Shown: piece by piece, positions 1 to 64,000 of the stretch
How positions within the stretch are numbered: position 1 is the stretch's first letter
Layout of the letters: each line of letters begins with the position of its first letter
Source of the DNA: a virus
Taxonomy: Duplodnaviria > Caudoviricetes
Length of the DNA: 64,000 nucleotides
Virus record (IMG/VR): IMGVR_UViG_3300028601_000022
Location: 1 to 64,000 of that record
Reading direction: 5' to 3' (one strand)
Made by a program: the position numbers and the translations under genes
Notes under the pieces: generated by a model
What the model was told of the DNA's origin: nothing
The model's input: the letters and a program-made list of their open reading frames with translations, nothing else
Database searches by the model: none

Positions 1-265
1 CAGCACGCAAGATGGGGGGGGGGAGCCTAAAAAGTAAGTAGCGTGCTTTGCGCAGACGGAAATCAACGCGTTATGGAAGTTATGAAAGGTGAATACAGGT
101 ATCTGTCGAGCCGCCTTTCGTACAGAAACGAAAAGGTGCATAGGAATGCTATTGATGCCCGCCGGTATTTATCAGAGAGGGCAGTCAAGATATGCGTTAT
201 TTCTGTTCTCGTGGCTTCTCATTATAACGTAGACTAGGCACCCACCCTAGGTGGGGTAACTTTGA

Positions 266-361
266 GAACGAAAAGGAGCTAACATATCGGCCATTAGCGA
301 CGAAAAAATTAATGAAAAAATCAAACAAATAGACGACCACACCGCGAGGTTTTCAATATGA
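266..361 (+). pseudogene. 3' remnant of a HindIII-family restriction endonuclease gene
   Basis: Startless open frame ...ISDEKINEKIKQIDDHTARFSI* whose TGA overlaps the MTase ATG (ATGA). Resembles the R.HindIII C-terminus as recalled; AT-rich like the MTase. Confidence 0.4.
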
Positions 362-1294
362 TTGACCAGATTATACACGATGATTCGATAAAAAAAATAA
401 AAGCAATCCCCGATTGTAGTGTCCATGCTATTATCTCGGATATACCATATGGTATATGTTATAGTGAATGGGATATTTTACACGATAATAAGAATACAGC
501 TCTAGGAGGAGCATCTATAGCACAAACCAAAGCAGGTGAAATTTTCAAACGACGTGGCAAGCCTCTCAACGGTTGGAGTAACGCAGACAAAAAAATTCCG
601 TATGAATATCAAGAATGGTGCGCGTCATGGGGAAAAGAGTGGTTACGAGTTCTTAAACCAGGAGGCTCATGCCTAATCTTTGCTGGCAGAAGATACTCAC
701 ATCGCTGCATTGTTGCATTGGAAGACTGTGGTTTTACCTTCAAAGATATGATTGCGTGGGAAAAACCAACAGCACCATACAGGGCTCAAAGAATTTCAGA
801 AACGTATAAACGCCGTGGCGATTACAAAAATGCCCAAAAATGGTCAGGCTGGAGGGTTGCAAATCTTAGACCATTGTTTGAACCTATTCTTTGGTTACAA
901 AAGCCATATAAAACAGGTGGAACACTCGCAGACAATATCCTTATCAATAAGGTAGGCGGATGGAATCAAAATGCTTTAGAAAAATACAATGGTTTTGGAT
1001 ATTGCAAAAAAAGCGCATCTTTGCTCAAATATATTTCGTATTTCCAGTGACAAAGATGACCATGGGCTTCACGAAGCACAAAAACCCCTTAATCTGATGG
1101 AATGTTTAGTATCTCTGGTTACTAAGCGAGGGGCTTTAATATTGGACCCTTTCGCCGGCTCCGGGACTACCTGTGTGGCAGCTCAAAAGCTAGGGAGACA
1201 TTTCATAGGCATAGAAATAAATAAAAAATATGTGATGATAGCTAAACATCGCCTTAAACAACTACGGGAATGCTCCACCCCGGAAGTCATATAA
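358..1294 (+). CDS. hindIIIM: M.HindIII-like beta-class DNA adenine methyltransferase, split by a +1 frameshift at A7 (1006-1012)
   Basis: Motif IV SDIPY, RRGKPLNGWS and WRVANLRPLFEPILW in 358..1050; HEAQKP and motif I LDPFAGSGTT in 989..1294. Removing one A fuses the two frames. Confidence 0.88.
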
Positions 1295-1314
1295 CAACCG
1301 AGTGCTGGTGCGGA

Positions 1315-1527
1315 ATGAGGGAAGCGGAGCGCGACTTCTCGAATGCTGCTCTCAAGGACTCCTTTGACTTTAGCAGCCCTGAGTTCATCCAGCGCACCTT
1401 GTGCTGGCAGCTTTCACAAGCAGTCAAGGCAAGCCCTGCCGTATGCCGGGAAGTTCTCTGGTCTTGTGGCTTCGACCTCGACCTTGCCTACAGCAAACTC
1501 AAAAGCGATGCCCAGGAGGTAGTATGA
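1315..1527 (+). CDS. Small protein consisting of a UBA/TS-N-like helical module (paralog of the C-terminus of 2235..2945)
   Basis: FSSPEFIQRTLCWQLSQ...VCREVL...GFDLDLAY matches FSTAEFVQRTKVWQLAQ...VCRKML...GYDLDAAY; start uncertain. Confidence 0.55.
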   Translation: MREAERDFSNAALKDSFDFSSPEFIQRTLCWQLSQAVKASPAVCREVLWSCGFDLDLAYSKLKSDAQEVV

Positions 1528-2100
1528 TGGCAATAATATTTTACGTCAATTCATTAGGCATAGTAGATGTGCCTACCAACCACGGTAGCTTCTACGCTAT
1601 CACTGTCCGCGGCAGCTACCTTAAGGTTGAGGAGATATGTTCGGGTACCGTAGAAGGAACTGCTTTTGCTGGCATAGTTAAGGGTCTGACACCCGATTTC
1701 GTGTTTGACCTCTGTTCCTTTGTGACCAACTTTAGCGACAAAGACAGCCACAGGCGCCCGCTGTTTGGTGCGCTTGCCTGGGCAGTCAACAGCGCCAGGT
1801 CGGGCAGAGATTTTCTGCCGCCCCCTTACCGGTTCAACCTTTTCCGACGTGGGCACCCTCGATGTCCTGGGACCTACTGCCAGCGACCTCATAGCCTGTC
1901 TTGGTGAGAAGATTCTTAAGGCGTCCGAGGCTGACACAGTATTTCACGATGTTCACATATCGGTCGAATTTTCTCGCACACCTGCCAGAGAGTACAAAGC
2001 CCCTAAAATCACCTTTGAGGTGAACGACAGGGACATGCGTGTTGACGGGAAAAAGGCGTCTGACGCGCCCGACCAGGCGTTTCGCTGCCCTGACAAGTAG
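1524..2100 (+). CDS. Hypothetical protein, probably frameshifted at C5 (~1821-1825)
   Basis: AGGAGG RBS before ATG 1524/1527. ORF 1524..1907 overlaps ORF ..2100 in the +1 frame; one C less joins them (LPPLTGST). Confidence 0.45.
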
Positions 2101-2144
2101 CAGAAAGCGCGTCAACGCTGGGTTTTTAGCTCAAAAAGATAGGC

Positions 2145-2173
2145 TTGACATTTCCCTCTCCCTATGATATAAT
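2145..2173 (+). promoter_or_regulatory. Early sigma70 promoter P1
   Basis: TTGACA-17 bp-TATAAT with TGn extended -10. Confidence 0.9.
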
Positions 2174-2234
2174 GTAGTCACGGGGAGAGGTCTTCCCGTA
2201 TCTCGACAAACTCAACGCACCCTAGGAGGGCGAC

Positions 2235-2945
2235 ATGGCTACTGCTGACAAGAAAGCAACTGCGAAGGCATTGGTGAAGGCTGCGAAGAATGCGAAAAGC
2301 CCCAGCAAGGGCAAAGAGCCGAGCGCACCGAAAAAGGAAAAGGGCACGCCCAAGAACCTCATGACGTTCTATGTGAGCGCGAAGGGCACGGTCATCAGCG
2401 GGCATGTGACCCCAAAGAACAAGGCCACTCCCTACTTTGAGTTCAGCATTGACGGCAACCAACTCCAATTGCGCTGGGCCCCTAAGGGGACAGCGGCGGT
2501 TTCGCTTCGCATATTGAAAGCCAGCCTGGCCAAGAACTCCGCGGATGAACTCTGCGGCCGAATCCGCGGAAAGCTTAGCCCGGATCTCTTCAAGATTCTG
2601 CGCCCCATTTTTGCCTGGCTGATTGAGCGCGTTAAGAACGACACCCTGGACCAACCGAAAGTTGGCCGCTGCTGGCGTGAAATGCCAAAAGCAAACCCAA
2701 CGGCACCCGACTGCACCAAGCCTTGCTTGAAGGCTACGGTCAAGCCCGCAACCGAAAATGTGTTCTCAACAGCCGAGTTTGTCCAGCGCACGAAAGTTTG
2801 GCAGCTGGCTCAAGTGACCGGCCATGATGCCCTCGTGTGCCGCAAGATGCTTGAACGGCACGGGTACGACCTTGACGCGGCCTACGCTGAATTTCTTGGG
2901 TACGCAGAACGCACAGCCCGCGAAATTAGCGGGTCTGATAGCTAG
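2235..2945 (+). CDS. Early basic protein with Lys-rich N-terminus and C-terminal UBA/TS-N-like domain
   Basis: AGGAGG RBS; directly behind P1. Confidence 0.75.
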   Translation: MATADKKATAKALVKAAKNAKSPSKGKEPSAPKKEKGTPKNLMTFYVSAKGTVISGHVTPKNKATPYFEFSIDGNQLQLRWAPKGTAAVSLRILKASLAKNSADELCGRIRGKLSPDLFKILRPIFAWLIERVKNDTLDQPKVGRCWREMPKANPTAPDCTKPCLKATVKPATENVFSTAEFVQRTKVWQLAQVTGHDALVCRKMLERHGYDLDAAYAEFLGYAERTAREISGSDS

Positions 2946-2955
2946 CCCGGTGGGC

Positions 2956-2984
2956 TTGACATTGTCCTCTCCCTGTGATATAAT
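2956..2984 (+). promoter_or_regulatory. Early sigma70 promoter P2
   Basis: TTGACA-17-TATAAT, extended -10. Confidence 0.9.
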
Positions 2985-3030
2985 AAGTCATAGGGAGAGG
3001 GCGTTCGCAAACCCAATAGGCATGCGAGGC

Positions 3031-3059
3031 TTGACATTCTCCTCGTCCTGTGATATAAT
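3031..3059 (+). promoter_or_regulatory. Early sigma70 promoter P3
   Basis: TTGACA-17-TATAAT, extended -10. Confidence 0.9.
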
Positions 3060-3080
3060 GTAGTTGAGGGCGATAGGGAA

Positions 3081-3141
3081 CGCTAACTAGGCTGACTGCC
3101 CGGGGCAAACTCAACAGCCGCTCAACCGAGCAAAATTAGCG
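3081..3141 (+). ncRNA. Putative structured RNA / leader downstream of P3
   Basis: CGCTAA...TTAGCG closing stem enclosing GGCTG..CAGCC and GCTC-AACC-GAGC hairpins. Confidence 0.35.
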
Positions 3142-3167
3142 AGGACGAAAGGGTTACGGTATTAGGG

Positions 3168-3196
3168 TTGACATTCGGAACGACCTGTGATATAAT
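3168..3196 (+). promoter_or_regulatory. Early sigma70 promoter P4
   Basis: TTGACA-17-TATAAT, extended -10. Confidence 0.9.
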
Positions 3197-3243
3197 AAGT
3201 CACAGGGACAGGGACAGGAAGAGAGCTACGCTCAAAACGTCCC

Positions 3244-3337
3244 GCTAGGAATCGTTTAGTGATACGTTGCGAAGTTTCGCAATACGGGAAACAATTCCCG
3301 ATTAGCTACCCGCAGGTAGCGGTGGCTGGGGCCTAGC
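3244..3337 (+). ncRNA. Putative multibranch structured RNA / 5' leader downstream of P4
   Basis: GCTAGG...CCTAGC closing three perfect 6-bp stems with 4-nt loops (TTGCGA/TCGCAA, CGGGAA/TTCCCG, GCTACC/GGTAGC). Confidence 0.45.
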
Positions 3338-3404
3338 AAACTCGTTTAATATGAAAACGACCACAGCAATGTGGGTAACATTTACCGAAGTCCAGGAGGA
3401 CACC

Positions 3405-3932
3405 ATGAGCGTTGACAAAATGCAGGAAAAGATTGTAGCCCTTAAGAGCCAGCTTGCCGAAGAACGCGAACTCCGCAAGGCGGTTCAGCGCGAACTCAAC
3501 GATACCAAGAAGCTTCTTTCCCGCGCCCAGTCACTGGCCGCCAAGATGGGCCAGGCGTGCGCCGCCCTCAACGAAGCCATCAACGACGGCGAAGCCGCTG
3601 CGCCCAAGAAGGCCAAGAATGTCAAGGCCGGCGCAAAGACGCAGAACACGGGCGGCAAGCCCAGCAAGAAGGATGGCAAGAAGGTCAAGGCCGACAAGCC
3701 CAAGAAGGTCGTCAAAATCGTTGAATCTGACGAGGACGATGACGAAGCCCCGACCCCCAAGAAGGCCAAGAAGGGCGGCAAAAAGGCCAAGTCCGACAAG
3801 AAGCCCATCAAGAAGGGCAAGGGCGACAAGTCCGAAGTCAAGAAGGACAAGTCCGACAAAAAGGTCAAGGGCAAGGGAAAGAGCAAGAGCAAGGTCGACG
3901 ACCTTGACCTGGACGACACCTACGAAGACTAG
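3405..3932 (+). CDS. Coiled-coil plus histone H1-like Lys-rich disordered protein with acidic C-terminal tip
   Basis: AGGAGG RBS before ATG 3405; PKKAK/KKGGKK repeats; ends DDLDLDDTYED. Confidence 0.8.
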   Translation: MSVDKMQEKIVALKSQLAEERELRKAVQRELNDTKKLLSRAQSLAAKMGQACAALNEAINDGEAAAPKKAKNVKAGAKTQNTGGKPSKKDGKKVKADKPKKVVKIVESDEDDDEAPTPKKAKKGGKKAKSDKKPIKKGKGDKSEVKKDKSDKKVKGKGKSKSKVDDLDLDDTYED

Positions 3933-4073
3933 CGCACCATGCGCCGGCCACGAGGCAAACACCGGGGCCTGTTTATCGGGCCTCGGTGAAAAATAAACTC
4001 AACAATCACACGCAAACATTGCGGCCGCAAAAACAACAAAAGGCCGCAACAAAATCCCCAGGAGGGAACTCAC

Positions 4074-4829
4074 ATGGCTGCTAAGAAAAACAGGGGTATC
4101 AAGGGCACTGCTGGTTCTGACAATTTCGTTGTTCGCGTGTTCTCCGACATGCCGGTTGTCTCCGAACGTAAAATGCAGGTGCAACTGGAAGATATGAATG
4201 AAGAATACGTCATTCTCTCCATGCGCCAGCCGCGCTCGTCCAAGCGCATCAAACGCCTCATTCCCCGTGACGAATTTGTCGCGTTCTCCTACAACGAAGA
4301 CTCCGGCGAAGTGTCCTTCATCTTGCCCTCGACTCGCCAGGAAGTGCTGACGGTTATCGGCACCGTTGAATGCCTGGGCGGCATGGTCTACGTCACGGCC
4401 GAAGACGGCACGGTTCACTTCTTCCACGAAGAAGACGTGGAAATTGTGGCCGAGGCCGACGACTCCGGCAAAAAGTCCAAGAAGGACAAAAAGGCCAAGG
4501 GCAAAAAGGGCAAGAAGGTCGCCCCCGTCGACGATGACGAGGACGATGACGAGGACGACGACTCCGACGAGGACGACGACGACGACTCCGACGAGGACGA
4601 GGATGAGTCCGACGAGGACGAGGATGAGTCCGACGAGGACGAAGACTCGGACGAGGAAGACGAGGACGACGACTCGGACGAGGACGACTCGGACGATGAC
4701 GAGGACGATGGCGAGGACGACGACGACGACTCCGACGAGGACGACGACGAGGACGAGGATGACGAGGACGATGAAGACGAAGCTCCTCGCGGCAAAAAGG
4801 GCCGGGGCAAGGGCCGGGGTCGCAAGTAA
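4074..4829 (+). CDS. Protein with folded N-domain, ~85-aa Asp/Glu tract and basic RG/K tail
   Basis: AGGAGG RBS; D/E/S low-complexity tract flanked by Lys-rich segments. Confidence 0.8.
   Translation: MAAKKNRGIKGTAGSDNFVVRVFSDMPVVSERKMQVQLEDMNEEYVILSMRQPRSSKRIKRLIPRDEFVAFSYNEDSGEVSFILPSTRQEVLTVIGTVECLGGMVYVTAEDGTVHFFHEEDVEIVAEADDSGKKSKKDKKAKGKKGKKVAPVDDDEDDDEDDDSDEDDDDDSDEDEDESDEDEDESDEDEDSDEEDEDDDSDEDDSDDDEDDGEDDDDDSDEDDDEDEDDEDDEDEAPRGKKGRGKGRGRK
4530..4780 (+). repeat. GAC/GAG codon low-complexity repeat encoding the acidic tract
   Basis: Includes tandem 21-mer GACGAGGACGAGGATGAGTCC. Confidence 0.8.
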
Positions 4830-4934
4830 CCCCCGCTAGCACGCCTACTGCTACTGGCATCCAAGTCTGATTCTCTGGGCTGTCAAACTCAACATCGGGT
4901 TTGACAGCCTAGATTCAACCCAAGGGAGAACATT

Positions 4935-5564
4935 ATGGAAACCCCGGTTCAGATTTTCGTTGAACCCGACAAGCTTGTGGGAAGTCTTGAAGATTTCCTC
5001 AAGAGCTTGCCTGCTGACACCAAGTCCGTCCAGATGTGCTTGTACGCTTACGTGGACAACTATGACGACTACACCGACAAGACCAAGTGCGTGGCCGAAG
5101 GCGACGCCTGGCTCAACCTTTCCGAAGAAGCCCGCATGGAACTCATTGGCGCGGCTGTCACTAATGCCTTGCAGCTTGCGGCCGAAGTCATAACTGCTCC
5201 GACCGAAACGGAAGCCGAATACGCCGAAGCCGCTGCAAAGTTGGACGCCCTGGGCGACAAACTCAAATCCCTCTCCCGCTCGTTTGTGCTGCACATGGAA
5301 AACGTGGACACGGCCGCGCTGGCCGCAACGCAGCTTGAGCGCCTGTTTGAAGGTCTGCTTGCCCACAATGAACGCACCATCTTTACCCTGGCGATGGGCA
5401 CTTTCAAGAAGCGGAAGCCCCTCGCTCCCGTTATGGAAGAACTCCAGTGGAAGCTTCTGTCGCAAGCCCGCAGGCCCAAGACGCACGCCATCGGCAAGCC
5501 CGAAGTCGGCAAGCCCGTCGGTAAGCCCGTTGCCAAACCGGCCAGCCCTGCCAACGAAGCCTAG
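4935..5564 (+). CDS. Early hypothetical helical protein
   Basis: GGAG RBS; same codon bias as neighbours; GKPV repeats at C-terminus. Confidence 0.75.
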   Translation: METPVQIFVEPDKLVGSLEDFLKSLPADTKSVQMCLYAYVDNYDDYTDKTKCVAEGDAWLNLSEEARMELIGAAVTNALQLAAEVITAPTETEAEYAEAAAKLDALGDKLKSLSRSFVLHMENVDTAALAATQLERLFEGLLAHNERTIFTLAMGTFKKRKPLAPVMEELQWKLLSQARRPKTHAIGKPEVGKPVGKPVAKPASPANEA

Positions 5565-5587
5565 CACATCGGCGCCGGAAGGAAGGT

Positions 5588-5622
5588 AGCCCTCAGCCTC
5601 AGCATACGGGCTGGGGGCTTTT
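5588..5622 (+). terminator. Rho-independent terminator ending the early unit
   Basis: AGCCCTCAGCC...GGCTGGGGGCT followed by TTTT. Confidence 0.75.
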
Positions 5623-5649
5623 ACCAGTTTAGTTTGTCAGGAGGACAAT

Positions 5650-6885
5650 ATGGCCGAAAGCTGCCCCGATTCGGAACGGGCAGGACAAGTGATAGCATTC
5701 TTGACAAGATTGCGCTATCTCTCCTTGAAGGAGAAAGTTCTGCTCCTAAAGAATTGCCCTTACAAGGGGCTGGTGAAAAGGATACTGGGTCTTGCTTTTG
5801 CTGGAAACATATTCCGCATTGACCTAGAAACCATCAACAGGAAAAAGACAACAGACCTGATAGGCGCAGATGAAAGGCTGGCCAGGTTTGTCATGTTGCA
5901 AGAGAGATTCTTTGCGGAAGAAATTACGGTGCCCGCCTTCTTGAAAAAACTACAAAAGCTGATGGCCGTCCTTCACGTTCGTGAGTTCGACTTTTACAGC
6001 GACCTACTGTCTGGCGGGACCTGCTATCTTGACTATATCTCCTACCGCAAAATAATCCTCAAGGGCAAAGATGAAAAGGACTACGTCCGATTCATGCGCC
6101 CGTGCGAAGCAAACTCGGACGCCGCGTGGGGAGGCAAACGCTTTGTCGTTCAGCCTAACTACCAGGGCATCCAGCTTAGGGTAATCCTCGAGAAGGGGAA
6201 GAAGCCTAAGCTGATAGGAAGAGACCAAAACTCCTACGCCAATCGGATGAAGGCTACGCTAAAGACCGCGTATGGCTTCCTTAAGGAGTCCGGTCTCAAC
6301 CGTGTCGAGTTTGACGGCATCCTCACTTTAAAAGACAAACGCAATAGACCAGCGCACGACTGGAAAGCTTCGGAATGCTGCTTGTACATTTACGATATGG
6401 TGGATGAATCGCTGCCTTTGAAACGAAGGCTGCGGACAGTCAAGGCGTTCTGCAACTTCCTTAAGCTTGCCAAGAATAAGCGCATTATTATGATGCCTAC
6501 GGACATCCTCTCTGGCCCTTCCATTCTTATGGAAGCTAAAAGCTTCTCACGGGGTGTTAACCCTTACGCTTCAAGGAATGGAATTATCGTCAAGCGCTGG
6601 GATAGTGCGTATGAGTTCAAACGCAGCCCTAACTGGTTGACGCTGACGGCATTTAAGGAGACCGAGTCCGGCACATTCCTGGGCAGGGCAACTATTGTTG
6701 GGTTTGCACCTGGCATGACGAAGATTTATGCCATCGACAACAACGGCCTTGAATTGGAAGTGGAAGGAGCACAGGCAACTATTGCTCCCCTCTCAAAATA
6801 CGTAGGGTTCACCGTTGAATATGCTTTCATTCACGGGTACCTGAGTTTCAGGCGAGTTCTCTACGACAAGGGACGGGAGGTATAG
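5650..6885 (+). CDS. ATP-dependent DNA ligase-like protein with degenerate catalytic motifs
   Basis: Ligase motif order kept: QPNYQG (I), FDGIL (III), YIYD (IIIa), NGIIVK (IV), YEFKRSPNWLTL (V). Confidence 0.7.
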   Translation: MAESCPDSERAGQVIAFLTRLRYLSLKEKVLLLKNCPYKGLVKRILGLAFAGNIFRIDLETINRKKTTDLIGADERLARFVMLQERFFAEEITVPAFLKKLQKLMAVLHVREFDFYSDLLSGGTCYLDYISYRKIILKGKDEKDYVRFMRPCEANSDAAWGGKRFVVQPNYQGIQLRVILEKGKKPKLIGRDQNSYANRMKATLKTAYGFLKESGLNRVEFDGILTLKDKRNRPAHDWKASECCLYIYDMVDESLPLKRRLRTVKAFCNFLKLAKNKRIIMMPTDILSGPSILMEAKSFSRGVNPYASRNGIIVKRWDSAYEFKRSPNWLTLTAFKETESGTFLGRATIVGFAPGMTKIYAIDNNGLELEVEGAQATIAPLSKYVGFTVEYAFIHGYLSFRRVLYDKGREV

Positions 6886-6886
6886 A

Positions 6887-7768
6887 ATGAAAGCTGCATT
6901 GTATATTGACCTAGACAACATGCTTGGTTACTGCTACTCTCTCGGCTATCGGTTTAAGCCGAGGAGCCTGGTGCAGTTTATTACCGAGCGCGGTGATACG
7001 CTCGAAATTGCAAAGAGCTTTGGTAGTATTAAGTCTGCGTTGTCACACCTCGGCTTCTTTATGAGCGAGGACGCCTGCCTTGGCCTTTTGAGGGCAGCCG
7101 GCATTGAGCATGTGTCCTGCGCCGGAAAGAAAAACTCGGCAGACTTGTCTCTTAGCCTGGAAGCCCTCACTGACAACGAGTCCTATGATGTCCTATACAT
7201 CGTATCGTCGGATGCAGACTTCCTTCCGCTAACGGAAAAGCTCACGGCTCTAGGTAAGAAAGTAGTTTGCATTCGGATGTTTCAGCCGCAAAACGCTACC
7301 GAGTGCGCTGGCTTGACCGAAGTTTATTACCATGACATTCTCGGTATCTCGGTAGAGGAAGGATTTGACGTTAAGGTCCTGGTTTACAGGAATGTGGTTG
7401 AGTCAGTGCTGAAAAGTCCTCTTGTTCGCCCTGAACAGCTTGAGGAAGTAATGAAGGACGTACTTGAAAAGTTCGTTCCTGGCCAGACCCTCGCTAACCT
7501 TGCTTCTGCTATCGGCAGAAAGGACGCATTCAAAATCATACGAACGGCCCTGTACGGTAAGGCCTTTGTATCTGACCCTGCGGACAAGACCGTGCTTCTG
7601 GCGGTGCGCGATGGCCTTGACGGCCTTTTGTCTGCATACTACAGGCAATGCCAATTCATCCTGCGCAGGCATTTGAAGGGCCCCTTGGATGAGGATGCAC
7701 TGAATAAAACTTTCATGCTGAAAAATAAGAGGTACTCTCTTACTGAAAGGCACCTCGAGGAGATTTAG
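6887..7768 (+). CDS. NYN domain (LabA/DUF88, PIN-like) nuclease
   Basis: LYIDLDN, KNSADLSL, IVSSDADFLPL. Confidence 0.85.
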   Translation: MKAALYIDLDNMLGYCYSLGYRFKPRSLVQFITERGDTLEIAKSFGSIKSALSHLGFFMSEDACLGLLRAAGIEHVSCAGKKNSADLSLSLEALTDNESYDVLYIVSSDADFLPLTEKLTALGKKVVCIRMFQPQNATECAGLTEVYYHDILGISVEEGFDVKVLVYRNVVESVLKSPLVRPEQLEEVMKDVLEKFVPGQTLANLASAIGRKDAFKIIRTALYGKAFVSDPADKTVLLAVRDGLDGLLSAYYRQCQFILRRHLKGPLDEDALNKTFMLKNKRYSLTERHLEEI

Positions 7769-7769
7769 G

Positions 7770-8621
7770 ATGAACAGAATATCTCACGATACGGAACATA
7801 AGGCGGAGGGACTTGAAGACCTTAGCATACCCCTTCACGAAATGTTCATCTCTATAGAGGGCGAAGGGCCGGAAGTGGGTACTCCCACGATATTCGTCCG
7901 CACTGCCGGGTGCGATTTCAAATGTCCGTTCTGCGATACTCGCAAGTCCTGGGATTTGGAAAACTCTGACACCTTCACCGTTAGCAAGCTAGTTCGCATG
8001 GTTGAGCGGGGCTTGTGCTCCTGCGTTCGCCGGGTAAGCGTAACGGGTGGTAACCCCGCGCTTCATAAGGATGGGGTGCTTGCTCTTATAACGGCGCTTC
8101 AAGCTCCTGGCCGCTGCTTCAACCTTGAGCACCCTGGTGTTCATGCCTATAGCTATTCCGAGGAGTTCGAGTTTATCAGAAAACTCTGTGAAGCAACGGT
8201 GGAAGGCTCGCGCTTTCACCTTAGCATGGACGTAAAGATACCCCTTCTGAGCCGTGACTCCGAAGGTACTAAAGATAGCTATCTTGAAGGCGTAAGCTAC
8301 CTTATTGCCCATAACGTGCTGCTTAAGGCAATTGAAGGTCACTCTGACCGGTGCTCTGCATCGGTCAAGGTTCTTGTCCAGAACGAAGGTGACTTCGACT
8401 TCTTTGCTGATAAGGTGGATTTTCTTACTGAAGGTCTGCATAATCTGAATATCACGTATTGGGTGGCTCCGGTACGCGGGCCGCAGAATGAAGTTAGCAG
8501 GGCTTTTATCGGTTACATCACCGATAGGCTCTCTTATCATCCGGCATTCTCTCGCGTTGGTCAGCCTCACTTTATTTGGCGTCTTAACCCTAACCTTCAT
8601 ATTCAACTAGGTATCCGATAG
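7770..8621 (+). CDS. queE: 7-carboxy-7-deazaguanine synthase (radical SAM)
   Basis: EMFISIEGEG..G.PTIFVRTAGCDFKCPFCDT, VTGGNP, C-terminal LNPNLH. Confidence 0.85.
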   Translation: MNRISHDTEHKAEGLEDLSIPLHEMFISIEGEGPEVGTPTIFVRTAGCDFKCPFCDTRKSWDLENSDTFTVSKLVRMVERGLCSCVRRVSVTGGNPALHKDGVLALITALQAPGRCFNLEHPGVHAYSYSEEFEFIRKLCEATVEGSRFHLSMDVKIPLLSRDSEGTKDSYLEGVSYLIAHNVLLKAIEGHSDRCSASVKVLVQNEGDFDFFADKVDFLTEGLHNLNITYWVAPVRGPQNEVSRAFIGYITDRLSYHPAFSRVGQPHFIWRLNPNLHIQLGIR

Positions 8622-8639
8622 CACTACGGGGAGGTAGCT

Positions 8640-9203
8640 ATGGCGGTTATTAAGCTCGGTACTGTCCAAAAGTATCACCTGCTTCGGTGCATGGGACTTA
8701 TAAAGGCAATCTGGGAGTGGAATGAAAACCCACTCGAACAGATGAAGTTCCATGCACCTAGAATATTCAACAAAACAGTCAACCTCGAATGGGTTAAGGC
8801 AGAGGCCACCAAGAAGTGCGTTTCTGACGTGGAGAGCCTCTGCGACCTTATCGGTTCGGTATACTCACGCATAGAGCGTGACCTCCACGAATCCGACTAC
8901 CTGCGCGTTACAATTCTCATGCAGCTTGAAAGGATTCTGGTGGATGAATGCAGCTTCATCTGCCCTGAATTGCGCGAACTCAAGGACTATACAGACTTTG
9001 AGGGCACGGTGGACAATGTCCTTGAATGGCTTGGACGAAAGCTCACGGACGTTGAGGAGCTTATAGCAGGCAATGAATCCGTCAAACTGGTGGATGCGTT
9101 TTATAATCACATAGTTTCACTTGACGGGGGAATGATACGCTGGTTCAAGGGCAAGTGGTATTCCAAAGAAGATGTCTACTATGAGGCAGTTCAACTAGGT
9201 TAG
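8640..9203 (+). CDS. Hypothetical protein
   Basis: GGAGG RBS, lies within operon. Confidence 0.7.
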   Translation: MAVIKLGTVQKYHLLRCMGLIKAIWEWNENPLEQMKFHAPRIFNKTVNLEWVKAEATKKCVSDVESLCDLIGSVYSRIERDLHESDYLRVTILMQLERILVDECSFICPELRELKDYTDFEGTVDNVLEWLGRKLTDVEELIAGNESVKLVDAFYNHIVSLDGGMIRWFKGKWYSKEDVYYEAVQLG

Positions 9204-9236
9204 CGTAAGCAGTGCCCGAAACATTGGAGGGCAGAA

Positions 9237-10184
9237 ATGAAAGCAAGGTCATTCTTGTCGGACAAAAGTATTTCATACTTGAAGGGTATTGACCTCTCGG
9301 CGGAAGCCGAAGAGTTGCATAACGCATTGGACAACCTTCTAACCGATTTGCCTCACTACCTGTTGAGGCTAGACACCGGCTCATTCTCAAATGAGAATGC
9401 AATAGTGGCATTCGGTCGAATGGTGTATACAGCAGGCGCAAGGTATAAGACTCCGGGTGTTAATCTCCGGTACCGCAAAACCTACAAAGACCTTGTTAAT
9501 GCAAACTCATTCGACCTCGGGCGCGAACTCGCCTGCAATATTTCACCAATGCTGGCCAGCAAGGTGCTCCCTAAAGCGGCACTTAACTCAGGGCAGGAGG
9601 GTGCCGTATCTAAGGGTACTCGTACCTTTCAGCATAAGGCTTGGCTCCATTCTAAATGGGAAGGTGACGAGTTTGAAGGGACGGCTGGCTTTATCAAAGC
9701 CCTGAGGCAGACGGCTTTGATTGAGCGCAAGAAGGTTCCGACCGTTGCTGTAGGATCTGTATCCGGAACTATGATGCAGCAAGGCTCCTGCTTTCATCTT
9801 GCAGGCAAGTCCGTTCAAGCCGGCCATCGTATGATGGTCAATCAGCGGTATACGGTTTATGAGGAACTTCACGCGCTTAGTTCAGGCCTAGGAAGTTTCG
9901 TCTTCAATGAAACCAAGATGCCGATATTCAATCTTGATGCTCCGTGTGACCTGTACGTTGTGGCAGAGAATACAAAGGGGCTCAAATACCTTATTGGTTT
10001 TCCTGATACCCGGGTGATTGCAAAAGCAAAAGAGCTTAAGGTTGTTACCTGGACGCTCAACCGAGTTTGCACTTCGGACAACAAACTGCGTTTTGTTTTG
10101 GAAGGGTCTAATGAGCAAGGGACGCTTGTTATCGCCTGTCATGGAATGTCTCCCTTTTATATGCCCGAAATAATTCGCGGCTAG
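9237..10184 (+). CDS. Hypothetical protein (weakly sliding-clamp-like)
   Basis: GGAGG RBS; 315 aa with alternating helix/strand pattern and C-terminal FYMP; function speculative. Confidence 0.6.
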   Translation: MKARSFLSDKSISYLKGIDLSAEAEELHNALDNLLTDLPHYLLRLDTGSFSNENAIVAFGRMVYTAGARYKTPGVNLRYRKTYKDLVNANSFDLGRELACNISPMLASKVLPKAALNSGQEGAVSKGTRTFQHKAWLHSKWEGDEFEGTAGFIKALRQTALIERKKVPTVAVGSVSGTMMQQGSCFHLAGKSVQAGHRMMVNQRYTVYEELHALSSGLGSFVFNETKMPIFNLDAPCDLYVVAENTKGLKYLIGFPDTRVIAKAKELKVVTWTLNRVCTSDNKLRFVLEGSNEQGTLVIACHGMSPFYMPEIIRG

Positions 10185-10260
10185 GTAACAAATGGCCAGT
10201 CCCACTAATACGCGGGGCTGGCCATTTTACTATGCTGACAACCTCAAAGGGGTTACCAAC

Positions 10261-10719
10261 ATGAAAATAGCCGTGACTGTAGTAGGAAACGCCAGCATAA
10301 TAAACCTGCTCCCCTATCCGGTAGATATGCTGGTTCAATCCGGCAACTGCACCGAAAACATGGAACTGGCAATTACCTTGCCTCCCTGTGATGACCGGCT
10401 GCTTCCGTATTTTATAACGAACTCACGCCGAGAGTTCAACAGGAACTCTATGGAGGTGGAGGAGGAGCATGACCGCGAACTCCGCTATCCGTTTTATGCC
10501 GAAAAGGCCCTAACAAATCCCCAAGTAACTCATATCCTTTTAGAGGATAGCGTTCGAGAATATCTCGAGGGCCCTGAAAGCCAATCAACCGGAGAGGTTG
10601 AAAAGCCAATCTGGTTTCCTAAAGTGCGTCCTATTATCAGAAGCGTAAATGTAAACAAGGAAGGAACGAAAGCCTCACTGGGACGCCGATACTTTATAGT
10701 CCGAAAGGGGGAATTATGA
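10261..10719 (+). CDS. Hypothetical protein
   Basis: ATG 10261 after AGGGG; stop overlaps the next start. Confidence 0.65.
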   Translation: MKIAVTVVGNASIINLLPYPVDMLVQSGNCTENMELAITLPPCDDRLLPYFITNSRREFNRNSMEVEEEHDRELRYPFYAEKALTNPQVTHILLEDSVREYLEGPESQSTGEVEKPIWFPKVRPIIRSVNVNKEGTKASLGRRYFIVRKGEL

Positions 10720-11429
10720 AATTACGTACAGCCTCACACAGGGCAGTTACCGCTATTGTAGTGGTTCTGCTGGTCAATCTGGCTCTCGCCTTCTTCATAC
10801 CCGCCGATACAAGCGAGCCCAACAAAATAGCAGTACAGGAAACTGCCAAACCTGTTGCTGTGCCTGAGCACTCGGAGGGCCTGCAGCCAGGGTGGCTTTC
10901 TGCTGACCCCACTCAGGAGTGGTCAAGCTCGGACGTGACAAGCACTTCACGGCTTCTTTCACAGCCTGAAGTATCAGGAAAGTACAGCCTTCAGGCTTAC
11001 TTCAAGTTCGCCGAGTCCAAAGGGGTTACGCTGGATAGCGTTCCGGAGGACCTGCTTCTGTATATTTCGGAAGACCCTTACGGCGACCTCGTAATGGCAA
11101 TCATGTTTGTTGAGTCTGCGTTCCAGCCCAATAACAAGACAGCCAACAACTACGGCCTGATGCAGATTGCAGACGTCCACTTTAAGGAATACGCCCGGGC
11201 GCGCCCGTACATTACGCAGTGCGGTGTGCGTACAAAGAAAGACCTGTTTGACCCGCATAAGAATGTATGCGTAGGAATGTCCTTCTTTTATGAGCTCCTG
11301 GAAGAGCATAACATGAACAGGGAGAAGGCACTCATGGAGTACAATGCTTCCTACCGAAAGAAGGCTTTTGCTGCTCAGGTTGACCAGGCTTACAAGGAAA
11401 TAGTGGCGTATAAAACACGCCTCATGTGA
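10716..11429 (+). CDS. SLT-family lytic transglycosylase with N-terminal membrane anchor
   Basis: AIMFVES (catalytic E), YGLMQI, DP..N, ALMEYN; hydrophobic N-terminus. Confidence 0.88.
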   Translation: MKLRTASHRAVTAIVVVLLVNLALAFFIPADTSEPNKIAVQETAKPVAVPEHSEGLQPGWLSADPTQEWSSSDVTSTSRLLSQPEVSGKYSLQAYFKFAESKGVTLDSVPEDLLLYISEDPYGDLVMAIMFVESAFQPNNKTANNYGLMQIADVHFKEYARARPYITQCGVRTKKDLFDPHKNVCVGMSFFYELLEEHNMNREKALMEYNASYRKKAFAAQVDQAYKEIVAYKTRLM

Positions 11430-11477
11430 AACGATTAAGGCATTAAACACGCTGAGGTATTAGCACAAGGAGATTTT

Positions 11478-11945
11478 ATGCTTATCTCGAAGAAATTTTA
11501 CTTCGATGCCGCGCATCGGCTTCATACTGTTCGACCCAACCATCCGTGCCGCAACTTGCACGGCCACCGCTACGAGGTGGAAGTGAACATTCAGGGCGAC
11601 CTGGTCGGCAAATCCACAATGCTCATTGACTACCACGACCTGGCACCCATCAAAAAGTTCATCGACACCACTCTCGACCACGCTACCTTGGTCTCCGGCC
11701 TTGATAGCAGTCTTATTATGCTTGTGAAGGCAGGTTGCGGCAGCGAATGCCTCAACGGCGCCCTGACTGAAGTGTTCGGCAAGGTTGCTATCCTTCCTGT
11801 GGCCGAAACTACTGCCGAGTGCATGGCCGAATACTTCAAGGGAGTGTTCTTCCGCATTATCCGAAACAAAATGCCGGAAGACTACCTCTTGTCCGTCGCT
11901 GTTTCGGAAACGCCGAATACCTCGGCTTATGCTAGCCCGTACTAG
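11478..11945 (+). CDS. queD: 6-carboxytetrahydropterin synthase
   Basis: FDAAHRL, CRNLHGHRY, LDH, TAE, VSET. Confidence 0.92.
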   Translation: MLISKKFYFDAAHRLHTVRPNHPCRNLHGHRYEVEVNIQGDLVGKSTMLIDYHDLAPIKKFIDTTLDHATLVSGLDSSLIMLVKAGCGSECLNGALTEVFGKVAILPVAETTAECMAEYFKGVFFRIIRNKMPEDYLLSVAVSETPNTSAYASPY

Positions 11946-12014
11946 CAGCTAACGAAAAGGGCAGCTTGCTATTTGCAGGCTGCCCTATTATTAAAAATAG
12001 CCGGGAAGAATGCC

Positions 12015-12260
12015 ATGTTGAAGTCACAATTCACCGACCAGAAATTCGTTAAGGTTGTTATAGAGTTCCATAACTGCGACGGCAAAAACATAAAGCATGT
12101 AACGAGGTGGCCTGGCGGTACAAAGGTAATCCGCAAGATTCAGCGCCTGTGTTACACATGCAAGCGGTTGGGATTCACGCACTTCAAAATCTGCCTGGAA
12201 AAATGTCGTGCTGTATCGAGTTTGCAGCGCGTTGGAGGAAGTAATGGGATACGTTTCTGA
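12015..12260 (+). CDS. Small hypothetical protein
   Basis: Fills the gap between queD and the DHH gene. Confidence 0.4.
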   Translation: MLKSQFTDQKFVKVVIEFHNCDGKNIKHVTRWPGGTKVIRKIQRLCYTCKRLGFTHFKICLEKCRAVSSLQRVGGSNGIRF

Positions 12261-13284
12261 CTTTGTAGCCAAGTACCCTGGCGTGGCAAGTACCGCTACC
12301 GACTTGGTTGTCTACCACCGCACTGACATGGATGGCCGCCTTGGTGCTGCAATTGCCTATCAGGCCTTGGACGGCAAAGGCGCTCCTGCCCCTGGTAATA
12401 CCTACTACCTAGGCTTGAACCGGGAAGACGTTACTGTGGACGACCTTCTCGCTGCCTTCCCTAGGTTGCAGCAGGTGTACCTCATTGACTATTCCTTCAG
12501 CCCGGACATGGTGTTTACTCTTGCCTCCCGTGAAGAAATCGGCGTATGCCTTCTTGACCACCATGAAACGGCTCTCAAGGCTATTGGCAGCGCAATACGT
12601 GATTGGCATTGTGCAGCCAAGAAACGGCTTTGCGGCGTCCTGCCTGTTGAAGTTTCGGACGATGCACTTTGCTGCAAGTACCTCGATGTACTGCCCGGCG
12701 GTCAGAGCGGCGTTTCCCTTGCCTGGAGGTTCTTCTTCCCCAATGAAGCCGTTCCCCGCGCCGTTGACCTCATCCGCATATACGACACCTGGAGTCAAGA
12801 TGACCCGGACTGGGAAGATGCACTGCACCTCAATACCGCTCTCTGGTCCACCCTTGATTCCTTTCCAAACTTCGATTCGGACGTTTTGGAAAAGCTCCTT
12901 GCAGACGACACCTACTGCAATGACCTTATCAAGCAGGGAGTTCTTGCGGAACGCATCAATAATATTCGCAATACTCGGGACTCCGAGTCCTACGGTGGAA
13001 CCCTCGAATGGGAGGGCATTACGTTTCTTGCCCTTAATGCCTCTGGCAACTCTCTGGCCGCGGAACCTGCTACCGTTGATGGTGTGCATGAGGCTGTTCT
13101 TCTGTACCGCTGGGCTCCCCGTGCAGGTCATTGGAAGGTATCCCTTTACAACTGCACGACTCTCACGGCAAAGCCGCGCCTGTGTGACATTGCTACCAAA
13201 TACGGCGGTGGAGGCCATCCCGGTGCTTGCGGCTTTCAGGTCAAAAAACTTCCTTTCAACCTCGAAGATATTAAGCCACTGTAA
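12244..13284 (+). CDS. DHH/DHHA1 phosphoesterase
   Basis: YH..DMDG, IDYS, LDHH, GGGHPGACG. Confidence 0.9.
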   Translation: MGYVSDFVAKYPGVASTATDLVVYHRTDMDGRLGAAIAYQALDGKGAPAPGNTYYLGLNREDVTVDDLLAAFPRLQQVYLIDYSFSPDMVFTLASREEIGVCLLDHHETALKAIGSAIRDWHCAAKKRLCGVLPVEVSDDALCCKYLDVLPGGQSGVSLAWRFFFPNEAVPRAVDLIRIYDTWSQDDPDWEDALHLNTALWSTLDSFPNFDSDVLEKLLADDTYCNDLIKQGVLAERINNIRNTRDSESYGGTLEWEGITFLALNASGNSLAAEPATVDGVHEAVLLYRWAPRAGHWKVSLYNCTTLTAKPRLCDIATKYGGGGHPGACGFQVKKLPFNLEDIKPL

Positions 13285-13820
13285 TGGCTAAGGAGAAGCC
13301 GGGTTCTGCGCCGCGTAACTTGCAGGCCGAGCTTGCATGGGAAGAGGAAAAGGAAGTCACCGATGCTTTGCATCGAGAGTATCTTCTCCTCACCCAGAAG
13401 GTAGGACGTAATCCACTGGCCAAAGGGTACTATACGCAAATTAAGGACGTCCTCGAAGACCTTCTTATGCTGGAGCTCGCGCAGAAGGCTGCGGAAGCTA
13501 CACTGAAGTTTCAAACGAGGGACAAAATCCTCGTTGTAAACGATAAGTCCCTTGCCCCGTTTCGTGCAGAAATGGAAAGGGCAAAAACCCTCAAACTAAT
13601 TTCAGGTGTCCTTTCCCTTTCAGGGCACCTTGACGTTGACGGTGCAGTAGATTTGGCTATGTCTGCTTTGTACGGTCCGAAGGACAAGGACAAGCCGGCT
13701 GAAAAGGAAGGGAAACTGCTTACGCAACTCCAGTCTATGCTAGACGGCTATGCTAAGAAGATAGAAGCAACCATAGTTGCGCAGGCTAAAAGGTCTCCAA
13801 GGGGTGGACGCCACGATTGA
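13284..13820 (+). CDS. Hypothetical helical protein
   Basis: TAATG overlap with DHH gene. Confidence 0.65.
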   Translation: MAKEKPGSAPRNLQAELAWEEEKEVTDALHREYLLLTQKVGRNPLAKGYYTQIKDVLEDLLMLELAQKAAEATLKFQTRDKILVVNDKSLAPFRAEMERAKTLKLISGVLSLSGHLDVDGAVDLAMSALYGPKDKDKPAEKEGKLLTQLQSMLDGYAKKIEATIVAQAKRSPRGGRHD

Positions 13821-13960
13821 CAAGATTCGGGGCTTCGCCAAGCCGCCCCCCCCCCTATTGTTCAGGAGCAGGACCTGGCAGATACCATTATGTCCTCTTG
13901 TTCCAAAACACTCAACCAATCCAAGCCCTAGACCAGTTTTCTCCAGTTTAGTGGTCGCTC

Positions 13961-14067
13961 GAAAGTTGAGGAAATAGAAGCCCCTGCGGGTGCCCTGTGT
14001 GGTGTGTACAGCATGCCTAGGAGCATCCGCAGGGGCATTTTTCTAGCAGACGTGTCAATACACACGT
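13961..14067 (+). repeat. Structured dispersed element, copy C
   Basis: TGAGGAAA..GAAGC, long stem with TGTGGTGT loop, T-run, then CGTGTCAATAYACACGT; homologous to 49251 and 61401 copies. Confidence 0.8.
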
Positions 14068-14145
14068 TTTGCTACCAGGTGGCAAATATGCACAAAATCA
14101 CCGGTTTTCGCTTATGTCTGGCCTACACATACAAAGGACGTACAA

Positions 14146-15048
14146 ATGGAAAAAGCTACCGCGTATATGACCCTGTGGGCTCGTTGTAATGTTTCTCCCT
14201 GCGTGTTCTGCGTCTTAGGGGAGACCAGCAAAAAGAAAGAGCCGATAGTAACCAGCATCAAAAAGACCGTGGATGAAATTGAATTGAAGCTTGCTCGATT
14301 GGACTGGGACAAGCACGATAAGGTTTTCTTTACTGGTGGCGAGGCTTTCAACCACGAAGAACCGATGCGCAACATCGAGCCCTTTTGGGAACTCCTAGGG
14401 ATACTGAAGGAGTACGTTACCGGAGGTAAGTTGAAGAAGATTATATTCAGCTCCTCATTCAAGTTCGACTTCCGTGGTTCTATCCTGGAGATGGTGGTAG
14501 GAGAGATACAAACAAAATACCAGGATATGATTCCCTTTATTGAGTTCAACACCTCTTGGGATATTAAATACCGATTCTTCGGTCGCGACCGGGCATACTG
14601 GTTAAGCTGCGTTCGCTGGCTACGAGGCCAGGGGTTTCGTGTGCATGTTAGCACCATCTGTACGCAGGCCTTTATAAAGGGATACGTTGGCAATAGCCTT
14701 GCTGTGGGCATGGTAATGCGGGAGTTCCCTGGAGACCTATTTGACCTTATACCAGTTCGCGGAAAGTATTCAGCCCTGGACAACATGGCGGCTTTCTTTC
14801 CGAAGCGCGACCATTTCAGGGACTTTCTTGAGGTTATATCCGAACGGGATACACCTACCTTCCTGCGTTTTATGGGCCAGCTACAGGGGACCGCTCCTAT
14901 ACTGTATTCGCGTAGCTGCAAGCAGGATGTACTGCGCCTTAAAGCATGTGGCCATCCGCCGGGTCTGAAAAGCTACGCCAACTCTGACAAGTGCATGGTA
15001 TGCGATGCCGAAGAGTTCCTGAAAACATTCAAGGACGGTAATAAATGA
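14146..15048 (+). CDS. Radical SAM-like protein
   Basis: RCNVSPCVFC (CX4CX2C), FTGGE, C-terminal Cys cluster. Confidence 0.7.
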   Translation: MEKATAYMTLWARCNVSPCVFCVLGETSKKKEPIVTSIKKTVDEIELKLARLDWDKHDKVFFTGGEAFNHEEPMRNIEPFWELLGILKEYVTGGKLKKIIFSSSFKFDFRGSILEMVVGEIQTKYQDMIPFIEFNTSWDIKYRFFGRDRAYWLSCVRWLRGQGFRVHVSTICTQAFIKGYVGNSLAVGMVMREFPGDLFDLIPVRGKYSALDNMAAFFPKRDHFRDFLEVISERDTPTFLRFMGQLQGTAPILYSRSCKQDVLRLKACGHPPGLKSYANSDKCMVCDAEEFLKTFKDGNK

Positions 15049-15311
15049 AAATAGCAACGGCTGCCGTTAAGTTGAGCAGCGGTCTTATAGTTTCTCTTCC
15101 TCGACCTGCCCGCCACCACGATATAATAAATGCGCTGGCAAGGGTTAATGTCATTTGCCTTGAGCAGGGATTCCTTACAAATGAAGGCAATTTTGTTACC
15201 AGGTCAGAAGGGTGGCACATAGCACAAGATGCTGGGCAGATAAAGTATGAATGCGGTGGGCCCTGCGGGGAATTGTACAGCGATAACCTCTGGAAGAAAA
15301 CAGGAGACTAG
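15045..15311 (+). CDS. Conserved small phage protein
   Basis: PARHHD, EQGFLT, FVTR.E, LYSDNLW pattern recognised from phage hypotheticals. Confidence 0.75.
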   Translation: MKIATAAVKLSSGLIVSLPRPARHHDIINALARVNVICLEQGFLTNEGNFVTRSEGWHIAQDAGQIKYECGGPCGELYSDNLWKKTGD

Positions 15312-15390
15312 AATGCTCCTTGAAAACCAAAATGAAGTATTTTGTAGAGGATATAGAGCACCCTCTAGCGCACCCGTTCACCGCCCATAG

Positions 15391-15427
15391 AAAAACCCCC
15401 GTAGAGCTTATGCCCTGCGGGGGTTTT
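15391..15427. terminator. Bidirectional terminator at convergent junction
   Basis: AAAAACCCCCG...CGGGGGTTTT. Confidence 0.8.
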
Positions 15428-15461
15428 GTTTTGGCTATTAAATGTGGTTTACACGCAGTGC

Positions 15462-18275
15462 CTACACGAGGCTAAACGTAGCCCCCGTGCTGTTAATGGT
15501 GATGCGGCCCCTCATAAGCTCGCCAACCCTTGCGGGCTGAATAGGAACGTCCACGACCATTTCATTGTTGTCAACGACTTCAGGCGTGTTGTTCGAGGTA
15601 TCGCAGATGACCTTGAAGTCATACAAGCCGCGGCGTGCCTTGATGGAAGCAAGGTACGGCGTAAGCTTCGACACCAGCATGGAGCGGGAGAACTCGTCGT
15701 TAATCTCGAATGTGAAGTCCATCAGGAGGTCCTCGATGGCCGGTTCGATAACGATAAGCAGCATACGCACGTTGACGCGGTCAAGCGCCGATGCACGGTT
15801 AAGCAGCGTCTTCTGGCCCCAGATACGAATACCGAAGGTTTCGTGGAAGTCAATGGGGTTGATGCCTGCATCATACAGAGCATCCTCGTCCCCATCATTG
15901 AACTCCCGGCGAACACCGAGGACATTCAAAACACCACGGCGGTTGCCAGCAGGGGCAAACCACGGTTCATAGTTTGCAGCCGTGTAGCTGATTTGTGCTC
16001 CAACGTGGCCTGTGGGAGACACCCAGATTTCCCGGTCGTTGTGTTCATCGTAAATCTTCACATGGGGCGTATAGAGCGCCGCATGCGAAGTAGACGTGAT
16101 AAGGGACTTCCGCCGGTAAGCAATGAGGTCTTCCAGGTAGTTGGAGCTTACTTCGTGTTCGATGGGAGTGGAGAGGATGCCGAGGGTTGCACCACGGGAT
16201 TCGCATACGTCGATAATGGCCTGCTGGTACGCGGGAATACTCCAGCCAGCATCCATGATGACGGTGATGGGGTACCGACGCTTGTTACCAAACAGTTTGA
16301 GCGCAGTGACGCACTCTCCCGTGGTTGCGGCGTGTCCGATGGAACCACCGGTGAGCTTGGCATACGTGGTCTGGTTGCAGGGGAGGACATTCTTGTTCAC
16401 CGCCTTGTTGTCTTTCCAGCGGGCATAGTTGGAAGACTCAAACACCTTCTCAACGTAGATGTTCTGCCCGTAGCCATCCTTGTGGGTTTCGTCACGGGAG
16501 CAGGTCTTCCGTTCCACTTCCAGGTACTGGTCGCCGTACTTCTTGTACAGAATGACGAGGAAAGCACCGGGTTCCTTGACCATATCCGCGCAGGCCTGGT
16601 CAAAGTCATTCCAATCCGCCTCGTCGCCGTAGGGGTAGTGGAACAGCTTATAGTAGACTTCTTCATCCGTCGGGGTGGACGTATGCAGGTAGCCAACGCG
16701 GCGCTTGTAGCCGGTGTACAGTTCATTGTGGGTATCCAGAATATGATGATACTGGTTCTGCAAAGCATCCAGCGTACCAGCATTGAGGATATCCACAGGA
16801 ATACCAGCTTCGGCGTTACCGGCTGTAGCGGCCAGCTTGATGGTATTCGGCGTACTGGTCTTAATGACATAGTACGTTTGACCAGCAACGAGGCCGCCAG
16901 GAAGAGTACCGTCAGAAGACAGCGTAACCGAATAGCCGGTCTCGGTGATGCCATAGAAGGTTTCCGAAACGGCCAGCGAGTCCTTGGACATATCAATCTT
17001 CGGACTGCATGCAACCTGCTTGTTGGTGCAAGTAAGAGAGAGGTCAACACCAGCGGTTGTCCAATCAATAGGCGCACCGCTTTTCTCAAGCGAAAGAGCA
17101 ATGCGGTTGGCTGTAGGGGACTTGATAACGTAGAAGTCCGTATCAGCCGCCATTGCCGGTTCAGGGGCTGTGGTAGAGGCCAGGCGAACCACATCGTTGT
17201 TTGCAACGGCAGCGTAGAACGGAGCATCGACCGTAAAGAGGTCGGTGTCCACGTCCAGCGTTACGTTGGAAGTAACGGCTTTGCCCTGCAAGGAGATGCC
17301 GAAGGTTACCCCGCCAGTGCTGTTAAGGCCAATGGGCTCTTCGGAGAGGGCGTTGGCTTCAGTACGCGCAAGCTGAACCTTGTACTTGTCGGCATTCACG
17401 CCATCCTGCGGAACGACAATGAGGTAGTACGTTTCCGTCAGTTCAAGAGGAAGGCCGCTATCCACAAGGGGGAGGTCCTGGGCATTACCGGTAAGCGTAA
17501 CGGCATCGCCAGTGGCCGCTGTGATATAGAATGCCTTGGGCACATTCAGGTAGTCGCCTTCAATATCCACTGTGAAGGTGGAGTTGAAGCCGGATGCTTT
17601 GCCGTCGCTGGTGTCAAGTTCGTAACCATCAGGGTCGGCGACTGCATACTGCTGTTCACCGTTCACATCGTCGGGGGTGAGCTTGATGGTGACTCCCGTG
17701 CCAGGAGACGTAAACACAATGTAGGTACCGTTGAGCGCATCAGCCTGCGAAGCCGCTACACGGATACCGTACTTGTCTTCGGAGAACTTGACGACAAAGT
17801 AGTTGGTGCTCTCCGCGAGAGGAGCAGGAAGGGAAGCGCCTTCAAACTGAATCACATCACCGTCAGAGAGAGTTTCATACAGGAACTTGCTCCAGGCAGC
17901 CTCTGCATCCGTTGTGGTGCGGAGAAACAGAGAAGACAGGCCCTGATTAACAGAAACAGGCATGGAGGTGACGGGAATGTCCTGGGCAAGATACGCACCA
18001 CCGTAAGTAGCACCGGTGTCAGGGCGGCTAATCCACAGCTTGTTCGACTTTTCCAGGAAGATGCGGGCTTCAAACAGCCCCAGCGGGTCACGGGGAAGAA
18101 TCTTGTCCGTAGACAGAAAGCGCCGGAAAAGTTCGGCTTCCGATGTAACCAGACGGGGAGTAAGCACGTCGCCTTTGGAGGTGTTAAGAACCATAGCACC
18201 GTAGATACCAGGAAAGCTGGGAGTACGGGAACTGAGGTCAATCTCGATAATTTCAACTCTTGCACGACCGTTCAT
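15462..18275 (-). CDS. Tail sheath protein (T4 gp18-like) with four inserted beta repeats
   Basis: PWFAPAGNRRG, GINPI, WGQKT, RVNVRML, DTSNNTPEVVD. Confidence 0.95.
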   Translation of the reverse strand: MNGRARVEIIEIDLSSRTPSFPGIYGAMVLNTSKGDVLTPRLVTSEAELFRRFLSTDKILPRDPLGLFEARIFLEKSNKLWISRPDTGATYGGAYLAQDIPVTSMPVSVNQGLSSLFLRTTTDAEAAWSKFLYETLSDGDVIQFEGASLPAPLAESTNYFVVKFSEDKYGIRVAASQADALNGTYIVFTSPGTGVTIKLTPDDVNGEQQYAVADPDGYELDTSDGKASGFNSTFTVDIEGDYLNVPKAFYITAATGDAVTLTGNAQDLPLVDSGLPLELTETYYLIVVPQDGVNADKYKVQLARTEANALSEEPIGLNSTGGVTFGISLQGKAVTSNVTLDVDTDLFTVDAPFYAAVANNDVVRLASTTAPEPAMAADTDFYVIKSPTANRIALSLEKSGAPIDWTTAGVDLSLTCTNKQVACSPKIDMSKDSLAVSETFYGITETGYSVTLSSDGTLPGGLVAGQTYYVIKTSTPNTIKLAATAGNAEAGIPVDILNAGTLDALQNQYHHILDTHNELYTGYKRRVGYLHTSTPTDEEVYYKLFHYPYGDEADWNDFDQACADMVKEPGAFLVILYKKYGDQYLEVERKTCSRDETHKDGYGQNIYVEKVFESSNYARWKDNKAVNKNVLPCNQTTYAKLTGGSIGHAATTGECVTALKLFGNKRRYPITVIMDAGWSIPAYQQAIIDVCESRGATLGILSTPIEHEVSSNYLEDLIAYRRKSLITSTSHAALYTPHVKIYDEHNDREIWVSPTGHVGAQISYTAANYEPWFAPAGNRRGVLNVLGVRREFNDGDEDALYDAGINPIDFHETFGIRIWGQKTLLNRASALDRVNVRMLLIVIEPAIEDLLMDFTFEINDEFSRSMLVSKLTPYLASIKARRGLYDFKVICDTSNNTPEVVDNNEMVVDVPIQPARVGELMRGRITINSTGATFSLV

Positions 18276-18343
18276 ACAGATACCTCAAGCACCTATTGTA
18301 CGCATTCTTAACTGCGCACCTCTATGCTTAAAGGGTTATAGTG

Positions 18344-18670
18344 TTAGCGGATGATAGAGCACCAGCCAGCGGAGACCGCGCCCTGCAAGGTCATTCCGTT
18401 GACGGTAACAATGTCGCTTTGTTTGTAGTCCTTGCCAGTGCGGGCAGAGGGAGACAGAACAAAAGAATCACGTTTCAAAACAACGGTAATGGCGTGATTG
18501 CGCCGGTTGACCAATCCGATATTGGTATCCATTGTTCTTGTCGCAGGAGCTGCGCTCACGGTGCTTTCAGGCTTCGCGCCTTGGTTCTTGTTGCCTGAAT
18601 CCTGCTTGTTATCCTGGCCCGTACCAGCTTTGTGGCCCTGATTGATGCCGGGCCCGTTGTCTTTTGCCAT
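18344..18670 (-). CDS. Hypothetical virion-module protein
   Basis: AGGAG RBS. Confidence 0.7.
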   Translation of the reverse strand: MAKDNGPGINQGHKAGTGQDNKQDSGNKNQGAKPESTVSAAPATRTMDTNIGLVNRRNHAITVVLKRDSFVLSPSARTGKDYKQSDIVTVNGMTLQGAVSAGWCSIIR

Positions 18671-18689
18671 AGTATTCTCCTTTACGAGG

Positions 18690-19343
18690 TTACTTCCTCA
18701 TATTAGGTGACTTGTTTCCATCGGAGTCAACGCTAATGATTCCACCATTAAGGGCCTCCCCGTTAAGTTCTTTGCCGTTCACCACGATACAGCGAACCAA
18801 CTTCATCTCGTCGGTGAAGAGGAACTGCGATTGCACGGTGAATGTAGCTTCAAGACTGTAGAGGCGCCCTTCCGAGTCATAGGTGTTTGTATCCCGCCCA
18901 CCGGGTGCTGGTGATAACTCCGAAAACTCCCCCACTGTACTTTCCCAAATTTCAACCACATCCAGGCCCGGAACGGTTACCCTGTATTGCAGCTTCGCAG
19001 CAAACGCAGCCATCTCCACGTACCGGTGTATCTGGTCAAAATGGTCGTTCTCATTGTCTGCAATCATACCAAGAGTAATGGTAGCATTAAACTTGATAGG
19101 CTTTACCCGTAGCGCCTTTGTTTCAGACGTGTTTGTCTTACCAAGAAAGGAGCTTCCGTGTGTAGTAAGCCCATGAGGGAAAGAGATAGAGGTAGAGCCG
19201 TATATCAAACCCGGCGATTTCACCTTCTCTGCACCAAACTTATTCCAGAAGGAATCCGTTCCACCGTATCGTACATTAGACGCATCATAGTGGAAGTTGG
19301 TACAGAGGTAATTGCCGATACCGGTCATTAAGGCTGCATACAT
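18690..19343 (-). CDS. Putative tail terminator / neck protein
   Basis: Position between capsid and sheath genes; size. Confidence 0.5.
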   Translation of the reverse strand: MYAALMTGIGNYLCTNFHYDASNVRYGGTDSFWNKFGAEKVKSPGLIYGSTSISFPHGLTTHGSSFLGKTNTSETKALRVKPIKFNATITLGMIADNENDHFDQIHRYVEMAAFAAKLQYRVTVPGLDVVEIWESTVGEFSELSPAPGGRDTNTYDSEGRLYSLEATFTVQSQFLFTDEMKLVRCIVVNGKELNGEALNGGIISVDSDGNKSPNMRK

Positions 19344-19351
19344 GCGACCAC

Positions 19352-19705
19352 CTAACCGTAGTAGAGTTTGTATCCAACCTTGTCGGCAACAGCAGACTTA
19401 ACCGTTAAGGACCTGAGGTTGGTGGAGTTCATCATAAAGAAGTTAGTCTGGGTGAGGCTGATAGTTTCCCCGGTACCGTTTACCAAATCCACATCGAATG
19501 GGTCACTGCCATCATACACGTCCCCAATAAACAGAACAAAGTTCGTGTTTTCGAGGTTATAAATAGCATCCCCGTTCTCTTCAAGATAGGCATACGGAAG
19601 GGTTTGTACGGCATTCACCTTAATGCCTCGGTAGAACGAGTCCAGTGTTTGCCTTGTTTTGTCAGTGGACAGCGTTACCGAAACATCCATTCCAAGAGTA
19701 GGCAT
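19352..19705 (-). CDS. Hypothetical structural protein
   Basis: AGGAGG RBS, beta-rich. Confidence 0.7.
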   Translation of the reverse strand: MPTLGMDVSVTLSTDKTRQTLDSFYRGIKVNAVQTLPYAYLEENGDAIYNLENTNFVLFIGDVYDGSDPFDVDLVNGTGETISLTQTNFFMMNSTNLRSLTVKSAVADKVGYKLYYG

Positions 19706-19721
19706 ATACGCCTCCTAAACT

Positions 19722-19758
19722 AAAAAGCCTCCCAGTATTAGGGATACCGGGAGGCTTT
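19722..19758 (-). terminator. Rho-independent terminator
   Basis: AAAAAGCCTCCC...GGGAGGCTTT. Confidence 0.75.
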
Positions 19759-19789
19759 AGTAACCGTGTCGTGATTGCTGAGGGCGCCG

Positions 19790-20104
19790 TTACACGAGGG
19801 TGCGGGCAGCCAGGCGGGCGACCGATTCAGGCAGTTTGACATTGGCTTCGAGCGGAGCGAGGTCGTCGCCTTCGTCTTCTTCTGCTTCGCCACCTTCGGT
19901 GTCGTCGTCCAGGTCTTCAAAGTCGGTATCGTCCAGCTCTTCCGCACTCTGGGCAACGCCGTCCATCACTTCATCCAGGTTGCCGTCTTCGGCGGCCTGA
20001 ACGAACAGCTTGCCAGCCGGGCCAGCCTGCCCGTCTTTGGCAAAAGCATACGCTTGCGCAAGCAAGGTCAACGCATTGAGAGCCTGTTCCTTGGTAATAG
20101 CCAT
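19790..20104 (-). CDS. Small acidic head-associated protein
   Basis: GGAGG RBS; follows the capsid gene. Confidence 0.75.
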   Translation of the reverse strand: MAITKEQALNALTLLAQAYAFAKDGQAGPAGKLFVQAAEDGNLDEVMDGVAQSAEELDDTDFEDLDDDTEGGEAEEDEGDDLAPLEANVKLPESVARLAARTLV

Positions 20105-20174
20105 AATATTTTCCTCCCGTATATGGGATATTTGTTAATCTTTCTAGTGCAAGGGCGGTAACCGCCCTATGCAA

Positions 20175-21242
20175 CTAGATGCGCTGGCCTTTGACAACGG
20201 AACGGTTGTTCACAACGGCCATCGAGGTGGGCTGCGTCAGGAACCAGCCTTTCTTGGCTTCGCCGAAAGCAGCGCGGTCAACGGGAGTGGCGCTCAGGGG
20301 GCGGGTCAGGATAACGCCGTGGTTCACAGGAGCACTGACGAGGTAGAACTCGCCGTCTTCAATGACGCGGAACTGCGGCTGACGCATGTAGTCCGAGTAG
20401 ATTTTCACGTTGTACAGGGAGCCGATTTCGCCGGTTTCCAGGATTTCACGCTTGGTGACAGGGTCGAACACTTCCTGGAAGGCGGACGACGTGATAATGT
20501 CCTGCATAAGAGTGGAGGACAGAATGCACGTGGTAACGGGCAGGCCTTCGCGGTCAATGAGGTCGCGCATGTGGGCGAAGAACTGGGGCGTAAACGCAGT
20601 GGTGGTCTGCAGGTTGTGACGGGAAGCAGCGGCAGCGTCGGCGCACTTTTTCCAGTAGCGGTCTTCATGCACCATGATGGCTTCGAGGCCTTCTTCATAC
20701 TTTTCTTCAAGAAGGTCTGTGCGCGAGCGCGACATTTCCTTGTTGTCGATAAGCAGGAAGCTGTTCAGGTCGAACTCGTCCAGCAGCAGGCGCTTTTCGC
20801 GGATTTCGGAAGGAACAACCTGAGAGGCCGAAGACATAAGGTATGCAACGACCTGCTTCACCTTCACGGTAACTTCGGGGAAGTCGCCGTTGCCGAGTTC
20901 GCTGGCGAGCAGCAGCTGACGGCAGAAGCCTTCACGGTCGGTGGTTTCTTCAATCTGGGCGGCAAGAATACCACCGAGGAGCTGCATCTGCTGGCCGGAA
21001 TTGTCGGCCATAGCAGCGGCCAGAACGGCCTTGCGGTTGGCGGATTTTTCCTGGCGAATTTCAGCAGTATTTTTATCCAGCGGAGCTTCGCCGGAAAGAA
21101 TTTGCAGGGCTGCAACAATCTGCTGCATGGCGTCCTGTTTGGACGAAGCATTCAGATTCCCTTGGGCGTCAAACAGGGGAGACGCGGAATGCGCGCCGCT
21201 GGTCACGCCAGAAACGATGCGGGGAGACAAGAGGTCTTTCAT
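20175..21242 (-). CDS. Major capsid protein
   Basis: 355 aa, strong codon bias, ILETGEIGSLYNVKI (HK97-fold G-x-L/I-x-G/N-V-x-I), 3' hairpin at 20148-20173, position in head module. Confidence 0.8.
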   Translation of the reverse strand: MKDLLSPRIVSGVTSGAHSASPLFDAQGNLNASSKQDAMQQIVAALQILSGEAPLDKNTAEIRQEKSANRKAVLAAAMADNSGQQMQLLGGILAAQIEETTDREGFCRQLLLASELGNGDFPEVTVKVKQVVAYLMSSASQVVPSEIREKRLLLDEFDLNSFLLIDNKEMSRSRTDLLEEKYEEGLEAIMVHEDRYWKKCADAAAASRHNLQTTTAFTPQFFAHMRDLIDREGLPVTTCILSSTLMQDIITSSAFQEVFDPVTKREILETGEIGSLYNVKIYSDYMRQPQFRVIEDGEFYLVSAPVNHGVILTRPLSATPVDRAAFGEAKKGWFLTQPTSMAVVNNRSVVKGQRI

Positions 21243-21302
21243 ATGACTGGTACTCCTTACGAGTCTTTTCTTGTTGGCAAAGCGGCTTCAGGCCCTTAGG
21301 GC

Positions 21303-22001
21303 TTAGAAGCGGAGGCCCAGGAAGCCGTTGGTGCCGTTGGGCGTGCCGATGATGGTAGCGGGAATCGCGAGGCCGGTGGCCGGAACTGCCGCAGCCACCG
21401 CAATATTGCCGTCGGCATTGATATGCAGAAGCAGCGTACGGTCGTCGAAGTCGGAGCCCAGGTCGATTTTGTCGGTCCAAACTTCGCCTTCAAGAATGAC
21501 GCCGGTAGAGCCAGTCATGGCCGAAGAAGAAACGGAAGGAATCAAAACGCGGTGCTCATAGAACGCCGTTTCCAGCGTGGGCAGATACTTGTACACGACT
21601 TCGAGGTGAGCGTTGGCGGAACTGTCCACGGTGATAAGGCGCGGATTGGTCGAGTCCGGGGTAAGGTCGGCCGCAGCGATACGGGTGCGCACGCCGTTGA
21701 CTTTCTTCCACACGGAAATCTGGCCGGCAACCGGTTCGTAAGGAAGCAGAATTTTGCTGTCTGCATCCGCAACGATGGTCATGGCCTGGGTGGCGGTCAC
21801 GGGGGTCAAAGTTTCAGAATACGAAAAGCCGGCGAACTTGGCGCCGAGAGCGAGGTCAGCCGCGCCTTCAAAGCCCTTCACGGCCTCTTCGTTTTCAACC
21901 AGAATGGAAACCAAGGGAATGCCTTCTTCTTTGGCCTGGTAGCCCGGGACGAATTTGATTTCCCGGGACTGATGCGCAAGAGTGCGAGACATATTCAACA
22001 T
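21303..22001 (-). CDS. Putative capsid decoration / cement protein
   Basis: AAGGAG RBS before ATG 22001; directly upstream of capsid gene. Confidence 0.6.
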   Translation of the reverse strand: MLNMSRTLAHQSREIKFVPGYQAKEEGIPLVSILVENEEAVKGFEGAADLALGAKFAGFSYSETLTPVTATQAMTIVADADSKILLPYEPVAGQISVWKKVNGVRTRIAAADLTPDSTNPRLITVDSSANAHLEVVYKYLPTLETAFYEHRVLIPSVSSSAMTGSTGVILEGEVWTDKIDLGSDFDDRTLLLHINADGNIAVAAAVPATGLAIPATIIGTPNGTNGFLGLRF

Positions 22002-22070
22002 ACTATTCTCCTTAACCGTATCCGGTGTATGCTGGGTTATAACGGGTAGTGCAACAGCCACGCTTACCCG

Positions 22071-23315
22071 TTAAAACAGGTTCTTACGCATGGTGTCAAG
22101 GTCTACGCCGCCGGGCTTGGCGGAAGCCGTCATGTTGAGGACGCCGAAATTCAGGGTAGGCTTTTCCATCTTCTGCTTGGTGGCGAAGTTTTCGCTTGCA
22201 GTAAGAACGGCGTTGCCTGAAGCCTGCTGGATAAGAGCTTTGGCTTCAACCCGCGCGGCGTCGGTTTTCGTAAACAGTTCCATAGCCTTCGCCATGATGG
22301 TGCCGAACATATCGGAACCGTGAACGGCGAGGGTATTGGAAACAGCGGTCACAGCGCGTTCGCTGTCAACGCCGGAAGCGACAAGCTCGTTCACCAGGGA
22401 GCGGTGCAGAGCGGAGTACACTTCGGGATAGATGCCTTTCGAGCCGCCTTCAACTGCAATCTGGCAGCAGTCAATAAGGCGGGGAATTGCAGTTGCCTGC
22501 AACTTGGCAAGAGCAGCCTGCTCAATGTCGGCCGGCGAAAGCGCCTTTTCCGAGAAGTAGCTGCCGCCGAAAGCTTTTACAGCTGATGCCATACCTTCTT
22601 TTTCGGCTACTTCACTGAAGGCCGAAACGAACAGGGGCTGGGCGAAAAGGGGCTGCATGGAAGTCGGCGCGTTTTCCTTGCGGAAGATAGCAATAGGGTT
22701 GCCCGTGTGAATCGAGGATGCAACCATCGCTGTCGCTTCGCCGGCATTCGTGTCGAGGGCGCTCCATTGCAGGTCGGCGTGAGTGGAAGCATCCAGTTCG
22801 GAGTAGTCCGAGCCGCCTTCACCGTCGCCGTTATTGGCAAGAACGCTATCGGGGTCTTTGCCTTCCCCGGCCCCTTCTTCGTAGCCGTCTTCGGAGCCGT
22901 CTTCGAAGCCGTCACCATCATCCATGTTTTCCGGGTCAAGCCCATCGTCGCCTTCACCATAGCCGTCGTCGCCACCTTCAAGGGTAGTACCGGCCTGGTC
23001 GCAAGCAACGAGTGAGTCACCAGCGCAGTCAGGGCAATACTTGCTTGCAGCAAAGTCGTCCGCGGTTTCATCGGTACCGTCGGCTGCAAACACTGTATCG
23101 CAAGAAACGCACTTGACGTAAATCAGGGGTTTTTCAGGGCTCGCGGTGAGTTCCGCCCGGGAAACAGGTGTGCCCCTTTCAAGGGGCTGGCAGCAGTGAA
23201 TGCAATAAGGGTCTTTCGAGCCGCTTGCAAGCACCATCGCGCTGCCGCAGTGGTCACACTTGTAACTCTGGAAGTAGGAATTACCGCTTGCCTGAATAGT
23301 CAGACGCTTGCTCAC
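22071..23315 (-). CDS. Putative prohead core / scaffold protein with Zn ribbons
   Basis: GTG start with GGAGG; CxxC pairs, acidic linker, many x-x-A|S motifs. Confidence 0.6.
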   Translation of the reverse strand: MSKRLTIQASGNSYFQSYKCDHCGSAMVLASGSKDPYCIHCCQPLERGTPVSRAELTASPEKPLIYVKCVSCDTVFAADGTDETADDFAASKYCPDCAGDSLVACDQAGTTLEGGDDGYGEGDDGLDPENMDDGDGFEDGSEDGYEEGAGEGKDPDSVLANNGDGEGGSDYSELDASTHADLQWSALDTNAGEATAMVASSIHTGNPIAIFRKENAPTSMQPLFAQPLFVSAFSEVAEKEGMASAVKAFGGSYFSEKALSPADIEQAALAKLQATAIPRLIDCCQIAVEGGSKGIYPEVYSALHRSLVNELVASGVDSERAVTAVSNTLAVHGSDMFGTIMAKAMELFTKTDAARVEAKALIQQASGNAVLTASENFATKQKMEKPTLNFGVLNMTASAKPGGVDLDTMRKNLF

Positions 23316-23505
23316 GTTTGACCTCCAGTTAGGGTTTTCAGGTTATCGCCAATGCTGCGTGGTAAGCCGCTGCATAAAGCTTTTCGCAAATCTTTTGACT
23401 GTAACACCTTAGACTGCCGTAGGGCCGGTAGCCAGTCTACATATACTCCTCCACGAAGGAGGGAACAGGGAGGCCAAGGAGTACCTTCACCCCCGCCATC
23501 CCAGG

Positions 23506-23574
23506 TTACTTGGTTTCCAGTGCAGCATATGCAGCCTTCGTACCGCGACGGATGGGAAGGGTAATAGAAGCCAT
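23506..23574 (-). pseudogene. Truncated fibre-like ORF (MASITLPIRRGTKAAYAALETK*)
   Basis: AGGAG RBS; IRRGT motif of fibre N-termini; stops after 22 codons. Confidence 0.4.
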
Positions 23575-23607
23575 CGGATTCTCCTGATTTTGTTAAATTG
23601 TCCCGAT

Positions 23608-23781
23608 TTAGGCTGTAGGTGTAGAACCGCCCGATACGGCTGTATCGGTATAGTCCTTGGCCTCGCTAAGGACATCGGCATCCTTAGTATCAATTTCTTC
23701 CCGTGTATAGGTATCCGTAACCGCCGGGTCCGAACTCTCGGTAACGGAACCGTTTGAAAATGCTGGTAGTGTTGATTTCAT
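23608..23781 (-). CDS. 57-aa protein with fibre/collar-type YTREEID and EAKDYTD motifs (absent from ORF track)
   Basis: MKSTLPAFSNGSVTESSDPAVTDTYTREEIDTKDADVLSEAKDYTDTAVSGGSTPTA*; starts right after the upstream stop. Confidence 0.6.
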   Translation of the reverse strand: MKSTLPAFSNGSVTESSDPAVTDTYTREEIDTKDADVLSEAKDYTDTAVSGGSTPTA

Positions 23782-23782
23782 C

Positions 23783-24313
23783 CTATCCGTCCTTTACAAA
23801 GCCGTCAACAACGGTGCCGGCTATGCTGAAGGTAAGGTCGAGTTTGCTTATCTCCGAATCGGAGCCGCCGACGAAACTGGCCTCACCATGAGGAAACACG
23901 GCGTAGGTAACCTTTCCAATGAGGTTAGACACCGAGTTATAGTGGATTATTTCAATTGGGCGGCAAGCTTCAGACAGGGTAAGAACGCCGGTAGTCTGGT
24001 CTACCATATCGTCGCCCCAATCCTTCAACCATTGGTGCAGTTGCAGCACATTGGTAGAGGGGCCCCTTCTCCTTGAACCGTCAACAATAGACAGGGTAAG
24101 AGGCGATATAGAGGTACTCTTGGGAAAGTCAATTGCGCCTAGACCTGCTGGAAACTCCATCTTGTCTATCCAAAAGAAATTGTACTGAACGTCAGTTGCC
24201 GGAAACCACTCAAGGAAATCACCGGGAGTCCTGTAGTCCGGAAACCGCACAGCCCAGTTGAATGACCGTGCCCACTCAATCAGGCGAAGCTGTTCTACAG
24301 TAACGTGATACAT
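23783..24313 (-). CDS. Tail tube-like protein (tube paralog / tube initiator)
   Basis: Similar layout to 58681..59289 (FNWAV, LHQWLKDW, IEIIHY, LTFS). Confidence 0.55.
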   Translation of the reverse strand: MYHVTVEQLRLIEWARSFNWAVRFPDYRTPGDFLEWFPATDVQYNFFWIDKMEFPAGLGAIDFPKSTSISPLTLSIVDGSRRRGPSTNVLQLHQWLKDWGDDMVDQTTGVLTLSEACRPIEIIHYNSVSNLIGKVTYAVFPHGEASFVGGSDSEISKLDLTFSIAGTVVDGFVKDG

Positions 24314-24377
24314 ACAGAACTCCCAGTAAACGTGCTGCTAGGGAAACAGATACTTGGTAGGGAATGTTCCCTGCGTG

Positions 24378-24683
24378 TTACGCACCGTGAAGGACATACA
24401 GGATGAACTGGCCCAGAGCACGGTTGCCATCAAAGTCCTTCGGGCTGTTCTGTTCAACATGGAAATAGCCCTCGGAAGGGGAGACCCTGGCATAGCCCCA
24501 GTTCTTGCCGTAAGACCACTTGTAGTCGTCATACGGCTTCATCTGCTTTGCCACCTTTTCCAGAGGCTCCTCAGACCAGTCGAACTTGACGACCTTGCCA
24601 TCGGCTTTCTTTATCCAAAAACCGCTGGCACTGACTACACGCTTTTGCGGGGCCGCTGTAACGATTACATTTACCATTTTCAT
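24378..24683 (-). CDS. Putative internal head protein (leader MKMVNVIVTA|A)
   Basis: AGGAG RBS before ATG 24683; shared leader motif. Confidence 0.65.
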   Translation of the reverse strand: MKMVNVIVTAAPQKRVVSASGFWIKKADGKVVKFDWSEEPLEKVAKQMKPYDDYKWSYGKNWGYARVSPSEGYFHVEQNSPKDFDGNRALGQFILYVLHGA

Positions 24684-24693
24684 AGAGTTACTC

Positions 24694-25065
24694 CTAACCT
24701 TTAGTGCTACTGCTGTAGCGGGTGAAGGACAGATGGTTAGCACCGAGGGTAACAAGATACCGATAGCCACCAACGAGGCCACTCGTGGTTATTGCTTGCG
24801 TCTTAGTGCTTGCATACCACGGGCCGAATTTTTCGCGCAGGCCGCCGGTCTTGTTAAGGGTCTCGATAATGTCCATGGCCCTTATGTTTGGAAGACCGGG
24901 CTTTATAAGGCCAACAAATGACCCGGAATCTTCTTTCGGGTTTGTAGAGGCATCTTCGGCATTGAATGAGTACATACCTGAAAGGGCCTTCACTACAGGG
25001 TCGGCCTGAATATCGGCATTCATGTAGGTAAGAGTGGCTTTGACCACGACTTGTTTCATTTGCAT
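24694..25065 (-). CDS. Putative internal head protein, paralog of 25076..25426
   Basis: MKQVVVKA leader; ADPVV..LS..Y.F, F.PW and LGAN shared with the neighbour. Confidence 0.65.
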   Translation of the reverse strand: MQMKQVVVKATLTYMNADIQADPVVKALSGMYSFNAEDASTNPKEDSGSFVGLIKPGLPNIRAMDIIETLNKTGGLREKFGPWYASTKTQAITTSGLVGGYRYLVTLGANHLSFTRYSSSTKG

Positions 25066-25075
25066 AACTACCATC

Positions 25076-25426
25076 CTACCCAAAAGCGGTATTGCCCTCG
25101 TCTACAAGGACAAAGATGTAGTTGGCACCAAGCTCAATCATATAGCCGTTTTCGGCTGTCTCACCGCGAGTAACAAGCTTGCCTGCGCTGTCCAACTTCC
25201 ACGGCTTAAACTGCTTCTTGAGGCCCGGAAGAGAGTTAAGCCAACGAATTATTGCCGGGAACTCTATCCGGCCAGGCTTAGGCTTCGTTTTGAAGGAGCC
25301 CCTGAATCCAGGAACACCATCATCGGTAACCTGCTCAAAGTCATAGAAGGTAGAAAGACGGCGTACGACAGGGTCGGCAGTGACGGCTGGCACTTGCGCT
25401 ATTACCTTTACTGTAACTTGCTTCAT
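25076..25426 (-). CDS. Putative internal head protein (leader MKQVTVKVIA...VTA|D)
   Basis: Leader motif; paralog pair. Confidence 0.65.
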   Translation of the reverse strand: MKQVTVKVIAQVPAVTADPVVRRLSTFYDFEQVTDDGVPGFRGSFKTKPKPGRIEFPAIIRWLNSLPGLKKQFKPWKLDSAGKLVTRGETAENGYMIELGANYIFVLVDEGNTAFG

Positions 25427-26179
25427 TTACACACCCTCACCCTGGCAGGTGAACTCTGCCGGTATGCGCACGATAGACGCTTCAAAGAAGACCGGAGCAT
25501 GCGCCATCATGTAGTGAAGGACACCGTTTTTCACCTGCCCGTAAGAAGCAAGGTCGGTATAGTTGCAGTCATAACAAGTGCAGGTTCTTTGAACCGCAGG
25601 CCCCTGGATACCACCACAAATGCTGCACTCAAGCTGCAAGGAAGCGCAGCCCATACTGTAGCTGGTGTTGGGGTTGAGGCAGTCTTTTGCCGCCCGTGCA
25701 TTCTTGGAGCGGTCATACGCGGCCAGAATCATAAGACGTGCAACGCCGTATTTTTTGACAGGCAGGAGGCTTGCATCCAGAACAATGCCGAGGCTGCGTG
25801 TTGGGTCGTCATTCTGGTGTTCCTGAAACAGGCATTTGCCAACGTAGGTCTTGTAGCTTTGGCACCCATGCTCAGGAAGAAACCGCAAGAGTTCCCGTGT
25901 AGGAACAGCCTGCATATTGACATTCGGCATGCCAGATACCAGAATCGGTATAAGAGCAAAGTTGTAGTCCTTAATGTCAGGACTGATGTGGTATTCCGAA
26001 GCGGCCGCCTTAAGGCAGGACGTAGACACCGTGGACATGCCAGGAATAAGCTTGCCCATTTCCACATGCGTAACCTGACGGTTACTCGATATGACGGGCA
26101 ACTTCCTGATAGGCATTTCGCTTGAGGCTACAGAGTTTACAGCCGCGCCTGTAAGGATAGCATATTTCTTGCTGTTCAT
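25427..26179 (-). CDS. Prohead (maturation) protease with Zn-finger insertion
   Basis: PN.N, LFQEHQN (His), G.VLDA, YSMGC (Ser), CSIC, FFEASIV..PA. Confidence 0.75.
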   Translation of the reverse strand: MNSKKYAILTGAAVNSVASSEMPIRKLPVISSNRQVTHVEMGKLIPGMSTVSTSCLKAAASEYHISPDIKDYNFALIPILVSGMPNVNMQAVPTRELLRFLPEHGCQSYKTYVGKCLFQEHQNDDPTRSLGIVLDASLLPVKKYGVARLMILAAYDRSKNARAAKDCLNPNTSYSMGCASLQLECSICGGIQGPAVQRTCTCYDCNYTDLASYGQVKNGVLHYMMAHAPVFFEASIVRIPAEFTCQGEGV

Positions 26180-26202
26180 ATTTACTCCAGGAATGAAGGC
26201 AT

Positions 26203-26241
26203 GGTGGATATAGGACTTATTGTATTAAGCCTATATCCACC
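26203..26241. other. Long intergenic hairpin (RNA processing / stability)
   Basis: GGTGGATATAGG...CCTATATCCACC. Confidence 0.6.
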
Positions 26242-26258
26242 TAACAGGGCAGCTGGGC

Positions 26259-26633
26259 CTACTCTTCATAGAGTTTGTCAAAGTCCTTGTCAAGGCCGTA
26301 CAGCTTTCCTTTGTATTCGTAGACCTGAAGGTTATGCAGGTCTATGCTGTCCACGCTAATCCAGGCTACCTTCATCTTCCCTTTGCTGACAACATCGCCC
26401 ATCGAGGCGTTGACGGTAGAACCGTTGGCGGCGAAAGTATAGGTGGTATTCTGATTTATCTTTTTCAGGTCCTGTTTCATAGCTTCAAGGTCAAGGTCAA
26501 CGTGGTTGGCGCTTGACCACTTGAGGTGGTCTTTTACGGTCTGGAGGGGAAAAAGAGCTATCTTCTTACCCGCAGGGGCGGCTTTGGTTTTCTTGCTCGG
26601 AGCAGCCGTTATAACTACGCTAACAACTTTCAT
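26259..26633 (-). CDS. Putative internal head protein (leader MKVVSVVITA|A)
   Basis: AGGT RBS; leader motif. Confidence 0.7.
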   Translation of the reverse strand: MKVVSVVITAAPSKKTKAAPAGKKIALFPLQTVKDHLKWSSANHVDLDLEAMKQDLKKINQNTTYTFAANGSTVNASMGDVVSKGKMKVAWISVDSIDLHNLQVYEYKGKLYGLDKDFDKLYEE

Positions 26634-26659
26634 GGTACACCTACTTTGCGGATTTAAGG

Positions 26660-26965
26660 TTATTCGGGTTCTACGCTGGAAAGACCAACGCTTACGATAA
26701 AGCCGCCGTCGTCCAACGTGAAGGTAAACAGCTTACCGGTGAGGTGCCGCATAACGGTGTTGAGGATAGACAGGCCGGAGATGAACACATCGTCACTGTC
26801 TATACGGAGTACGAGGTTGGGGTCTATCTTTTCCATAGAAAGCAGCTTCTCACAGGCATGCGGGTCGCACTTTTTTCCAGGAAATAGGTCTGAAAAATGA
26901 ATATGCGAAACACAAAAGATGGCATTGAGGATATCCAATACCCGCTGTTCTGTGGCAGTATCCAT
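26660..26965 (-). CDS. Hypothetical protein
   Basis: AGGGG RBS. Confidence 0.6.
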   Translation of the reverse strand: MDTATEQRVLDILNAIFCVSHIHFSDLFPGKKCDPHACEKLLSMEKIDPNLVLRIDSDDVFISGLSILNTVMRHLTGKLFTFTLDDGGFIVSVGLSSVEPE

Positions 26966-27052
26966 TGATTTCCCCTAAGGATTCCTATACGCAAATCTTG
27001 AGTGAAAGGGCCCGGCATCTCATGTTTTGAAACGCCGAGCCCTGTTTAAAGC

Positions 27053-30000
27053 CTAGCCAACCCGAATTTTCAGGTGTTCCCAAGCATCGGTTTTGACCTG
27101 GTCAATGTTAGCAATCGGGCTAACCTTCATGACGGCCCTAAACTTCGCCCTCAGCGCCGCCAGAGTAGGCGCTGAATAGATGTAGTAGCCTTTCTTTCTC
27201 TTGAACATGAAGGTCGTGAGAGTAATGCCCGGATGCTTATCAACATCTGCAACAAAGAACAGGTTAGTTCCAACAACCAAGGGGTACAGGCGCAGTGTGC
27301 CAACGCGTGCCTTCTTCCTGTTTTTAAGCAGGAAGGATTTGAGTCCCTCTTCAGGGAAGGCCGTCTTGTACACACCACGCTTGAACTCGGAAAGTACCTG
27401 CTGAATGTTTGTAGCACAGTCCTTCGGCAGCCTGTACTTGTCGGTGATGTTCTCAATCATCCTCTTGGCGCGATTCAAGCTGGTTACACGGAAAGACCAG
27501 TACTTGCCAGACCAAAGGAACCCGAGGTCTTCAAGTTCCTCATTCCCTTCAGCAGTGAAGGACACCAGTGAGGGTATGTTGTTATAGCTGGCTACCTGCA
27601 CGGGCAAACCGCTATCTGCATCCTCATGAGTAACGGAAGCTTTGCCGGCCTTATCCATCTTCACGGATACTTTGACTGGCTTACTGGAAGACCGGCTTGC
27701 CCTGCCCTTCTTGGGAGTTTTCTCCTCAGGGGTAAAGAAGTCAAAATCATCGTCAAGGTAGGCATCAAGGGCATCCGCTGCCTTGGTTTCCTTAACAGCA
27801 CCACCTGCGTCCTTAACAGGAACCTTAGGTGTCTTGGGAGCCTTCTTCACGACTTCCTTTTCAACCTTAGGCGTCTTGGTGCTTGTATTAAGGTTATCCT
27901 TGCCAGCCTTTGGCTTCTTGACGCTAGGCGAGGTTGCCTTGGTTTCTTTCGCCGGGTCTATGATACCAGTCTCGCCGCCGCGTATGCGGTCAGCGTAGTC
28001 CATCCAAGTACCTAGCGGCAGGTCTTTGAAGAACTTCGTCTTAACCGCAAGTTCGTTACCGTCGTATCGAAGTATGCAGCGGTTCTCGCCAGTGGTCTTA
28101 GACTGCTGGCGTGCATATTTGACACCAACCGACCTGAGGTAGCCCTTAATGTCGCGGGGCTCTCTGGAGTCTGTAGGCCACTGGCCAGGGTCTGTATTGA
28201 CCGGTGCCTTCTTCAGTGCTTTCGCATTCTGCTTCTTAATGCGGTCTGCAATCTTCTGCGCCAGTGTTTCCTTGCGGGAAATGCCAGTACGTATTTCCTT
28301 ACGGGTGAGACCCCTTGCAACCGATCCTATCTTATGCAGAACGAGGGCAGGCTTGGCACTTACATTGGTGCCGCTATTGAGGCGAACAAGAACCGAGCCC
28401 TTACGCACGCTGTAAATACGTCCTTCACCCTGCTCCACACGAACACGAATACCCATAAGGTCTGCTTCGTAGGAAGTAAGGTCAACGGAATCCGTATCAA
28501 CTTCGTCGTCTTCGTCCTCATCCGTGTCCACACCAAGCGTATCCAGATAAGTGAGAAGGGGTTCTTCATCATCCTTCGCCGGGAGAACCATGCCCTTAAT
28601 CCAGGGCACCTGAATTTCTTCAGTACCGATGTTGCTCTTTGCATGCTTCACAGGACGGAACTTGAGGTCACCCTTCTTAAGGGCAGTATCAATCTCTTCC
28701 TGATTCCAGGCATTATATTGGTCAATCTTGTCGAGCAAGTCATTGCCATTGATGATTGGGTCAGTAAACTTGGCCGACAGGGCATCCTCAGAGAACGGAA
28801 CCCGACGGGGCGTATCAACAGGGCAGCCCTCCATAATAATGGAGTTAAGCACCTTCTTGTAGGACTGGAAAGCATACTTGACGCAGTCCGCAGAGTCGTC
28901 CGCGATAACGGTGTCAATGTAAACAGTCTTGCCCTCGTTGAGGTTAACCACCTCGCCGTTTTTGATTTTGACGTGCGGGCGAAAGATACGAGCCTCAAGC
29001 TGCTTCAAAGCGCCAGGTGTCCAGTCAACGTCTGCCGTAATGATACGGTTGGCAACCTGGAGATTCAGGCCTTCCTTGATGCTCTGACCAACGGCAAACA
29101 GAACCTTCAGATTGGACTTCGGGTCCTGGAACTTTGCAATGAGGTCTTTGCGCGAGGCGTCGTAGTAGGCCGCAATGTTCTTGTGTTTAGAGTTAGCCAG
29201 CAGGTGCCGAGCGCCGGACTTGTAATGGACGGCAACAATAACCTTATTGTCGCCAGGCATCTTCAAGGACTTGTCGATAAGCCGGTCTATTTCTGCAATC
29301 TTCGGCGAAACGCCACCGGCCTTTGCATACTTCAAAAGGCGTGAGCTATCAGGCGCCGTAAGGAATATTTCAAGGCGCGCAAGCTTACCAAGCAGCTGGG
29401 TAGGAACGGTTTCAAGGGAGTCGCCTTCATCCTGCATAGCCTGCCAGGCTTTAGCAAGTTTCGGGTCACTCTTAATCTCGTCCATTACCTCAGTTACCAG
29501 CATCTTGTAGACTTTGGCCTGCTCAGGGGTCTGTTCGACACGGCTGAAGGAATACACCTTCTTAGGGAGCAGGGGAGCCCAGTCCTTTTCGCGGAACATA
29601 ATGTAAGAAGAACCAGAACGCAACCTGGCACGAATTTCTTCTGCCATGTTTGCCTTGGGGCCCTTCTTCGGGTTGCCGTCCACGTAGTACCGCTTTTCAA
29701 ATTCAGCACGGGTGCCGACGAGGAGCGGGTCGAGGAACATAAGCTGACCCACAATGTCTTCAGGCTTATTGCTGATAAGGGTACCTGTTGCAATGCGCTT
29801 CCGACGCACGCCACGCGAAACGGCTTGGACAGCCTTAAAGGCTTCCGACTTCATGTTCTTGATATTCTGACTTTCATCAACCGCAACATAGTCAGGGTTG
29901 ATATTCTGCTTCACCCAGTCCGTGGCTTCATAGGTCTTTACCACGTTACCGTCAAGGTCGTAGTCGTCAACGCTGCCGCCCTTTGTAAGCCAGGAGAACG

Positions 30001-31672
30001 AGGTAACGAATATCGTGTTCGCAGGAGCATTGCGCACCCTGCTAGCGAGGTCGTCAAGGTCGTTCCCTTTTTCAACGCTGGTGGTCAGCGCAAAGCCGTT
30101 CACCTGGTTATCTGTAAAGAACGCAATTTCCGAAAGGAATTGGCTAACCAGGGAGTTAGGCATGATAATCAAAGGACGGCGGATGCGCCCGTCATTGAGC
30201 AAGTTCAGGCAATCCTGAATAAGGATACCAGCCTTACCGCCGCCAGTGCCTACGTCAAGAACCGCAGAGTCCTCCGCAACGTCAAGCTGCGAAAGAGCAA
30301 TAGCCTGGTGCGGGAACTGGATAGCGTCCTTGCGCATATTCGGGATTGCAGGAGCATCGTCAGGAGTTCGGCTGTCAAACTTGGTTTTCTTTGCGTTGAC
30401 TTCCTTGGCAATGCCCTTTGCATCCTTACGAAGGGCGCGAAGGGTGTGAACAAGGCCCATGAAAGTCATCCAGTTGGAGAGCTTTATGTTCCCATAGCGC
30501 GAATGACCGTATTCAATGCAGGCATCAATGAACTTGAGGAACTTGGGGTGACCGACAAACTCGGTAAGGTCAACGTCTCGTCCCAACTCCATATAGAAGG
30601 CATCCATCATGACTGCCAGCTCGTCGCTGTATGAGATAGGCAGGTAGGAGGAAAGGCCGCCTGCACCGCTGTCAAAGAAGAATGTGATTTTCTTGTTGAG
30701 CAGGCTCAACTTGATTTTGTTGTCGGGAGGAACCAGGCCAGCAATGCTGTAGGAGCACAGGCCACCCTGCATATCCGTACACACCAGAGTGTTGGTGTCG
30801 GCATCGGGGAACAGAATCACATTCTTAGGAAGGTGAAGTGACCTGCCCTTTGCAACTGCCAACTTCCCGGAGAGCGCATCCCGAATCTGCTGGACAGCGG
30901 TAGCCTGTTCTTCCCTTTCCATGTCGGGTATGTATGAAATGCGACCCGACGGACTGACGTAGGAGCCAGGCTTGAAGCTGTTTGTGAAAGAAATCTTCTT
31001 GGAGAAGAAGGGAGGAACAGGGCGGTCATTTACCAGGTTGTGGTATATGTTGGACAGTACCAGGTCAGCACCGGTGTCCTTTGCCTTCAAGGAATTGAGA
31101 GCAGCCTTGAAGCGGCTAGGGTCAGCCTTGATTGCAAAGTAAGCGGATACCTGGGGGTAGTCATGCTGGTCAAGGAAGTAGACCAGGTTGAGGTCAACTA
31201 TCTTGCCCTGAATAACGCTTACGCTAGCCGGCTTGCTCAGGTCAATAGCCATCAAAAATGGCCGGATACCGTCGCCTACATCGGACGCGATAACTGGCTT
31301 GTTGGTGGCATAGTCACGGTAGATAATGCCACTTGCATATAGCAGGTAGCCGAAGGTGTACTTTTTCGGATTGAGAAGGTCTATATCAACACCGTTCCAC
31401 TCCGACAGAAGCGAAAGGGTAGGGAGGCTCTTCTCTTTGCGCGCGTAGAAGTCCCGAAGGATAGCGCTTCGCGTCAAGAGCCTCTTTGTATCGGTAATGC
31501 TGCGCCGACGACCACCGCGAGCCTTTGAGGGAACAGGGGTATCTGCCTGGCTCACGAACATCTTCGTGGTCAGGAAGTCCTCTATCTTGGTAATGTCAGC
31601 CTGAATAGTAGCCTGCAAGGAGTCTTGAATCTTCTCCTTTGCCGCTACTAATTGGGTCGTAAATATATTCAT
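27053..31672 (-). CDS. Large SNF2-family helicase/ATPase, probable virion-packaged protein
   Basis: Q-motif FPHQ, Walker A GTGGGK, VDESQ, ATGT, EGLNLQ.AN, WTP...QLEARIFR. Confidence 0.88.
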   Translation of the reverse strand: MNIFTTQLVAAKEKIQDSLQATIQADITKIEDFLTTKMFVSQADTPVPSKARGGRRRSITDTKRLLTRSAILRDFYARKEKSLPTLSLLSEWNGVDIDLLNPKKYTFGYLLYASGIIYRDYATNKPVIASDVGDGIRPFLMAIDLSKPASVSVIQGKIVDLNLVYFLDQHDYPQVSAYFAIKADPSRFKAALNSLKAKDTGADLVLSNIYHNLVNDRPVPPFFSKKISFTNSFKPGSYVSPSGRISYIPDMEREEQATAVQQIRDALSGKLAVAKGRSLHLPKNVILFPDADTNTLVCTDMQGGLCSYSIAGLVPPDNKIKLSLLNKKITFFFDSGAGGLSSYLPISYSDELAVMMDAFYMELGRDVDLTEFVGHPKFLKFIDACIEYGHSRYGNIKLSNWMTFMGLVHTLRALRKDAKGIAKEVNAKKTKFDSRTPDDAPAIPNMRKDAIQFPHQAIALSQLDVAEDSAVLDVGTGGGKAGILIQDCLNLLNDGRIRRPLIIMPNSLVSQFLSEIAFFTDNQVNGFALTTSVEKGNDLDDLASRVRNAPANTIFVTSFSWLTKGGSVDDYDLDGNVVKTYEATDWVKQNINPDYVAVDESQNIKNMKSEAFKAVQAVSRGVRRKRIATGTLISNKPEDIVGQLMFLDPLLVGTRAEFEKRYYVDGNPKKGPKANMAEEIRARLRSGSSYIMFREKDWAPLLPKKVYSFSRVEQTPEQAKVYKMLVTEVMDEIKSDPKLAKAWQAMQDEGDSLETVPTQLLGKLARLEIFLTAPDSSRLLKYAKAGGVSPKIAEIDRLIDKSLKMPGDNKVIVAVHYKSGARHLLANSKHKNIAAYYDASRKDLIAKFQDPKSNLKVLFAVGQSIKEGLNLQVANRIITADVDWTPGALKQLEARIFRPHVKIKNGEVVNLNEGKTVYIDTVIADDSADCVKYAFQSYKKVLNSIIMEGCPVDTPRRVPFSEDALSAKFTDPIINGNDLLDKIDQYNAWNQEEIDTALKKGDLKFRPVKHAKSNIGTEEIQVPWIKGMVLPAKDDEEPLLTYLDTLGVDTDEDEDDEVDTDSVDLTSYEADLMGIRVRVEQGEGRIYSVRKGSVLVRLNSGTNVSAKPALVLHKIGSVARGLTRKEIRTGISRKETLAQKIADRIKKQNAKALKKAPVNTDPGQWPTDSREPRDIKGYLRSVGVKYARQQSKTTGENRCILRYDGNELAVKTKFFKDLPLGTWMDYADRIRGGETGIIDPAKETKATSPSVKKPKAGKDNLNTSTKTPKVEKEVVKKAPKTPKVPVKDAGGAVKETKAADALDAYLDDDFDFFTPEEKTPKKGRASRSSSKPVKVSVKMDKAGKASVTHEDADSGLPVQVASYNNIPSLVSFTAEGNEELEDLGFLWSGKYWSFRVTSLNRAKRMIENITDKYRLPKDCATNIQQVLSEFKRGVYKTAFPEEGLKSFLLKNRKKARVGTLRLYPLVVGTNLFFVADVDKHPGITLTTFMFKRKKGYYIYSAPTLAALRAKFRAVMKVSPIANIDQVKTDAWEHLKIRVG

Positions 31673-31675
31673 CCC

Positions 31676-32182
31676 CTAGTCCTCCATGCGGGTAATTTTG
31701 TCCTCAAACAGCGCCTGGGGATTGGATACGAGGGCGTTGAGGTCGCTGGGGCAGAAGGATTCTTTGGACGGGAGGCTGTTGTAGGTAGCTACTACCTCCT
31801 TCAAAAGACACACAGCATACAAGGGCGGCTCAAGACCGCGGATGTATGAGGCATCAATCGCAAAGAACATCTTATTCTTTAACGAATTTTCGATGTGCTG
31901 TTTTGCATCTGCCAACCATTCCACAGGAAGGGGAAATTCCGAGTCCGGAATATAGTACCTGCCATATGCAACAGGGAAGCTCTTGCTCACCGCAGCAACA
32001 AACTCTTCCCTTGAATAGTTCTTCGGGTCAAGGCCAATAGCGCGGGCAATGCCCAAATCACTAAGGGTAATCGGGGTAGTTTTCCCATCGCTGGGTGTGA
32101 AACAGTGGAAGGTCAGGGACACCATGTTGTCCACAACCTCTTTCAACTGCACGGAGTCGTCTGTAAAGTATTTTTCAATCAT
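31676..32182 (-). CDS. Hypothetical protein
   Basis: Tightly coupled in head operon. Confidence 0.65.
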   Translation of the reverse strand: MIEKYFTDDSVQLKEVVDNMVSLTFHCFTPSDGKTTPITLSDLGIARAIGLDPKNYSREEFVAAVSKSFPVAYGRYYIPDSEFPLPVEWLADAKQHIENSLKNKMFFAIDASYIRGLEPPLYAVCLLKEVVATYNSLPSKESFCPSDLNALVSNPQALFEDKITRMED

Positions 32183-32404
32183 TTAGTCCCCCGTTACCTT
32201 AATAGGAACTACTACCCTGTCCCGGTTGCAGTACATCACCTTACGGGTTTTGGAAGCAAGGAATACTTCGCCCATAAGATTACCGCAACGCGGGCACTTG
32301 TGATTACGAATGTTTTCCAGGCTACTGCGCATCGTGAGAGAACCAGCATTGGATGCACCGGCAGTAAGGAGAGCCTTTTCCCAGGGATTCTTCGTTTTAG
32401 CCAT
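32183..32404 (-). CDS. Small Zn-ribbon protein
   Basis: AAGGAG RBS; CPRC...YC; ALLTA|G. Confidence 0.65.
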   Translation of the reverse strand: MAKTKNPWEKALLTAGASNAGSLTMRSSLENIRNHKCPRCGNLMGEVFLASKTRKVMYCNRDRVVVPIKVTGD

Positions 32405-32414
32405 TGTGGTCTCC

Positions 32415-33185
32415 TTATGTAAGGTCACGGATAAGAGATTTCCAGTACTTGATAAGACCGGTTTTCACTTTGTCACGGTTGCCCTTACTAGCCGGAATGC
32501 CAAGAAGCATTTCCGCATATGCAGCAGTCAGGGTATTGCGCAGAAGCAGAACCGGGCGGTTCAGTTCTTTATCAAACTGGACAATGACGTCGGTATTGGT
32601 CTTGACCGGACGGATATACCTTCCCGCTTTACGCTGGAAGTTGCTCTTGACCATAAAGGCACGAAACTCCTTGGAGTCAAATTCAATGCCCTTTTCCAAG
32701 ACCATAACGCGCTTTGAGGTTACCACAAGAGAACCGGGTTTCGGTTCATCAATAGAGGCAAATGTCTCCTTGAGGAACTTAGAAACGATGCCCTTTCGCG
32801 CGCCCTTGCTAAGGAGTGAATCAATAGCATTAAGCTGGGCTACGCGGGCATTTTCAGTCCGGTCTTCAATCCTTTCCTTCGTTTCCTGTGTAACGGTGGC
32901 TGCATTCGCATCAAAGGGCTGCACTTTCCTTTTCAGGCAGTAGTTAACCCAAATAGCAACACAGCAGGCCCATTGCCGCTCCGGTTCCTTCTTGTATCGG
33001 CCCCACACAGACGCATACTTGGTAACAAAGGCTTTCCAATACTTGTCATGTGCCTTAGGGTTTATACCTTCAGGGGGAACCTTCAAAGAAGGAACCGGTG
33101 CCTTGGCTTTTGCAGCAGTGAGGATACTGACTCGGCCAAGGGCAGCAATAAGGTCCGTAAAGCTAACACCAGCAGGAAGTTTCAT
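32415..33185 (-). CDS. Basic hypothetical head-module protein
   Basis: AGGAGG RBS; ILTA|A. Confidence 0.7.
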   Translation of the reverse strand: MKLPAGVSFTDLIAALGRVSILTAAKAKAPVPSLKVPPEGINPKAHDKYWKAFVTKYASVWGRYKKEPERQWACCVAIWVNYCLKRKVQPFDANAATVTQETKERIEDRTENARVAQLNAIDSLLSKGARKGIVSKFLKETFASIDEPKPGSLVVTSKRVMVLEKGIEFDSKEFRAFMVKSNFQRKAGRYIRPVKTNTDVIVQFDKELNRPVLLLRNTLTAAYAEMLLGIPASKGNRDKVKTGLIKYWKSLIRDLT

Positions 33186-33203
33186 ATGCACCTCCTGAGG
33201 ATG

Positions 33204-34004
33204 TTATTTCAAGGACTTGAGGGCCTTCACGTATTCAGGGCCGTAGCATTCAGCCAGGAATTCAAGGATGTCTTCACGGGAGGTGCTGCCATCAAGGGCG
33301 GCGGCTTCGATGATGTTGACGATGGAAGCGGCCGGAAGATAGGCGCTGGCCTTATGGCCACCTTCTTCGATGGTGATGCCAACGGAACTTCCGGTAATGT
33401 CGGTAACTTTGGCAACGTCAATGTAGGGCTTGATGCCGTCTTCTGTTTGCTCGGTAGCAAAGAACAGAACGGTATCGCCAGGGTGCGCGGTCAGCACAAA
33501 GCCGTCAGGCTGAACGCGGGCTTCCTGGGCAACGGAAGCGGTGAGAGCAATGCCCATCACTTCTTCCAGGTCATCATCATTGGCACGCATGAGGTACTGC
33601 TTGCCACCGATTTCCTTGCGTTCCCACACGTTCTGCATTTCCACATCCAGATAGGTGGACGCGGTGATGGCCTGGCATTTCGCCATGTTGGCTTCATCGG
33701 CCGGGCGAACGTGATGGCTGCAACGGTAACCGTGTACCGAAGCAAAGATAAGGTTGGGATGCGCTTCGCTCTGCAGGGGCGTAAACGAAGGGGCAAAGGG
33801 GATGACCTTGTTGTGCAGGTTTTCGTGAATAGCGGAAACGGCGTCAGCAGCCGTGAAGGGAACCAAAGAAGCCACGATAATACGGGCTGTAACCTTGCCG
33901 CAGGGAGTAGCAGCCGCTACCCAGCAGGTGCGGGGCTTGGAGCCGCTCTGATTGCGGAGAGCAGCGCCCATCTTGTCCAGAATGGTATCAGCAACCTTTT
34001 TCAT
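33204..34004 (-). CDS. Hypothetical head-module protein
   Basis: AGGAG RBS before ATG 34004; ALTA|S. Confidence 0.7.
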   Translation of the reverse strand: MKKVADTILDKMGAALRNQSGSKPRTCWVAAATPCGKVTARIIVASLVPFTAADAVSAIHENLHNKVIPFAPSFTPLQSEAHPNLIFASVHGYRCSHHVRPADEANMAKCQAITASTYLDVEMQNVWERKEIGGKQYLMRANDDDLEEVMGIALTASVAQEARVQPDGFVLTAHPGDTVLFFATEQTEDGIKPYIDVAKVTDITGSSVGITIEEGGHKASAYLPAASIVNIIEAAALDGSTSREDILEFLAECYGPEYVKALKSLK

Positions 34005-34041
34005 GTGTATCTCCTGAAAGTTTGAATGCGTGTGCGGAAGC

Positions 34042-34650
34042 CTAGGCCAAGGACTTTTTGAGCAAGCCATCAATGTACTTCTGCAGGACCTTGGTGCGGG
34101 AATCGTACTGGTCAGCACCAATGCTGGCAAGGAGAGCCGCCGGTATGGTGAGGGTAAGGTCAACAGAAACAGACGGCTTCGTTGCAGTGGGCATGGTCAC
34201 ATTGTAGGTAACCAGGTCCCTGTATTCCTTGCGGAGTTCAAGGGAGAACGCGCCGGACATTTCCGAGTAGTCGTCACGGGCTTCCGTTTCAAACGGAATA
34301 TGCACATCCACGCTGGCCGAGCCATCGCGCTCAAAGAACATATTGGTGATAGAGGCTTTGCCCTGCGTAAGGGCGTTGCCCAGGTTGAAGTTCGCCATTT
34401 CCACAAGGCTCTGGACTTCGCGCACGGCAAGACCGAGATAGTAGGCCTGCTTGTCAGGCTCCATCGTTTCAATGCCGCTGGTCTGAAGCTCTTTGGATTC
34501 GGCGTCTTCCGCCTTTGTTACGCTTTCAACAATAGAAGAGGCGACCAAGGCCGCAATATACGACCGCTTTCGCGCCGGCTTCTTGGTTTTCTTTTCGCTT
34601 CCCGTAAGCGCGGCCTTTACGTTAGCCGAGATAATGGACTGTACACTCAT
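34042..34650 (-). CDS. Hypothetical head-module protein
   Basis: GAGG RBS; IISA, LVA|S. Confidence 0.7.
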   Translation of the reverse strand: MSVQSIISANVKAALTGSEKKTKKPARKRSYIAALVASSIVESVTKAEDAESKELQTSGIETMEPDKQAYYLGLAVREVQSLVEMANFNLGNALTQGKASITNMFFERDGSASVDVHIPFETEARDDYSEMSGAFSLELRKEYRDLVTYNVTMPTATKPSVSVDLTLTIPAALLASIGADQYDSRTKVLQKYIDGLLKKSLA

Positions 34651-34701
34651 AGCAACCTCGATATTATCGGTTATAGGCAAGTGTTTATGCCATGCAAAAC
34701 T

Positions 34702-35307
34702 TTAGGATCGGGCAAACTTGATAATAGACTTCTTCATTCTCCCCCGCATGCCTGTAATTTTCCCTTCAAGGGAGGCGCCGTACTTTCGATAGGCTTCTGT
34801 CATTGCCTTTTCGAGCCGTTTGTACTTCTTTTCATCATCACCAGCATGCTTTTCGAGGGAGTCCTTGATGTGCGAACCGAGGTCAAGGAGAGACCGGTCT
34901 AAGAAGGGCTTCATTACCTCCTCGAAAAGGGAGTCGGCAAGCTCCTCATAATCAAAGGCATCTTCAATTGCCTTTGTGAGGTTCTGAATATCAGAAACCA
35001 ACCGAGTCAGCGCATACACGTTGCTCGGGCACGGTTTGGCTTTGAATGCACCTCGTGCCGTAGCCAGCGTTGCAATCAATACCTTGCGCATGGCTTTCAG
35101 CAGGTCCAGGTTGGTAACGACATCGTCCATCGCAAGGTCGGAGAGCTTGTCGAGTGCCTCTGCATACTCGGTACTCAATTTCTCCCTGTCGCCCTTCTTT
35201 TCAAAGCGGTTCTTGCCAAGCCGCTTCTTTTTCTTTTTGCCAGGTTCCCCTTCCTCGTAGTAAGAAGGTGGAATAGAGGATTCAAAGTCAATCTTTCTTG
35301 CAGCCAT
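34702..35307 (-). CDS. Helical protein, possible terminase small subunit
   Basis: GGAGG RBS; NVYALTRLVSDIQ helix pattern; function tentative. Confidence 0.45.
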   Translation of the reverse strand: MAARKIDFESSIPPSYYEEGEPGKKKKKRLGKNRFEKKGDREKLSTEYAEALDKLSDLAMDDVVTNLDLLKAMRKVLIATLATARGAFKAKPCPSNVYALTRLVSDIQNLTKAIEDAFDYEELADSLFEEVMKPFLDRSLLDLGSHIKDSLEKHAGDDEKKYKRLEKAMTEAYRKYGASLEGKITGMRGRMKKSIIKFARS

Positions 35308-35350
35308 ACATTCCCTCCCTGAGAGTATATGCTCGGATTCGTAGGGCCAG

Positions 35351-35443
35351 TTAGGGCTTCACAAGAGCAACAGCCTTATGCAGGTCTTCAATGGAAGCTG
35401 CCTTGGCATCCGAAGAAACCACTTTTACTGTAACAACTTTCAT
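35351..35443 (-). CDS. 30-aa micro-protein consisting of the shared leader (MKVVTVKVVSSDA...)
   Basis: AGGGA RBS; leader motif. Confidence 0.45.
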   Translation of the reverse strand: MKVVTVKVVSSDAKAASIEDLHKAVALVKP

Positions 35444-35450
35444 GAGGTCC

Positions 35451-35729
35451 CTACTTGCCGATGCGCTCTTTCTTCGGCGCATGCTTGATATTGGAGAAGC
35501 CGCCCTTCTTGCCTTTCTTGTCGGTACGGGCACCCAAGGACTTCGAGAGCTTGTTAAGGGCGGAGGTCGCCTCTTCAACAAGGGCCAGGGCTTCTTTGGA
35601 CTTGGCCTTTTTCAGCTTAGGGCTGACACGGGTATAGGCCTTGAAAAAAGCCGACACAGTATCGTTGGCCTTTGCAGTAAGGTCTACCGAATCCACAGAA
35701 GCAACCACGGTAACAGAAACGGTTTTCAT
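35451..35729 (-). CDS. Basic putative internal head protein (leader MKTVSVTVVA|S)
   Basis: AAGGAG RBS before ATG 35729. Confidence 0.65.
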   Translation of the reverse strand: MKTVSVTVVASVDSVDLTAKANDTVSAFFKAYTRVSPKLKKAKSKEALALVEEATSALNKLSKSLGARTDKKGKKGGFSNIKHAPKKERIGK

Positions 35730-35901
35730 AAGGTCTCCTTTTGGTACGCAAGGATATGACGTAAAACTTTCATAACCCATGAATGCGAACATGATACTCA
35801 AATCTTTTACAACCTTAGCCCTTTCTGAAAAGTTTTGCTATAGATAACAGGTTATATGTCCTGTTTATACCTTGTCGGCTACTACTCCAGGAGGATTATA
35901 T

Positions 35902-38900
35902 ATGGCTCTGTATGTGAGGCTTGCTTCTCATGTATTCAACACATTTGAAGCCTTTAAGAACTGGATGCTGGTTCAGCAGATTGATATAGCCAGCAATCCA
36001 ACGCGGGCTCCTATCCTTCTTGCTGGCCAAAAGGTTACCATCAGCGATACGAAGACCGTGTATGCTGCGGTGAAGGAAATAACCAAGGTAGAGGACGTTC
36101 TTGAGCCTGACCTTAATGGTGGCTTTCTACCGAAGCTGCTGGCTGGCCAATCTTTTCTTTTTCCTGTATTTGCTCCCGGTGTTGCCAACCTTGCTATCTA
36201 CCCCGCAAGCGCTCCTGGCACAGTACCCCTGAAACTGGGCGAAGAGCTTATGGTTCATAATGCAGCCATCACTCTCGCCTTCGATGGCCAGGAAGAAAAC
36301 TGGAATCGCACATCTAGCATTCATGTTCTTGATGAAGGGAACACTACCCTTAACACGGGCCCGTTTTCCGTGTATGTTCGCACGGGCACCGAAGTAGCAA
36401 AATACCGTGAAGGTAAGGTAGTTACCCTGCAAAAGAACAGCAGCTACATGCTGGTCCTGCAAAACGCAACCAACGTGCAGCTTGTGGAAACCGGAAAGAG
36501 TACAATGCCGTTGTCTACAGCCATTCCGGACAACCCGAATGCTGCTCTTGATACCAACATACCATCTGAAAAGGCTGTATCGACTACCATCTTCAACCTT
36601 AATGACCGGTTGTCTAAAGCAATCAAGAGCAGCACCGGCTTCCTGCAATATACAGGCGTTGACCCGACCACCGATACCGTGGTGAAGATGGCAGAAAACG
36701 AACTGGCAGTTGACATTGCGTATGCAGCAGGCTCCCTGGAAGAACTTCCGGCTCCTAGCATAGACAACATTTATGCCCTTACGCTGAACGACAATACCAC
36801 AGTGAACGTACTTCGGTCAAAAACCGAAGTGACTCCTGTTTTCAGCGTGAATACCAACTATCTTGGTGAAGGTCACTTTGGAACAGTTGGTGTTCCCCTT
36901 GCTATTATTACAGCCTACCCTGGTGCGGTGAACAATAACATCGTGTCCAACCTGGATACAAACTCCGAATGGTACTACAACGGTATTACCTGGATTGAAA
37001 CGATACGCCCAGCTGGTGATTCAAAGTACCTGCACAACCTCAACTACAAGGGCGTCTACGACTTCCGCAGGACTCCTGCTTACATAGCCCAAGCCATTCA
37101 GATGATTTTCCCACTGTCCGTGAACGGTAACATTGTGAACAACGCAGTTACCAATACAGAGTGGGAAAAGGCTGCAGATACCTGGTCAGACTCTGGCCGC
37201 CCTGTAGGGGCTACTGCCCAGATAGACAACCCTAAAGTAAGTGGTACGTTTGCTTGGGATCCTACAAATGCTGACCAGGTGAAGAGCGTTCTTATATTCA
37301 GGTACGGCGATACGCACGACGATGGGAAAATCATCCTCGTGCAGGGCGGTACCGAATGGAAGTATGACGCTTACAATGCGGCTAACCCCTGGTCTGACCT
37401 TGGAACACCGGCTGGTACGCACTCTGACCTCCCTAACCCGATGTATCTTGGTACTGGAAGTTTCGGTGTAGGTGCAGCCGCAGCTAATAGCATTCTTCTT
37501 GCGCATCCGGAGGCTGTTGAAGGTAACTACATAGGTAATACAGACACCGCATCGGACTGGTTGTTTGGCGGTACGGTCTGGACAGATACAGGTGTGGCAC
37601 TCGGCTACTACAGCAAGATACCTAACCCGGCCTATGGTGGCGAGTATGTGTTTGATGCAGGTAACGGTGCTGAGGTATCGGCTGCTATTAGCGGCACGTA
37701 TCCGACTGCTCCTGTATCTAATGTAGTGTACTCTATGATGACCAACTCTGAATGGGTGAAGAGCGAATCTGGTCTGTGGGAAAACACCTTTAGCCCTAAC
37801 CAAACAACGCCGCCTAAGGTTGATAACCCCGGACTTCTAGGTACATTCAACTACCTTGAATACTGGGCGCCACCGGCTGAAACCCTGAAGCTTGTTTTCC
37901 CGGAGGCTACGTACGGTTGCTTTGTAAACAACACAAGCTCCGGCACGGAGTGGGAATACTCGAAGGACTACCTTGCTTGGGTTGATACACTGCGACCGTC
38001 TGGTACTACCCCTACAGAAGGTAATGACCACTATCTGGGTGCGGCCCCCTACAAGACCAACCCGCCTACGGATACGCACATTCTGAATATGCTATTTCCG
38101 AATTCTTCGGAAGGAACCTTCGTCCATAACATTACGACAGACTCCTACTGGTACGTTTTGCGCGGCACTTGGGTGAACACTAAAGAGAAGCTTCTCAATC
38201 GGTGGAGGTACGACCAGGTAGGCGTGTATTCCTGGGAGAATCGTGGAACGTCCGTTATCCTTCCCGGTAACCTGTTTCACCTTACTACCCGTTATATCGA
38301 CACAACAAAGTCAGAAATTTACTGGTTTGCAAACAGTTGGAACATTCTCGACTTTGATTCGGAAGCAGCGACACCGTTCACTACGGTAAAGCCTGGCTTC
38401 CTTACAGGTAAGAAAAGCTTCGGGTTTGTTGAGCCCTTCGTTGACGAAAACGACGTTACGTTCGGTAGGGTCAACGGTCTTGTAAACAGCGGTGCTGGTA
38501 ACCGCTTTCTGGATGACTCTGGTAACTACAGTACGGTTACGTCACCTCAGGTCTTCACTGCTGCAACCGACGTGTATGTTGACTTTGCCAACGGCAACGA
38601 TAGCCGGGAGGGCACTACGCCTAGCACGGCATGGAAGACGCTAGAGAGGGCCAAGTTGTTCTTGGCTACCGTGAACGCTAATTATGATTACGAGGCTGGC
38701 GGTTCGGCTTACCCGTCAAAGGTAGTGCTGCACTTTATCGGCGAGAATGCAACCCAGGACTTTACCATTGAAAACACCGCATTCCTCACTGTGGTTGGTC
38801 ATGGAAGCAACCCGGTTGCAGTATGCAAGAAATTGAGCATTATCAATAGCTCGGTTACCTTGCAGGGCGTCACCGCGACGGGCATAATCACTGCCTGGAA

Positions 38901-39945
38901 ATCGAAGATGCAGTTCATTGACGGCCTCACTTGCGGCGGTCTGGATATGATTGAATCTTCGGTGGAACAGAAGTCCAGGCTTACCATACCGCAAGCAAGC
39001 AGCGGTTATCCAACGATAAATATAGATGAACGGTCTTTGTTCTATCATACTGCCCTCATTGAGAGCGGTGTTAATCTCAACGCTACCGTTCCGTTCCTCA
39101 ACGTGCTTGGCACTTACATCAAGGCGAGTGGGGCTTCTTTCAATAGTCTTACTGGAATAAAGCTTCGGGGCGTTCGCGTTGCAGTAGGTAGCCTGGGCCG
39201 CTTGGTGGGAACAGATATTCCCTGGCTTAATAGTGCAGTACCCTATGTGACGTATGCAGATACTACCTCGGCTGACCCTGTCCGAATGCCTACCATCCGC
39301 TCTATGTACGGTACGGATGAAAAGACCGGTTTTCAGATTGCTGACGGTCGTGACCTTGCAGACGTTATCGGTGCAGGCCACACAGGTCTTACCGTTAAGT
39401 CCACTTTCTTGCAGGCGCTGAGGGAAATACCTATTGAAGAGCGCAAGCAGGGTATGACCATCTTCATTCAGCAGTTGAAGGGGCTTTACTACTTCCGCGA
39501 CGGCATCATGGATAAAGACCTCGTAAGGATGGTGGTTCCCCACTACAACATTACCTATGAAGTACAGGAATGCTGCACAGACAACTGGGCTGACCAATTC
39601 CCGTATGACTTGGTAGACGATGAAAACTTCCTTGGAGAGAACCCAATTCCTCCTGTGGAAGAGCCCATCGAGGACTATGTTTTCAGCAGCAGTCTTGATT
39701 GGGATGAACTCGTTACAGCTGGCAAGTTCTACTTGCAGAGTGTGATGGACGTATCCCAGAATGCTCCTGTTAATTCTACTGCTTGGTGGTGGCTGGAAGT
39801 AGGAACCCATGCTTTCAACGGAACAGAGTTGCGTATAATCCAGAAAGCCAAGCAACAGGATACATTAGGCTATACTCTGACCCGCGTGTTTTCTAACGGT
39901 GCTTGGAGTGACTGGTCGCATAACTATGCCCAGTTTGCTGGTTAA
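35902..39945 (+). CDS. Tail fibre / spike: seven ~65-aa repeats, beta-helix, C-terminal knob
   Basis: AGGAGG RBS; repeats NP.Y.G.F...YP....N..T..EW.....W.DT; VYVDFANGNDS..G....AWKT; knob NAP..WWWLEV..IQ..R..WSDW. Confidence 0.8.
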   Translation: MALYVRLASHVFNTFEAFKNWMLVQQIDIASNPTRAPILLAGQKVTISDTKTVYAAVKEITKVEDVLEPDLNGGFLPKLLAGQSFLFPVFAPGVANLAIYPASAPGTVPLKLGEELMVHNAAITLAFDGQEENWNRTSSIHVLDEGNTTLNTGPFSVYVRTGTEVAKYREGKVVTLQKNSSYMLVLQNATNVQLVETGKSTMPLSTAIPDNPNAALDTNIPSEKAVSTTIFNLNDRLSKAIKSSTGFLQYTGVDPTTDTVVKMAENELAVDIAYAAGSLEELPAPSIDNIYALTLNDNTTVNVLRSKTEVTPVFSVNTNYLGEGHFGTVGVPLAIITAYPGAVNNNIVSNLDTNSEWYYNGITWIETIRPAGDSKYLHNLNYKGVYDFRRTPAYIAQAIQMIFPLSVNGNIVNNAVTNTEWEKAADTWSDSGRPVGATAQIDNPKVSGTFAWDPTNADQVKSVLIFRYGDTHDDGKIILVQGGTEWKYDAYNAANPWSDLGTPAGTHSDLPNPMYLGTGSFGVGAAAANSILLAHPEAVEGNYIGNTDTASDWLFGGTVWTDTGVALGYYSKIPNPAYGGEYVFDAGNGAEVSAAISGTYPTAPVSNVVYSMMTNSEWVKSESGLWENTFSPNQTTPPKVDNPGLLGTFNYLEYWAPPAETLKLVFPEATYGCFVNNTSSGTEWEYSKDYLAWVDTLRPSGTTPTEGNDHYLGAAPYKTNPPTDTHILNMLFPNSSEGTFVHNITTDSYWYVLRGTWVNTKEKLLNRWRYDQVGVYSWENRGTSVILPGNLFHLTTRYIDTTKSEIYWFANSWNILDFDSEAATPFTTVKPGFLTGKKSFGFVEPFVDENDVTFGRVNGLVNSGAGNRFLDDSGNYSTVTSPQVFTAATDVYVDFANGNDSREGTTPSTAWKTLERAKLFLATVNANYDYEAGGSAYPSKVVLHFIGENATQDFTIENTAFLTVVGHGSNPVAVCKKLSIINSSVTLQGVTATGIITAWKSKMQFIDGLTCGGLDMIESSVEQKSRLTIPQASSGYPTINIDERSLFYHTALIESGVNLNATVPFLNVLGTYIKASGASFNSLTGIKLRGVRVAVGSLGRLVGTDIPWLNSAVPYVTYADTTSADPVRMPTIRSMYGTDEKTGFQIADGRDLADVIGAGHTGLTVKSTFLQALREIPIEERKQGMTIFIQQLKGLYYFRDGIMDKDLVRMVVPHYNITYEVQECCTDNWADQFPYDLVDDENFLGENPIPPVEEPIEDYVFSSSLDWDELVTAGKFYLQSVMDVSQNAPVNSTAWWWLEVGTHAFNGTELRIIQKAKQQDTLGYTLTRVFSNGAWSDWSHNYAQFAG

Positions 39946-39975
39946 CAACAACGAACCTTAGACAAGGATTATGCT

Positions 39976-42900
39976 ATGAATAACTGCGGTCCTCAGGTAA
40001 TCAAGGGCACGACGGCTATTTGGACCGTCAACAACAATGTGATTGCCCTCGGTGTCTTCTGTGTGGAAATCCTCACCAACAACAAAATCGCTGTTCGGGT
40101 AGGCGATGGCGTAAGGAAGTTCTTGGACCTCCCTGTCATTGCTACCAGCGAATCCTTCAGCGAAGTTATGACCTGGACGTCTGGCTCTGCATACAGCGCC
40201 AACTCCCTCGTTGCCTACAACGGCGACATTTATGCCGCGAAAGCCGACATTGTGGCCAGCCCGGTGTTCGACCCCACGCAGTGGAACACCCTTACGTCTA
40301 CTGCGCTGGTTGCCGAGGTGGCTTCTAAGTTGAGCAAAGTGGAAGCTTCTCGCGCCCTGCTTGAAGACCTGCAGGTACAGACTTCCCCTACTTCCGTTAT
40401 CCTTAAGAAGCACTCATACAGCCTGGGCACTGCAACTGCCAGCGAAGCCGATGCAAGTATTCCGCTTGCGGACGGCGCCAATGCCGGTGCTATGCCTCCG
40501 TCAGCTTTCAACCAGCTGAATCAGAATACGGCGCGCATTGCCGCCCTTGAAGGGCGCATTACGGTGTATCTTGTTCCGTTTACCGGCTTTGCTGACCCCG
40601 ACGCTCCTACGCAGCTTGAACTTACTGATGCATACCAGACCGCAGCTGGCGTTGATACTATTCCGTTCGACGGCGTTACGCTGGTTCGCGAAAGCAACGT
40701 GGCTGAAACGTACCGCTACTATGCCAATGCCGACGAATGGAAAAAGAATGCCACTGGCAGTCTTTCTATCGCACAGAACGGCGCACTCGGCATTGTGCAG
40801 GGCGATACCGAAGCTGGCAAAATCTTCATGGAAGCCGACGGCACAATGTCCCTCGTTGGCTACGATGTTATCGTTGAAGGAAAGACTTTCCCGGCAGCGG
40901 GCCTCACAACGAAAGACCTGGCGAGCGGCCTTACTCTGCAAAAGACCGCTGCTGTTACGCGCAAGGATACCCACAACGGCTCCCAGGAAGAAAAGGATAT
41001 CCTGGAACTGCAGGTTACAGAAGGTGGTGTGATGAAGCAGGTTGGCGGCCTTGCCGTCAACGGCGTTCGCATCGACTTTGACCACAAATCGTTGGTCATA
41101 AAGACCAAAGGCGAAGATGCCTTTTACCAGCTTACAAACGGGCCCTACAAGATAACGTCGGCGAATGCTTGCGTGGAAATGTATGGTCGCCTGTTCATCT
41201 TTGATGAAGCGGTCCCGGGCAAGGGTATCATACGCAACGCGGATGGAACCATCAGCGAAGTGACCGACCTTGGCATCTACTGCCCTAGCAGCACTGTCAA
41301 TGTCATCCACGTGTTCGACCCTGACGACAAGGACGTATGCTTCATTATCAATGAAGCCACCCAGTCTACCACCCTTTGCGTGTATCCGGACGGCTCCTAC
41401 AAGACCTGCGATTTTGGCACCGTTGGACGCACGCCGCAGAATATCTCCAACATCGAGCTTCTTACCTCCCTGAACGGAGAGCGCCATTCGTACTACATGA
41501 GGGAAAGTCATGCCCTTAATACCGCAGTCAACACGGCACTTACAGAACATATTCTGTTCCAGTTGGAAGACTGCACATTCAAAATCCTGGATGCTACCAC
41601 AAAGGCCTGCGACGGCGGTGATGAAACATTTGTACCGGGTGCCAACTTCGGCGATTACAGGATTTTCTGGGAAGGGCACACCGACATTGACGACATTGTG
41701 CCCAACTCCAAGAACTCCCTGGACATGTTGTATGCCGACAACAAAATCGGTAACCGCCGATTCCCCTTCAAGACCGGCCAATGGCAGACTGAATCTGGTT
41801 CTGTTCGCCGTAACAAGAGGATGAGGGCGCCGCATAACGGTCTGTATACCTTCAGCAAGGGTGCCCAGATTTTGTGGGGCCAGTTCAATACCAACTTGCA
41901 GGCCATGCTGATTACCCCGGAAGGCTTCATTGGCTGGTTTGAGTGCAAAGACTCGCTGGCGAAATGGTTCAACAAGGACTTCCGCGAGTTTGAAATTGAA
42001 AGAGGCCCGTATGCCGGTAAGCGCGGTATCATCTTGTACTCCATCGACGGCGGTATCAAGACGATGGTTATTGTCAACTCCTATGACAATGACCCTGCGC
42101 ATACTCTCTGCACCGGCTTGCATACCAATACGACCAACTTGCACCACGTTTCAGGCAAGAATCCTATTGCAGACAACTTTGCGTTGAAGCCCAACATGGT
42201 TTACACAGATGGTATCCGCGTGTATCTTGGCCAGGACACCAAAGCCGTTGCTGCAAGCAAGAGGTACTTTGTGTACTTCAACTTGTCAGAAATGGCGCCG
42301 AATACCTACAATGCAGGAACCGATACGTGGACGCGTAACTTCGACTGCCACTGCATTGACTCGCTGATTGATACCACGTTGACCACTCTTATTTTTGAGT
42401 GCAATGCGTGGAACACTACTTATCACTGCGACTTCGGCACGGGTTCCGATGGTGGCACAGGCACCCTCGTCAAGGGCGAGGGCACAGTATCCATGTTCCT
42501 CCCACTGCAAGAAGATACGTGGGACGGTGCAGACGGCATACGCCCCCACTTTGTGCGCCATCCTGGTGACATTAACGTGTACGCAAGCATCGGCACCGGT
42601 GCTACAGGTGCTTCCTACTGGATGAACCCAAGCAGGGTTGCTGTAAACTGGAATAATCACCATATCCAATGTCTGTGCGCACCTACTCCTGCAGCGGTTA
42701 CGCAGGCTTTGGACTTCTATTACGATGCAGCCGCTAAGAGGATGGTATGCCGTGCAATTAACTTTGCATCGGGCAAGATTCATCTTCCTGTTGTCATTGA
42801 CAATAAGCACATGCTGCTGTGGCCTTCGGACGGCACGGCCCGCTGCGTTGCTCTTACATGGGACTCCACTGCGGAGGACTACACGGTAATAGACGGCGGT

Positions 42901-45141
42901 GCTTGGTTGCCTCCCCGTACTACATCCGCGCATCTGACGTATGTGAAGTACCCCTCTGAGGCTGAAGCGGCCGCGGGTGTAAAGACCAAGATATACTTCT
43001 TTGATATGGGAGCGGCGCGCACAGACTATTTGCGCCTTACCTACACAGAAGATGAAGACGGATTGTCGATTCCTGCTTACACAACCTTCGCTCTTCCCAA
43101 GAGCATGATATGCGGCAGGCTGATTGCTTACGCCAATGACAAGATTCTTATTACCCCTGGCGCTGCTGACACGGCTGCATACTACTTTACGCTCGAAATG
43201 TCCTCGGCTATCGCAGTCACTTATCCTGACTCCGGCATAATCCAGGACATCTTCGACATAACCAATACAATGAACCCGAACGAAACGGCGGACGGTGCAT
43301 ACCTGGTTACTCAGGGCGATGCAGCCTTCTTCTACGTTCTCGAACGCGATTCTCAAACGGGTGTGCCTACTTTTACACGGTACGCCAAGCGATTGGGTGT
43401 AAGCAGAAGGTTGTGGGCCCTGCCCAATGGTTCCAAGGGCGGCATACCCACGCTGCGCTTTGCTCTGGGTTGCAATATTGCGGCTGTCAGCACGGAGAGT
43501 TCGCCCGTTTCTATCATAGAGCGCGTGGGCGGAACAATCAATGCAACCAACCCCAACCCTATCAACTATACACTCGTCCGTGACTTCGGCACTGACGCTA
43601 ATGCCGCAGCCCGCGCTGACCTTGCAGTACCTGCAAAGGTGTGGGGTGAACCCCATTTGATTCCTGGAACCACGGATGCGGTTCGCTTTATGTCTACCTA
43701 TACGCAGCATGACGGTGATGCCCTCTCGCAGCACGGTGACTGCTCACTTCTTGGTTACAAGAACCAAGTGCCCGTCTACGGTGAAGCGCACTACGTCAAA
43801 AAGGACATTTCGCACCTTCCCCAGGAAATTGCAAACTCCGACCAGTACTGGTTTGAAGTAGGTCCCACGAAAGAAAAGGACGGCCTTATTACTACCCCCA
43901 CGAACTTTGGCGTGGCCTACCGCATGCAGGACCATTGGGAAGCATTCCCTACCGATACAGAGTATGCTGTGGGCAATGTCTTCCGCGGCGGCAACAAATG
44001 TCGGGTTTGGTTGTGCGGTCAGATTACGGATAACTACTACGGTTCTCCTATGCTGACCATGCTCATTGTGAATGAAGTGGTAACAACTACCGTTACAGGC
44101 CGCGTTCCTGGACAGTTCGTGCAGATGGGTTCTTTCAACCTTAAGGCTGCCGTGCTTGCAGGTGGTTCGCTTACAACGATGGGTTCACAGGGCGGCGCCG
44201 GCCATGCGTATGACTTCCGATTCCGCAAGCACCGCATATTCAGGCGGGATTTGTCGCGTGAACAGAACGTAGCAAACTGGTCTAGCAATGAAGCCCCCAC
44301 GGTCATTGACATGACGCGCAATCTGCCGTATGCAACCCTGGCCGCTGCTGACTACGGCGTAGCTCGTGGTGCTCCGGTGGTTCCTGTCATGCAAACAACG
44401 GCCCGTCAGCCTATGTATGCCTTGTATGAAAACCAGATTCTGCCTGGCATCTACGCTCGCCGCAACAACCAACTTGTTCCGAACTATCCTGGTGCTGAAT
44501 TGAACATTGTTCCTTACTTTGAATTTACGGACGAGAAGTGTTCGATGGTATTCAAGGACATTGACGGTACGGTACTCCCTGGGGTTACCCCGTTTACTGG
44601 CCAGGTAAGGGTAACAAACCAACGTCAGGGCTTGGATGCAAACACGGTGTTCATGTCCAGGGAAATCTACGATGCAGCATCCGGCGATGCCGTTGTTATG
44701 TGCTTCTACACCGAAGGTGGCGTTAGCAAGTACAAGGACATTGTGATTCCGAAGGCTCAGGAATATATTGAACAGGTGGTTCATCGTGGAAACACGATGG
44801 AGTTCTCCGGCCCCACAAAGAAGTGGGTGCTGGACTTGGCTACAGGCCTTGTAACCCGTGCAAGCACTCCGCCCTATTCGGTTGCTGCTGTGACTTTCGA
44901 TATGGGCATCGACCTCGCTTCCGCAAGACCGGATAACGGCTACAAGCTGTATGTCTATCTTCCGCAGAACTTGGTCATGGAATACCAGGGCGAAACGTAC
45001 TGGTCTGTTCCTCTTGCTGACCTCGTGCTGCGCGGGCAGACGGTGGCCGAGGACCTCACAGTTACCAACTCGGTTCGTGCAAACACGCTTGAAGTGAGCA
45101 CCATTCTCTTGCAGAGCAAGTACCCCAAAGTGAGCTACTAG
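39976..45141 (+). CDS. Large tail fibre / receptor-binding protein
   Basis: VGDGV..F.DLP N-terminal motif, CBM-like WTSGSAYSANSLVAYNG, IPLA....AG.M, long beta-rich body. Confidence 0.75.
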   Translation: MNNCGPQVIKGTTAIWTVNNNVIALGVFCVEILTNNKIAVRVGDGVRKFLDLPVIATSESFSEVMTWTSGSAYSANSLVAYNGDIYAAKADIVASPVFDPTQWNTLTSTALVAEVASKLSKVEASRALLEDLQVQTSPTSVILKKHSYSLGTATASEADASIPLADGANAGAMPPSAFNQLNQNTARIAALEGRITVYLVPFTGFADPDAPTQLELTDAYQTAAGVDTIPFDGVTLVRESNVAETYRYYANADEWKKNATGSLSIAQNGALGIVQGDTEAGKIFMEADGTMSLVGYDVIVEGKTFPAAGLTTKDLASGLTLQKTAAVTRKDTHNGSQEEKDILELQVTEGGVMKQVGGLAVNGVRIDFDHKSLVIKTKGEDAFYQLTNGPYKITSANACVEMYGRLFIFDEAVPGKGIIRNADGTISEVTDLGIYCPSSTVNVIHVFDPDDKDVCFIINEATQSTTLCVYPDGSYKTCDFGTVGRTPQNISNIELLTSLNGERHSYYMRESHALNTAVNTALTEHILFQLEDCTFKILDATTKACDGGDETFVPGANFGDYRIFWEGHTDIDDIVPNSKNSLDMLYADNKIGNRRFPFKTGQWQTESGSVRRNKRMRAPHNGLYTFSKGAQILWGQFNTNLQAMLITPEGFIGWFECKDSLAKWFNKDFREFEIERGPYAGKRGIILYSIDGGIKTMVIVNSYDNDPAHTLCTGLHTNTTNLHHVSGKNPIADNFALKPNMVYTDGIRVYLGQDTKAVAASKRYFVYFNLSEMAPNTYNAGTDTWTRNFDCHCIDSLIDTTLTTLIFECNAWNTTYHCDFGTGSDGGTGTLVKGEGTVSMFLPLQEDTWDGADGIRPHFVRHPGDINVYASIGTGATGASYWMNPSRVAVNWNNHHIQCLCAPTPAAVTQALDFYYDAAAKRMVCRAINFASGKIHLPVVIDNKHMLLWPSDGTARCVALTWDSTAEDYTVIDGGAWLPPRTTSAHLTYVKYPSEAEAAAGVKTKIYFFDMGAARTDYLRLTYTEDEDGLSIPAYTTFALPKSMICGRLIAYANDKILITPGAADTAAYYFTLEMSSAIAVTYPDSGIIQDIFDITNTMNPNETADGAYLVTQGDAAFFYVLERDSQTGVPTFTRYAKRLGVSRRLWALPNGSKGGIPTLRFALGCNIAAVSTESSPVSIIERVGGTINATNPNPINYTLVRDFGTDANAAARADLAVPAKVWGEPHLIPGTTDAVRFMSTYTQHDGDALSQHGDCSLLGYKNQVPVYGEAHYVKKDISHLPQEIANSDQYWFEVGPTKEKDGLITTPTNFGVAYRMQDHWEAFPTDTEYAVGNVFRGGNKCRVWLCGQITDNYYGSPMLTMLIVNEVVTTTVTGRVPGQFVQMGSFNLKAAVLAGGSLTTMGSQGGAGHAYDFRFRKHRIFRRDLSREQNVANWSSNEAPTVIDMTRNLPYATLAAADYGVARGAPVVPVMQTTARQPMYALYENQILPGIYARRNNQLVPNYPGAELNIVPYFEFTDEKCSMVFKDIDGTVLPGVTPFTGQVRVTNQRQGLDANTVFMSREIYDAASGDAVVMCFYTEGGVSKYKDIVIPKAQEYIEQVVHRGNTMEFSGPTKKWVLDLATGLVTRASTPPYSVAAVTFDMGIDLASARPDNGYKLYVYLPQNLVMEYQGETYWSVPLADLVLRGQTVAEDLTVTNSVRANTLEVSTILLQSKYPKVSY

Positions 45142-45151
45142 CCGGCACAAT

Positions 45152-45186
45152 AGGGCTGCCTTGTATAATGCAGGGCAGCCCTTCTT
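45152..45186 (+). terminator. Terminator-like hairpin
   Basis: AGGGCTGCC...GGCAGCCCT followed by TCTT. Confidence 0.6.
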
Positions 45187-45207
45187 GCTTTCACCAGGAG
45201 ATTCAAT

Positions 45208-45975
45208 ATGGCAAATATCAATTTGGTCAATCTCAATGACGCTGTTTATAGAATGCTCAATCCTGCGTGGCCTTGGAACGGCTTTGAGAGTACGGCCCTT
45301 AGCCCAGCCAACTTCAATGCCGTAAATTGTCCCTTGCTTCATAACCATGACCGAAGGGAAGTAGTAACCTATAAAGACTGGGTATCTATCCTTGCAGGCA
45401 ACCCGAATGTAACCAACACAACCTCAGATGCCGCTAGCCGCTGCCTTGCTCTTTGCGACTCTGCCCAGAGGGCAGGCCTGAAGCCGTGGGCTCGTACTTT
45501 CGGTAAGTTTGCAGGACCCGGCGGGAAGCCTCTTGCTGAGGTAAAACCCCTGGATGAAATGTTCTGGTACTACGATGCTTTGGACAGGCAGCTTCGTTAT
45601 ACCCTTAACAACGTAAACAACCCGTGCCGAGTAATGCACTGGTATCATAACAACGGATGGAAGTGGCGCTGGGCAGAAACTGGCATCACGGTAGAGCCAG
45701 GTGCTCGCGTAACCCTGCAGCCAGGCGTGTATGGTGCCAGTAGCATGGCCTACAGCAATGCTGGTACTGGCTTTAGTATAAATGACTCTACCGGGCCTAC
45801 CCCAGGCAGTTACCTCTTGCAGTATTCTGACCCTAACGGCGGGGTGTGGAGATACATGAACTCCATCTTTTTTGTGGACTCTCCAGTTGACATAGAAATC
45901 ATGTGGTCTGGCAGCGGTTCCCATGTCATGCAAGGCATCGTATTCCGCATTACGCCCCCAGGGTATTGGTGCTAA
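45208..45975 (+). CDS. Adhesin-like paralog 1
   Basis: AGGAG RBS; follows fibre genes; conserved/variable blocks versus paralog 2. Confidence 0.65.
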   Translation: MANINLVNLNDAVYRMLNPAWPWNGFESTALSPANFNAVNCPLLHNHDRREVVTYKDWVSILAGNPNVTNTTSDAASRCLALCDSAQRAGLKPWARTFGKFAGPGGKPLAEVKPLDEMFWYYDALDRQLRYTLNNVNNPCRVMHWYHNNGWKWRWAETGITVEPGARVTLQPGVYGASSMAYSNAGTGFSINDSTGPTPGSYLLQYSDPNGGVWRYMNSIFFVDSPVDIEIMWSGSGSHVMQGIVFRITPPGYWC

Positions 45976-45984
45976 GGAGCTAAC

Positions 45985-46755
45985 ATGGCAAATATCAACT
46001 TGGTCAACTTGAATGATGCAGTCTACAGGATGCTTAATCCGGCTTTTGTTTGGACAAGCGGTGCCAATAATGCAAACCCGATGACCGAAGAGAACTTCAA
46101 CAAGATAAACTGCCCTCTTCTTCACAACCACGACCGCAGGGAAGTGGTGACCTATAAAGACTGGGTATCTATTCTTGCCGGTAACCCTGACGTTACCGAT
46201 ACCCGACCTAACAGGCGTAGCAGGTGTCTTGCATTGAGCGATACACCTGGATACTCTTATCTGAAACCTTGGGCTCGCACGTTCGGTAAGCCCGCCGGCC
46301 CAGGCGGAAAGCCCCTTGCCGAAGTAAAGCCGCTGGATGAAATGTTCTGGTACTACGATGCTTTGGACAGGTATATTGCATCTACCATAACCAATGTAAA
46401 GAACGCTTGCCGCGTCCTGTATTACTATTACCATACAACGAACGGTTGGTCGCCGCAGTGGGCGGAAGATGGGTCGAAAATATCCGATAATAAGACCTCG
46501 CAGCGCCTCGAGCCTGGTGTTTACGGTGCTTGCAGTTCTTCCTATTCCAGAGATACTGGGTTCGATATTTTTGACGAAACTGGGCCGACCCCTGGTGTCT
46601 TTCCGTTCCTTCGAGTAAATAATGGCGGCTCCTGGGGCTTTCAGAACTCCATCTTCTTTGTAGACTCTCCTGTAGAAATTCGGCCCTGGTGGGGCGGTGG
46701 TAGCCATTTTCAGGGTATGGTATTTCGCATTACACCTCCGGGATACTGGTGCTAA
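45985..46755 (+). CDS. Adhesin-like paralog 2
   Basis: AAGGAG RBS; identical N- and C-terminal peptides to paralog 1. Confidence 0.65.
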   Translation: MANINLVNLNDAVYRMLNPAFVWTSGANNANPMTEENFNKINCPLLHNHDRREVVTYKDWVSILAGNPDVTDTRPNRRSRCLALSDTPGYSYLKPWARTFGKPAGPGGKPLAEVKPLDEMFWYYDALDRYIASTITNVKNACRVLYYYYHTTNGWSPQWAEDGSKISDNKTSQRLEPGVYGACSSSYSRDTGFDIFDETGPTPGVFPFLRVNNGGSWGFQNSIFFVDSPVEIRPWWGGGSHFQGMVFRITPPGYWC

Positions 46756-46757
46756 GC

Positions 46758-47042
46758 ATGGTAGCTCTATCCAAGTTGAAGGACCTATATCCTGAGGATT
46801 GGCCGGAGATTGCACGCCACTACAAGAAAATGATGAACTACACCTGCGAAGAGTGTGGTAAGAAGTACCCTAAGAACAGTAAGTGGCTGCATGTCCATCA
46901 TATAGTACCCCTGTCTAAAGGCGGCGATTGCGAAGATGATAACCTGCAACTCCTGTGTTTTTCATGCCATCGAAAGAAGCATAGTCACATGGGAGGGTCA
47001 GCTTCGTCTAAGAAGACCCGCTACTCAAAACCATTCAATTAG
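46758..47042 (+). CDS. HNH endonuclease
   Basis: CEECG, LHVHHIVPLSKGG, NLQLLC..CH..KH. Confidence 0.9.
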   Translation: MVALSKLKDLYPEDWPEIARHYKKMMNYTCEECGKKYPKNSKWLHVHHIVPLSKGGDCEDDNLQLLCFSCHRKKHSHMGGSASSKKTRYSKPFN

Positions 47043-47050
47043 AGGTCAAC

Positions 47051-48835
47051 ATGAATGACTTTTTGACACCTTCCGAAATAGACCTTGTTCTTTTCTTTCA
47101 GGAAGAGGACTTGGATTTGAAGCCGACTGTTACGGCTGGCGTAAAGGATGCCTTCATAGACAGCAAGGCTCGCCCTATTCTCACCTACCTGTGCTGCACT
47201 GTTCCTTCCCTGCTGAAGTCTGCCTACGGTGTATCGGCAGATAATAACCTGGAGAAGAAACTCATTGGCACAAAAGCCAAGTATGACGTTCTCCTTGAGG
47301 AGTTCCTCGAAGGCTTGGAAGCCCTTAAGGTATCGAACATTGAAGCACTGCGCAATGTTCTTCCGTATACAAAGTACCCGTTCGGGCCGAATGCCTGGTT
47401 GAAGATTGAAAAGGTATTGCAAACCAATCAGGCTAAGATAAAGAAGCAGCTTTCCGTTTCTGGCTGGAACTACTTGCAGCACCTGCGCAATATTATTGCA
47501 GGCGAGGAGCTCGACGAAGATGACCTTACCTTCATCCAAACGAAGGCCCGGTTCATTCCTGACAAGCTCCTTGCCCGATACTTGCAGAGCCTTGAAACTG
47601 ACCCGAGCCGCGATGATGCTGCAAAAAGCTTGCAGGTTGCCCAGAAGTCCGAGGCATCAATCACAAAGAAGTATTTCAAGACCGCAGAGCCTAAGGCTGC
47701 TGACCTCAAGGCTATGCAGGAAAAGTTTCCTGAAAAGTACAAGGAATGGAAGAAAGCTACCAATGCAACCAAGAAGGCCGCAAAGTCTGCTGTTGTGGAA
47801 GCCTTCAAAAAGAACGGGTACAGCCTCGTTGACGTGAAGGTAGCCAAGAATGTCCTAAAAGACCTTAGCATACCTAACCCTATCGACCCCGGGTTTGTTG
47901 GTAAGGTTGGTCTTGGTGACACAAAGGCCAAGATGTTCCTTTACTATACAAAGGATGGTAAACTCCTGGACTCTGTTGTAGGCCAGAATGTGAAGATGAA
48001 TCCGAAGTATACGAAGGACAATGATACCTACTACTGCACCCACATGCCTGCAATCAATAGCGGCATACCGGTTAAGGTGTACACTGCGGAGCATCGGAAG
48101 AAGTCGGCACAAAAGCTGCACAACGGGGCGCGAGAGTCTGTAAACGGACTTGAGGACTTGCGCTCAACTCTTGCTTCCGATATAAAGCCTATCCTCAACG
48201 GCAAGTTTAATAATGTGGATGCTCTTGCAGCCCTGGTAATTCGAGTCATTGACGAAACAGCCGGGCGCATAGGTAACCCTGGTTCAGAGAAGAAGGCCAA
48301 CACCTTTGGTATCCATAACCTCAAGGTGAAACATGCCAAGAAAAGCAAGGGCGGTTTCCTGCTGAAGTACATCGGCAAAAAAGGCGTACCGCAGTCACAT
48401 AAGGTAGAAGATGCTATTTCGGTAAAGGCCATCACCAAGTTGATTGCTGACCGTTCCGCCTCCCAATACATCTTTTCTCGTGACGGTGAGCGTCCCCTTA
48501 GCCCTACTACGGTAGGCATGTATCTTAAGGGTACGGGATTCGGCGGTTCTCCTCACCGCTTCCGTAAAATCTGGGCTAACAAGATTTTCAATGAGCTTGC
48601 TTTTAAGGATGCCAAGAAGAAAATGACCAAGGCGCAGGCCAAGGAAATCTTCGATAAAGCGGTATCAGCCGTGGCGGCAAAGCTGGGTCAGACAGAGAAT
48701 AACACCTCTATCCGCTCCTATATCGACCCGCTTCTGATGAAGAAGTTCTGGGATACGGTAGGCTTCCCCGCACCAGCCGTTGTCCTGCGCGTTATTGAAA
48801 ACATGGGACTGCAAGACCCGGACAGTGACGACTAA
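47051..48835 (+). CDS. DNA topoisomerase IB with long N-terminal extension
   Basis: TAGRIGN (R), TFG, YIGKKG (K), HRFRKIWAN (R), LG...NT, IRSYIDP (catalytic Y). Confidence 0.88.
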   Translation: MNDFLTPSEIDLVLFFQEEDLDLKPTVTAGVKDAFIDSKARPILTYLCCTVPSLLKSAYGVSADNNLEKKLIGTKAKYDVLLEEFLEGLEALKVSNIEALRNVLPYTKYPFGPNAWLKIEKVLQTNQAKIKKQLSVSGWNYLQHLRNIIAGEELDEDDLTFIQTKARFIPDKLLARYLQSLETDPSRDDAAKSLQVAQKSEASITKKYFKTAEPKAADLKAMQEKFPEKYKEWKKATNATKKAAKSAVVEAFKKNGYSLVDVKVAKNVLKDLSIPNPIDPGFVGKVGLGDTKAKMFLYYTKDGKLLDSVVGQNVKMNPKYTKDNDTYYCTHMPAINSGIPVKVYTAEHRKKSAQKLHNGARESVNGLEDLRSTLASDIKPILNGKFNNVDALAALVIRVIDETAGRIGNPGSEKKANTFGIHNLKVKHAKKSKGGFLLKYIGKKGVPQSHKVEDAISVKAITKLIADRSASQYIFSRDGERPLSPTTVGMYLKGTGFGGSPHRFRKIWANKIFNELAFKDAKKKMTKAQAKEIFDKAVSAVAAKLGQTENNTSIRSYIDPLLMKKFWDTVGFPAPAVVLRVIENMGLQDPDSDD

Positions 48836-48857
48836 CAGATAAACCCTGGAGGTAGCC

Positions 48858-49235
48858 GTGAAAGAGTATAGACTCCTAAGGTTTACTCCGAGGAGAACGC
48901 TTACTTACAACAACCGTTGGTGCCGGCACGTTCTCCCAAAGCATACCCTCTTCTTCATACCTGTTGAAGAGGAACAGGTGATGGCTTGGCTGAACTTTCT
49001 TTGCACGAAGCACCACAAGACGGCACTGTACATCCACACTATAGTCCTCAGGGCGCGCACGGTAAGCACCAGGGTTCTTACAGTGTGGAAAGGTGTTCCA
49101 CTGGTAGAAGTAATGATTCGGGACAGGGATTACCACAAACGAATGAAGCACGGAACACAAAGAGTTCTAAAGGGAGCCGTTAAGCCTCCCACTATCGTGC
49201 GCAAGTTTTTGCAAGAAATAAGGCTACATCGGTAA
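48858..49235 (+). CDS. Basic hypothetical protein
   Basis: GGAGG RBS with GTG start. Confidence 0.6.
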   Translation: MKEYRLLRFTPRRTLTYNNRWCRHVLPKHTLFFIPVEEEQVMAWLNFLCTKHHKTALYIHTIVLRARTVSTRVLTVWKGVPLVEVMIRDRDYHKRMKHGTQRVLKGAVKPPTIVRKFLQEIRLHR

Positions 49236-49250
49236 GAATCTATACGCGCT

Positions 49251-49335
49251 GGAAATGTGCGGAAAAGGAAGCTCCTATGATACCCCAGGATACACCACAG
49301 GGTACCCGTAGGAGCTTCTTTTTGGGCAAATTTTC
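49251..49335 (+). repeat. Structured dispersed element, copy A (core inverted)
   Basis: GGAAAAGGAAGCTCCTA...TAGGAGCTTCTTTTTGGGC. Confidence 0.85.
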
Positions 49336-49441
49336 GTAAGACGTATCTTATTATACCCCAAAAATACCTTCATATAAAACAATAGGTTACATGATGCTCT
49401 TCCTGAGCCCTATTTTGCATGTATTTAGGGTAATTAGCCAC

Positions 49442-49476
49442 AAAAAAGCTGCCACAGTCAGAAGACCGGGCAGCTT
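49442..49476 (-). terminator. Terminator of the baseplate operon
   Basis: AAAAAAGCTGCC...GGCAGCTT. Confidence 0.65.
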
Positions 49477-49499
49477 AAACAAGCTAAACGCCGATGGAC

Positions 49500-49940
49500 T
49501 TACAGGTCCTTGGTAAGCTCAACGAGGGCAGTATCGTAGCCCGGGTAAGGGCGACCGTGCTTGCTGTTGGCCCAGGCGTCGCGCACAAGCTTGGTGCTAT
49601 TCTGGAGAGTCCAACCTTCAGGCATATTGTCATGCCCCATCACCTTATTGAACAGGAGAGCAATAGCAGCCTGCCCGTCTTTGCCTGTAAAGGAAGCGAC
49701 CGGCGTAGTCGGTTTAGCGGGTTTGGCAGCTTCGTGGGGCGTATCCAGGTCTTCAAGACCACCTTCGCTGGGCGTGCTGCCTTCAGCTGGCGCACCGTTC
49801 TGATTGCCTTCAGCAGGCGCATCGTTCTGGGTTTCGTCGGTTTCCGGGTTTTCCATGTTGGCCCATTCGGGCTGGTTTTCATCTAAGCCCGTGTTAGCTT
49901 CAGGCTGGCCCTTGGTGTCAGTCTTACGCGGTTTTGCCAT
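49500..49940 (-). CDS. Hypothetical protein with disordered acidic N-terminus
   Basis: GGAG RBS. Confidence 0.65.
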   Translation of the reverse strand: MAKPRKTDTKGQPEANTGLDENQPEWANMENPETDETQNDAPAEGNQNGAPAEGSTPSEGGLEDLDTPHEAAKPAKPTTPVASFTGKDGQAAIALLFNKVMGHDNMPEGWTLQNSTKLVRDAWANSKHGRPYPGYDTALVELTKDL

Positions 49941-49967
49941 GTCAATCTCCATAGAAGTTTTTGTGCC

Positions 49968-50603
49968 TTACAGGACGTAGCGCAAATCACCTAAACGAAT
50001 GAAGGTAATAACAACGCCTGCAGGCAGTTCACAGTTGAACTTGACGGTAGTGCTAGTGGACGTAGGATCACCAACCTCGTACCACGAAGGGGTTCCCAAT
50101 TCATCCTCAGCCGTTCCCTGCTCAATATACACACCGTCAAAGAAAGCAATCATAGACTTTCGGCCAATGTCGTATTCCATTATTTGGAGCGGAGCTCGGG
50201 CAGGTGTAGTCTGCGCCATTACAAGCTTGTAAGGCTCGTAAGTTACATCCTGCTTTACGCCACCCGAGCCGTCTGCCGGGTCAATGATTTCCTGTATATT
50301 CTGCTTAATCGCAGCCGCAAAGGACTCCGAAATGTTAGCCGATGTATCAGAGTCCCGAACAGGCAGACCTTGGCTAGCTATGTACTTTGCTATGCCAACT
50401 ACCACAAGGGACAATTGACGGAGCATCTTGTTGTAGGAAAGGGGGTCTGCAATAGAGCCAGTCAAGGCCCCGTCCTGGCGAATTGCAGAGTCTATGAACT
50501 CCTGCAGGGAAGGAAGATTTTTGTTGCCAACCTCTCCGTCAGGCATCCATTCTTGCATCTCCTGAATGCTACTCGGAGTAAGGGCTTTTCTTATGGTAGC
50601 CAT
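49968..50603 (-). CDS. Tail fibre-associated structural protein
   Basis: GSIA...YNKMLRQLS as in fibre N-termini; C-terminal domain similar to that of 50614..52095. Confidence 0.6.
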   Translation of the reverse strand: MATIRKALTPSSIQEMQEWMPDGEVGNKNLPSLQEFIDSAIRQDGALTGSIADPLSYNKMLRQLSLVVVGIAKYIASQGLPVRDSDTSANISESFAAAIKQNIQEIIDPADGSGGVKQDVTYEPYKLVMAQTTPARAPLQIMEYDIGRKSMIAFFDGVYIEQGTAEDELGTPSWYEVGDPTSTSTTVKFNCELPAGVVITFIRLGDLRYVL

Positions 50604-50613
50604 TATGACCTCC

Positions 50614-52095
50614 CTAGCTCAAAGTGGTGATGGTCATTCCTGCCGGAATTTCATCCCAGAACATAAACTTGGTGCTCGGGTCACCTGCAACGCCTATTTC
50701 AGCGTATTGGCCTAGGGAGTCATTGGTGTCACTTTTCGTGCAAAGAACGCCGTCCAGCCACACGGCAAAAGATGACCCTACGGTGTATTCAGGAACAGTG
50801 AGAACCGTCTGCGCAGGAACGACCGTCCAAAACACTTGGTCAAGGCGCGTGCCCTGCAAGCCGCCGGCTGTTGTAGCGCGGGTACTTTGTACCGTTACCT
50901 TCCAGTCCTCGGTGATGGAGTCGTAATAGAAGCTATACAGACCATAGGGCTTGTCCATCGTGAAGTAGTTGGCGGAGTTCTGAATGGTATGACCGTTGCC
51001 ATTGACCTTCGGCGGATTCTTTTTGAAGTTGCCGTTGCAGTCGATGAACGTAACCCGGTCACCGGCCGCTGGTGCAGCCGGAAGGTTAAGGCCGTATACG
51101 GGCGGATTATCCTCAGTAACGCTGGGGTCACCGGTCTTGATGAAGATAACATCGCCTATTTTGGCCGTAGTTTCACCAGGGGTATTGATGATAACCGTGC
51201 CGTTCTTGCCGATGTATTCAGTGTACAGCAGGGTAGTCTTTGTTTCGTCGTAGGCGTGTTCAAGGTCTGCATAGAAACGACCGCCTACGTCCACGCACCA
51301 GCTCTTGTGGTTAGGCCAATAGAGGAAGCGAACGGATGCACCCTTTTGGTTAATGACGAATTGGGCTGTGCGCTTGTCAATCTTGTGGTCAACTGATACC
51401 ACAGAGATTTCCTTTCCTTTTGTATCGCACTTCCAACCTACGTCAACAACCTCAACGCGGGAGCCCTGGCGAAGACCAGTTCTAGGAAGCTGAATAACAA
51501 CAGGGCCACCGGAAGAGTCAACGAAAAGAGTCTGGCCTTCCGATGCGACGTAGTTGTTGAAAACAACCGTAGGCTTACCGACGCCTGTAGCCAGGGCAGA
51601 CAGGTCAGGGTGGGCATTTGGGTCGTTGTTATGGTCTTCAAGCTCTTGTGCCTGCGTGTATTTGAATACAAACAGGTCAGTGAGATTGAGGTTCTGAATG
51701 TTAATCAAAATACGGAGCTTGGTAGACCCGGAGGGGTCATAGGAAGCAACGCCGTCAATACCGCAGATGCCGAGCATAAACTCGGTACCATCCGTTGTTT
51801 CTGCCATAAGGTAGATTTCACGGATATACATGAGGTCTGCGGCAACGCCAGGCGGTATGGTGCAGAGGAACTCAATGGTTTCCGCGGACTGCACAATGCG
51901 GCCAGAAATTGGGGCCTCATACCAGGTATCAAACCTGTCCAGCGTGGTTCGCGTGATGGCAATTTCGCCAATCACGTCCGATATGCAGAACTTCGTAGGG
52001 TATATATGCCAGCCACCATTGCTGGCCATACGAATGCAGTTTGCAAGGCCCTCTGAAGTCAAAAGACCTTTAAGAACCGAAGGGCTATCAGCCAT
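50614..52095 (-). CDS. Baseplate-attached tail fibre protein
   Basis: LLTSEG, YIREIYL, HNNDPNAHPD, two VD/LP..P..GD.V...D repeats. Confidence 0.75.
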   Translation of the reverse strand: MADSPSVLKGLLTSEGLANCIRMASNGGWHIYPTKFCISDVIGEIAITRTTLDRFDTWYEAPISGRIVQSAETIEFLCTIPPGVAADLMYIREIYLMAETTDGTEFMLGICGIDGVASYDPSGSTKLRILINIQNLNLTDLFVFKYTQAQELEDHNNDPNAHPDLSALATGVGKPTVVFNNYVASEGQTLFVDSSGGPVVIQLPRTGLRQGSRVEVVDVGWKCDTKGKEISVVSVDHKIDKRTAQFVINQKGASVRFLYWPNHKSWCVDVGGRFYADLEHAYDETKTTLLYTEYIGKNGTVIINTPGETTAKIGDVIFIKTGDPSVTEDNPPVYGLNLPAAPAAGDRVTFIDCNGNFKKNPPKVNGNGHTIQNSANYFTMDKPYGLYSFYYDSITEDWKVTVQSTRATTAGGLQGTRLDQVFWTVVPAQTVLTVPEYTVGSSFAVWLDGVLCTKSDTNDSLGQYAEIGVAGDPSTKFMFWDEIPAGMTITTLS

Positions 52096-52134
52096 GTTCG
52101 ACCTCCTCAATTATTAAGCAAAGCTCGAAGGAAC

Positions 52135-52398
52135 CTAATCCTCGAGTACCTTATTTTCGTCCAGCCCAGAGACCAAGGTCTTAACCAACTTAGTGAGGTC
52201 ATCCACCTGCTTTATGAGACCGGGCACCCTTGGGTCATTGCCATCTGATAAAGCCACAAAGTCCTGCATGTTCACCTTATAGGTCTTTCCACCTATTTCG
52301 ATGATTCCCCAGACGGTATTATCCGTATCAAGGAATATTTCTGGGTTACAGGTATCCAGTTCCTCAATAAGAACGATGCGAGAAAGTTCACCAGCCAT
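52135..52398 (-). CDS. Small structural hypothetical protein
   Basis: AAGGAG RBS. Confidence 0.65.
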   Translation of the reverse strand: MAGELSRIVLIEELDTCNPEIFLDTDNTVWGIIEIGGKTYKVNMQDFVALSDGNDPRVPGLIKQVDDLTKLVKTLVSGLDENKVLED

Positions 52399-52416
52399 AC
52401 ATAACTCCTTAGACCC

Positions 52417-53280
52417 TTAGTACGGGGTCACTTTCTGCACATAGATAAGGGCATAGTAGGGAGGCATCATGCCCTTGCCTTTTGCCGGGTCAGCATCGGT
52501 TGTATCCACAATGTCATGCGTATGACCGATACCCTTGCCAACTGGTGATGAATATACCCGATAGCCCTGTTCGGACTCTGTACCGATGTAGGTCTTTGCA
52601 GACGGCGGAGCACCGTAAGGCCACTTCTCTACGGCCAGGGCCTCGCCTGAGCCAGGCACCACGTGCCGATGCTTAGGAAGCTCGTCCTCGGTAAGAGCGT
52701 GTTCCTTTACAGCGAGCTTATCCGAAGTCCTGCTGCCACCGGCCTCATGAGGCGGCGTGTTAGGGCCAGCACAAATGATAAACTTGTCCTGTAAGTTGAC
52801 CGTTCCCTTTGTACCGTCACAGACGGCATAATGGGGATAGTCGATAAGAAACTGCGCAAGCTCCGCTTCGGTGCAGGAGATTGGCAGAATACCCCTTACA
52901 GGAACGCCGTGGTATGCAGCAGCATACGAATCAATCTGCGCCTGCATGCGTTCCAAGATAGGGGTTACAGCAGCCACTACCTGAACATTTATCATGTTAG
53001 ACAGGGCCGCAGTAAGACCGTCCTGTATCTCCTGGGCAGTAACGGTCTTCGATACATCGACACCATTGGCCGCAATTACATCGGTAAGTCCTTTCATGGA
53101 CGCCGACAACTGCTGCAATATGGTGTTCATAAGGGTGTTATCCGCGGGCTCGCCTGCAACAAAGCCTGACTTACGCCGAACATTGCTTTCGTAGGTTGCC
53201 GCATCCATCACAAGCTCAGGGTTTGTTATACCCTCAGCAAATGTAAGGAACGAGTTCACACCGGGTGTGACTTCAGCCAT
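52417..53280 (-). CDS. Short tail fibre / collar-domain protein
   Basis: YAVCDGTKGTVNLQDKFI, HALT..ELP.H.H, HTH, MPPYYAL.Y. Confidence 0.8.
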   Translation of the reverse strand: MAEVTPGVNSFLTFAEGITNPELVMDAATYESNVRRKSGFVAGEPADNTLMNTILQQLSASMKGLTDVIAANGVDVSKTVTAQEIQDGLTAALSNMINVQVVAAVTPILERMQAQIDSYAAAYHGVPVRGILPISCTEAELAQFLIDYPHYAVCDGTKGTVNLQDKFIICAGPNTPPHEAGGSRTSDKLAVKEHALTEDELPKHRHVVPGSGEALAVEKWPYGAPPSAKTYIGTESEQGYRVYSSPVGKGIGHTHDIVDTTDADPAKGKGMMPPYYALIYVQKVTPY

Positions 53281-53281
53281 C

Positions 53282-54622
53282 TTAGTCCTCCCGCTTATCT
53301 GCAACGGTTATAAATGCGAGAGCATCCGGGTCCGTTACGTCTGTACTGGCTACGATAGGAGTCCGGTTGCTTGTGTCATAGTTGTATTGAATCCACTGAC
53401 TTCCCCAGGTGCCGACGTCACCAAAGATAGACTTGAAGCCGAACACCTGACTAAGGAATGTATCGTGTTTGCCAAGAATAGGATGAACGACGGCGCTAAG
53501 GCTAAAGTCGTAGGACTTGTCCCGGTAGCCTCCTACACCGTGCATCATCATCAGACCGCTTTGGGCAGTAATGGAGTAGGAAGTATCTATGTAGCCGCCA
53601 ATAGTAGCGCCAAGCTTTATGAGGTCAACCGAATAGGCAACCTCAAAGTCCTGCATTACAGGGTAAACGTATTGGCGAGTAAAGTTAATGATTTTGTCAG
53701 CAAGGGAACCTGACGCCTTTGCAATGTCCAGGTTCACCCACAGCTTCCAGGTATCTGGAGTACCCTGAGGAGAAGATTCCCACCACTCTTCCCATCGCGC
53801 ATCGACACCAAGGAGTTCAAATACGAGGGAGAGGCCGGATTCATGACCTTTTAGGTAGTGAATCAGGGATATGTATTCCATGGTAGACTGCAACTCTTTT
53901 GAAGTCAGCCCCAGGAAGTCTGTAATGTAGTTATAACCAAATTCTGCCACGACCTCTTTAACCGAGGTAGACCGAAGGCGCACCTGGTCTGCATACTTGT
54001 AGGTAAGGTCGTCGAAGAAGGTTTCTTCATGCAACTTGAGGAAGTCCAGAATCTCAACAAGTTCCTGGAACATTGGCTCTTGAAGCCGCGCAGCCGGGAG
54101 AAGCTTTCCATAGGAAACGCGGCACTCCCAGATAACGGTATTGTCCGTTATGTATTCCCTTGGTGTTCTCGGCCAGTCAACATTGACCACAATCTTCTTC
54201 AGCCTGAAAACAAAGTACTGGTCTTCTGAACCATGCACTATGATTGGGCCAGCAGACGGGGACAGGAGAGCCCCTACTGTAACGTCCATTCGAGGGGACC
54301 AGGTCTTAGCAGCAAGGGCATCAGCCTGAGGCACCTCTTCTGGAACAAACTGCAACTGGTTGTCATAGGTGTAGGTACTAAGCAAATCCCAGGCAGGCTC
54401 GGTGAGAGAGGTCTTCCCGTATGTATCACCCTGCGTAACACCTGCAGTGGTAGCAACATACAGGTAGCCAGGATAGGTAGGGACATAGACGTAATCGTCC
54501 ACGTTGTATGCAGCACCAGACTGGTACTCACCGCGAAAGGTGTACTTAACACCAGTAGCCGTTGCCTGCAAGTTGCGCACGATACTTTCGGTTTCTGACG
54601 CGGATACAATAGGGCTAGCCAT
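53282..54622 (-). CDS. Baseplate wedge protein (P2 gpI-like) with CBM-like inserts
   Basis: IHYLKG...GL..VFELLG...EEWWE. Confidence 0.7.
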   Translation of the reverse strand: MASPIVSASETESIVRNLQATATGVKYTFRGEYQSGAAYNVDDYVYVPTYPGYLYVATTAGVTQGDTYGKTSLTEPAWDLLSTYTYDNQLQFVPEEVPQADALAAKTWSPRMDVTVGALLSPSAGPIIVHGSEDQYFVFRLKKIVVNVDWPRTPREYITDNTVIWECRVSYGKLLPAARLQEPMFQELVEILDFLKLHEETFFDDLTYKYADQVRLRSTSVKEVVAEFGYNYITDFLGLTSKELQSTMEYISLIHYLKGHESGLSLVFELLGVDARWEEWWESSPQGTPDTWKLWVNLDIAKASGSLADKIINFTRQYVYPVMQDFEVAYSVDLIKLGATIGGYIDTSYSITAQSGLMMMHGVGGYRDKSYDFSLSAVVHPILGKHDTFLSQVFGFKSIFGDVGTWGSQWIQYNYDTSNRTPIVASTDVTDPDALAFITVADKRED

Positions 54623-57534
54623 TATACCATCTCCTCACCGCGTAAGGTAATCTTGAACTCGGACCGGAAGATGTAATACTCGTTCCAGGCGAGAGGAAGG
54701 ATTCTCTCTTGCGGATTAAAGGACAGCCAGTAAAGCTCGTTATCCCGTACCATCTTGTTCGCTTCCTGGGGCCACGCAGGTTCATTGTAAGCAATGTCTG
54801 TTACCTTGGCAACAAGGCTGCTGAACAGGATGTTTACTGGAGTAGCCATGGAGCCGAGGAAGTATGTGGTACCTGGAAGCCAACTTGCAGGAGTGCTGCT
54901 AACAGAGGAGCGGGAAACCATTGTCCAGGTAATGCTTCCTTCTGTAACAGTTTCCCCTTCGACAGTAGGCCACGAGGGCTCAACATTTCCGCTCACGCCA
55001 CGGTCAGGGAATGCAGTATAACCAGAGGTCTTCCCTTGAAGTGTTCCGGCAACAACCTTAGCGCGATAGAGAAGGTCAGTATATCCAGCCTCGTCAAGTC
55101 CAGCCCAGCCCTTCGTGTAGTCCGTAGCCCTAGCTGACGGTAGGCCGCTGAATCCAGGAGCAGGAGCACGGTTGCTAGGAATTACAACGTCCCCGTCTTT
55201 GCATAGCATGCCTGGCTGCCAGTTCTTGGTCTTGCTGTTCTCCAGACAATATACGCGGGCTACCCGCACATAGTCGAGGTTCTGCTCAAGGACGTTTTCA
55301 AAGTCAATAATGCGCAAGTCCAACGCAAGCACCTTCTGGTACCTGTTAAGTATGGCTTGCACATCAGCCCTCACCTGCGATTCATCAACCTTGCGAAGCA
55401 GGTCAAGATAGATGCCAAGACCAACATGAACAAGAACCGGGTCCTGTATTACGGGAGGCTGCACACCAAAAGGCCTGTAAGCCTCAAGGGTACGCTGTGC
55501 CGTATTCTTTTGATAGACTTCGGAAGTGAGAGTATCGTAGCACTCCCATTCAATTTCGCCGTCAAGGCAGGTGCTGCATATGGTAGTAGGCCAGTCAGGT
55601 TCAACTGCACCGGAGGTGCCAGCATTGCGAGCCTTATAGAAATAGCCTGTTTCAAGAACCGGCTGGACAAGGTCGCCTGCGTTGTATGCGGTATTTGTCT
55701 GGTAGTAGGAGGCAGTATAGCCCTCAAGATATATGGTTTCTGCACACACCCACTCCACCTCGTTATCCACAACCGTAGAGCCTATGAGTGCCGGCCAGTC
55801 AGGTTCAGAATCTACGCGGTCAACGCGGAACATTATACCGGGAAAGGATTCGCTGTCGCTGGGCAGGCAGTAATCTCCTACGTTGTAAACAAATTTTGAA
55901 CGCCATTTGACTGCACCAGCAACGGGGTTAAGTGCAAGGGTACGCCATATGACCTGCCCGTCCTCAGTGAGGGTATTCAGGGACTTTGACCATATAGGTT
56001 CCACATCCAGAGTTTTACCACTCTGGTTACTTGCGACGTAGCCTCCGCGCGTTGCCTTATAGATGAAGCCGTTCTGGTAGCTAGGGAGAATTTCATCACC
56101 CTCGCTAACCATGATGCTAGGGGCCCACGTTTTCTGCGTGTGGTCCTTTACGTAGGTTACGGCAACAACGGCTGGGCTAATGTCGTAGGAGTTTGTATCT
56201 GAAATGTTGGAGATAACCGAGCGCAGGAGTTTCCTGTAGTCCTCACGACCGCGAATAACATGCTGCGTTTCATGGTACAGTGGAGCGGTTTCCTGGATAC
56301 GCGATATTGATTCAGGCTCCTGATACTTGCTCTGTATTGTGATGGCACTTGCAACGCCGCAGTCAAAAGCGAGCTTGTCAGAGTCAAAGGTAATCTCTTC
56401 CGTTTCCACATACAGGAGTTTGAGGATGTCACCGGTATCGTAGTTGTACTTCGATTCGGTATAGGTATCCACGCAGCCCCAGGTAATCTTTCCTTCTGTA
56501 ATGGTAGCACCAATCACGTTAGGCCAGTTGGGCTCGGAATTGCCGCTTACAGCCATTCCCTGGGTTAGGCTCTTAAAGTAACGGGGAGTTTCCTTCTTTC
56601 CCGTGTTCTTCCAGGTATTGTTTCCTGCATCAACGGACTGACCCTGTACTGTAGGCCAAGTAGGCTCAATAGAACCTGAAATGCCGGCTTTTGTGCAAGT
56701 GTAGAAGACCGGAAGATTGCTGCTATCTGACAGGCTTGTGACCACATCGCCTACGTTGTACTGGTGGTTTACACGCCAGGTATAGTTAGGCTTGATGTAG
56801 TCATAGAAGGTATAGCGCGACATGGGAGACCAAGCAGCCGGAGGATAGCGGTTGGTGTAAAGAACGTCAATGCCACCAACGCTGTTGCTGAGGACTGCAA
56901 AACTATCCTTCAGTACATCCAATATAGAACGGCTATATGGAACTTCGCTGCCATTAAGCTGGAGCAGAATATCTTCTGATACCTTGTCAGAGTAGAAACG
57001 GAACCAATGGGTTTTTGCAGAGGGAATGGAGATGGATTCTTCCATCAACTTGCCCACAGAAACAAGCAATTCAGCTTTCTGGCCGTAGGTAAATACCTTG
57101 TCCTCCAGAGAAACCAGGTCGAGAGTAGACATGCTGCCTACAATGTCGAACTTCTTTACAGTTCGGGTAGCGTCCGGGACGAAGGTAATAAGAAGATGAA
57201 GGTTCTGGCCGCGAAATACAGGATAACCAAGAGTAGAGGCAACGGAAAGAGCGGAGCTCCTCTGCTTCGCCTCAAAAAGAAAGGCCTCTCGCCTGGCTGT
57301 GATTGCATTGTAGGCATTGTATTCGGAATGGCCAGCCATAAGCTGCATAATCGTGGTGCCAACCGAACCAGCCCAGAAGTCCTTCCAGCTGCTTTCAGGG
57401 TCTTTGCTGAGGACAAACTCCTGGGCAATCTTGTATATGTTGAGGTATGAGGTCTGCTGCCTGTCAAGAAGGAACAGGGTATCCACAGACCCAGAGGTAG
57501 TTCTCTTGTTAGGATTTGTCGTGCTGATATCCAT
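54622..57534 (-). CDS. Baseplate wedge protein (T4 gp6 / J-like) with seven EPxW CBM-like repeats
   Basis: WKDF..GS.G, RREAFL..A..RSS...A..LGY, PESI..I...AP, EDY. Confidence 0.85.
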   Translation of the reverse strand: MDISTTNPNKRTTSGSVDTLFLLDRQQTSYLNIYKIAQEFVLSKDPESSWKDFWAGSVGTTIMQLMAGHSEYNAYNAITARREAFLFEAKQRSSALSVASTLGYPVFRGQNLHLLITFVPDATRTVKKFDIVGSMSTLDLVSLEDKVFTYGQKAELLVSVGKLMEESISIPSAKTHWFRFYSDKVSEDILLQLNGSEVPYSRSILDVLKDSFAVLSNSVGGIDVLYTNRYPPAAWSPMSRYTFYDYIKPNYTWRVNHQYNVGDVVTSLSDSSNLPVFYTCTKAGISGSIEPTWPTVQGQSVDAGNNTWKNTGKKETPRYFKSLTQGMAVSGNSEPNWPNVIGATITEGKITWGCVDTYTESKYNYDTGDILKLLYVETEEITFDSDKLAFDCGVASAITIQSKYQEPESISRIQETAPLYHETQHVIRGREDYRKLLRSVISNISDTNSYDISPAVVAVTYVKDHTQKTWAPSIMVSEGDEILPSYQNGFIYKATRGGYVASNQSGKTLDVEPIWSKSLNTLTEDGQVIWRTLALNPVAGAVKWRSKFVYNVGDYCLPSDSESFPGIMFRVDRVDSEPDWPALIGSTVVDNEVEWVCAETIYLEGYTASYYQTNTAYNAGDLVQPVLETGYFYKARNAGTSGAVEPDWPTTICSTCLDGEIEWECYDTLTSEVYQKNTAQRTLEAYRPFGVQPPVIQDPVLVHVGLGIYLDLLRKVDESQVRADVQAILNRYQKVLALDLRIIDFENVLEQNLDYVRVARVYCLENSKTKNWQPGMLCKDGDVVIPSNRAPAPGFSGLPSARATDYTKGWAGLDEAGYTDLLYRAKVVAGTLQGKTSGYTAFPDRGVSGNVEPSWPTVEGETVTEGSITWTMVSRSSVSSTPASWLPGTTYFLGSMATPVNILFSSLVAKVTDIAYNEPAWPQEANKMVRDNELYWLSFNPQERILPLAWNEYYIFRSEFKITLRGEEMV

Positions 57535-57545
57535 ATACCCTTTCC

Positions 57546-57962
57546 TTATGAACCCGCCAGGTCCTTAGTGAATTGCTTTTTGTATATACCGGAGATAATC
57601 AACGAAGTATCATCCAGACCAACCAAATCGAACACTAGGTGCATATCATATGCGTTGTCGTCAGGGAGGGGTGTAATAACGGTTTCGGTAAGATTGGTAG
57701 TCACCCTGGGCTCCCAAGCCATAACGGCATTGATAATGCCGAACCGTATTTCATATGCCGTAGTGTCGTCTACCTGCTCGAAAAGGTTGTCAGGAAGATT
57801 TACACCGTAGGTAACCTCGTTTAGACGCTCGCCAACAACTGTGGTGAGAAGGTTGTGCAGAGAATAAAACACTGCATCCCTGTTTGTCGTAAGGGGAGGT
57901 GTGCCCGGTGTGATTTTTGCGGAGTTCACGTCCGTATAGACGCATTTCTCAATAGCTAGCAC
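57546..57962 (-). CDS. Baseplate gp25-like sheath initiator
   Basis: LLTT..GER...YG..L...LFE, WEPRV. Confidence 0.9.
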   Translation of the reverse strand: MLAIEKCVYTDVNSAKITPGTPPLTTNRDAVFYSLHNLLTTVVGERLNEVTYGVNLPDNLFEQVDDTTAYEIRFGIINAVMAWEPRVTTNLTETVITPLPDDNAYDMHLVFDLVGLDDTSLIISGIYKKQFTKDLAGS

Positions 57963-58029
57963 GTTACCCTCCAGTTACGTGGGCCCTGTAGAATAGGGCC
58001 CGTATCTGCATTAAAATTTCTTGTGTTAT

Positions 58030-58311
58030 CTAAGGGGAAAAGACGTTCGGTGAACCCTGGCATACAGAATCACCACAGCTAAGTGGGTGACCTATGCGCT
58101 GAACCGCACTACCATTTGCATACACGTTAGACTCACCTACGTAAGTAGCGCCGTGACAAGGAGGCGGGCAGCAATGAGGAACGCGAGTATCACCGTTACG
58201 AACTACAGGTTTTCCATTAATGAATACGTTAGGGCTCCAGGATGAAGGAACCTCAGGAGGCCAGCAACCATGACCACACGTAAAGTCTCCCTGTCTGTGT
58301 ACGGCCGGCAT
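58030..58311 (-). CDS. PAAR spike-tip protein (gp5.4-like)
   Basis: MPAVHRQGD..GHG..PP, SPNVFING.P..R.GD, H, CG....GSPNV. Confidence 0.92.
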   Translation of the reverse strand: MPAVHRQGDFTCGHGCWPPEVPSSWSPNVFINGKPVVRNGDTRVPHCCPPPCHGATYVGESNVYANGSAVQRIGHPLSCGDSVCQGSPNVFSP

Positions 58312-58320
58312 ATGCACTCC

Positions 58321-58536
58321 TTATTCGAAGCCTGGTGAGCTATGTCGGGCTGACCGAGACCCTCCAAGTTCAATCATGCTTGTGTCATGACGGTGGTGAG
58401 GAACAAAGCCTTGCAGCTTCATCCAGCACTCTTCGCATCTGTAATCTGTAATCATTTTATTGCAACCTGGGGTATGGCATTTACGCAGGTTCCGTTTCGT
58501 TTCTTCCTTTATTCTGCGGACTCTAGGGGTTCCCAT
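58321..58536 (-). CDS. Small Cys-rich hypothetical protein
   Basis: GAGG RBS; CHTPGC...CEEC. Confidence 0.5.
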   Translation of the reverse strand: MGTPRVRRIKEETKRNLRKCHTPGCNKMITDYRCEECWMKLQGFVPHHRHDTSMIELGGSRSARHSSPGFE

Positions 58537-58680
58537 CTTAACGCCTCGATTCCTAAAGGTTTAACTCACCTCTTTGCAGAGTTCCCTAACCGACAATAAC
58601 ACTACTTTTATCGAATAGCAATACAATCAGCGGAGCAGCGTGTCCTGGAAAACCAGAACACGCTGTCCGCAGGTAGCCAC

Positions 58681-59289
58681 CTAAGAGGTGAAGCCGTCAG
58701 CGTAAACCGAGGGGAAGACCAGGTCTGCCGAAATCGCCTCTTCCGTGAAGTAGTCAAAGGCGAAGCTGATAGCAGGCTGCATCGGGTCTGCGGTAGAGCC
58801 GTCGAAGTCACCACGCTGGTAGCCTTCCACATACACACCGATAAGGGTGTATTTGTAGATGGGTTCATCCAGGTTGTTAAGCTGGTAAAGTTCAATGATG
58901 CCTTCAAGGTCGGCCTTGAACTGCGTGATACCAGAACTGTTGCCTGTGGGAACTTCGCGGTTGGTATCCCAATACAGGTTGTGCCAATCATGCAGCATCT
59001 TCTGCACGAAGGTATCGTTGGTTTCCATCAGGGTGCAGCTCCACGGGCTGGTGTATTCAGCAGTACCCGGCTGGCGCACTTTGTTGCCGCGAATCTGTAT
59101 TTCAGCCGAAGTACCGGTCTTTTCAGGCACCGAGGCCGAAAGGGCGCGGATGTTGAAGTCCTGACTGGCATTTGCCCACTGCGACATTTTGTTGGGCCAC
59201 TGGGTTACCTTAATACCCCAGCGAAACATCTGGCTGAAATTACCAAGTTTTCGCAGGTTATTGGTAGAGGGCCGAAGGGAGTTCGCCAT
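58681..59289 (-). CDS. Tail tube protein (T4 gp19-like)
   Basis: SVP, IRG..V..PG..EY..W, ET.D, YQL, F.FDYF. Confidence 0.85.
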   Translation of the reverse strand: MANSLRPSTNNLRKLGNFSQMFRWGIKVTQWPNKMSQWANASQDFNIRALSASVPEKTGTSAEIQIRGNKVRQPGTAEYTSPWSCTLMETNDTFVQKMLHDWHNLYWDTNREVPTGNSSGITQFKADLEGIIELYQLNNLDEPIYKYTLIGVYVEGYQRGDFDGSTADPMQPAISFAFDYFTEEAISADLVFPSVYADGFTS

Positions 59290-59367
59290 AACATCTCCTG
59301 TTCGTTTAATTGTATGATATTGGCATAACCAAGCATTTACAGTACCTGGGTTAAAAGGGGATACTCG

Positions 59368-61311
59368 ATGAACAAAGCTTCAAAAACCGTCTTTGAAAAG
59401 CACGTGGCTTCTGCTTATACAGGATACGATTGGTCTTCCTTAGAACTTGACAAAAGTGGTAAACTATCCCCTCATGGTAAGAAAACCAACCTTAAATGCT
59501 ATGAGTCCTTTTCTGCGCAGTACCCCTCGGTATGCCCTACCTTTGAATATTTCAAGCTCCTGTCCAGGTTCTTCCTGTCATATCACTTAAATACAACCAG
59601 GGTTATAAGCAGCTATGTTTGCCCGGTTTGCCGAAGCGCCCCTAAGAAAGGAATATGCAATAGCGGCAAGAACGGTAAGTACAAAGGTGAAACCTGCGGT
59701 AGCCTAGAGTGCCAGACCGAACTTAGAAAAAGAACTAACATGGAGAAGGGAGGCAATACCTGCGCTCTCCATCGTTCTGATGTAAAGTCTAAGGTAGAAG
59801 CATCCTTTCAGCGGAACTGGGGAGTTAATAACGCAGGTCAGTCCGAAAAGATACGGAACAAGTGGAAACAGACAAACAGGGAAAAGACAGGATATGACTT
59901 CCAGTTTCAGAATCCGTCTATTCGGAAAAAGATAAAGGAAACCTGCATAGAGAAGTACGGAGCTCCTAACGTAATGTGCGCAGAGTCCTCTATGCGGAAA
60001 GAAATAGACAAGAAGCTCAATTCAGAGGCTACCGTTCGGAAAAGACGGGAAACCATGAAAACCCGCGGTGTAATAGGATGTAAATCCTCTTCAGAAGATA
60101 ACCTATACCGGACGTTACTAGAATACTTCCCTGAGGTAGAGCGCCAGTACGGGGACGACAGGTACAACTTTAAATGCGACTTCTATGTACCTATAAATGA
60201 CCTGTTTATTGAATACCAAGGATACTTTTGCCATGGTGGTAGGCCGTATAATACAAAAGACCCAGTTTGCCGGTCTTTGGTGAAGAAATGGGAGCATAGG
60301 GCGTCTTTAAAGTATAAGAAAGGAAAACACGCGCCCTTTTACTCAAACGCCATCAAAATCTATACAGAATTGGATGTGCGGAAAAGAAACACCGCAAGAA
60401 ACAATTCCTTAAATTGGAAGGAATTTTTCTCTGAACCAGAAGTTCTTGCTTGGCTAAGTAGCCTGTACCCTAACACCTACTATGACAAACTAAAGGTTAT
60501 ATTCAAGGTCTCCGCACTAAGACGGGAATATGAACTAATACACGCCTCAATACCAGGCTATGATAAGGTTCCAAGGCATAATAAGCTAGTCTTACAGTTT
60601 CAAAGTAGGTTATTCTTTAAGCAGGAACTGAAAATGTGGAAAGACCAGAGAGTAAGGGAGAAGCTTGTAGCCAACAGGCTTAAGTACATAGGGAAAGGCT
60701 GGGGAGAGCTGACGGCATGGGAGATTTTAAGGGGATTCAAAATAAGCGGCATGGTGAAAGCACCATTTTCCCACTTTAGCCAGCACTGGATGAGAAAATT
60801 TATAGAGGACTACAAGGTTACCAGCATATATGACCCGTGCGGTGGGTGGGGGCACCGGCTTACTGCGTGCACGAGGGAATTCCCGTATATCTATAATGAT
60901 ATAAGAAGTAAGGTTACCGCGAACTGCAAAGAGCTAGCCGAGTTTCTAGGGATGGAAAATAAAGTCTTCTATAACGAGGACGCAGCCAGCCTATCCCCTA
61001 AGGAAAACTATGATGCAGTCTTTACCTGCCCGCCTTATTGGAACACGGAAGTATATTCTACGAAGGGGGCCGAAAACCTGCCCAGGGAGGGGTTCTTTAA
61101 ATGGTGGGGTAAGGTAATAAAAGCTGCATGCAAAAAGAAGCCCAGGTTGTTTGCTTTCGTTATTTCAGGGTATTTAAAGAAAGAAATGGTTGAGGTATGC
61201 AAAAACAAAGGTCTTAATTTTGAAGCCTCTTATGAGTTAGGGAGAAGTAAAAGCCACTTCAATAAGGGGCCTATTAGCTCAAAAGAGTACCTAGTGATAT
61301 TTACAACATAG
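59368..61311 (+). CDS. Endonuclease-methyltransferase fusion (Zn finger, KYG-type repeats, PD-(D/E)XK Vsr-like nuclease, amino-MTase)
   Basis: CPVC..TCGSLEC; EKYGAPN; SSSE..LY...ERQY...CDFY...FIEYQG.F.H; IYDPCGGWG; FTCPPYW. Confidence 0.8.
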   Translation: MNKASKTVFEKHVASAYTGYDWSSLELDKSGKLSPHGKKTNLKCYESFSAQYPSVCPTFEYFKLLSRFFLSYHLNTTRVISSYVCPVCRSAPKKGICNSGKNGKYKGETCGSLECQTELRKRTNMEKGGNTCALHRSDVKSKVEASFQRNWGVNNAGQSEKIRNKWKQTNREKTGYDFQFQNPSIRKKIKETCIEKYGAPNVMCAESSMRKEIDKKLNSEATVRKRRETMKTRGVIGCKSSSEDNLYRTLLEYFPEVERQYGDDRYNFKCDFYVPINDLFIEYQGYFCHGGRPYNTKDPVCRSLVKKWEHRASLKYKKGKHAPFYSNAIKIYTELDVRKRNTARNNSLNWKEFFSEPEVLAWLSSLYPNTYYDKLKVIFKVSALRREYELIHASIPGYDKVPRHNKLVLQFQSRLFFKQELKMWKDQRVREKLVANRLKYIGKGWGELTAWEILRGFKISGMVKAPFSHFSQHWMRKFIEDYKVTSIYDPCGGWGHRLTACTREFPYIYNDIRSKVTANCKELAEFLGMENKVFYNEDAASLSPKENYDAVFTCPPYWNTEVYSTKGAENLPREGFFKWWGKVIKAACKKKPRLFAFVISGYLKKEMVEVCKNKGLNFEASYELGRSKSHFNKGPISSKEYLVIFTT

Positions 61312-61400
61312 GAGAAAAGAATGCACCAGGGCACAAGATACTTAACGGCGGAAGCCTAAGACGGTTGCAATCACCGGCTCTACCAAGTTCAGGACGCTAG

Positions 61401-61506
61401 ACGTGTATATTGACACGCATTGCTGAAAATAGCCCAAAAAGAGGCTCCTATGATACCCCAGGATACACCACAGGGTACTCATAGGAGCTTCCTTTTCCTC
61501 ATTTCC
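61401..61506 (-). repeat. Structured dispersed element, copy B
   Basis: Reverse complement aligns end to end with copy C and with the flanks of copy A. Confidence 0.85.
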
Positions 61507-61535
61507 TGATGCAACGCAGGAATGTGGTTGCTCGG

Positions 61536-62132
61536 TTATTTGCGTTTGGCAGCACCGGGCATGTATTTGTGAACGTCCTTCATTTGGCGTTGAACGTCGC
61601 CTTCGGTCACCTTGAAGCCTTCAACGGCATCGTCAAGAATGACCGTGTTGGACGCAGTAATACTTGCAGCTTCGGTAATGGGTTCGCCCATTACACCAAG
61701 GGCAGCGCAAGCCGCAGTGATGGCTGCTTCTTCCAGTTCGTAGCCTGCGTAGCTGTGGTTGCAGCCAGGGCACACCGGGTCACCGATGCAGGCCGTAAGC
61801 TTGCACTTAGGGCACACTTTCAGGATATGCTCATTGGCCGCGGCCAACACGGTAAGCTTGCCTCCGGAGAAGTCAAACGTAAACGTGCTGTTTACAGAAG
61901 CGGCGCCAGTGAGACCGTGCGCACCAATAAGGGGACGATAGGGGCGCCCGTAGTTGTCGGCCACGCGATTGTAGTTAAGGATGATGGATACCATGTTGCG
62001 CAGGGTAGAAGCGTTGGCTTCTGCCAGGAAAGGGCATTCTTCAAGCAGGTTTTCCACGACAGCCGCTTCCAGGGCTTCCCGAGTATCAAACACTTTCTTG
62101 CTGAGGGATTCAGCAATTGATATGATGGGCAT
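61536..62132 (-). CDS. Zn-ribbon head-module protein
   Basis: AAGGAG RBS; CPKC..CPGC; AITA|A, SITA|S. Confidence 0.7.
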   Translation of the reverse strand: MPIISIAESLSKKVFDTREALEAAVVENLLEECPFLAEANASTLRNMVSIILNYNRVADNYGRPYRPLIGAHGLTGAASVNSTFTFDFSGGKLTVLAAANEHILKVCPKCKLTACIGDPVCPGCNHSYAGYELEEAAITAACAALGVMGEPITEAASITASNTVILDDAVEGFKVTEGDVQRQMKDVHKYMPGAAKRK

Positions 62133-62135
62133 GGT

Positions 62136-63893
62136 CTATCTCCTTTTGGTGACGGACTTCAAATAGTTCATAATGTAGTTCAACTGGCTGGGTTTAAGTT
62201 CCACGCTCTTTCCAAGAACAGCCGAAGCAAGGGCATTTACTGACGCTGTACCCTTTAACGAGATAGGCTCTACCTCGGCATTAACCTTATCCGAGGAGTT
62301 CAGTTGGAACGGGTCATCACCCTCACCCTCCTCGTCTGCCGGCATCAGCTTCTTCACCTTTTTCAGGTAGTCCGCCATCTTTTCACGAACCTTAAGGTCA
62401 TCCTCGTAGGAGGACACGATGGTGTCAATGTCCGCGCCGGCTGCCGTTGCAAGCATTGCGGCCGGAAGAGGAATGCCTGAGTCTTTCAGTTCCTTCATAA
62501 GAGAAAGCTCGGAAGAACTACCAGTAGGGGTAAGGTCCTTGGTCCACTTCAAATCGGGTATGACGTAAGTGGAAATTTCAGCCATATTGCGCGAGCCTGT
62601 AAGTTGGGCGAACTTATACAGGAACGCATTGCGCTTAGCCTTATTGGACTTAACGTCATACTGAATCTTATGGTCTCTTTCAGCCTGGGTACGCTCCCTG
62701 AAATTGTGGTACTTTGCAAGGGAGAGGAAAATCTTGTCACGAATGATGGCGCGTGTAAGTTCCTGCCGTTGGTCACGGAGGTTTTCCAACATAAGGCCGA
62801 TAGTATTTTCCTGGTTAGAGTACGTTGCATCACCAGACAGGAAACTGTCGGATACGCCGAGAGCACGCAACTTGGCTTGCGTAAAGCCGTCGGATTCAGA
62901 AGAATGGCTCCACAAGTCTGTAGGGCTCTTTACTTCCGACACCGTAACGTCAGGTCGTGTAACAACTGCTGCACCAAGGGGGTCACGGTCAGCGTTTGCA
63001 AAGAGTTCCGCAACGGATTGATACTGCGACAGGTCATAGTCTACATCATCCGAACCCATCGTAATGTGCAGAATACTTTTCTGCCTGCGGGTGGATGCAA
63101 GAATAGTACCGCGAAGGAGGCACTTTTCAAGCAGCCAGATAGGAAGGATACGGGAGAATACGCTAACGCCCTCAGAGCCGGGCAAATGGGTTCGTGTAAC
63201 GTAGATTGTTTTCAGCGGCTCCAACTCAATTTTACCGGATCCAAGCATAAGCTTAATGTCTTCAGGAGGCAACTCCTTTCGGGCCTCTATATCGCGCGTG
63301 TCCGTGGAGTTCAACCACTTCTTGAACTCCTTGCTCAACTTGATATTGATTTTAGGGTCGTACCCAATGAATGGGATAGGGATAATTTCCGCTTCCGACG
63401 CATTGTAAAGAATGCAGTCTGTGAAGATGCCCCGGCTCTTATCAAACACAAGCGAGCCGACACCGCGCCCCAGTACCATGTTAGAGGTCAGGAACAGCTT
63501 CATGAGCCTTTGGATGGAAAGCTCCTCAAGAGAGGACTCATACAGGGCCTTAATCTTTGGGTCAGACACCCCGAGGATGGAATAGTCGCTCCAAGGGAGC
63601 ATGGACATCATGTCCACTACCGGCCCTGAAACAGCGTCCATAAGGTATATCTCTCGATAGGTATTGTCGAGAGTTATTGTATCGTTGGTGTTGAGGATAT
63701 CCTGCAACAACGGAAAAGAAAGGTCAATACCACCAAGGTATGTACCGCCTGAACCAAAGTTGCCGCCGGCCCCTGAAGCAGAACCAGGGCCCATGCCGCC
63801 ACCGGTCCCCTGGGATGCAGCACCCGTAAGGGTAGCCCTTGGTCTTGTTCCGCTAGCAGAGCCGGTTACTGCGACTGTATTATAATCAAACAT
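62136..63893 (-). CDS. Portal protein
   Basis: 585 aa; YREIY..D...G.VVD, G.S...RIL, LRALGV..SFLSG.ATYS; helical portal-like architecture. Confidence 0.75.
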   Translation of the reverse strand: MFDYNTVAVTGSASGTRPRATLTGAASQGTGGGMGPGSASGAGGNFGSGGTYLGGIDLSFPLLQDILNTNDTITLDNTYREIYLMDAVSGPVVDMMSMLPWSDYSILGVSDPKIKALYESSLEELSIQRLMKLFLTSNMVLGRGVGSLVFDKSRGIFTDCILYNASEAEIIPIPFIGYDPKINIKLSKEFKKWLNSTDTRDIEARKELPPEDIKLMLGSGKIELEPLKTIYVTRTHLPGSEGVSVFSRILPIWLLEKCLLRGTILASTRRQKSILHITMGSDDVDYDLSQYQSVAELFANADRDPLGAAVVTRPDVTVSEVKSPTDLWSHSSESDGFTQAKLRALGVSDSFLSGDATYSNQENTIGLMLENLRDQRQELTRAIIRDKIFLSLAKYHNFRERTQAERDHKIQYDVKSNKAKRNAFLYKFAQLTGSRNMAEISTYVIPDLKWTKDLTPTGSSSELSLMKELKDSGIPLPAAMLATAAGADIDTIVSSYEDDLKVREKMADYLKKVKKLMPADEEGEGDDPFQLNSSDKVNAEVEPISLKGTASVNALASAVLGKSVELKPSQLNYIMNYLKSVTKRR

Positions 63894-64000
63894 TGGCTAC
63901 TCCGTACTAGAGTGGTGTCTCAAGGTTCGTATCCAGGCGGCGTATAGGTACCACCTGTCACCTGTAAGGGGTGAATCTTATAGCTTGGGCTTTCTTTGAT

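Follow-up and report, generated by a model that had tools for sequence, protein, structure and literature searches.

Six related elements on a 142.8-kb contig of an uncultured jumbo phage are predicted from their sequence to be clade-specific paralogous intrinsic terminators, partly bidirectional and evolving in concert, a reading to which we assign a probability of roughly 60%. It is built on the position, orientation, structure, covariation, orthology and mosaicism of the copies, all of which were observed here. Most likely, the family does not constitute a new kind of element. Three copies, designated C, A and B, lie in the window, i.e. the 64,000-nt stretch of DNA that was analyzed, and were found where a preliminary description of this DNA had placed them. 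The total of three given there has to be raised to six, as a covariance-model search of the contig detected further copies at about 80.1 kb (-), 101.4 kb (+) and 124.4 kb (+), here included as D, E and F. The scan of the genome and of its relatives that had been proposed as a check thus yielded both additional copies and covariation. A match to a known Rfam terminator or REP family had been named as counter-evidence; no Rfam model matched the element, either over the whole window at the gathering threshold or at E<=1, the latter applying to the five element loci other than A, which was covered at the gathering threshold only.

Copy C (13961..14069, +) was recovered with an E-value of 5e-6 by covariance model R1, from whose training set it had been excluded, and scores 44 bits with model R2; the matches to both models and the RNA fold support a module composed of a leader (13961-13979), a main hairpin (13980-14036), a U-tract (14038-14042) and a second hairpin (14050-14067) with TTTT directly after it. 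Copy A (49251..49360, +), whose core orientation is opposite to that of B, C, E and F, comprises an extended hairpin (49251-49335) with a GC-rich hairpin at 49271-49315 and a U-tract at 49316-49323, followed by a degenerate second hairpin at about 49336-49357. Copy B (61399..61506, -) has its extended hairpin at 61506-61425, the GC-rich hairpin at 61488-61444, the U-tract at 61443-61436 and the second hairpin at 61417-61402. The second hairpin was therefore correctly assigned to C and B at the outset, while its restriction to these two copies does not hold. Exact occurrences of the 17-nt tail motif number two in the window as compared to 0.18 expected.

Each copy folds into one extended hairpin, about 80 nt long with some 30 bp and a U-tract, and a weak second hairpin follows. 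The RNA folds reach -57.9 kcal/mol for copy C (z -6.8), -40.9 kcal/mol for A (z -5.3) and -46.9 kcal/mol for B (z -5.6), and a strong hairpin followed by a T-run is present in each of the six copies (z from -4.6 to -8.7). The purine leader, previously regarded as a conserved module of its own, pairs with the T-rich trailer and thus represents the 5' half of the extended hairpin, as in bidirectional terminators. When ten copies and orthologs were aligned, 83% of the cells were paired, compared to 43-55% with the partners slid, and both-sided changes were found at 12 pairs, values reached by 0-1 of 500 shuffles. The covariation noted earlier between C and B is part of this pattern, with at least four pairs differing on both arms; one stem position is T-A, G-C, C-G or A-T, depending on the copy. 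The apical loop sequence is not conserved among orthologs and is invertible, as expected if structure alone matters. The loop motif initially described as common to the three copies lies on the opposite strand in A (+). The internal loop G-G/G-G is invariant, and the lower helix keeps pairing past the first U-tract; together with the conservation seen in the core of the tail motif, this suggests some extra constraint on the element.

The earlier argument against a plain terminator is not supported, since the leader is the complement of the U-tract region, the loop is unconserved and compensatory stem evolution has been reported for ordinary terminators in Bacillus cereus (PMC5381666). The second hairpin is a genuine extra feature for which a plain terminator does not account.

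All six copies are sense-oriented and lie 3' of the end of a same-strand gene, three of them at convergent gene junctions, with a gap between stop codon and element of 10-30 nt in five cases. In the exception, copy C, 140 nt separate the element from the stop of a 178-aa gene (13284..13820, +), and a radical-SAM-like gene (14146..15048, +; PF04055 below cut-off), paralogous to the gene that precedes copy D, starts 79 nt past the second hairpin. A 125-aa gene (48858..49235, +) ends 16 nt before copy A, and a homolog of it precedes the A ortholog in the relative L205. Copy B follows, at a distance of 30 nt, the stop of a 198-aa gene (61536..62132, -) located downstream of the portal gene; convergent on it is a 647-aa homing-endonuclease-like and methyltransferase-like gene (59368..61311, +; phrog_3339, phrog_498). 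The separate ordinary terminator beside copy A, first noted at 49442, was read at 49433..49470 (-); it is unrelated to the family, serves the convergent gene 49500-49952 (-) and is conserved in L205.

We predict that in the RNA the long GC-cored hairpin and the U-tract end the upstream transcription unit. A C/T-TTTTT run stands directly 3' of the stem in five of the six copies, and both strands of the element fold, the A-tract before the hairpin mirroring the U-tract so that a hairpin with a T-run results on either strand. Thus, convergent transcription could be stopped as well. Bidirectional intrinsic terminators resemble the element in their A-tract, GC-rich hairpin and U-tract, and in where they lie, namely behind stop codons and at convergent gene junctions; the approximately 30-bp duplex with internal loops, the attached second hairpin and the six homogenized copies of shared ancestry set it apart from the ordinary representatives. 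Several observations count against the terminator reading, namely the poor U-tract of copy D and its ortholog, a duplex far above the usual length of a terminator stem, the signs of extra constraint mentioned above, the weakness of the second hairpin, and the remaining terminators of the genome, which are ordinary and unrelated to the six copies.

With -1 to -6.6 kcal/mol, the second hairpin is weak, and one ortholog lacks it. It bears a T-run of its own at junctions where the next gene is co-directional, and together with the tail-motif core it is kept at the majority of co-directional sites and in the majority of orthologs; relatives show a degenerate form of it at sites A and B. It may act as a back-up terminator or as an insulator ahead of the next promoter. 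At site F as well as in L211, a close relative at this site (PolA 96% identical), the likely -10 box of the polymerase gene sits downstream of the second hairpin, and the module therefore precedes this promoter and does not contain it. No sigma-70 promoter-like site was found in or at the copies. Sigma-70 promoters on either strand, an extended -10 element (TGnCAATAT) and an IHF site were considered for the tail motif and rejected, as the spacings to possible partner hexamers are inconsistent between copies and no enrichment is seen elsewhere in the genome. The TopoIB target CCCTT was likewise discarded as an explanation, being found in the loop of one ortholog only.

Relatives were located via the portal, TopoIB, PolA and a 463-aa protein. 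Orthologous elements occupy all five examinable sites (A, B, D, E and F), down to relatives with 67-70% protein identity, and no empty site was encountered among these five; L207 and L208, with 54% TopoIB identity, gave no covariance-model match. The order portal gene, 188-203-aa gene, element is common to L195, L197, L202 and L204, which carry orthologs of copy B. Other searches gave no matches: megablast of 7 kb against cultured phages, a single-protein search of viral_contigs for portal relatives, and a search of viral_contigs and metagenome_contigs with a 26-nt degenerate pattern covering the 3' arm and trailer. Matches to the tail motif, the loop motif and a 14-mer pattern in viral_contigs proved to be chance matches upon reading and nhmmer analysis.

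Cores and 3' flanks have been swapped among the copies of one genome, and cores have been flipped, even between near-identical phages. The core of copy A is 93% identical to that of B once flipped; on the + strand it forms a direct repeat of the B core, while the flanks of A match B (-). The 3' flank of copy F is 95% identical to that of E and 92% to that of B, but only 69% to that of its own ortholog, and copy B shows an A-C mismatch at the junction of an F-type 3' arm with its own 5' arm. The B site of L202 holds the E-type core of this phage (96%) in flipped orientation, which may reflect conversion or a 40-kb B-E inversion; the L202 contig ends within the element, and at the E-site ortholog in L216 the local gene order is the same as in this phage. 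We attribute the similarity of the copies to common ancestry and continued sequence exchange by gene conversion and not to function, as the loop varies among orthologs and can be inverted. Two routes are envisaged for the flipping of the quasi-palindromic core: recombination inside the stem, or conversion in which the donor copy has the opposite orientation.

Among the alternatives, an RNA processing or stabilizer site, at which the duplex is cut by RNase III or blocks 3' exonucleases and thereby sets mRNA ends and half-lives, is unlikely, albeit compatible with termination. The long interrupted duplex, which at about 30 bp exceeds the 20 bp expected of an RNase III site, with its conserved internal loops, the lower helix paired past the first U-tract and the intergenic location after gene ends are consistent with such a site, whereas the U-tract immediately 3' of the GC stem points to termination, and a sequence-level match to an Rfam family was not obtained. 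The RNase III sites of T7, like REP stabilizers, set mRNA ends and half-lives; the T7 sites lack a U-tract terminator. They too form a family of related long intergenic phage hairpins with internal loops; the candidate U-tract terminator of the present element distinguishes it from them.

We consider it rather improbable that the six copies are more than passive terminators and form a phage-specific system of exchangeable, flip-prone palindromes in which a phage factor recognizes the second hairpin and the G-G/G-G loop, a system that could time read-through or actively drive recombination reshuffling the neighboring accessory genes. Still less do we favor a PeSL-like module, in which the repeats would provide portable homology for swapping accessory gene cassettes. 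The exchange between copies described above would fit such a module, as would the contigs of four relatives, which stop inside the element or just past it. The variability of neighboring genes has to be judged site by site. Beside B, the gene content is different in every relative examined, the slot of the 647-aa endonuclease-like gene being taken by one or nine small genes, and beside A, L205 carries a PARP-domain gene along with a different set of small genes. The original statement that each copy borders an accessory gene thus applies to A and B, but gene order at sites E and F is unchanged in the relatives examined, and the sole difference at D is a simple internal deletion within the upstream gene. 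Moreover, no variable cassette has copies on both sides, the variable genes at A and B being flanked on one side only; there are just six copies in the contig, and operon ends tend to hold variable genes anyway. The PeSLs of T4-like phages share with the element their size of about 100 bp, their intergenic location in a large myovirus, a terminator stem-loop and mutual recombination, but they are defined by an early promoter matching the sigma-70 consensus and bracket ORFan cassettes from either side (PMC2839356, PMC4122927), neither of which applies here. A separate PeSL-like promoter family is present in this phage at 2142-3213, and the perfect promoters lie away from the copies, at 2145-3196.

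A conditional terminator, in which the U-rich stretch and the second hairpin would serve as a nut-type or other regulatory factor-binding RNA site for timed read-through, is very doubtful. The U-rich stretch loosely resembles boxA, although the likeness is of low complexity, and the persistence of the second hairpin and tail-motif core at most co-directional sites and orthologs would agree with this possibility. The site, however, follows the terminator instead of neighboring a promoter, its hairpin has a degenerate form in relatives at A and B, and an antiterminator gene was not identified.

A mobile unit of the REP or MITE type, or a cruciform acting at the DNA level as a signal for replication or packaging, is the least credible explanation: dispersed imperfect palindromes with flipping core orientation would suit it, but relatives have the element at every examined site, a Y1/RAYT transposase was not found (PF01797 was unmatched in the contig, which is about 52% complete, and matched in control genomes), target duplications were not seen, there are only six copies, and orientation tracks gene direction in six of six cases, indicating a reading at the RNA level. 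Of the undescribed, possibly REP-like cis-element originally envisaged there thus remain a repeated, structure-constrained sequence and copies that recombine, while the lack of an Rfam match, a RAYT, an empty site or an internal sigma-70 promoter leaves the mobile-unit, REP and PeSL readings unsupported. REPs are 35-40 nt long, occur in hundreds of copies and are linked to RAYT transposases, and terminator and mRNA-stabilizer roles have been reported for REP/BIME sequences. The enterobacterial REP/BIME sequences are, like the element, extragenic imperfect palindromes 3' of genes in either orientation; the present family differs in numbering six copies of 80 nt, the sites of which are stable in evolution.

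The preferred reading, a family of terminators evolving in concert, can also be compared to the uptake-sequence terminators of Neisseria and Haemophilus, in which a conserved stem word is selected for DNA uptake and stems are shared in sequence across many sites of one genome (PMC1852404). Here, by contrast, related phages do not have the same shared sequence, which seems to have arisen as a by-product of gene conversion. The family would provide a clean, sequence-only example of phage terminators behaving as a small multigene family, with positions stable over long divergence, structure held by compensatory change, and sequence repeatedly overwritten and inverted between copies. It also cautions that conservation of loops and flanks within one genome need not mean functional constraint. 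In this uncultured jumbo-phage clade, the family would mark the ends of transcription units and explain the tendency of the clade's assemblies to break at these elements.

The preliminary description had placed three copies of a structured non-coding element in the window, and all three are present in the sequence at its coordinates. A covariance model (R1), trained on five copies that did not include copy C, identified six sense-strand loci across the contig, and a broader model (R2) agrees on these six. Copy C was recovered by R1 with an E value of 5e-6 although it was outside the training set. The model places C (13961-14069, +), A (49252-49360, +) and B (61399-61506, -) in the window, and D (~80113-80221, -), E (~101384-101492, +) and F (~124427-124535, +) outside it. 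The element had no match in Rfam when the whole window was scanned at the gathering threshold, nor when five element loci were scanned at E<=1. The repeat family is real and well defined, and it is best read as a set of paralogous terminators under concerted evolution.

Upon folding, each copy forms a single extended hairpin of ~80 nt and ~30 bp with folding energies between -41 and -58 kcal/mol and z-scores between -4.6 and -8.7. Its parts are a lower A/U helix, an internal loop in which invariant G-G faces G-G, an 18-bp stem around GC-N-CCTA, and a bulge with a short apical helix. The purine leader, previously regarded as a module of its own, is paired with the T-rich trailer in each copy and thus belongs to the hairpin. 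A T run is located directly 3' of the GC stem, and ~8-10 nt beyond it follows a second small hairpin (hairpin 2; 4-8 bp, purine/pyrimidine alternating, -1 to -6.6 kcal/mol) with the conserved core GTGTCAATA. The reverse strand of the element folds equally well and also has a T/C-rich run after the fold. In an alignment of ten sequences, 83% of the cells were paired as compared to 43-55% with partners slid by 1-3 columns, both-side changes were present at 12 pairs, and 0-1 of 500 shuffles matched the observed pairing values. A single stem position occurs as T-A, G-C, C-G and A-T among the copies. Ordinary terminators are known to evolve by compensatory change (PMC5381666), and so this covariation does not argue against a terminator.

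All six copies are found in sense orientation past the end of a same-strand gene, 10-30 nt after the stop codon in five of them and 140 nt in C. Copies A, B and E lie at convergent gene junctions, and the gene after each of C, D and F runs on the same strand. A T-run of hairpin 2 is present at C, D and F with their orthologs and at E, and is missing at A and B and their orthologs, a pattern treated as a trend with no statistic because orthologs are non-independent. A TATAAT-like box is located ~20 nt past hairpin 2, before the polymerase gene, both at site F and in the close ortholog of F, L211. Thus, the element lies upstream of this likely promoter, which is not contained within it. A divergent radical-SAM-like family is represented beside copies C (after it, window 14146-15048) and D (before it, contig 80426-81331) by two genes that are distant paralogs with 24% identity.

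The contigs of relatives, from ENA, Logan and NCBI metagenomes, were reached via homologs of the portal, TopoIB, PolA and the 463-aa gene beside E. The element occupies the orthologous position at every site examined (contig loci L205 for A; L195, L197, L202 and L204 for B; L199 for D; L216 for E; L211, L213 and, weakly, L215 for F), and the divergence of these relatives ranges from ~86% nucleotide identity to 67-70% protein identity. Outer stem and trailer are kept, the apical helix is of wholly different sequence with its pairing kept, and the loop word CCCTGTGGTGT shows no conservation among the relatives' elements. The contigs of four relatives stop within or just past the element, as expected for a dispersed repeat that breaks assembly.

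The 5' flanks track orthology, with 90% identity between B and its L202 ortholog and 86% between F and its L211 ortholog. Unlike the 5' flanks, cores and 3' flanks track paralogy. The 3' flank of F is 95% identical to that of E, 92% to that of B and 69% to its own ortholog, from a phage with a 96% identical PolA. In the L202 phage, the portal of which is 95% identical to ours, the site B core is a flipped E-type (96% identity to our E, 77% to our B). The A core, when flipped, shows 93% identity to the B core, and F is related to its L211 ortholog by a flip as well (93% identity). We consider it unlikely that these flips are assembly artefacts, since a sequencing read exceeds the 45-nt hairpin in length. 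On sequence grounds, they can have arisen either from recombination of one stem arm with the other or through conversion by an oppositely oriented copy. An A-C mismatch in B, at the junction of an F-type 3' arm with its own 5' arm, appears to mark the edge of a conversion tract.

Four perfect sigma-70 promoters (window 2145-3196) and strong Shine-Dalgarno sites, seen by reading before several genes, point to transcription by a canonical-type host RNA polymerase. Judging from position, orientation, the hairpin with its U-tract, conservation of structure rather than sequence, and tolerance of inversion, the elements fit factor-independent terminators able to act in both directions. That leader, loop and trailer are alike among the copies of this genome, as emphasized in the preliminary description, is accounted for by palindromy and gene conversion. 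Other terminators of the genome are simple hairpins unrelated to the six-copy family. Hairpin 2 with its GTGTCAATA core and the G-G/G-G loop are outside what termination accounts for, as is the family status of just these six terminators.

The nearest described analogues are the PeSLs of T4-like phages, recombining repeats containing terminators, whose defining features are a consensus early promoter and two-sided ORFan cassettes (PMC2839356, PMC4122927); both are absent from the element described here. The true PeSL-like family of this phage is a 49-nt early-promoter module present four times at window 2142-3213, with a perfect TTGACA-17-TATAAT, a TG extension and a stem-loop enclosing the -10 box. 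The contig has two further promoters of this type, near 133.55 and 138.95 kb. Membership in REP/REPIN or MITE families is argued against by copy number, by the lack of a RAYT in the contig (~52% complete) and by the lack of empty sites among those examined in relatives.

With respect to neighbouring genes, a 647-aa homing-endonuclease-like gene is found beside B in our phage, as compared to one or nine small genes in relatives. This gene (window 59368-61311) has homing-endonuclease-like and methyltransferase-like matches, and its slot between copy B and a tail-tube-like gene holds one 124-aa gene in L195 and nine small genes in L197. Beside A, L205 carries a PARP-domain gene and small genes that differ from ours. 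The PARP-domain (ADP-ribosyltransferase-like) gene directly follows TopoIB (L205 7541-8362, L206 2761-3543) and is absent from the window. Around E and F, gene order is unchanged in the relatives examined, and D differs solely by the upstream gene (contig 80222-80425), which has lost ~240 nt internally relative to its 148-aa L199 homolog (2363-2809) and is thus probably a pseudogene in our phage. Because content varies at A and B but order is constant at E and F, with a deletion at D, we regard a hot-spot role of the element as possible.

The source contig (IMG/VR, 142,806 bp, the window being its initial 64 kb) is ~52% complete according to CheckV. Helicase, TopoIB, portal and baseplate protein genes are located in the window, and the PolA gene lies on the contig outside it. 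The portal shares no more than 31-34% identity with its counterparts in cultured jumbo myoviruses such as PaBG, Dickeya JA11 and Erwinia Y3, with genomes of ~255-261 kb. Intein or LAGLIDADG domains (PF14890, PF14528) are present in several relatives' portal and polymerase genes (homologs P0011, P0021, P0022, P0065 and P0087-P0093), and those of our phage are without them. A sub-threshold Rfam match to CcsR1 (26.6 bits, cut-off 65.3; contig 102340-102427, -, L183 2340-2427) falls inside the 463-aa ORF and is probably due to chance. Tandem paralogs of 255 and 256 aa with a nucleotide identity of ~77% are encoded at window 45208-45975 and 45985-46755. Coding repeats at window 3583-3877 and 4448-4819 take the form of Lys-rich units and of an extended Asp/Glu-rich tract whose periods are 9-12 nt.

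Follow-up and report, generated by a model that had tools for sequence, protein, structure and literature searches.

Leader-bearing genes in a head-assembly region

The window, the whole stretch of 64,000 nucleotides that was analysed, belongs to a 142,806-base contig of an uncultured large phage related to PaBG and Lu11. Near its head-assembly genes lie small basic proteins that begin with a common ten-residue N-terminal tag, MK-x-V-x-V-x-V-x-A. Seven such proteins (M1 to M7) were identified on the contig. The initial annotation had pointed to six N-termini, at 24683, 25059, 25426, 26633, 35443 and 35729, and all of these were recovered on the minus strand as described. The relevant features are listed below; a slash marks the putative end of the leader, h stands for a hydrophobic residue, and bits refer to the weight matrix introduced thereafter.

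20175..21242, minus strand: major capsid protein, 355 aa (phrog_2522, E 7e-64)
22071..23315, minus strand: scaffold-like protein, 414 aa; nine [LIVMFY]-x-A-S sites, gene position and a weak PHROG match
24378..24683, minus strand: M1, 101 aa, pI 9.1; leader MKMVNVIVTA/A, 24.4 bits
24694..25059, minus strand: M2, 121 aa, paralogue of M3; shortened leader MKQVVVKA/T, 11.9 bits
25076..25426, minus strand: M3, 116 aa; leader MKQVTVKVIA/Q, linker of 7 residues, body from the conserved DPV..LS
25427..26179, minus strand: prohead (head maturation) protease, 250 aa (phrog_18299, E 7.5e-40)
26259..26633, minus strand: M4, 124 aa; leader MKVVSVVITA/A, then a variable linker rich in Lys, Ala and Pro
33204..34004, minus strand: 266-aa protein in the M5/M6 neighbourhood, no assigned function (phrog_17573, function not annotated)
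35351..35443, minus strand: M5, mini-ORF of 30 codons; leader MKVVTVKVVS/S plus 20 residues, 18.2 bits
35451..35729, minus strand: M6, 92 aa, pI 10.2; leader MKTVSVTVVA/S, a perfect h-x-A/S, 19.4 bits
67935-68288 of the contig, minus strand: M7, MKVSQVTIVAAPTADPV, 117 aa; outside the window, about 4 kb from the portal gene

M1 to M6 each begin at an ATG with a Shine-Dalgarno-like sequence upstream, and the M3 gene starts directly after the stop codon of the protease gene. The bodies are basic (pI 8.5-10.2), and all seven genes adjoin head genes (protease, scaffold, capsid protein or portal). M1, which matched no Pfam or PHROG family, has a second perfect h-x-A/S site at residues 17-20 (VSA/S), and an orthologue of M2 (P0027) carries a full-length leader, MKQVQVTVKA/A. 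M5 might have been the leader of the following gene, split off from it, but this was rejected, as M5 is a free-standing ORF with its own start and stop, in a different frame and separated by a 43-nt spacer.

In a six-frame translation of the contig, the strict motif MK.V.V.[VIAL] matched exactly six times, always at an ATG start, and its core K.V.V.[VIAL] occurred internally only three times in 43,519 residues. The motif was present in 6 of the 26 proteins starting with MK, where 0.036 were expected from composition (binomial p ~2e-12, which is too optimistic in treating the paralogues M2 and M3 as independent). A weight matrix trained exclusively on leaders from other phages was then applied to 10,040 candidate starts and selected exactly seven, at 11.9-28.6 bits, including all six of the initial annotation; the runner-up scored 4.9 bits against a background mean of -20.6. 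Glu was absent from the leader of every member.

A conserved module on different bodies

Apart from one paralogue pair, the bodies had been described as unrelated. M2 and M3 are indeed paralogues (35% identity, E 9e-12), but the pair proved to be a trio, as M7 matched the M2/M3 family profile with 92.8 bits. For M1, M4 and M6 the description held: profile-profile comparison with a 20-sequence M3-family profile found no body similarity, and the matches covered only residues 1-19 of M1, 1-15 of M4 and 1-22 of M6. Altogether, the hhalign alignments between different bodies were restricted to residues 1-8, 1-15, 1-19 or 1-22. The body shared by M2, M3 and M7, and by these three only, spans about 100 residues, begins with D-P-V..L-S and ends with Y-x-h-E-L-x-A-N-Y-I-x-V. 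Its family comprises 19 cluster representatives among 1.84 billion proteins, and a fold search gave no significant match. In the AlphaFold2 model of M3 (pLDDT 80.8) the body (residues 18-110) is predicted confidently and the leader is unpacked, with a pLDDT of about 49; the model of M4 (pLDDT 50) is too poor to place the leader relative to the body.

The leader is also the best conserved part of these proteins. In M4 orthologues down to 44% identity, Met1, Lys2, Val4, Val6, Ile8 and Ala10 are invariant, and identity amounts to 78-89% in the leader, 20-27% in the linker and 46-47% in the body. Within the M3 family, identity is 51% in the leader versus 32% in the body, the linker varies in length from 5 to 20 residues, and one member (P0035) begins directly at the body and has no leader. 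As the valine codons vary among the members (GTA, GTC, GTT, GTG), conservation of the leader is at the protein level. The results support a view of the leader as an N-terminal module that is under selection, separable from the rest of the protein and shared by proteins without detectable body homology.

Leader arrays were also found in relatives. In the complete 319.5-kb genome of one of them (L006), seven consecutive genes, the first about 1 kb downstream of the protease, carry a leader of the form MKI-x-V-F-I-S-x-S; the pattern matched 10 times in this genome, whereas the control gave 0 matches. The bodies (110 to 406 aa) are mutually dissimilar and mostly basic. Four further relatives (L003, L005, L008 and L013) possess arrays with MK-h-x-[IV]-S-L-[SA] leaders, the arrays beside the protease of distant relatives being of the MKIKVFISSS and MKIFISLAS types. 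These arrays support an independent replication of the leader design. As the register of hydrophobic versus small residues varies in the relatives, no single common scissile position can be assigned. No arrays near the protease were detected in L002, the closest syntenic relative, or in the cultured relatives PaBG, Peetri, PhiXhv-12, BCSR5 and JA29; the leader system is therefore dispensable and lineage-specific. The longest contigs of leader-family members are of the same size as those of the protease relatives, one measuring 2,267 bases, and the same holds for an M4 orthologue (44% identity) and a 91%-identical protease.

The protease and its probable cutting rule

The protease shares 30-36% identity with proteases annotated for head maturation in jumbo phages of Pseudomonas and Xanthomonas, and 34-91% with metagenomic relatives; it belongs to no Pfam family and gave no detectable sequence match to solved protease structures. 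Judged from its putative substrates only, the enzyme probably cuts at hydrophobic-x-Ala↓Ser. The scaffold-like protein contains nine h-x-A-S sites versus 1.21 expected (p 5e-6), the highest enrichment among 149 proteins, and the L002 scaffold, which is only 31% identical, contains 14 versus 1.44 expected (p 5e-10). A hydrophobic residue occupies P3 in 9 of 11 AS dipeptides of the former and in 14 of 15 of the latter. The scaffold-like protein is a likely multi-site substrate. It consists of an N-terminal double zinc ribbon, an acidic middle and a helical C-terminal part, and its gene lies upstream of those for a 'virion structural protein' and the major capsid protein, as do PaBG gp082 and JA29 gp132; both of these are annotated 'ATPase', as is the PHROG that it weakly matches. 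The capsid protein has a putative maturation junction at G28-N-L-N31-A32/S33, following a variable, indel-rich N-terminus; G28, N31 and A32 are invariant in seven relatives (25-43% identity), where the junction reads G-x-[LIFY]-N-A. The second most enriched protein was the 266-aa protein at 33204..34004 (four h-x-A-S versus 0.69 expected, p 0.005), which matched no Pfam family and is possibly another substrate.

The terminal h-x-A of the leader (residues 8-10) fits this probable rule. In 18 of the 20 motif-bearing sequences, residue 10 is the last of the leader, and P1 is Ala in 19; P3 is V, I or L, and P1' is Ala in eight, Ser in four, Gln in three, Thr and Leu in two each and Arg in one. Because Ser occupies P1' in only 4 of 20 and the scaffold sites are Ser-dominated, the leader fits cleavage at residue 10 but does not demonstrate it; the bare h-x-A string is too common for a statistical test. 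The more distal sites previously assigned to M2 (IQA/D) and M3 (VTA/D) lack conservation in the family, where relatives have K, E, R or G in front of D-P; h-x-A is conserved at residues 8-10 instead.

A candidate capsid-targeting propeptide

We consider it fairly probable (about 0.6) that M-K-x-V-x-V-x-[VI]-x-A serves as a capsid-targeting and processing propeptide, functionally analogous to the capsid-targeting sequence (CTS) of phage T4. The leader would form a beta-prone strand with one hydrophobic face (V4, V6, V/I8 and A10), by which the small basic M proteins dock into the core of the prohead during its assembly. Once the shell has assembled, the neighbouring prohead protease would remove the tag at hydrophobic-x-Ala↓(Ser or another small residue), after residue 10 or, in M1, after residue 19, and the mature basic proteins may then remain free in the head together with the DNA and possibly be ejected into the host. 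The initial annotation had proposed a capsid-loading tag unlike that of T4; a shared and selected module, its link to head genes and its h-x-A end agree with this proposal, but targeting, packaging and cleavage, together with the receptor, the bond that is cut, what becomes of the cargo and what it does, are what we infer from them. The cargo had further been suggested to be exchangeable, which is in line with the fast divergence of the bodies and the different gene sets in relatives, but no module swap was observed. Nothing pointed to the suggested anti-defence function; the bodies match no family or fold. More tentatively, capsid loading of this kind may be family-wide but lineage-variable among PaBG/Lu11-related large phages, with MK-(h-x)3-small leaders on arrays of fast-evolving, mostly basic and otherwise unrelated proteins, an assemblin-like h-x-Ala↓Ser release, cargo that includes injected host-takeover or anti-defence effectors, and a portable tag.

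It is unlikely, in our view, that the strand is instead a permanent assembly element, retained on the mature proteins and pairing by beta-augmentation with its like or with a virion protein to build a virion substructure such as a hetero-oligomeric inner core. In its favour, V-x-V-x-V has a strong tendency to form beta-strands and to aggregate, the predicted M3 structure leaves the leader free of contact with the body, the genes adjoin head genes, the mostly non-Ser P1' leaves cleavage after A10 putative, and the scaffold starts with a shorter strand of similar character (MSKRLTIQA/S). However, the leader, with its near-invariant small residue at position 10 and a hydrophobic one at position 8, matches the protease motif of scaffold and capsid protein, a linker so variable and rich in indels is typical of tethers meant for cutting, P0035 lacks the leader entirely, and the T4 precedent has the same ten-residue geometry.

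Recognition by a machinery other than the prohead appears quite unlikely, be it a chaperone, a protease of the host, a system for secretion or sorting, or the phage's radical-SAM enzymes at ~80-87 kb of the contig, for which the tag would be a RiPP-style leader. RiPP recognition elements do bind leader peptides as an added beta-strand, and we only infer the physical tie between M proteins and capsid. Yet all seven genes lie in head-gene neighbourhoods, at least 45 kb from the radical-SAM cluster, and the arrays of L006 and L003 likewise flank the protease; the bodies are predicted to be folded proteins of 90-125 aa and offer no short peptide core, so that a role as RiPP precursors was rejected. 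A Sec or lipoprotein signal was discarded on inspection of the sequence, the leader being too short for one and too often interrupted by polar residues: its hydrophobic alternation spans 7 residues, with K, T, S or N in between, and gives way to polar or charged linkers.

Very unlikely, too, is common descent alone, that is, seven highly diverged paralogues in which the strand is the best-kept piece of one fold. M2, M3 and M7 are true paralogues, every body is small and basic, several C-termini look by eye like beta-hairpins (Y-x-h-h-x-x-G-x-x-h-h-h), and tandem duplication is frequent in phage head modules. This reading is opposed by the M1, M4 and M6 bodies, which show no similarity to the M3-family profile, by the position of the leader outside the confidently predicted M3 fold, by the unconstrained linker length and by the mutually dissimilar L006 bodies behind a leader of the same type. 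Finally, a nucleotide-level feature with the peptide as by-product, either a 5' coding sequence boosting initiation or a mobile promoter/UTR cassette, could draw on the second codon AAA in six of seven members and on Shine-Dalgarno-like sequences in all of them, often TAGG(T/A)G, but is most improbable, as valine and intervening codons vary freely, the upstream 25 nt share no common block, relatives retain the protein motif with different DNA, and a promoter and terminator scan stayed at background level.

If the propeptide reading is correct, capsid-targeting leaders would not be specific to T4 but would recur in a second, unrelated head-assembly lineage with another tag and protease rule. 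The tag would then provide a sequence handle to list those proteins of uncultured large phages that are internal or injected, yielding candidate anti-defence or takeover factors that have no other annotation, and a short means of loading foreign proteins into such capsids. The cutting rule would be another point of functional similarity between herpesvirus assemblin and the prohead proteases of phages.

Several known systems resemble the proposed one in part. Encapsulins load varied cargo into an HK97-fold shell by a short terminal peptide, as may be the case here; their peptides, however, are usually C-terminal, are not removed and bind the shell protein directly as receptor, whereas the M leader is N-terminal and putatively removed. 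In phage P1, an N-terminal signal of less than 30 residues suffices to load the anti-restriction protein DarB into the capsid (PMC9024508), comparable to the candidate signal described here, but the Dar proteins have no consensus leader, whereas seven proteins here share one that ends in a putative protease site. The head proteins gp225 and gp45 of SPN3US, a giant myophage, carry N-terminal propeptides of 20-24 residues, and gp245 cuts at A-X-E, a motif derived from many sites including those of scaffold-like proteins (PMC10052503). Short propeptides on large-phage head proteins, removed by the prohead protease, would be common to both, but in SPN3US the motif has Glu at its end and a common leader consensus was not reported, in contrast to the probable P1 Ala and the conserved strand observed here. 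Herpesvirus assemblin cleaves at (V/L)-x-A↓S/T, e.g., YLQA-T and VQA-S in PrV (PMC4498786); the probable hydrophobic-x-Ala↓Ser rule has the same shape and the scaffold would be the main substrate in both, although assemblin is a eukaryotic-virus enzyme and its likeness to the phage protease is confined to the motif.

The closest counterpart is the T4 CTS, which is found on IPI, IPII and IPIII (and Alt) and is cleaved off by gp21, the prohead protease (Mullaney & Black 1996; PMC9026906); it comprises 10 residues with processing determinants at positions 8 and 10 and acts on small basic cargo (PMC9026906). Both are N-terminal tags of about ten residues starting with MK on small basic proteins with dissimilar mature parts, and positions 8 and 10, conserved in the M leader, would be P3 and P1 of the protease motif. 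As with the T4 internal proteins, the cargo is poorly conserved among related phages and is encoded near head-core genes. Unlike the T4 CTS, which is known from experiment, the M leader is known from sequence alone; MKxVxVxVxA and T4 MKTYQEFIAE have nothing in common beyond MK, a gp21-type (L/I)-x-E site is missing, P1 would be Ala instead of Glu, and the protease is of a different family (phrog_18299, without a Pfam match). The M leader is thus best regarded as an analogue and not a homologue of the T4 CTS, and what is new here is probably the hydrophobic-x-Ala↓Ser rule of the prohead protease, the leader being a variant of the T4-CTS-like design.

The leader and its surroundings in the head region

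The window comprises the first 64 kb of a viral contig of 142,806 bases, and contigs of 145,144 and 141,665 bases from relatives suggest a genome size of about 143-145 kb, thus a large phage that is not strictly jumbo. Its major capsid protein (phrog_2522) is about 35% identical to the counterparts in the jumbo phages PaBG and Lu11, and its prohead protease (phrog_18299) shares 30-36% identity with annotated proteases of jumbo phages of Pseudomonas putida and Xanthomonas. At the nucleotide level, blastn matched the head module to no cultured phage. The protease as single-protein query against viral contigs retrieved no relatives, and its profile matched no PDB sequence. The genes are arranged as follows, with the head module (M4 to capsid protein) listed in its gene order on the minus strand:

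62136-63893, portal
start 35729, minus strand, leader-bearing ORF M6
start 35443, minus strand, leader-bearing ORF M5
start 26633, minus strand, leader-bearing ORF M4
25427-26179, minus strand, prohead protease
start 25426, minus strand, leader-bearing ORF M3
start 25059, minus strand, leader-bearing ORF M2
start 24683, minus strand, leader-bearing ORF M1
minus strand, 176-aa ORF, then 57-aa ORF
22071-23315, minus strand, scaffold-like protein, 414 aa
minus strand, virion structural protein
20175-21242, minus strand, capsid protein
15462-18275, tail sheath

A 1539-aa SNF2-family helicase without leader (PF00176, PF00271; 27053-31672, minus strand) lies inside the head-gene region between both groups of leader genes and is reminiscent, by analogy, of large capsid-packaged enzymes such as DarB of P1. 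Beside large fibre-like genes, two tandem plus-strand genes (45208-45975 and 45985-46755; 255 and 256 aa) with near-identical N-termini (MANINLVNLNDAVYRMLNPA..) are probably simple tandem paralogues. The portal ORF of L002, the locus of the nearest syntenic relative, encodes 1174 aa (6341-9865, plus strand) versus 585 aa in our contig; its two inserted segments, which begin with CLSGDTLIST and end with ..VVKNC or ..VVHNS, look like two inteins.

The six leader starts were found exactly where the initial annotation had placed them: in a six-frame translation of the whole contig, MK.V.V.[VIAL] occurs six times, each at an ATG start preceded by a Shine-Dalgarno (SD)-like sequence. The motif is present on 6 of 26 proteins starting with MK (0.036 expected), and its core pattern occurs only three times within proteins in 43,519 residues. 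With a weight matrix trained solely on the leaders of other phages, seven of 10,040 candidate starts scored 11.9-28.6 bits and the eighth-ranked 4.9. The seventh member, M7 (117 aa, MKVSQVTIVAAPTADPV), lies beyond the window, upstream of the portal gene by about 4 kb, on the minus strand at 67935-68288 of contig G000:C1 (7935-8288 of L016, a stretch of this contig). The ORF directly upstream of it (68298-68564, MPVTIQIKRR..) likewise opens with an alternating hydrophobic strand. A scan for promoters and terminators remained at background level. M5 is a free-standing ORF of 30 codons; it was rejected as a leader split off by a frameshift from the 201-aa protein encoded downstream, because it ends at a stop codon of its own, the two lie in different frames, and the 43-nt spacer between them contains a strong SD.

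Proposed cleavage rule of the prohead protease and the leader end

In the scaffold-like protein, [LIVMFY]-x-A-S occurs nine times (1.21 expected, p 5e-6), the top enrichment among 149 predicted proteins, and the L002 scaffold (31% identical) carries 14 (1.44 expected, p 5e-10), the highest of all ORFs of its locus. Following hydrophobic-x-Ala, Ser is found in 9 of 21 cases in our scaffold and in 14 of 27 in that of L002. A plain bias for AS dipeptides is rejected as the source of this excess, as P3, the third residue before the putative cut, is hydrophobic at 9 of 11 (p 1e-4) and 14 of 15 (p 2e-7) AS dipeptides, respectively. We therefore infer from the sequences that the prohead protease may cut at hydrophobic-x-Ala↓Ser, a rule shaped like the sites of herpesvirus assemblin, which include VQA-S and YLQA-T (PMC4498786). 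Seven capsid proteins with 25-43% identity vary over their first 30-45 residues, where indels are frequent; this stretch ends at G-x-[LIFY]-N-A, which is invariant and precedes S, H, Q or G and then a conserved helix. The boundary looks like a maturation junction. No processing data for this group of phages are given in the paper on PaBG.

Residues 1-100 of the scaffold-like protein contain two zinc-ribbon-like CxxC...CxxC units, which the L002 homologue shares and which are atypical of a scaffold. In PaBG and JA29, the syntenic genes carry the annotation 'ATPase', probably a mislabel. Near M5 and M6, a protein to which no function was assigned (33204-34004, minus strand) has four hydrophobic-x-A-S (0.69 expected), and another (34042-34650, minus strand) has IAALVA|SS at residue 35; both may be further substrates of the protease or head proteins.

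To compare the leader ends, 28 unique sequences were compiled from our proteins, their orthologues and family representatives. Alternating h-x-h-x-h-x-[AS] (h, hydrophobic) was present in 20 of these and ended at residue 10 in 18 of the 20; among these 20 leaders the last residue before the putative cut (P1) is Ala in 19, and P3 is V, I or L. The leader of M6 ends in a perfect site under the proposed rule (VVA|S), and M1 carries a second one at residues 17-20 (VSA|S). Ser follows the leader in only 4 of 20 sequences, and hydrophobic-x-Ala by itself is too common for a statistical test. Cleavage at residue 10 would be a consistent reading. Two cuts proposed initially, IQA|D and VTA|D, do not hold up, as the residue preceding D-P varies across the M2/M3/M7 family. 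Glu-type sites as in T4 or phiKZ were absent from the leaders.

Our preferred reading, at a probability of roughly 0.6, is that the leader serves as a propeptide for targeting and processing of internal head proteins, similar to the capsid targeting sequence (CTS) of T4. That the strand instead persists as a permanent element of assembly appears unlikely, and that it is a tag for some other machine more doubtful still.

Protein bodies and the leader as a module

According to the initial annotation, the bodies are unrelated except for one paralogous pair. This holds for M1, M4 and M6, which are similar to the others in the leader only: in hhalign with a 20-sequence family profile, alignment to the M2/M3/M7 family was limited to residues 1-19, 1-15 and 1-22, respectively. 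The paralogues, in turn, number three, as M2 and M3 (E 9e-12) are joined by M7 (92.8 bits). All bodies are basic (pI 8.5-10.2). No M protein had a match in Pfam or PHROGs, and M1 and M6 had no usable match in the ESM Atlas. Among 1.84 billion cluster representatives, 19 members of the M2/M3/M7 family were retrieved with a profile. Most retain MK-x-V-x-V-x-h-x-A, from which 5-20 linker residues lead to the conserved start of the body, D-P-V..L-S; one of them (P0035) starts straight at S-D-P-V. The proteins P0029 and P0032 had no relatives on viral contigs.

With the family alignment, AlphaFold2 modelled the M3 body confidently (pLDDT 80.8 overall, 80-93 at residues 21-110), whereas residues 1-13 were unstructured and unpacked (pLDDT about 49), which argues against the strand belonging to a shared fold. 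That the M proteins are diverged paralogues is improbable, slightly more so than a tag for other machinery. Foldseek against PDB and BFVD identified no significant structural neighbour of the M3 model (best E 0.02), and the best hit of a VIA-wide fold search (DcrB, Z 6.1) was inside the background range. The M4 model was unusable (pLDDT 49.6).

The leader is a separable module under selection. M1, K2, V4, V6, I8 and A10 are invariant in M4 orthologues down to 44% identity, and M4 and its most distant orthologues share 78-89% identity in the leader, 46-47% in the body and 20-27% in the linker, where indels also occur. Synonymous codons vary freely among the leaders, indicating conservation at the protein level, and a feature acting at the RNA level is highly improbable.

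The longest contigs carrying M2/M3/M7 family members or M4 orthologues and those carrying protease relatives have equal sizes (67,803; 33,978; 22,456; 11,309; 2,267 bases). If these are identical contigs, the M4 orthologue of a phage with a 91%-identical protease is just 44% identical, and the family members still adjoin the protease. The cargo would then turn over rapidly; a role in anti-defence, as proposed initially, is pure conjecture.

Leader arrays in distant relatives and comparison with T4

The design of leader arrays recurs in distant relatives with different sequences: strict MKxVxVxV is absent there, and other variants occur instead. In a complete genome of 319.5 kb (G001) with a 36%-identical protease, seven or eight leader genes flank the protease:

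9253-16773 of locus L006, plus strand, leader array

Seven are consecutive, the first about 1 kb downstream of the protease, and start with MKIKVFVSQS, MKIQVMLSES, MKIKVFISSS, MKILVSLCTS, MKVNILISES, MKIRVFTSTS and MKIRVFISES; one gene upstream starts with MKKAKLFLSTS. The bodies (110-406 aa, mostly pI 9.3-10.3) have no mutual similarity. A degenerate DNA pattern for this leader matched ten times genome-wide (reversed control, 0), seven of these within one 4.6-kb stretch. An eighth or ninth leader of this type (MKILVSVSAS) lies at 196023 (minus strand) of G001, and a 306-aa ORF adjoining the protease (10606-11526 of L006) contains the HExxH-like string THELAH.

Four further loci (L003, L005, L008 and L013) have MK-h-x-[IV]-S-L-[SA] arrays around their proteases. 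In the 190.9-kb record of L003 (G002), seven pattern matches were obtained (control, 0). Three of them lie by the protease; the other four form a second cluster far away from it (45955-50464, minus strand), made up of ORF starts of the MK-L-x-V-S-L-S type. No such arrays were found by the protease in L002 or in the cultured phages PaBG, Peetri, PhiXhv-12, BCSR5 and Dickeya JA29.

What is new in this analysis is this variant of the leader and the proposed Ala-type cleavage rule. In the 10-residue CTS of T4, residues 4 and 7 determine targeting and residues 8 and 10 processing, and its cargo consists of basic internal proteins, about 300 copies, that differ between related phages (PMC9026906). 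In sequence, the layout of the leader parallels this arrangement, and we consider the leader analogous but not homologous to the T4 CTS.

What the first reader, a model, noticed from the sequence alone, without database searches (positions are those of the whole stretch)
59368..61311. Homing-endonuclease-like nuclease fused to its own methyltransferase, inserted antisense among structural genes
Seen: a single AT-richer ORF on the opposite strand between tube and portal, with Zn finger, KYG/WG-xx-N repeats, PD-(D/E)XK (Vsr/DUF559-like) nuclease, then an amino-MTase with motif I DPCGGWG and an unusual motif IV CPPY. Element copy B follows directly. Inference: a self-protecting selfish element bridging homing endonucleases and Type IIG R-M, or a device that marks own DNA and cuts competitor or host DNA.
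Basis: partly seen in the sequence, partly recalled or inferred. Interest (0 to 1): 0.7.

Follow-up and report, generated by a model that had tools for sequence, protein, structure and literature searches.

The report
Mobile phage nuclease fused to methyltransferase
A jumbo phage carries a mobile "homing" DNA-cutting gene fused to an unusual DNA-methylating domain; the same methylating module is attached to at least three unrelated kinds of homing nuclease in hundreds of other viruses, which suggests an unstudied link between selfish nucleases and restriction-modification systems.

Summary
Window 59368-61311 (+) is one intact 647-aa ORF, antisense between the tail tube and portal modules, and the lowest-GC stretch of the window.

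Its parts are:
- a 4-Cys zinc ribbon;
- DUF7487 repeats;
- a Vsr-like PD-(D/E)XK nuclease with an E-D-x-H-D residue pattern;
- a class-I SAM methyltransferase with invariant DPCGGWG and CPPY motifs, preceded by a conserved helical subdomain.

The fusion is real and common. The CPPY module forms at least 346 clusters (50% identity) and has no Pfam family. Atlas labels it virus-only. It is fused to Vsr-like, HNH/EndoVII-like and LAGLIDADG nucleases, with many partner switches.

The gene behaves as a mobile element:
- Relatives with 83% and 67% identical portals lack it at this slot.
- A 98% identical copy shows DNA identity falling with distance into the tube gene.
- One relative has lost the nuclease core in frame but kept the methyltransferase.

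All parts are under purifying selection.

That the methyltransferase shields the phage's own DNA from the linked nuclease is the best reading, but it is inferred, not shown. I found no paper describing such fusions. The scan had flagged this same stretch once before, read in another window of this genome.

The parts
59368..61311 (+). Whole ORF (647 aa, P0001): homing-endonuclease-methyltransferase fusion
   Evidence: dN/dS 0.14 against the 98% identical copy
59368..59619 (+). N-terminal region, aa 1-84, shared only with the closest alleles at this slot (P0003, P0004, P0008, P0037)
59620..59712 (+). 4-Cys zinc ribbon, aa 85-115 (CxxC...CxxxxC)
   Evidence: C85, C88, C110 and C115 invariant in 12 homologs
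59713..60039 (+). DUF7487 repeats (K-x3-T-x3-K-x-G units), aa 116-224; presumed DNA-binding modules
   Evidence: Pfam PF24308 E 3e-18; phrog_3339 and phrog_12131 'homing endonuclease'
60040..60504 (+). Vsr-like PD-(D/E)XK nuclease domain, aa 225-379, with E243, D271, E282, H289, D336
60505..60807 (+). Conserved helical subdomain that always accompanies the methyltransferase core, aa 380-480 (invariant N405, E420, N436, R437)
60808..61308 (+). Rossmann SAM-methyltransferase core, aa 481-647; motif I DPCGGWG at 60832-60852; motif II N510-D511; motif IV CPPY at 61027-61038
61352..61390 (+). 13-codon remnant (85% identity) of the 124-aa gene that fills this slot in the relative without the element (L016)
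61425..61496 (.).
58681..59289 (-). Tail tube gene, divergent neighbour. DNA identity to the L006 relative falls from 98% next to the element to 92% at its far end, then to 60-75%
61536..62132 (-). Conserved 198-aa gene that bounds the variable slot on the portal side

Best explanation
This is a free-standing homing endonuclease gene of the Vsr-like (EDxHD-type) class. It sits in a hypervariable antisense slot just upstream of the tail tube gene of a jumbo phage distantly related to PaBG.

Its N-terminal zinc ribbon and DUF7487 repeats bind DNA, and the Vsr-like domain cuts it. The C-terminal module, a conserved helical subdomain plus a Rossmann core with DPCGGWG and CPPY, is an active SAM-dependent DNA amino-methyltransferase. 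It is a divergent branch of the N6_N4 DNA methylases, probably making N4-methylcytosine or N6-methyladenine.

Shown here: the architecture, intact active sites, purifying selection on all parts, presence/absence polymorphism at a fixed site, a flank identity gradient typical of homing, and repeated fusion of the same methyltransferase module to unrelated homing nucleases.

Inferred mechanism: the methyltransferase marks the phage's own DNA so that the linked nuclease does not cut it. Unmarked genomes of co-infecting relatives are cut near the tube gene and repaired from the element-bearing copy, which spreads the gene. This is restriction-modification logic used for homing. Nuclease-less derivatives that keep the methyltransferase would then be immune alleles.
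For: Domains and folds.

Motif conservation: the residues listed are invariant in 109 homologs, and 233 of 240 collected C-domains carry CPPY.

Link to DNA methylases: Staphylococcus phage Alsa MTase (FTSPPY, PF01555 E 5.6e-17) and Listeria phage B054 gp77 (FTCPPY, PF01555 E 7e-11) are the nearest annotated relatives. Atlas clusters are auto-named cytosine-N4 DNA methyltransferase.

Coupling to homing nucleases: fusions to Vsr-like (about 120), HNH/EndoVII-like (about 21), LAGLIDADG (4) and DUF723 partners. A tree of the methyltransferase domains needs at least 38 partner changes. A stand-alone MTase overlaps an EndoVII-like gene just after the gp23 capsid gene in a T4-like contig.

Mobility: L016 and L017 (portal 83%) and L018 (portal 67%) lack the gene at this slot. 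A remnant of the displaced gene survives. The element is 96-100% identical to L006, the tube gene falls from 98% to 92% with distance, and identity beyond it is 60-75%. dS is 0.066 in the element against 0.20 in the tube gene. The ORF has the lowest GC in the window.

Selection: dN/dS is 0.12-0.20 in each part.

P0004 is an in-frame deletion of the nuclease core with an intact methyltransferase.
Against: - No activity, substrate base or recognition sequence is known for any member.
- The helical subdomain and core are highly conserved, and no variable recognition domain is visible. One module would therefore have to protect the very different targets of many nucleases. That works only if it methylates very frequent sites or is aimed by the nuclease's DNA-binding part.
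- The closest solved structures are tRNA m2G methyltransferases (Trm14, aTrm11, TrmN), not DNA enzymes.
- Cys in place of Asp/Asn/Ser in motif IV has no characterised precedent that I could find.
- The identity gradient is seen on one flank only, and ordinary phage mosaicism could produce it.
- The sister allele P0008 has a different C-terminal domain of unknown function, so a methyltransferase is not obligatory for this nuclease.
- The phage also carries a canonical PF01555 methylase elsewhere.
Confidence: 0.5

Rival explanations
1. Anti-restriction cargo. The methyltransferase protects phage DNA from host restriction enzymes. The homing nuclease only makes this useful gene mobile, and there is no functional link between the two activities.
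For: Orphan methylases are common in phages and are thought to counter host restriction (PMC9957025 abstract). Stand-alone forms of the module exist (about 51 of 221). The nuclease-less derivative P0004 is conserved.
Against: Cargo does not need to sit in the same polypeptide. Yet the module has been fused again and again, always C-terminally, to nucleases of unrelated folds. Where it stands alone, it can overlap a nuclease gene.
Confidence: 0.22
2. DNA-binding module. The methyltransferase fold serves the nuclease as a target-recognition or base-flipping domain, and methyl transfer is incidental or lost.
For: It occupies the C-terminal position that another non-catalytic-looking module, shared between phrog_3339 and phrog_559, occupies in the sister allele P0008. 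Homing nucleases are typically built of a catalytic part plus DNA-binding modules (PMC3239194).
Against: The SAM-binding residues (D489, G493, G495, D511) and catalytic-loop residues (C554, P556, Y557, E561) are invariant over 109 sequences that are otherwise about 40% identical. That pattern is expected for catalysis, not for binding alone.
Confidence: 0.1
3. Phage-borne Type IIG-like restriction enzyme. It is used to degrade host DNA or exclude superinfecting phages, and it is not a homing element.
For: A nuclease, a helical linker and a methyltransferase lie in one chain, as in BpuSI-type enzymes. The nuclease model matches BpuSI 3s1s only weakly (Z 3.9).
Against: There is no target-recognition domain after the methyltransferase and no NPPY motif. 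The nuclease partners are homing-type families (DUF7487/F-LimIII-like, LAGLIDADG, HNH, EndoVII). The genes sit beside highly conserved structural genes, are sporadically distributed, and show a flank identity gradient.
Confidence: 0.08
4. RNA methyltransferase. The C-terminal domain methylates a tRNA or rRNA guanine N2 or adenine N6, unrelated to DNA marking.
For: The best structural neighbours are Trm14, aTrm11 and TrmN (Z 17.2-17.6) and METTL5. There are weak NCBIfam hits to PrmC- and PrmB-type enzymes.
Against: The sequence relatives that reach significance are phage DNA methylases of PF01555. The exclusive partners are DNA nucleases and DNA-binding modules. The beta-class DNA methylases in the PDB are circularly permuted, which lowers their structural scores.
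Confidence: 0.05

Closest known systems
EDxHD / Vsr-like homing endonucleases (I-Bth0305I, PDB 3r3p; T-even 'Hef' type), PMC3239194
   Same: Vsr-like catalytic fold (Z 6.8 to 3r3p, Z 8.3 to Vsr). Conserved E, D, H, D residues. N-terminal modular DNA-binding repeats followed by the nuclease. Phage-borne.
   Different: Free-standing rather than intron-encoded. DUF7487 repeats plus a zinc ribbon instead of NUMOD2. A long helical insert between the His and the last Asp. A C-terminal methyltransferase that no characterised member has.
F-LimIII-type putative homing endonucleases of Dickeya phage LIMEstone1 and the Lak megaphage ORFs (phrog_3339)
   Same: DUF7487 repeats plus the same nuclease domain, 28-34% identity over aa 80-366.
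   Different: They carry a different C-terminal module, the one seen in the sister allele P0008, and no methyltransferase.
Type IIG / IIC restriction-modification fusion enzymes (e.g. BpuSI, MmeI)
   Same: N-terminal PD-(D/E)XK nuclease, helical connector and amino-methyltransferase in one polypeptide. Possible self-marking logic.
   Different: Those have a gamma-class NPPY adenine methylase followed by a variable target-recognition domain. They are cellular defence genes. Here the motif is CPPY, there is no recognition domain, Atlas labels the related clusters viral, and the nuclease families and genomic behaviour are of the homing type.
Phage orphan DNA methylases of the N6_N4_Mtase family (Listeria phage B054 gp77 ParB-N-MTase; Staphylococcus phage Alsa MTase)
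   Same: Nearest annotated sequence relatives (27-29% identity). Same motif order I then IV. B054 gp77 also has FTCPPY.
   Different: They lack the conserved helical subdomain in this form, are not fused to homing nucleases, and reach the Pfam PF01555 threshold, which P0001 does not.
Actinophage methylase genes invaded by an intein, a LAGLIDADG gene and the 'ShiLan' hidden HNH (PMC9957025, PMC11855218)
   Same: Physical association of homing nucleases with phage methylase genes.
   Different: There the nuclease is an insertion inside, or out of frame with, a methylase gene that is its target. Here the nuclease and the methylase are two domains of one protein, inserted between structural genes.

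Membership tests
Vsr-like / EDxHD homing endonucleases | Vsr-type PD-(D/E)XK catalytic fold | tested here: met
   AF2 model pLDDT 90.5. VIA-align gives Vsr 1cw0 Z 8.3 (111 aa, rmsd 3.8), 3r3p Z 6.8 (86 aa) and 3hrl Z 6.5. Foldseek alone was weak (E 0.22).
Vsr-like / EDxHD homing endonucleases | Composite E-D-x-H-D active-site residues | tested here: met
   E243, D271, H289 and D336 are invariant and E282 is at least 90% conserved in 71 homologs. The D-to-H spacing of 18 equals Vsr D51-H69. One-to-one equivalence to the Vsr residues is inferred, not superposed.
Vsr-like / EDxHD homing endonucleases | Sporadic presence at a fixed site between conserved genes, with alleles that lack it | tested here: met
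   Present in the window, L006, L002, L007 and L008. Absent in L016, L017 and L018.
Vsr-like / EDxHD homing endonucleases | Site-specific cleavage of the element-free allele and gene conversion | not testable with these tools
   Indirect only: identity gradient into the tube gene and a dS three times lower than the flank.
DNA amino-methyltransferases (N6_N4_Mtase, PF01555-like) | Class-I Rossmann SAM-binding fold with motif I (D/E-x-G-x-G) and an acidic motif II | tested here: met
   Model pLDDT 92.9, many methyltransferases at Z 14-17.6. DPCGGWG and N510-D511 are conserved.
DNA amino-methyltransferases (N6_N4_Mtase, PF01555-like) | Motif IV (D/N/S)-P-P-(Y/F/W) | tested here: not met
   The first residue is Cys: C554 is invariant in all 109 aligned homologs, and 233 of 240 collected C-domains carry CPPY. 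The nearest SPPY relative is the Alsa MTase. Cys is near-isosteric with Ser, so function may be kept, but the canonical motif is not met.
DNA amino-methyltransferases (N6_N4_Mtase, PF01555-like) | Scores above the Pfam gathering threshold | tested here: not met
   P0001 has no PF01555 hit even at E 10. Relatives at 27-29% identity do hit, and 15-63% of members of the related Atlas clusters do, or 98% in the DUF723-fused cluster.
DNA amino-methyltransferases (N6_N4_Mtase, PF01555-like) | Methyl transfer to exocyclic N of A or C in DNA | not testable with these tools
   Needs a methylome or an in vitro assay.
Type IIG restriction-modification enzymes | Nuclease and methyltransferase in one polypeptide | tested here: met
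Type IIG restriction-modification enzymes | Gamma-class NPPY methyltransferase followed by a variable target-recognition domain | tested here: not met
   The protein ends with the last strand of the Rossmann core. The motif is CPPY. No variable region longer than about 12 aa is present.
Type IIG restriction-modification enzymes | Cleavage at a fixed distance from a short recognition site, blocked by its own methylation | not testable with these tools
   -

The most novel reading that the evidence does not exclude
The CPPY module is the shared 'antidote' of a virus-wide class of homing restriction-modification elements. One portable DNA methyltransferase gives epigenetic self-immunity to homing nucleases of at least three unrelated folds (Vsr-like, HNH/EndoVII, LAGLIDADG). 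Methyltransferase-only derivatives such as P0004 and the stand-alone forms would then be immune alleles that resist invasion. This would be a mechanistic and evolutionary bridge between homing endonucleases and restriction-modification systems.
Probability: 0.35. Interest if true: 0.8.

Novelty: new variant of a known kind. Interest (0 to 1): 0.62.

Why it matters
Free-standing homing nucleases must avoid cutting their own genome. The known solutions are target-site differences or bulk DNA hypermodification. A nuclease with its own methyltransferase built in would be a third solution, and it is the one used by restriction-modification systems.

This would turn the long-discussed kinship of homing and restriction enzymes into something testable with one protein.

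The CPPY module is also a large, unnamed methyltransferase family that Atlas labels viral. It has at least 346 clusters at 50% identity, and its catalytic-loop residue (Cys) has no characterised precedent that I could find. Its product and specificity could matter for reading phage methylomes, and possibly as a compact methylation tool that could be targeted.

Tried and rejected
- DNA searches: megablast of the gene and of 14 kb around it against GenBank phages found nothing.
- Related loci: IMG/VR scans with the portal and with a tube-protein profile found no relatives. The metagenome scan found only 36-41% identical tube genes with a different gene order, useless as empty-site controls.
- Families: Pfam, NCBIfam and PDB sequence profiles give only sub-threshold hits for the methyltransferase part.
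- Nuclease profile: its PDB sequence hits to phycobilisome linkers are judged spurious.
- Foldseek on the nuclease model was not significant. VIA-align was needed.
- Mom/GNAT lead: Atlas pointed to this for the alternative C-terminal domain of the sister allele P0008. Pfam scans of 11 homologs and a PDB profile search did not confirm it.
- Close relatives: the contigs of the closest portal relatives (P0249, P0250, P0252) end at the edge of the slot, so they say nothing on presence or absence.
- Promoter: only a 9-of-12 sigma-70-like match precedes the gene, which is no better than chance.
- Literature: searches for DUF7487, CPPY and homing endonuclease-methyltransferase fusions found no description.
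- Assembly artefact or two genes read as one: rejected, because the same continuous architecture recurs in independent samples.
Full report
**1. What is there**

Window 59368-61311 (+) is a single 647-aa ORF (P0001) with an ATG start. The window is the first 64 kb of a 142.8-kb IMG/VR virus record that CheckV rates about 52% complete. The portal is 31-34% identical to those of jumbo phages PaBG, Erwinia Y3 and Dickeya JA11.

All neighbours are on the minus strand:
- a 970-aa baseplate-type protein;
- gp25;
- small genes that include a PAAR homolog, annotated in the relatives' contigs;
- the tail tube gene (58681-59289);
- after the ORF, a 198-aa gene and the portal (62136-63893).

The ORF has GC 0.435, the lowest of all 1944-bp windows (mean 0.511, sd 0.024). 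A 72-nt hairpin lies 114 nt downstream, between convergent genes (61425-61496). It has a second copy at 49252-49323, a fold z-score of -5.8, and an A-run before and a T-run after it.

**2. Domain anatomy**

- **aa 85-115: zinc ribbon.** The four Cys are invariant in 12 homologs.
- **aa 116-224: DUF7487 repeats.** Pfam PF24308 and PHROG 'homing endonuclease' families match. By tblastn the N-terminal 80-366 resembles ORFs of Lak megaphages and the putative homing endonuclease F-LimIII of Dickeya phage LIMEstone1.
- **aa 225-379: nuclease.** With a 71-sequence alignment it folds at pLDDT 90.5. Its best PDB matches are Vsr (Z 8.3), VRR_NUC, the I-Bth0305I catalytic domain (Z 6.8) and a DUF559-like protein (Z 6.5). 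E243, D271, H289 and D336 are invariant and E282 is nearly so. This matches the composite EDxHD motif that defines the Vsr-like homing endonucleases, which also have DNA-binding repeats N-terminal to the nuclease (PMC3239194).
- **aa 380-647: methyltransferase.** It folds at pLDDT 92.9 as a helical subdomain plus a Rossmann SAM-methyltransferase core. The best matches are the amino-methyltransferases Trm14, aTrm11 and TrmN (Z 17.2-17.6). A profile alignment to aTrm11 lines up DPCGGWG with motif I, YiyND with motif II and CPPY with DPPY.

**3. The methyltransferase module is a family of its own**

In 109 homologs about 40% identical to P0001, the following are invariant: E420, N436, R437, D489, G493, W494, G495, C554, P556, Y557 and E561. 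Nearly invariant (100-108 of 109) are N405, P490, C491, R497, D511 and P555.

An exhaustive profile search finds 346 clusters (50% identity) at E <= 1e-30 and 2437 at E <= 1e-10. Of 240 collected domains, 233 carry CPPY.

No Pfam family covers the module. The nearest annotated relatives are phage DNA methylases:
- the Staphylococcus phage Alsa MTase (FTSPPY, PF01555 E 5.6e-17);
- Listeria phage B054 gp77, a ParB-N-methylase that also has FTCPPY (PF01555 E 7e-11).

ESM Atlas neighbours are 77-100% viral by its labels. They are auto-named cytosine-N4 DNA methyltransferases, and include 'LAGLIDADG/DNA methylase', 'DUF723/DNA methylase' and 'DUF7487/DNA methylase' clusters.

I therefore read CPPY as a Ser-to-Cys variant of the SPPY loop of DNA amino-methyltransferases. 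That is an inference. I found no paper that mentions a CPPY methyltransferase.

**4. The module travels with homing nucleases**

Of 221 near-complete domains:
- about 117 follow a Vsr-like nuclease;
- about 21 follow an HNH or EndoVII-like nuclease;
- 4 follow a LAGLIDADG nuclease;
- a few follow DUF723/CapR modules;
- about 51 stand alone with at most a short HTH-like extension.

The module is almost always at the C-terminus. A FastTree of the methyltransferase domains needs at least 38 changes of partner type. Well-supported branches force at least 18 for Vsr and at least 8 for HNH/EndoVII. Two caveats apply: this is a quick tree, and some 'alone' rows may be truncated gene calls.

In T4-like contigs, a stand-alone copy overlaps the stop of a 251-aa EndoVII-like gene immediately after the gp23 capsid gene. 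A fused copy sits after gp23 next to a second DUF7487 gene. These are typical places for free-standing homing genes.

**5. Behaviour at this locus**

Four relatives share the gp25-PAAR-tube context and have a gene at the same place:

| Locus | Tube identity | Gene at the slot |
|---|---|---|
| L006 | 97% | 98% identical |
| L002 | 83% | 64% identical |
| L007 | 61% | P0004 |
| L008 | 62% | P0008 |

- P0004 is a clean in-frame deletion of about aa 197-362. That removes the nuclease core, while the zinc ribbon, the repeats and a fully conserved methyltransferase remain.
- P0008 keeps the nuclease. In place of the methyltransferase it carries the C-terminal module of phrog_3339/phrog_559.

Relatives reached through the portal give the empty sites:
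- **L016 and L017** (portal 83%, tube about 87%) hold only a 124-aa antisense gene between the hairpin and the tube gene. The window keeps a 13-codon remnant of that gene at 61352-61390.
- **L018** (portal 67%) has a nine-gene antisense cassette. Its 150-aa deoxyribosyltransferase-like gene abuts the tube gene. In L008 the same gene (86% identical) is separated from the tube gene by P0008.

Homology between alleles breaks about 20-30 bp upstream of the tube start codon.

Against L006, DNA identity is 96-100% across the element. In the tube gene it falls from 98% to 92% with distance. It is then 60-75%, and 80-92% further away. dS is 0.066 in the element against 0.20 in the tube gene. dN/dS is 0.12-0.20 in the N-terminal, nuclease and methyltransferase parts.

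This is what recent homing with co-conversion of the flank would leave. Only one flank could be seen, and ordinary mosaic recombination is not excluded.

**6. How it most likely works**

Shown: a mobile, selected, two-enzyme gene with intact active sites, and a methyltransferase module recurrently joined to homing nucleases.

Inferred: the methyltransferase marks the phage's own DNA and thereby protects it from the linked nuclease, while unmarked co-infecting relatives are cut near the tube gene and converted.

The module is very conserved and has no variable recognition domain. So either it methylates very frequent sites, or it is aimed by the DNA-binding part of the nuclease.

The rivals are anti-restriction cargo, a pure DNA-binding role, a Type IIG-like restriction enzyme, and an RNA methyltransferase. 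They are weighed in the Rival explanations section. None is excluded without biochemistry.

**7. Comparison and novelty**

The nuclease half is a member of the Vsr-like/EDxHD kind. The whole resembles Type IIG enzymes in layout only. It fails their defining NPPY-plus-recognition-domain feature.

Homing elements inside actinophage methylase genes are known (PMC9957025, PMC11855218). [quoted passage not shown]

Seven literature searches found no description of homing endonuclease-methyltransferase fusion proteins, of DUF7487, or of a CPPY motif. Databases carry automatic names for such fusions, so the architecture has been seen but, as far as I can find, not studied. I rate it a new variant of a known kind.

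The same stretch was noted once before by this scan, read in another window of this genome.

Noticed in passing
window 358-1294 (+): A canonical PF01555 N6_N4 DNA methylase is split over two overlapping frames (421-984 and 728-1246; ORFs 358-1050 and 989-1294). This could be a frameshift, a sequencing error or a pseudogene. The phage therefore has, or had, a second methyltransferase.
   Followed up: partly
window 49252-49323 and 61425-61496: A 72-nt hairpin repeat, 86% identical, with A-run and T-run flanks. It folds at -37 kcal/mol (z -5.8) and looks like a bidirectional terminator between convergent genes. Another reader lists a third copy near 13961.
   Followed up: partly
L008:3788-5734 (P0008 aa 350-648); also P0037, P0039, P0313: The sister allele of this gene carries another conserved C-terminal module (invariant NCFYGYR and GG-x-S motifs) that is shared between 'homing endonuclease' phrog_3339 and 'HNH' phrog_559. 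Atlas gave a low-rank lead to Mom/GNAT DNA-modification proteins, which Pfam and PDB profiles did not confirm. If it were a DNA-modifying enzyme, it would strengthen the self-marking model.
   Followed up: partly
Portal homologs P0258, P0268, P0269, P0312: Several relatives of the portal protein (37-72% identical over about half the query, 719-748 aa) carry an intein (PF14890). The portal gene of this phage group is therefore also a target of mobile elements.
   Followed up: no
L018:7787-11214 (-); L008:5731-6183 (+): The slot between the portal-side gene and the tube gene is a hypervariable antisense cassette. It holds one to nine small genes in relatives, including a nucleoside 2-deoxyribosyltransferase-like gene (PF05014, phrog_12607).
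   Followed up: partly
window 2142-3213: Four copies of a 49-nt unit with near-consensus TTGACA ... TGATATAAT promoter hexamers followed by a short hairpin. They are probably a bank of early promoters (family D4).
   Followed up: no
L005:6780-9974: In a T4-like contig, two DUF7487 genes sit back to back right after the gp23 capsid gene: a 368-aa one without the methyltransferase and a 657-aa one with it. The upstream 1114-aa gene carries an intein with a LAGLIDADG domain.
   Followed up: no
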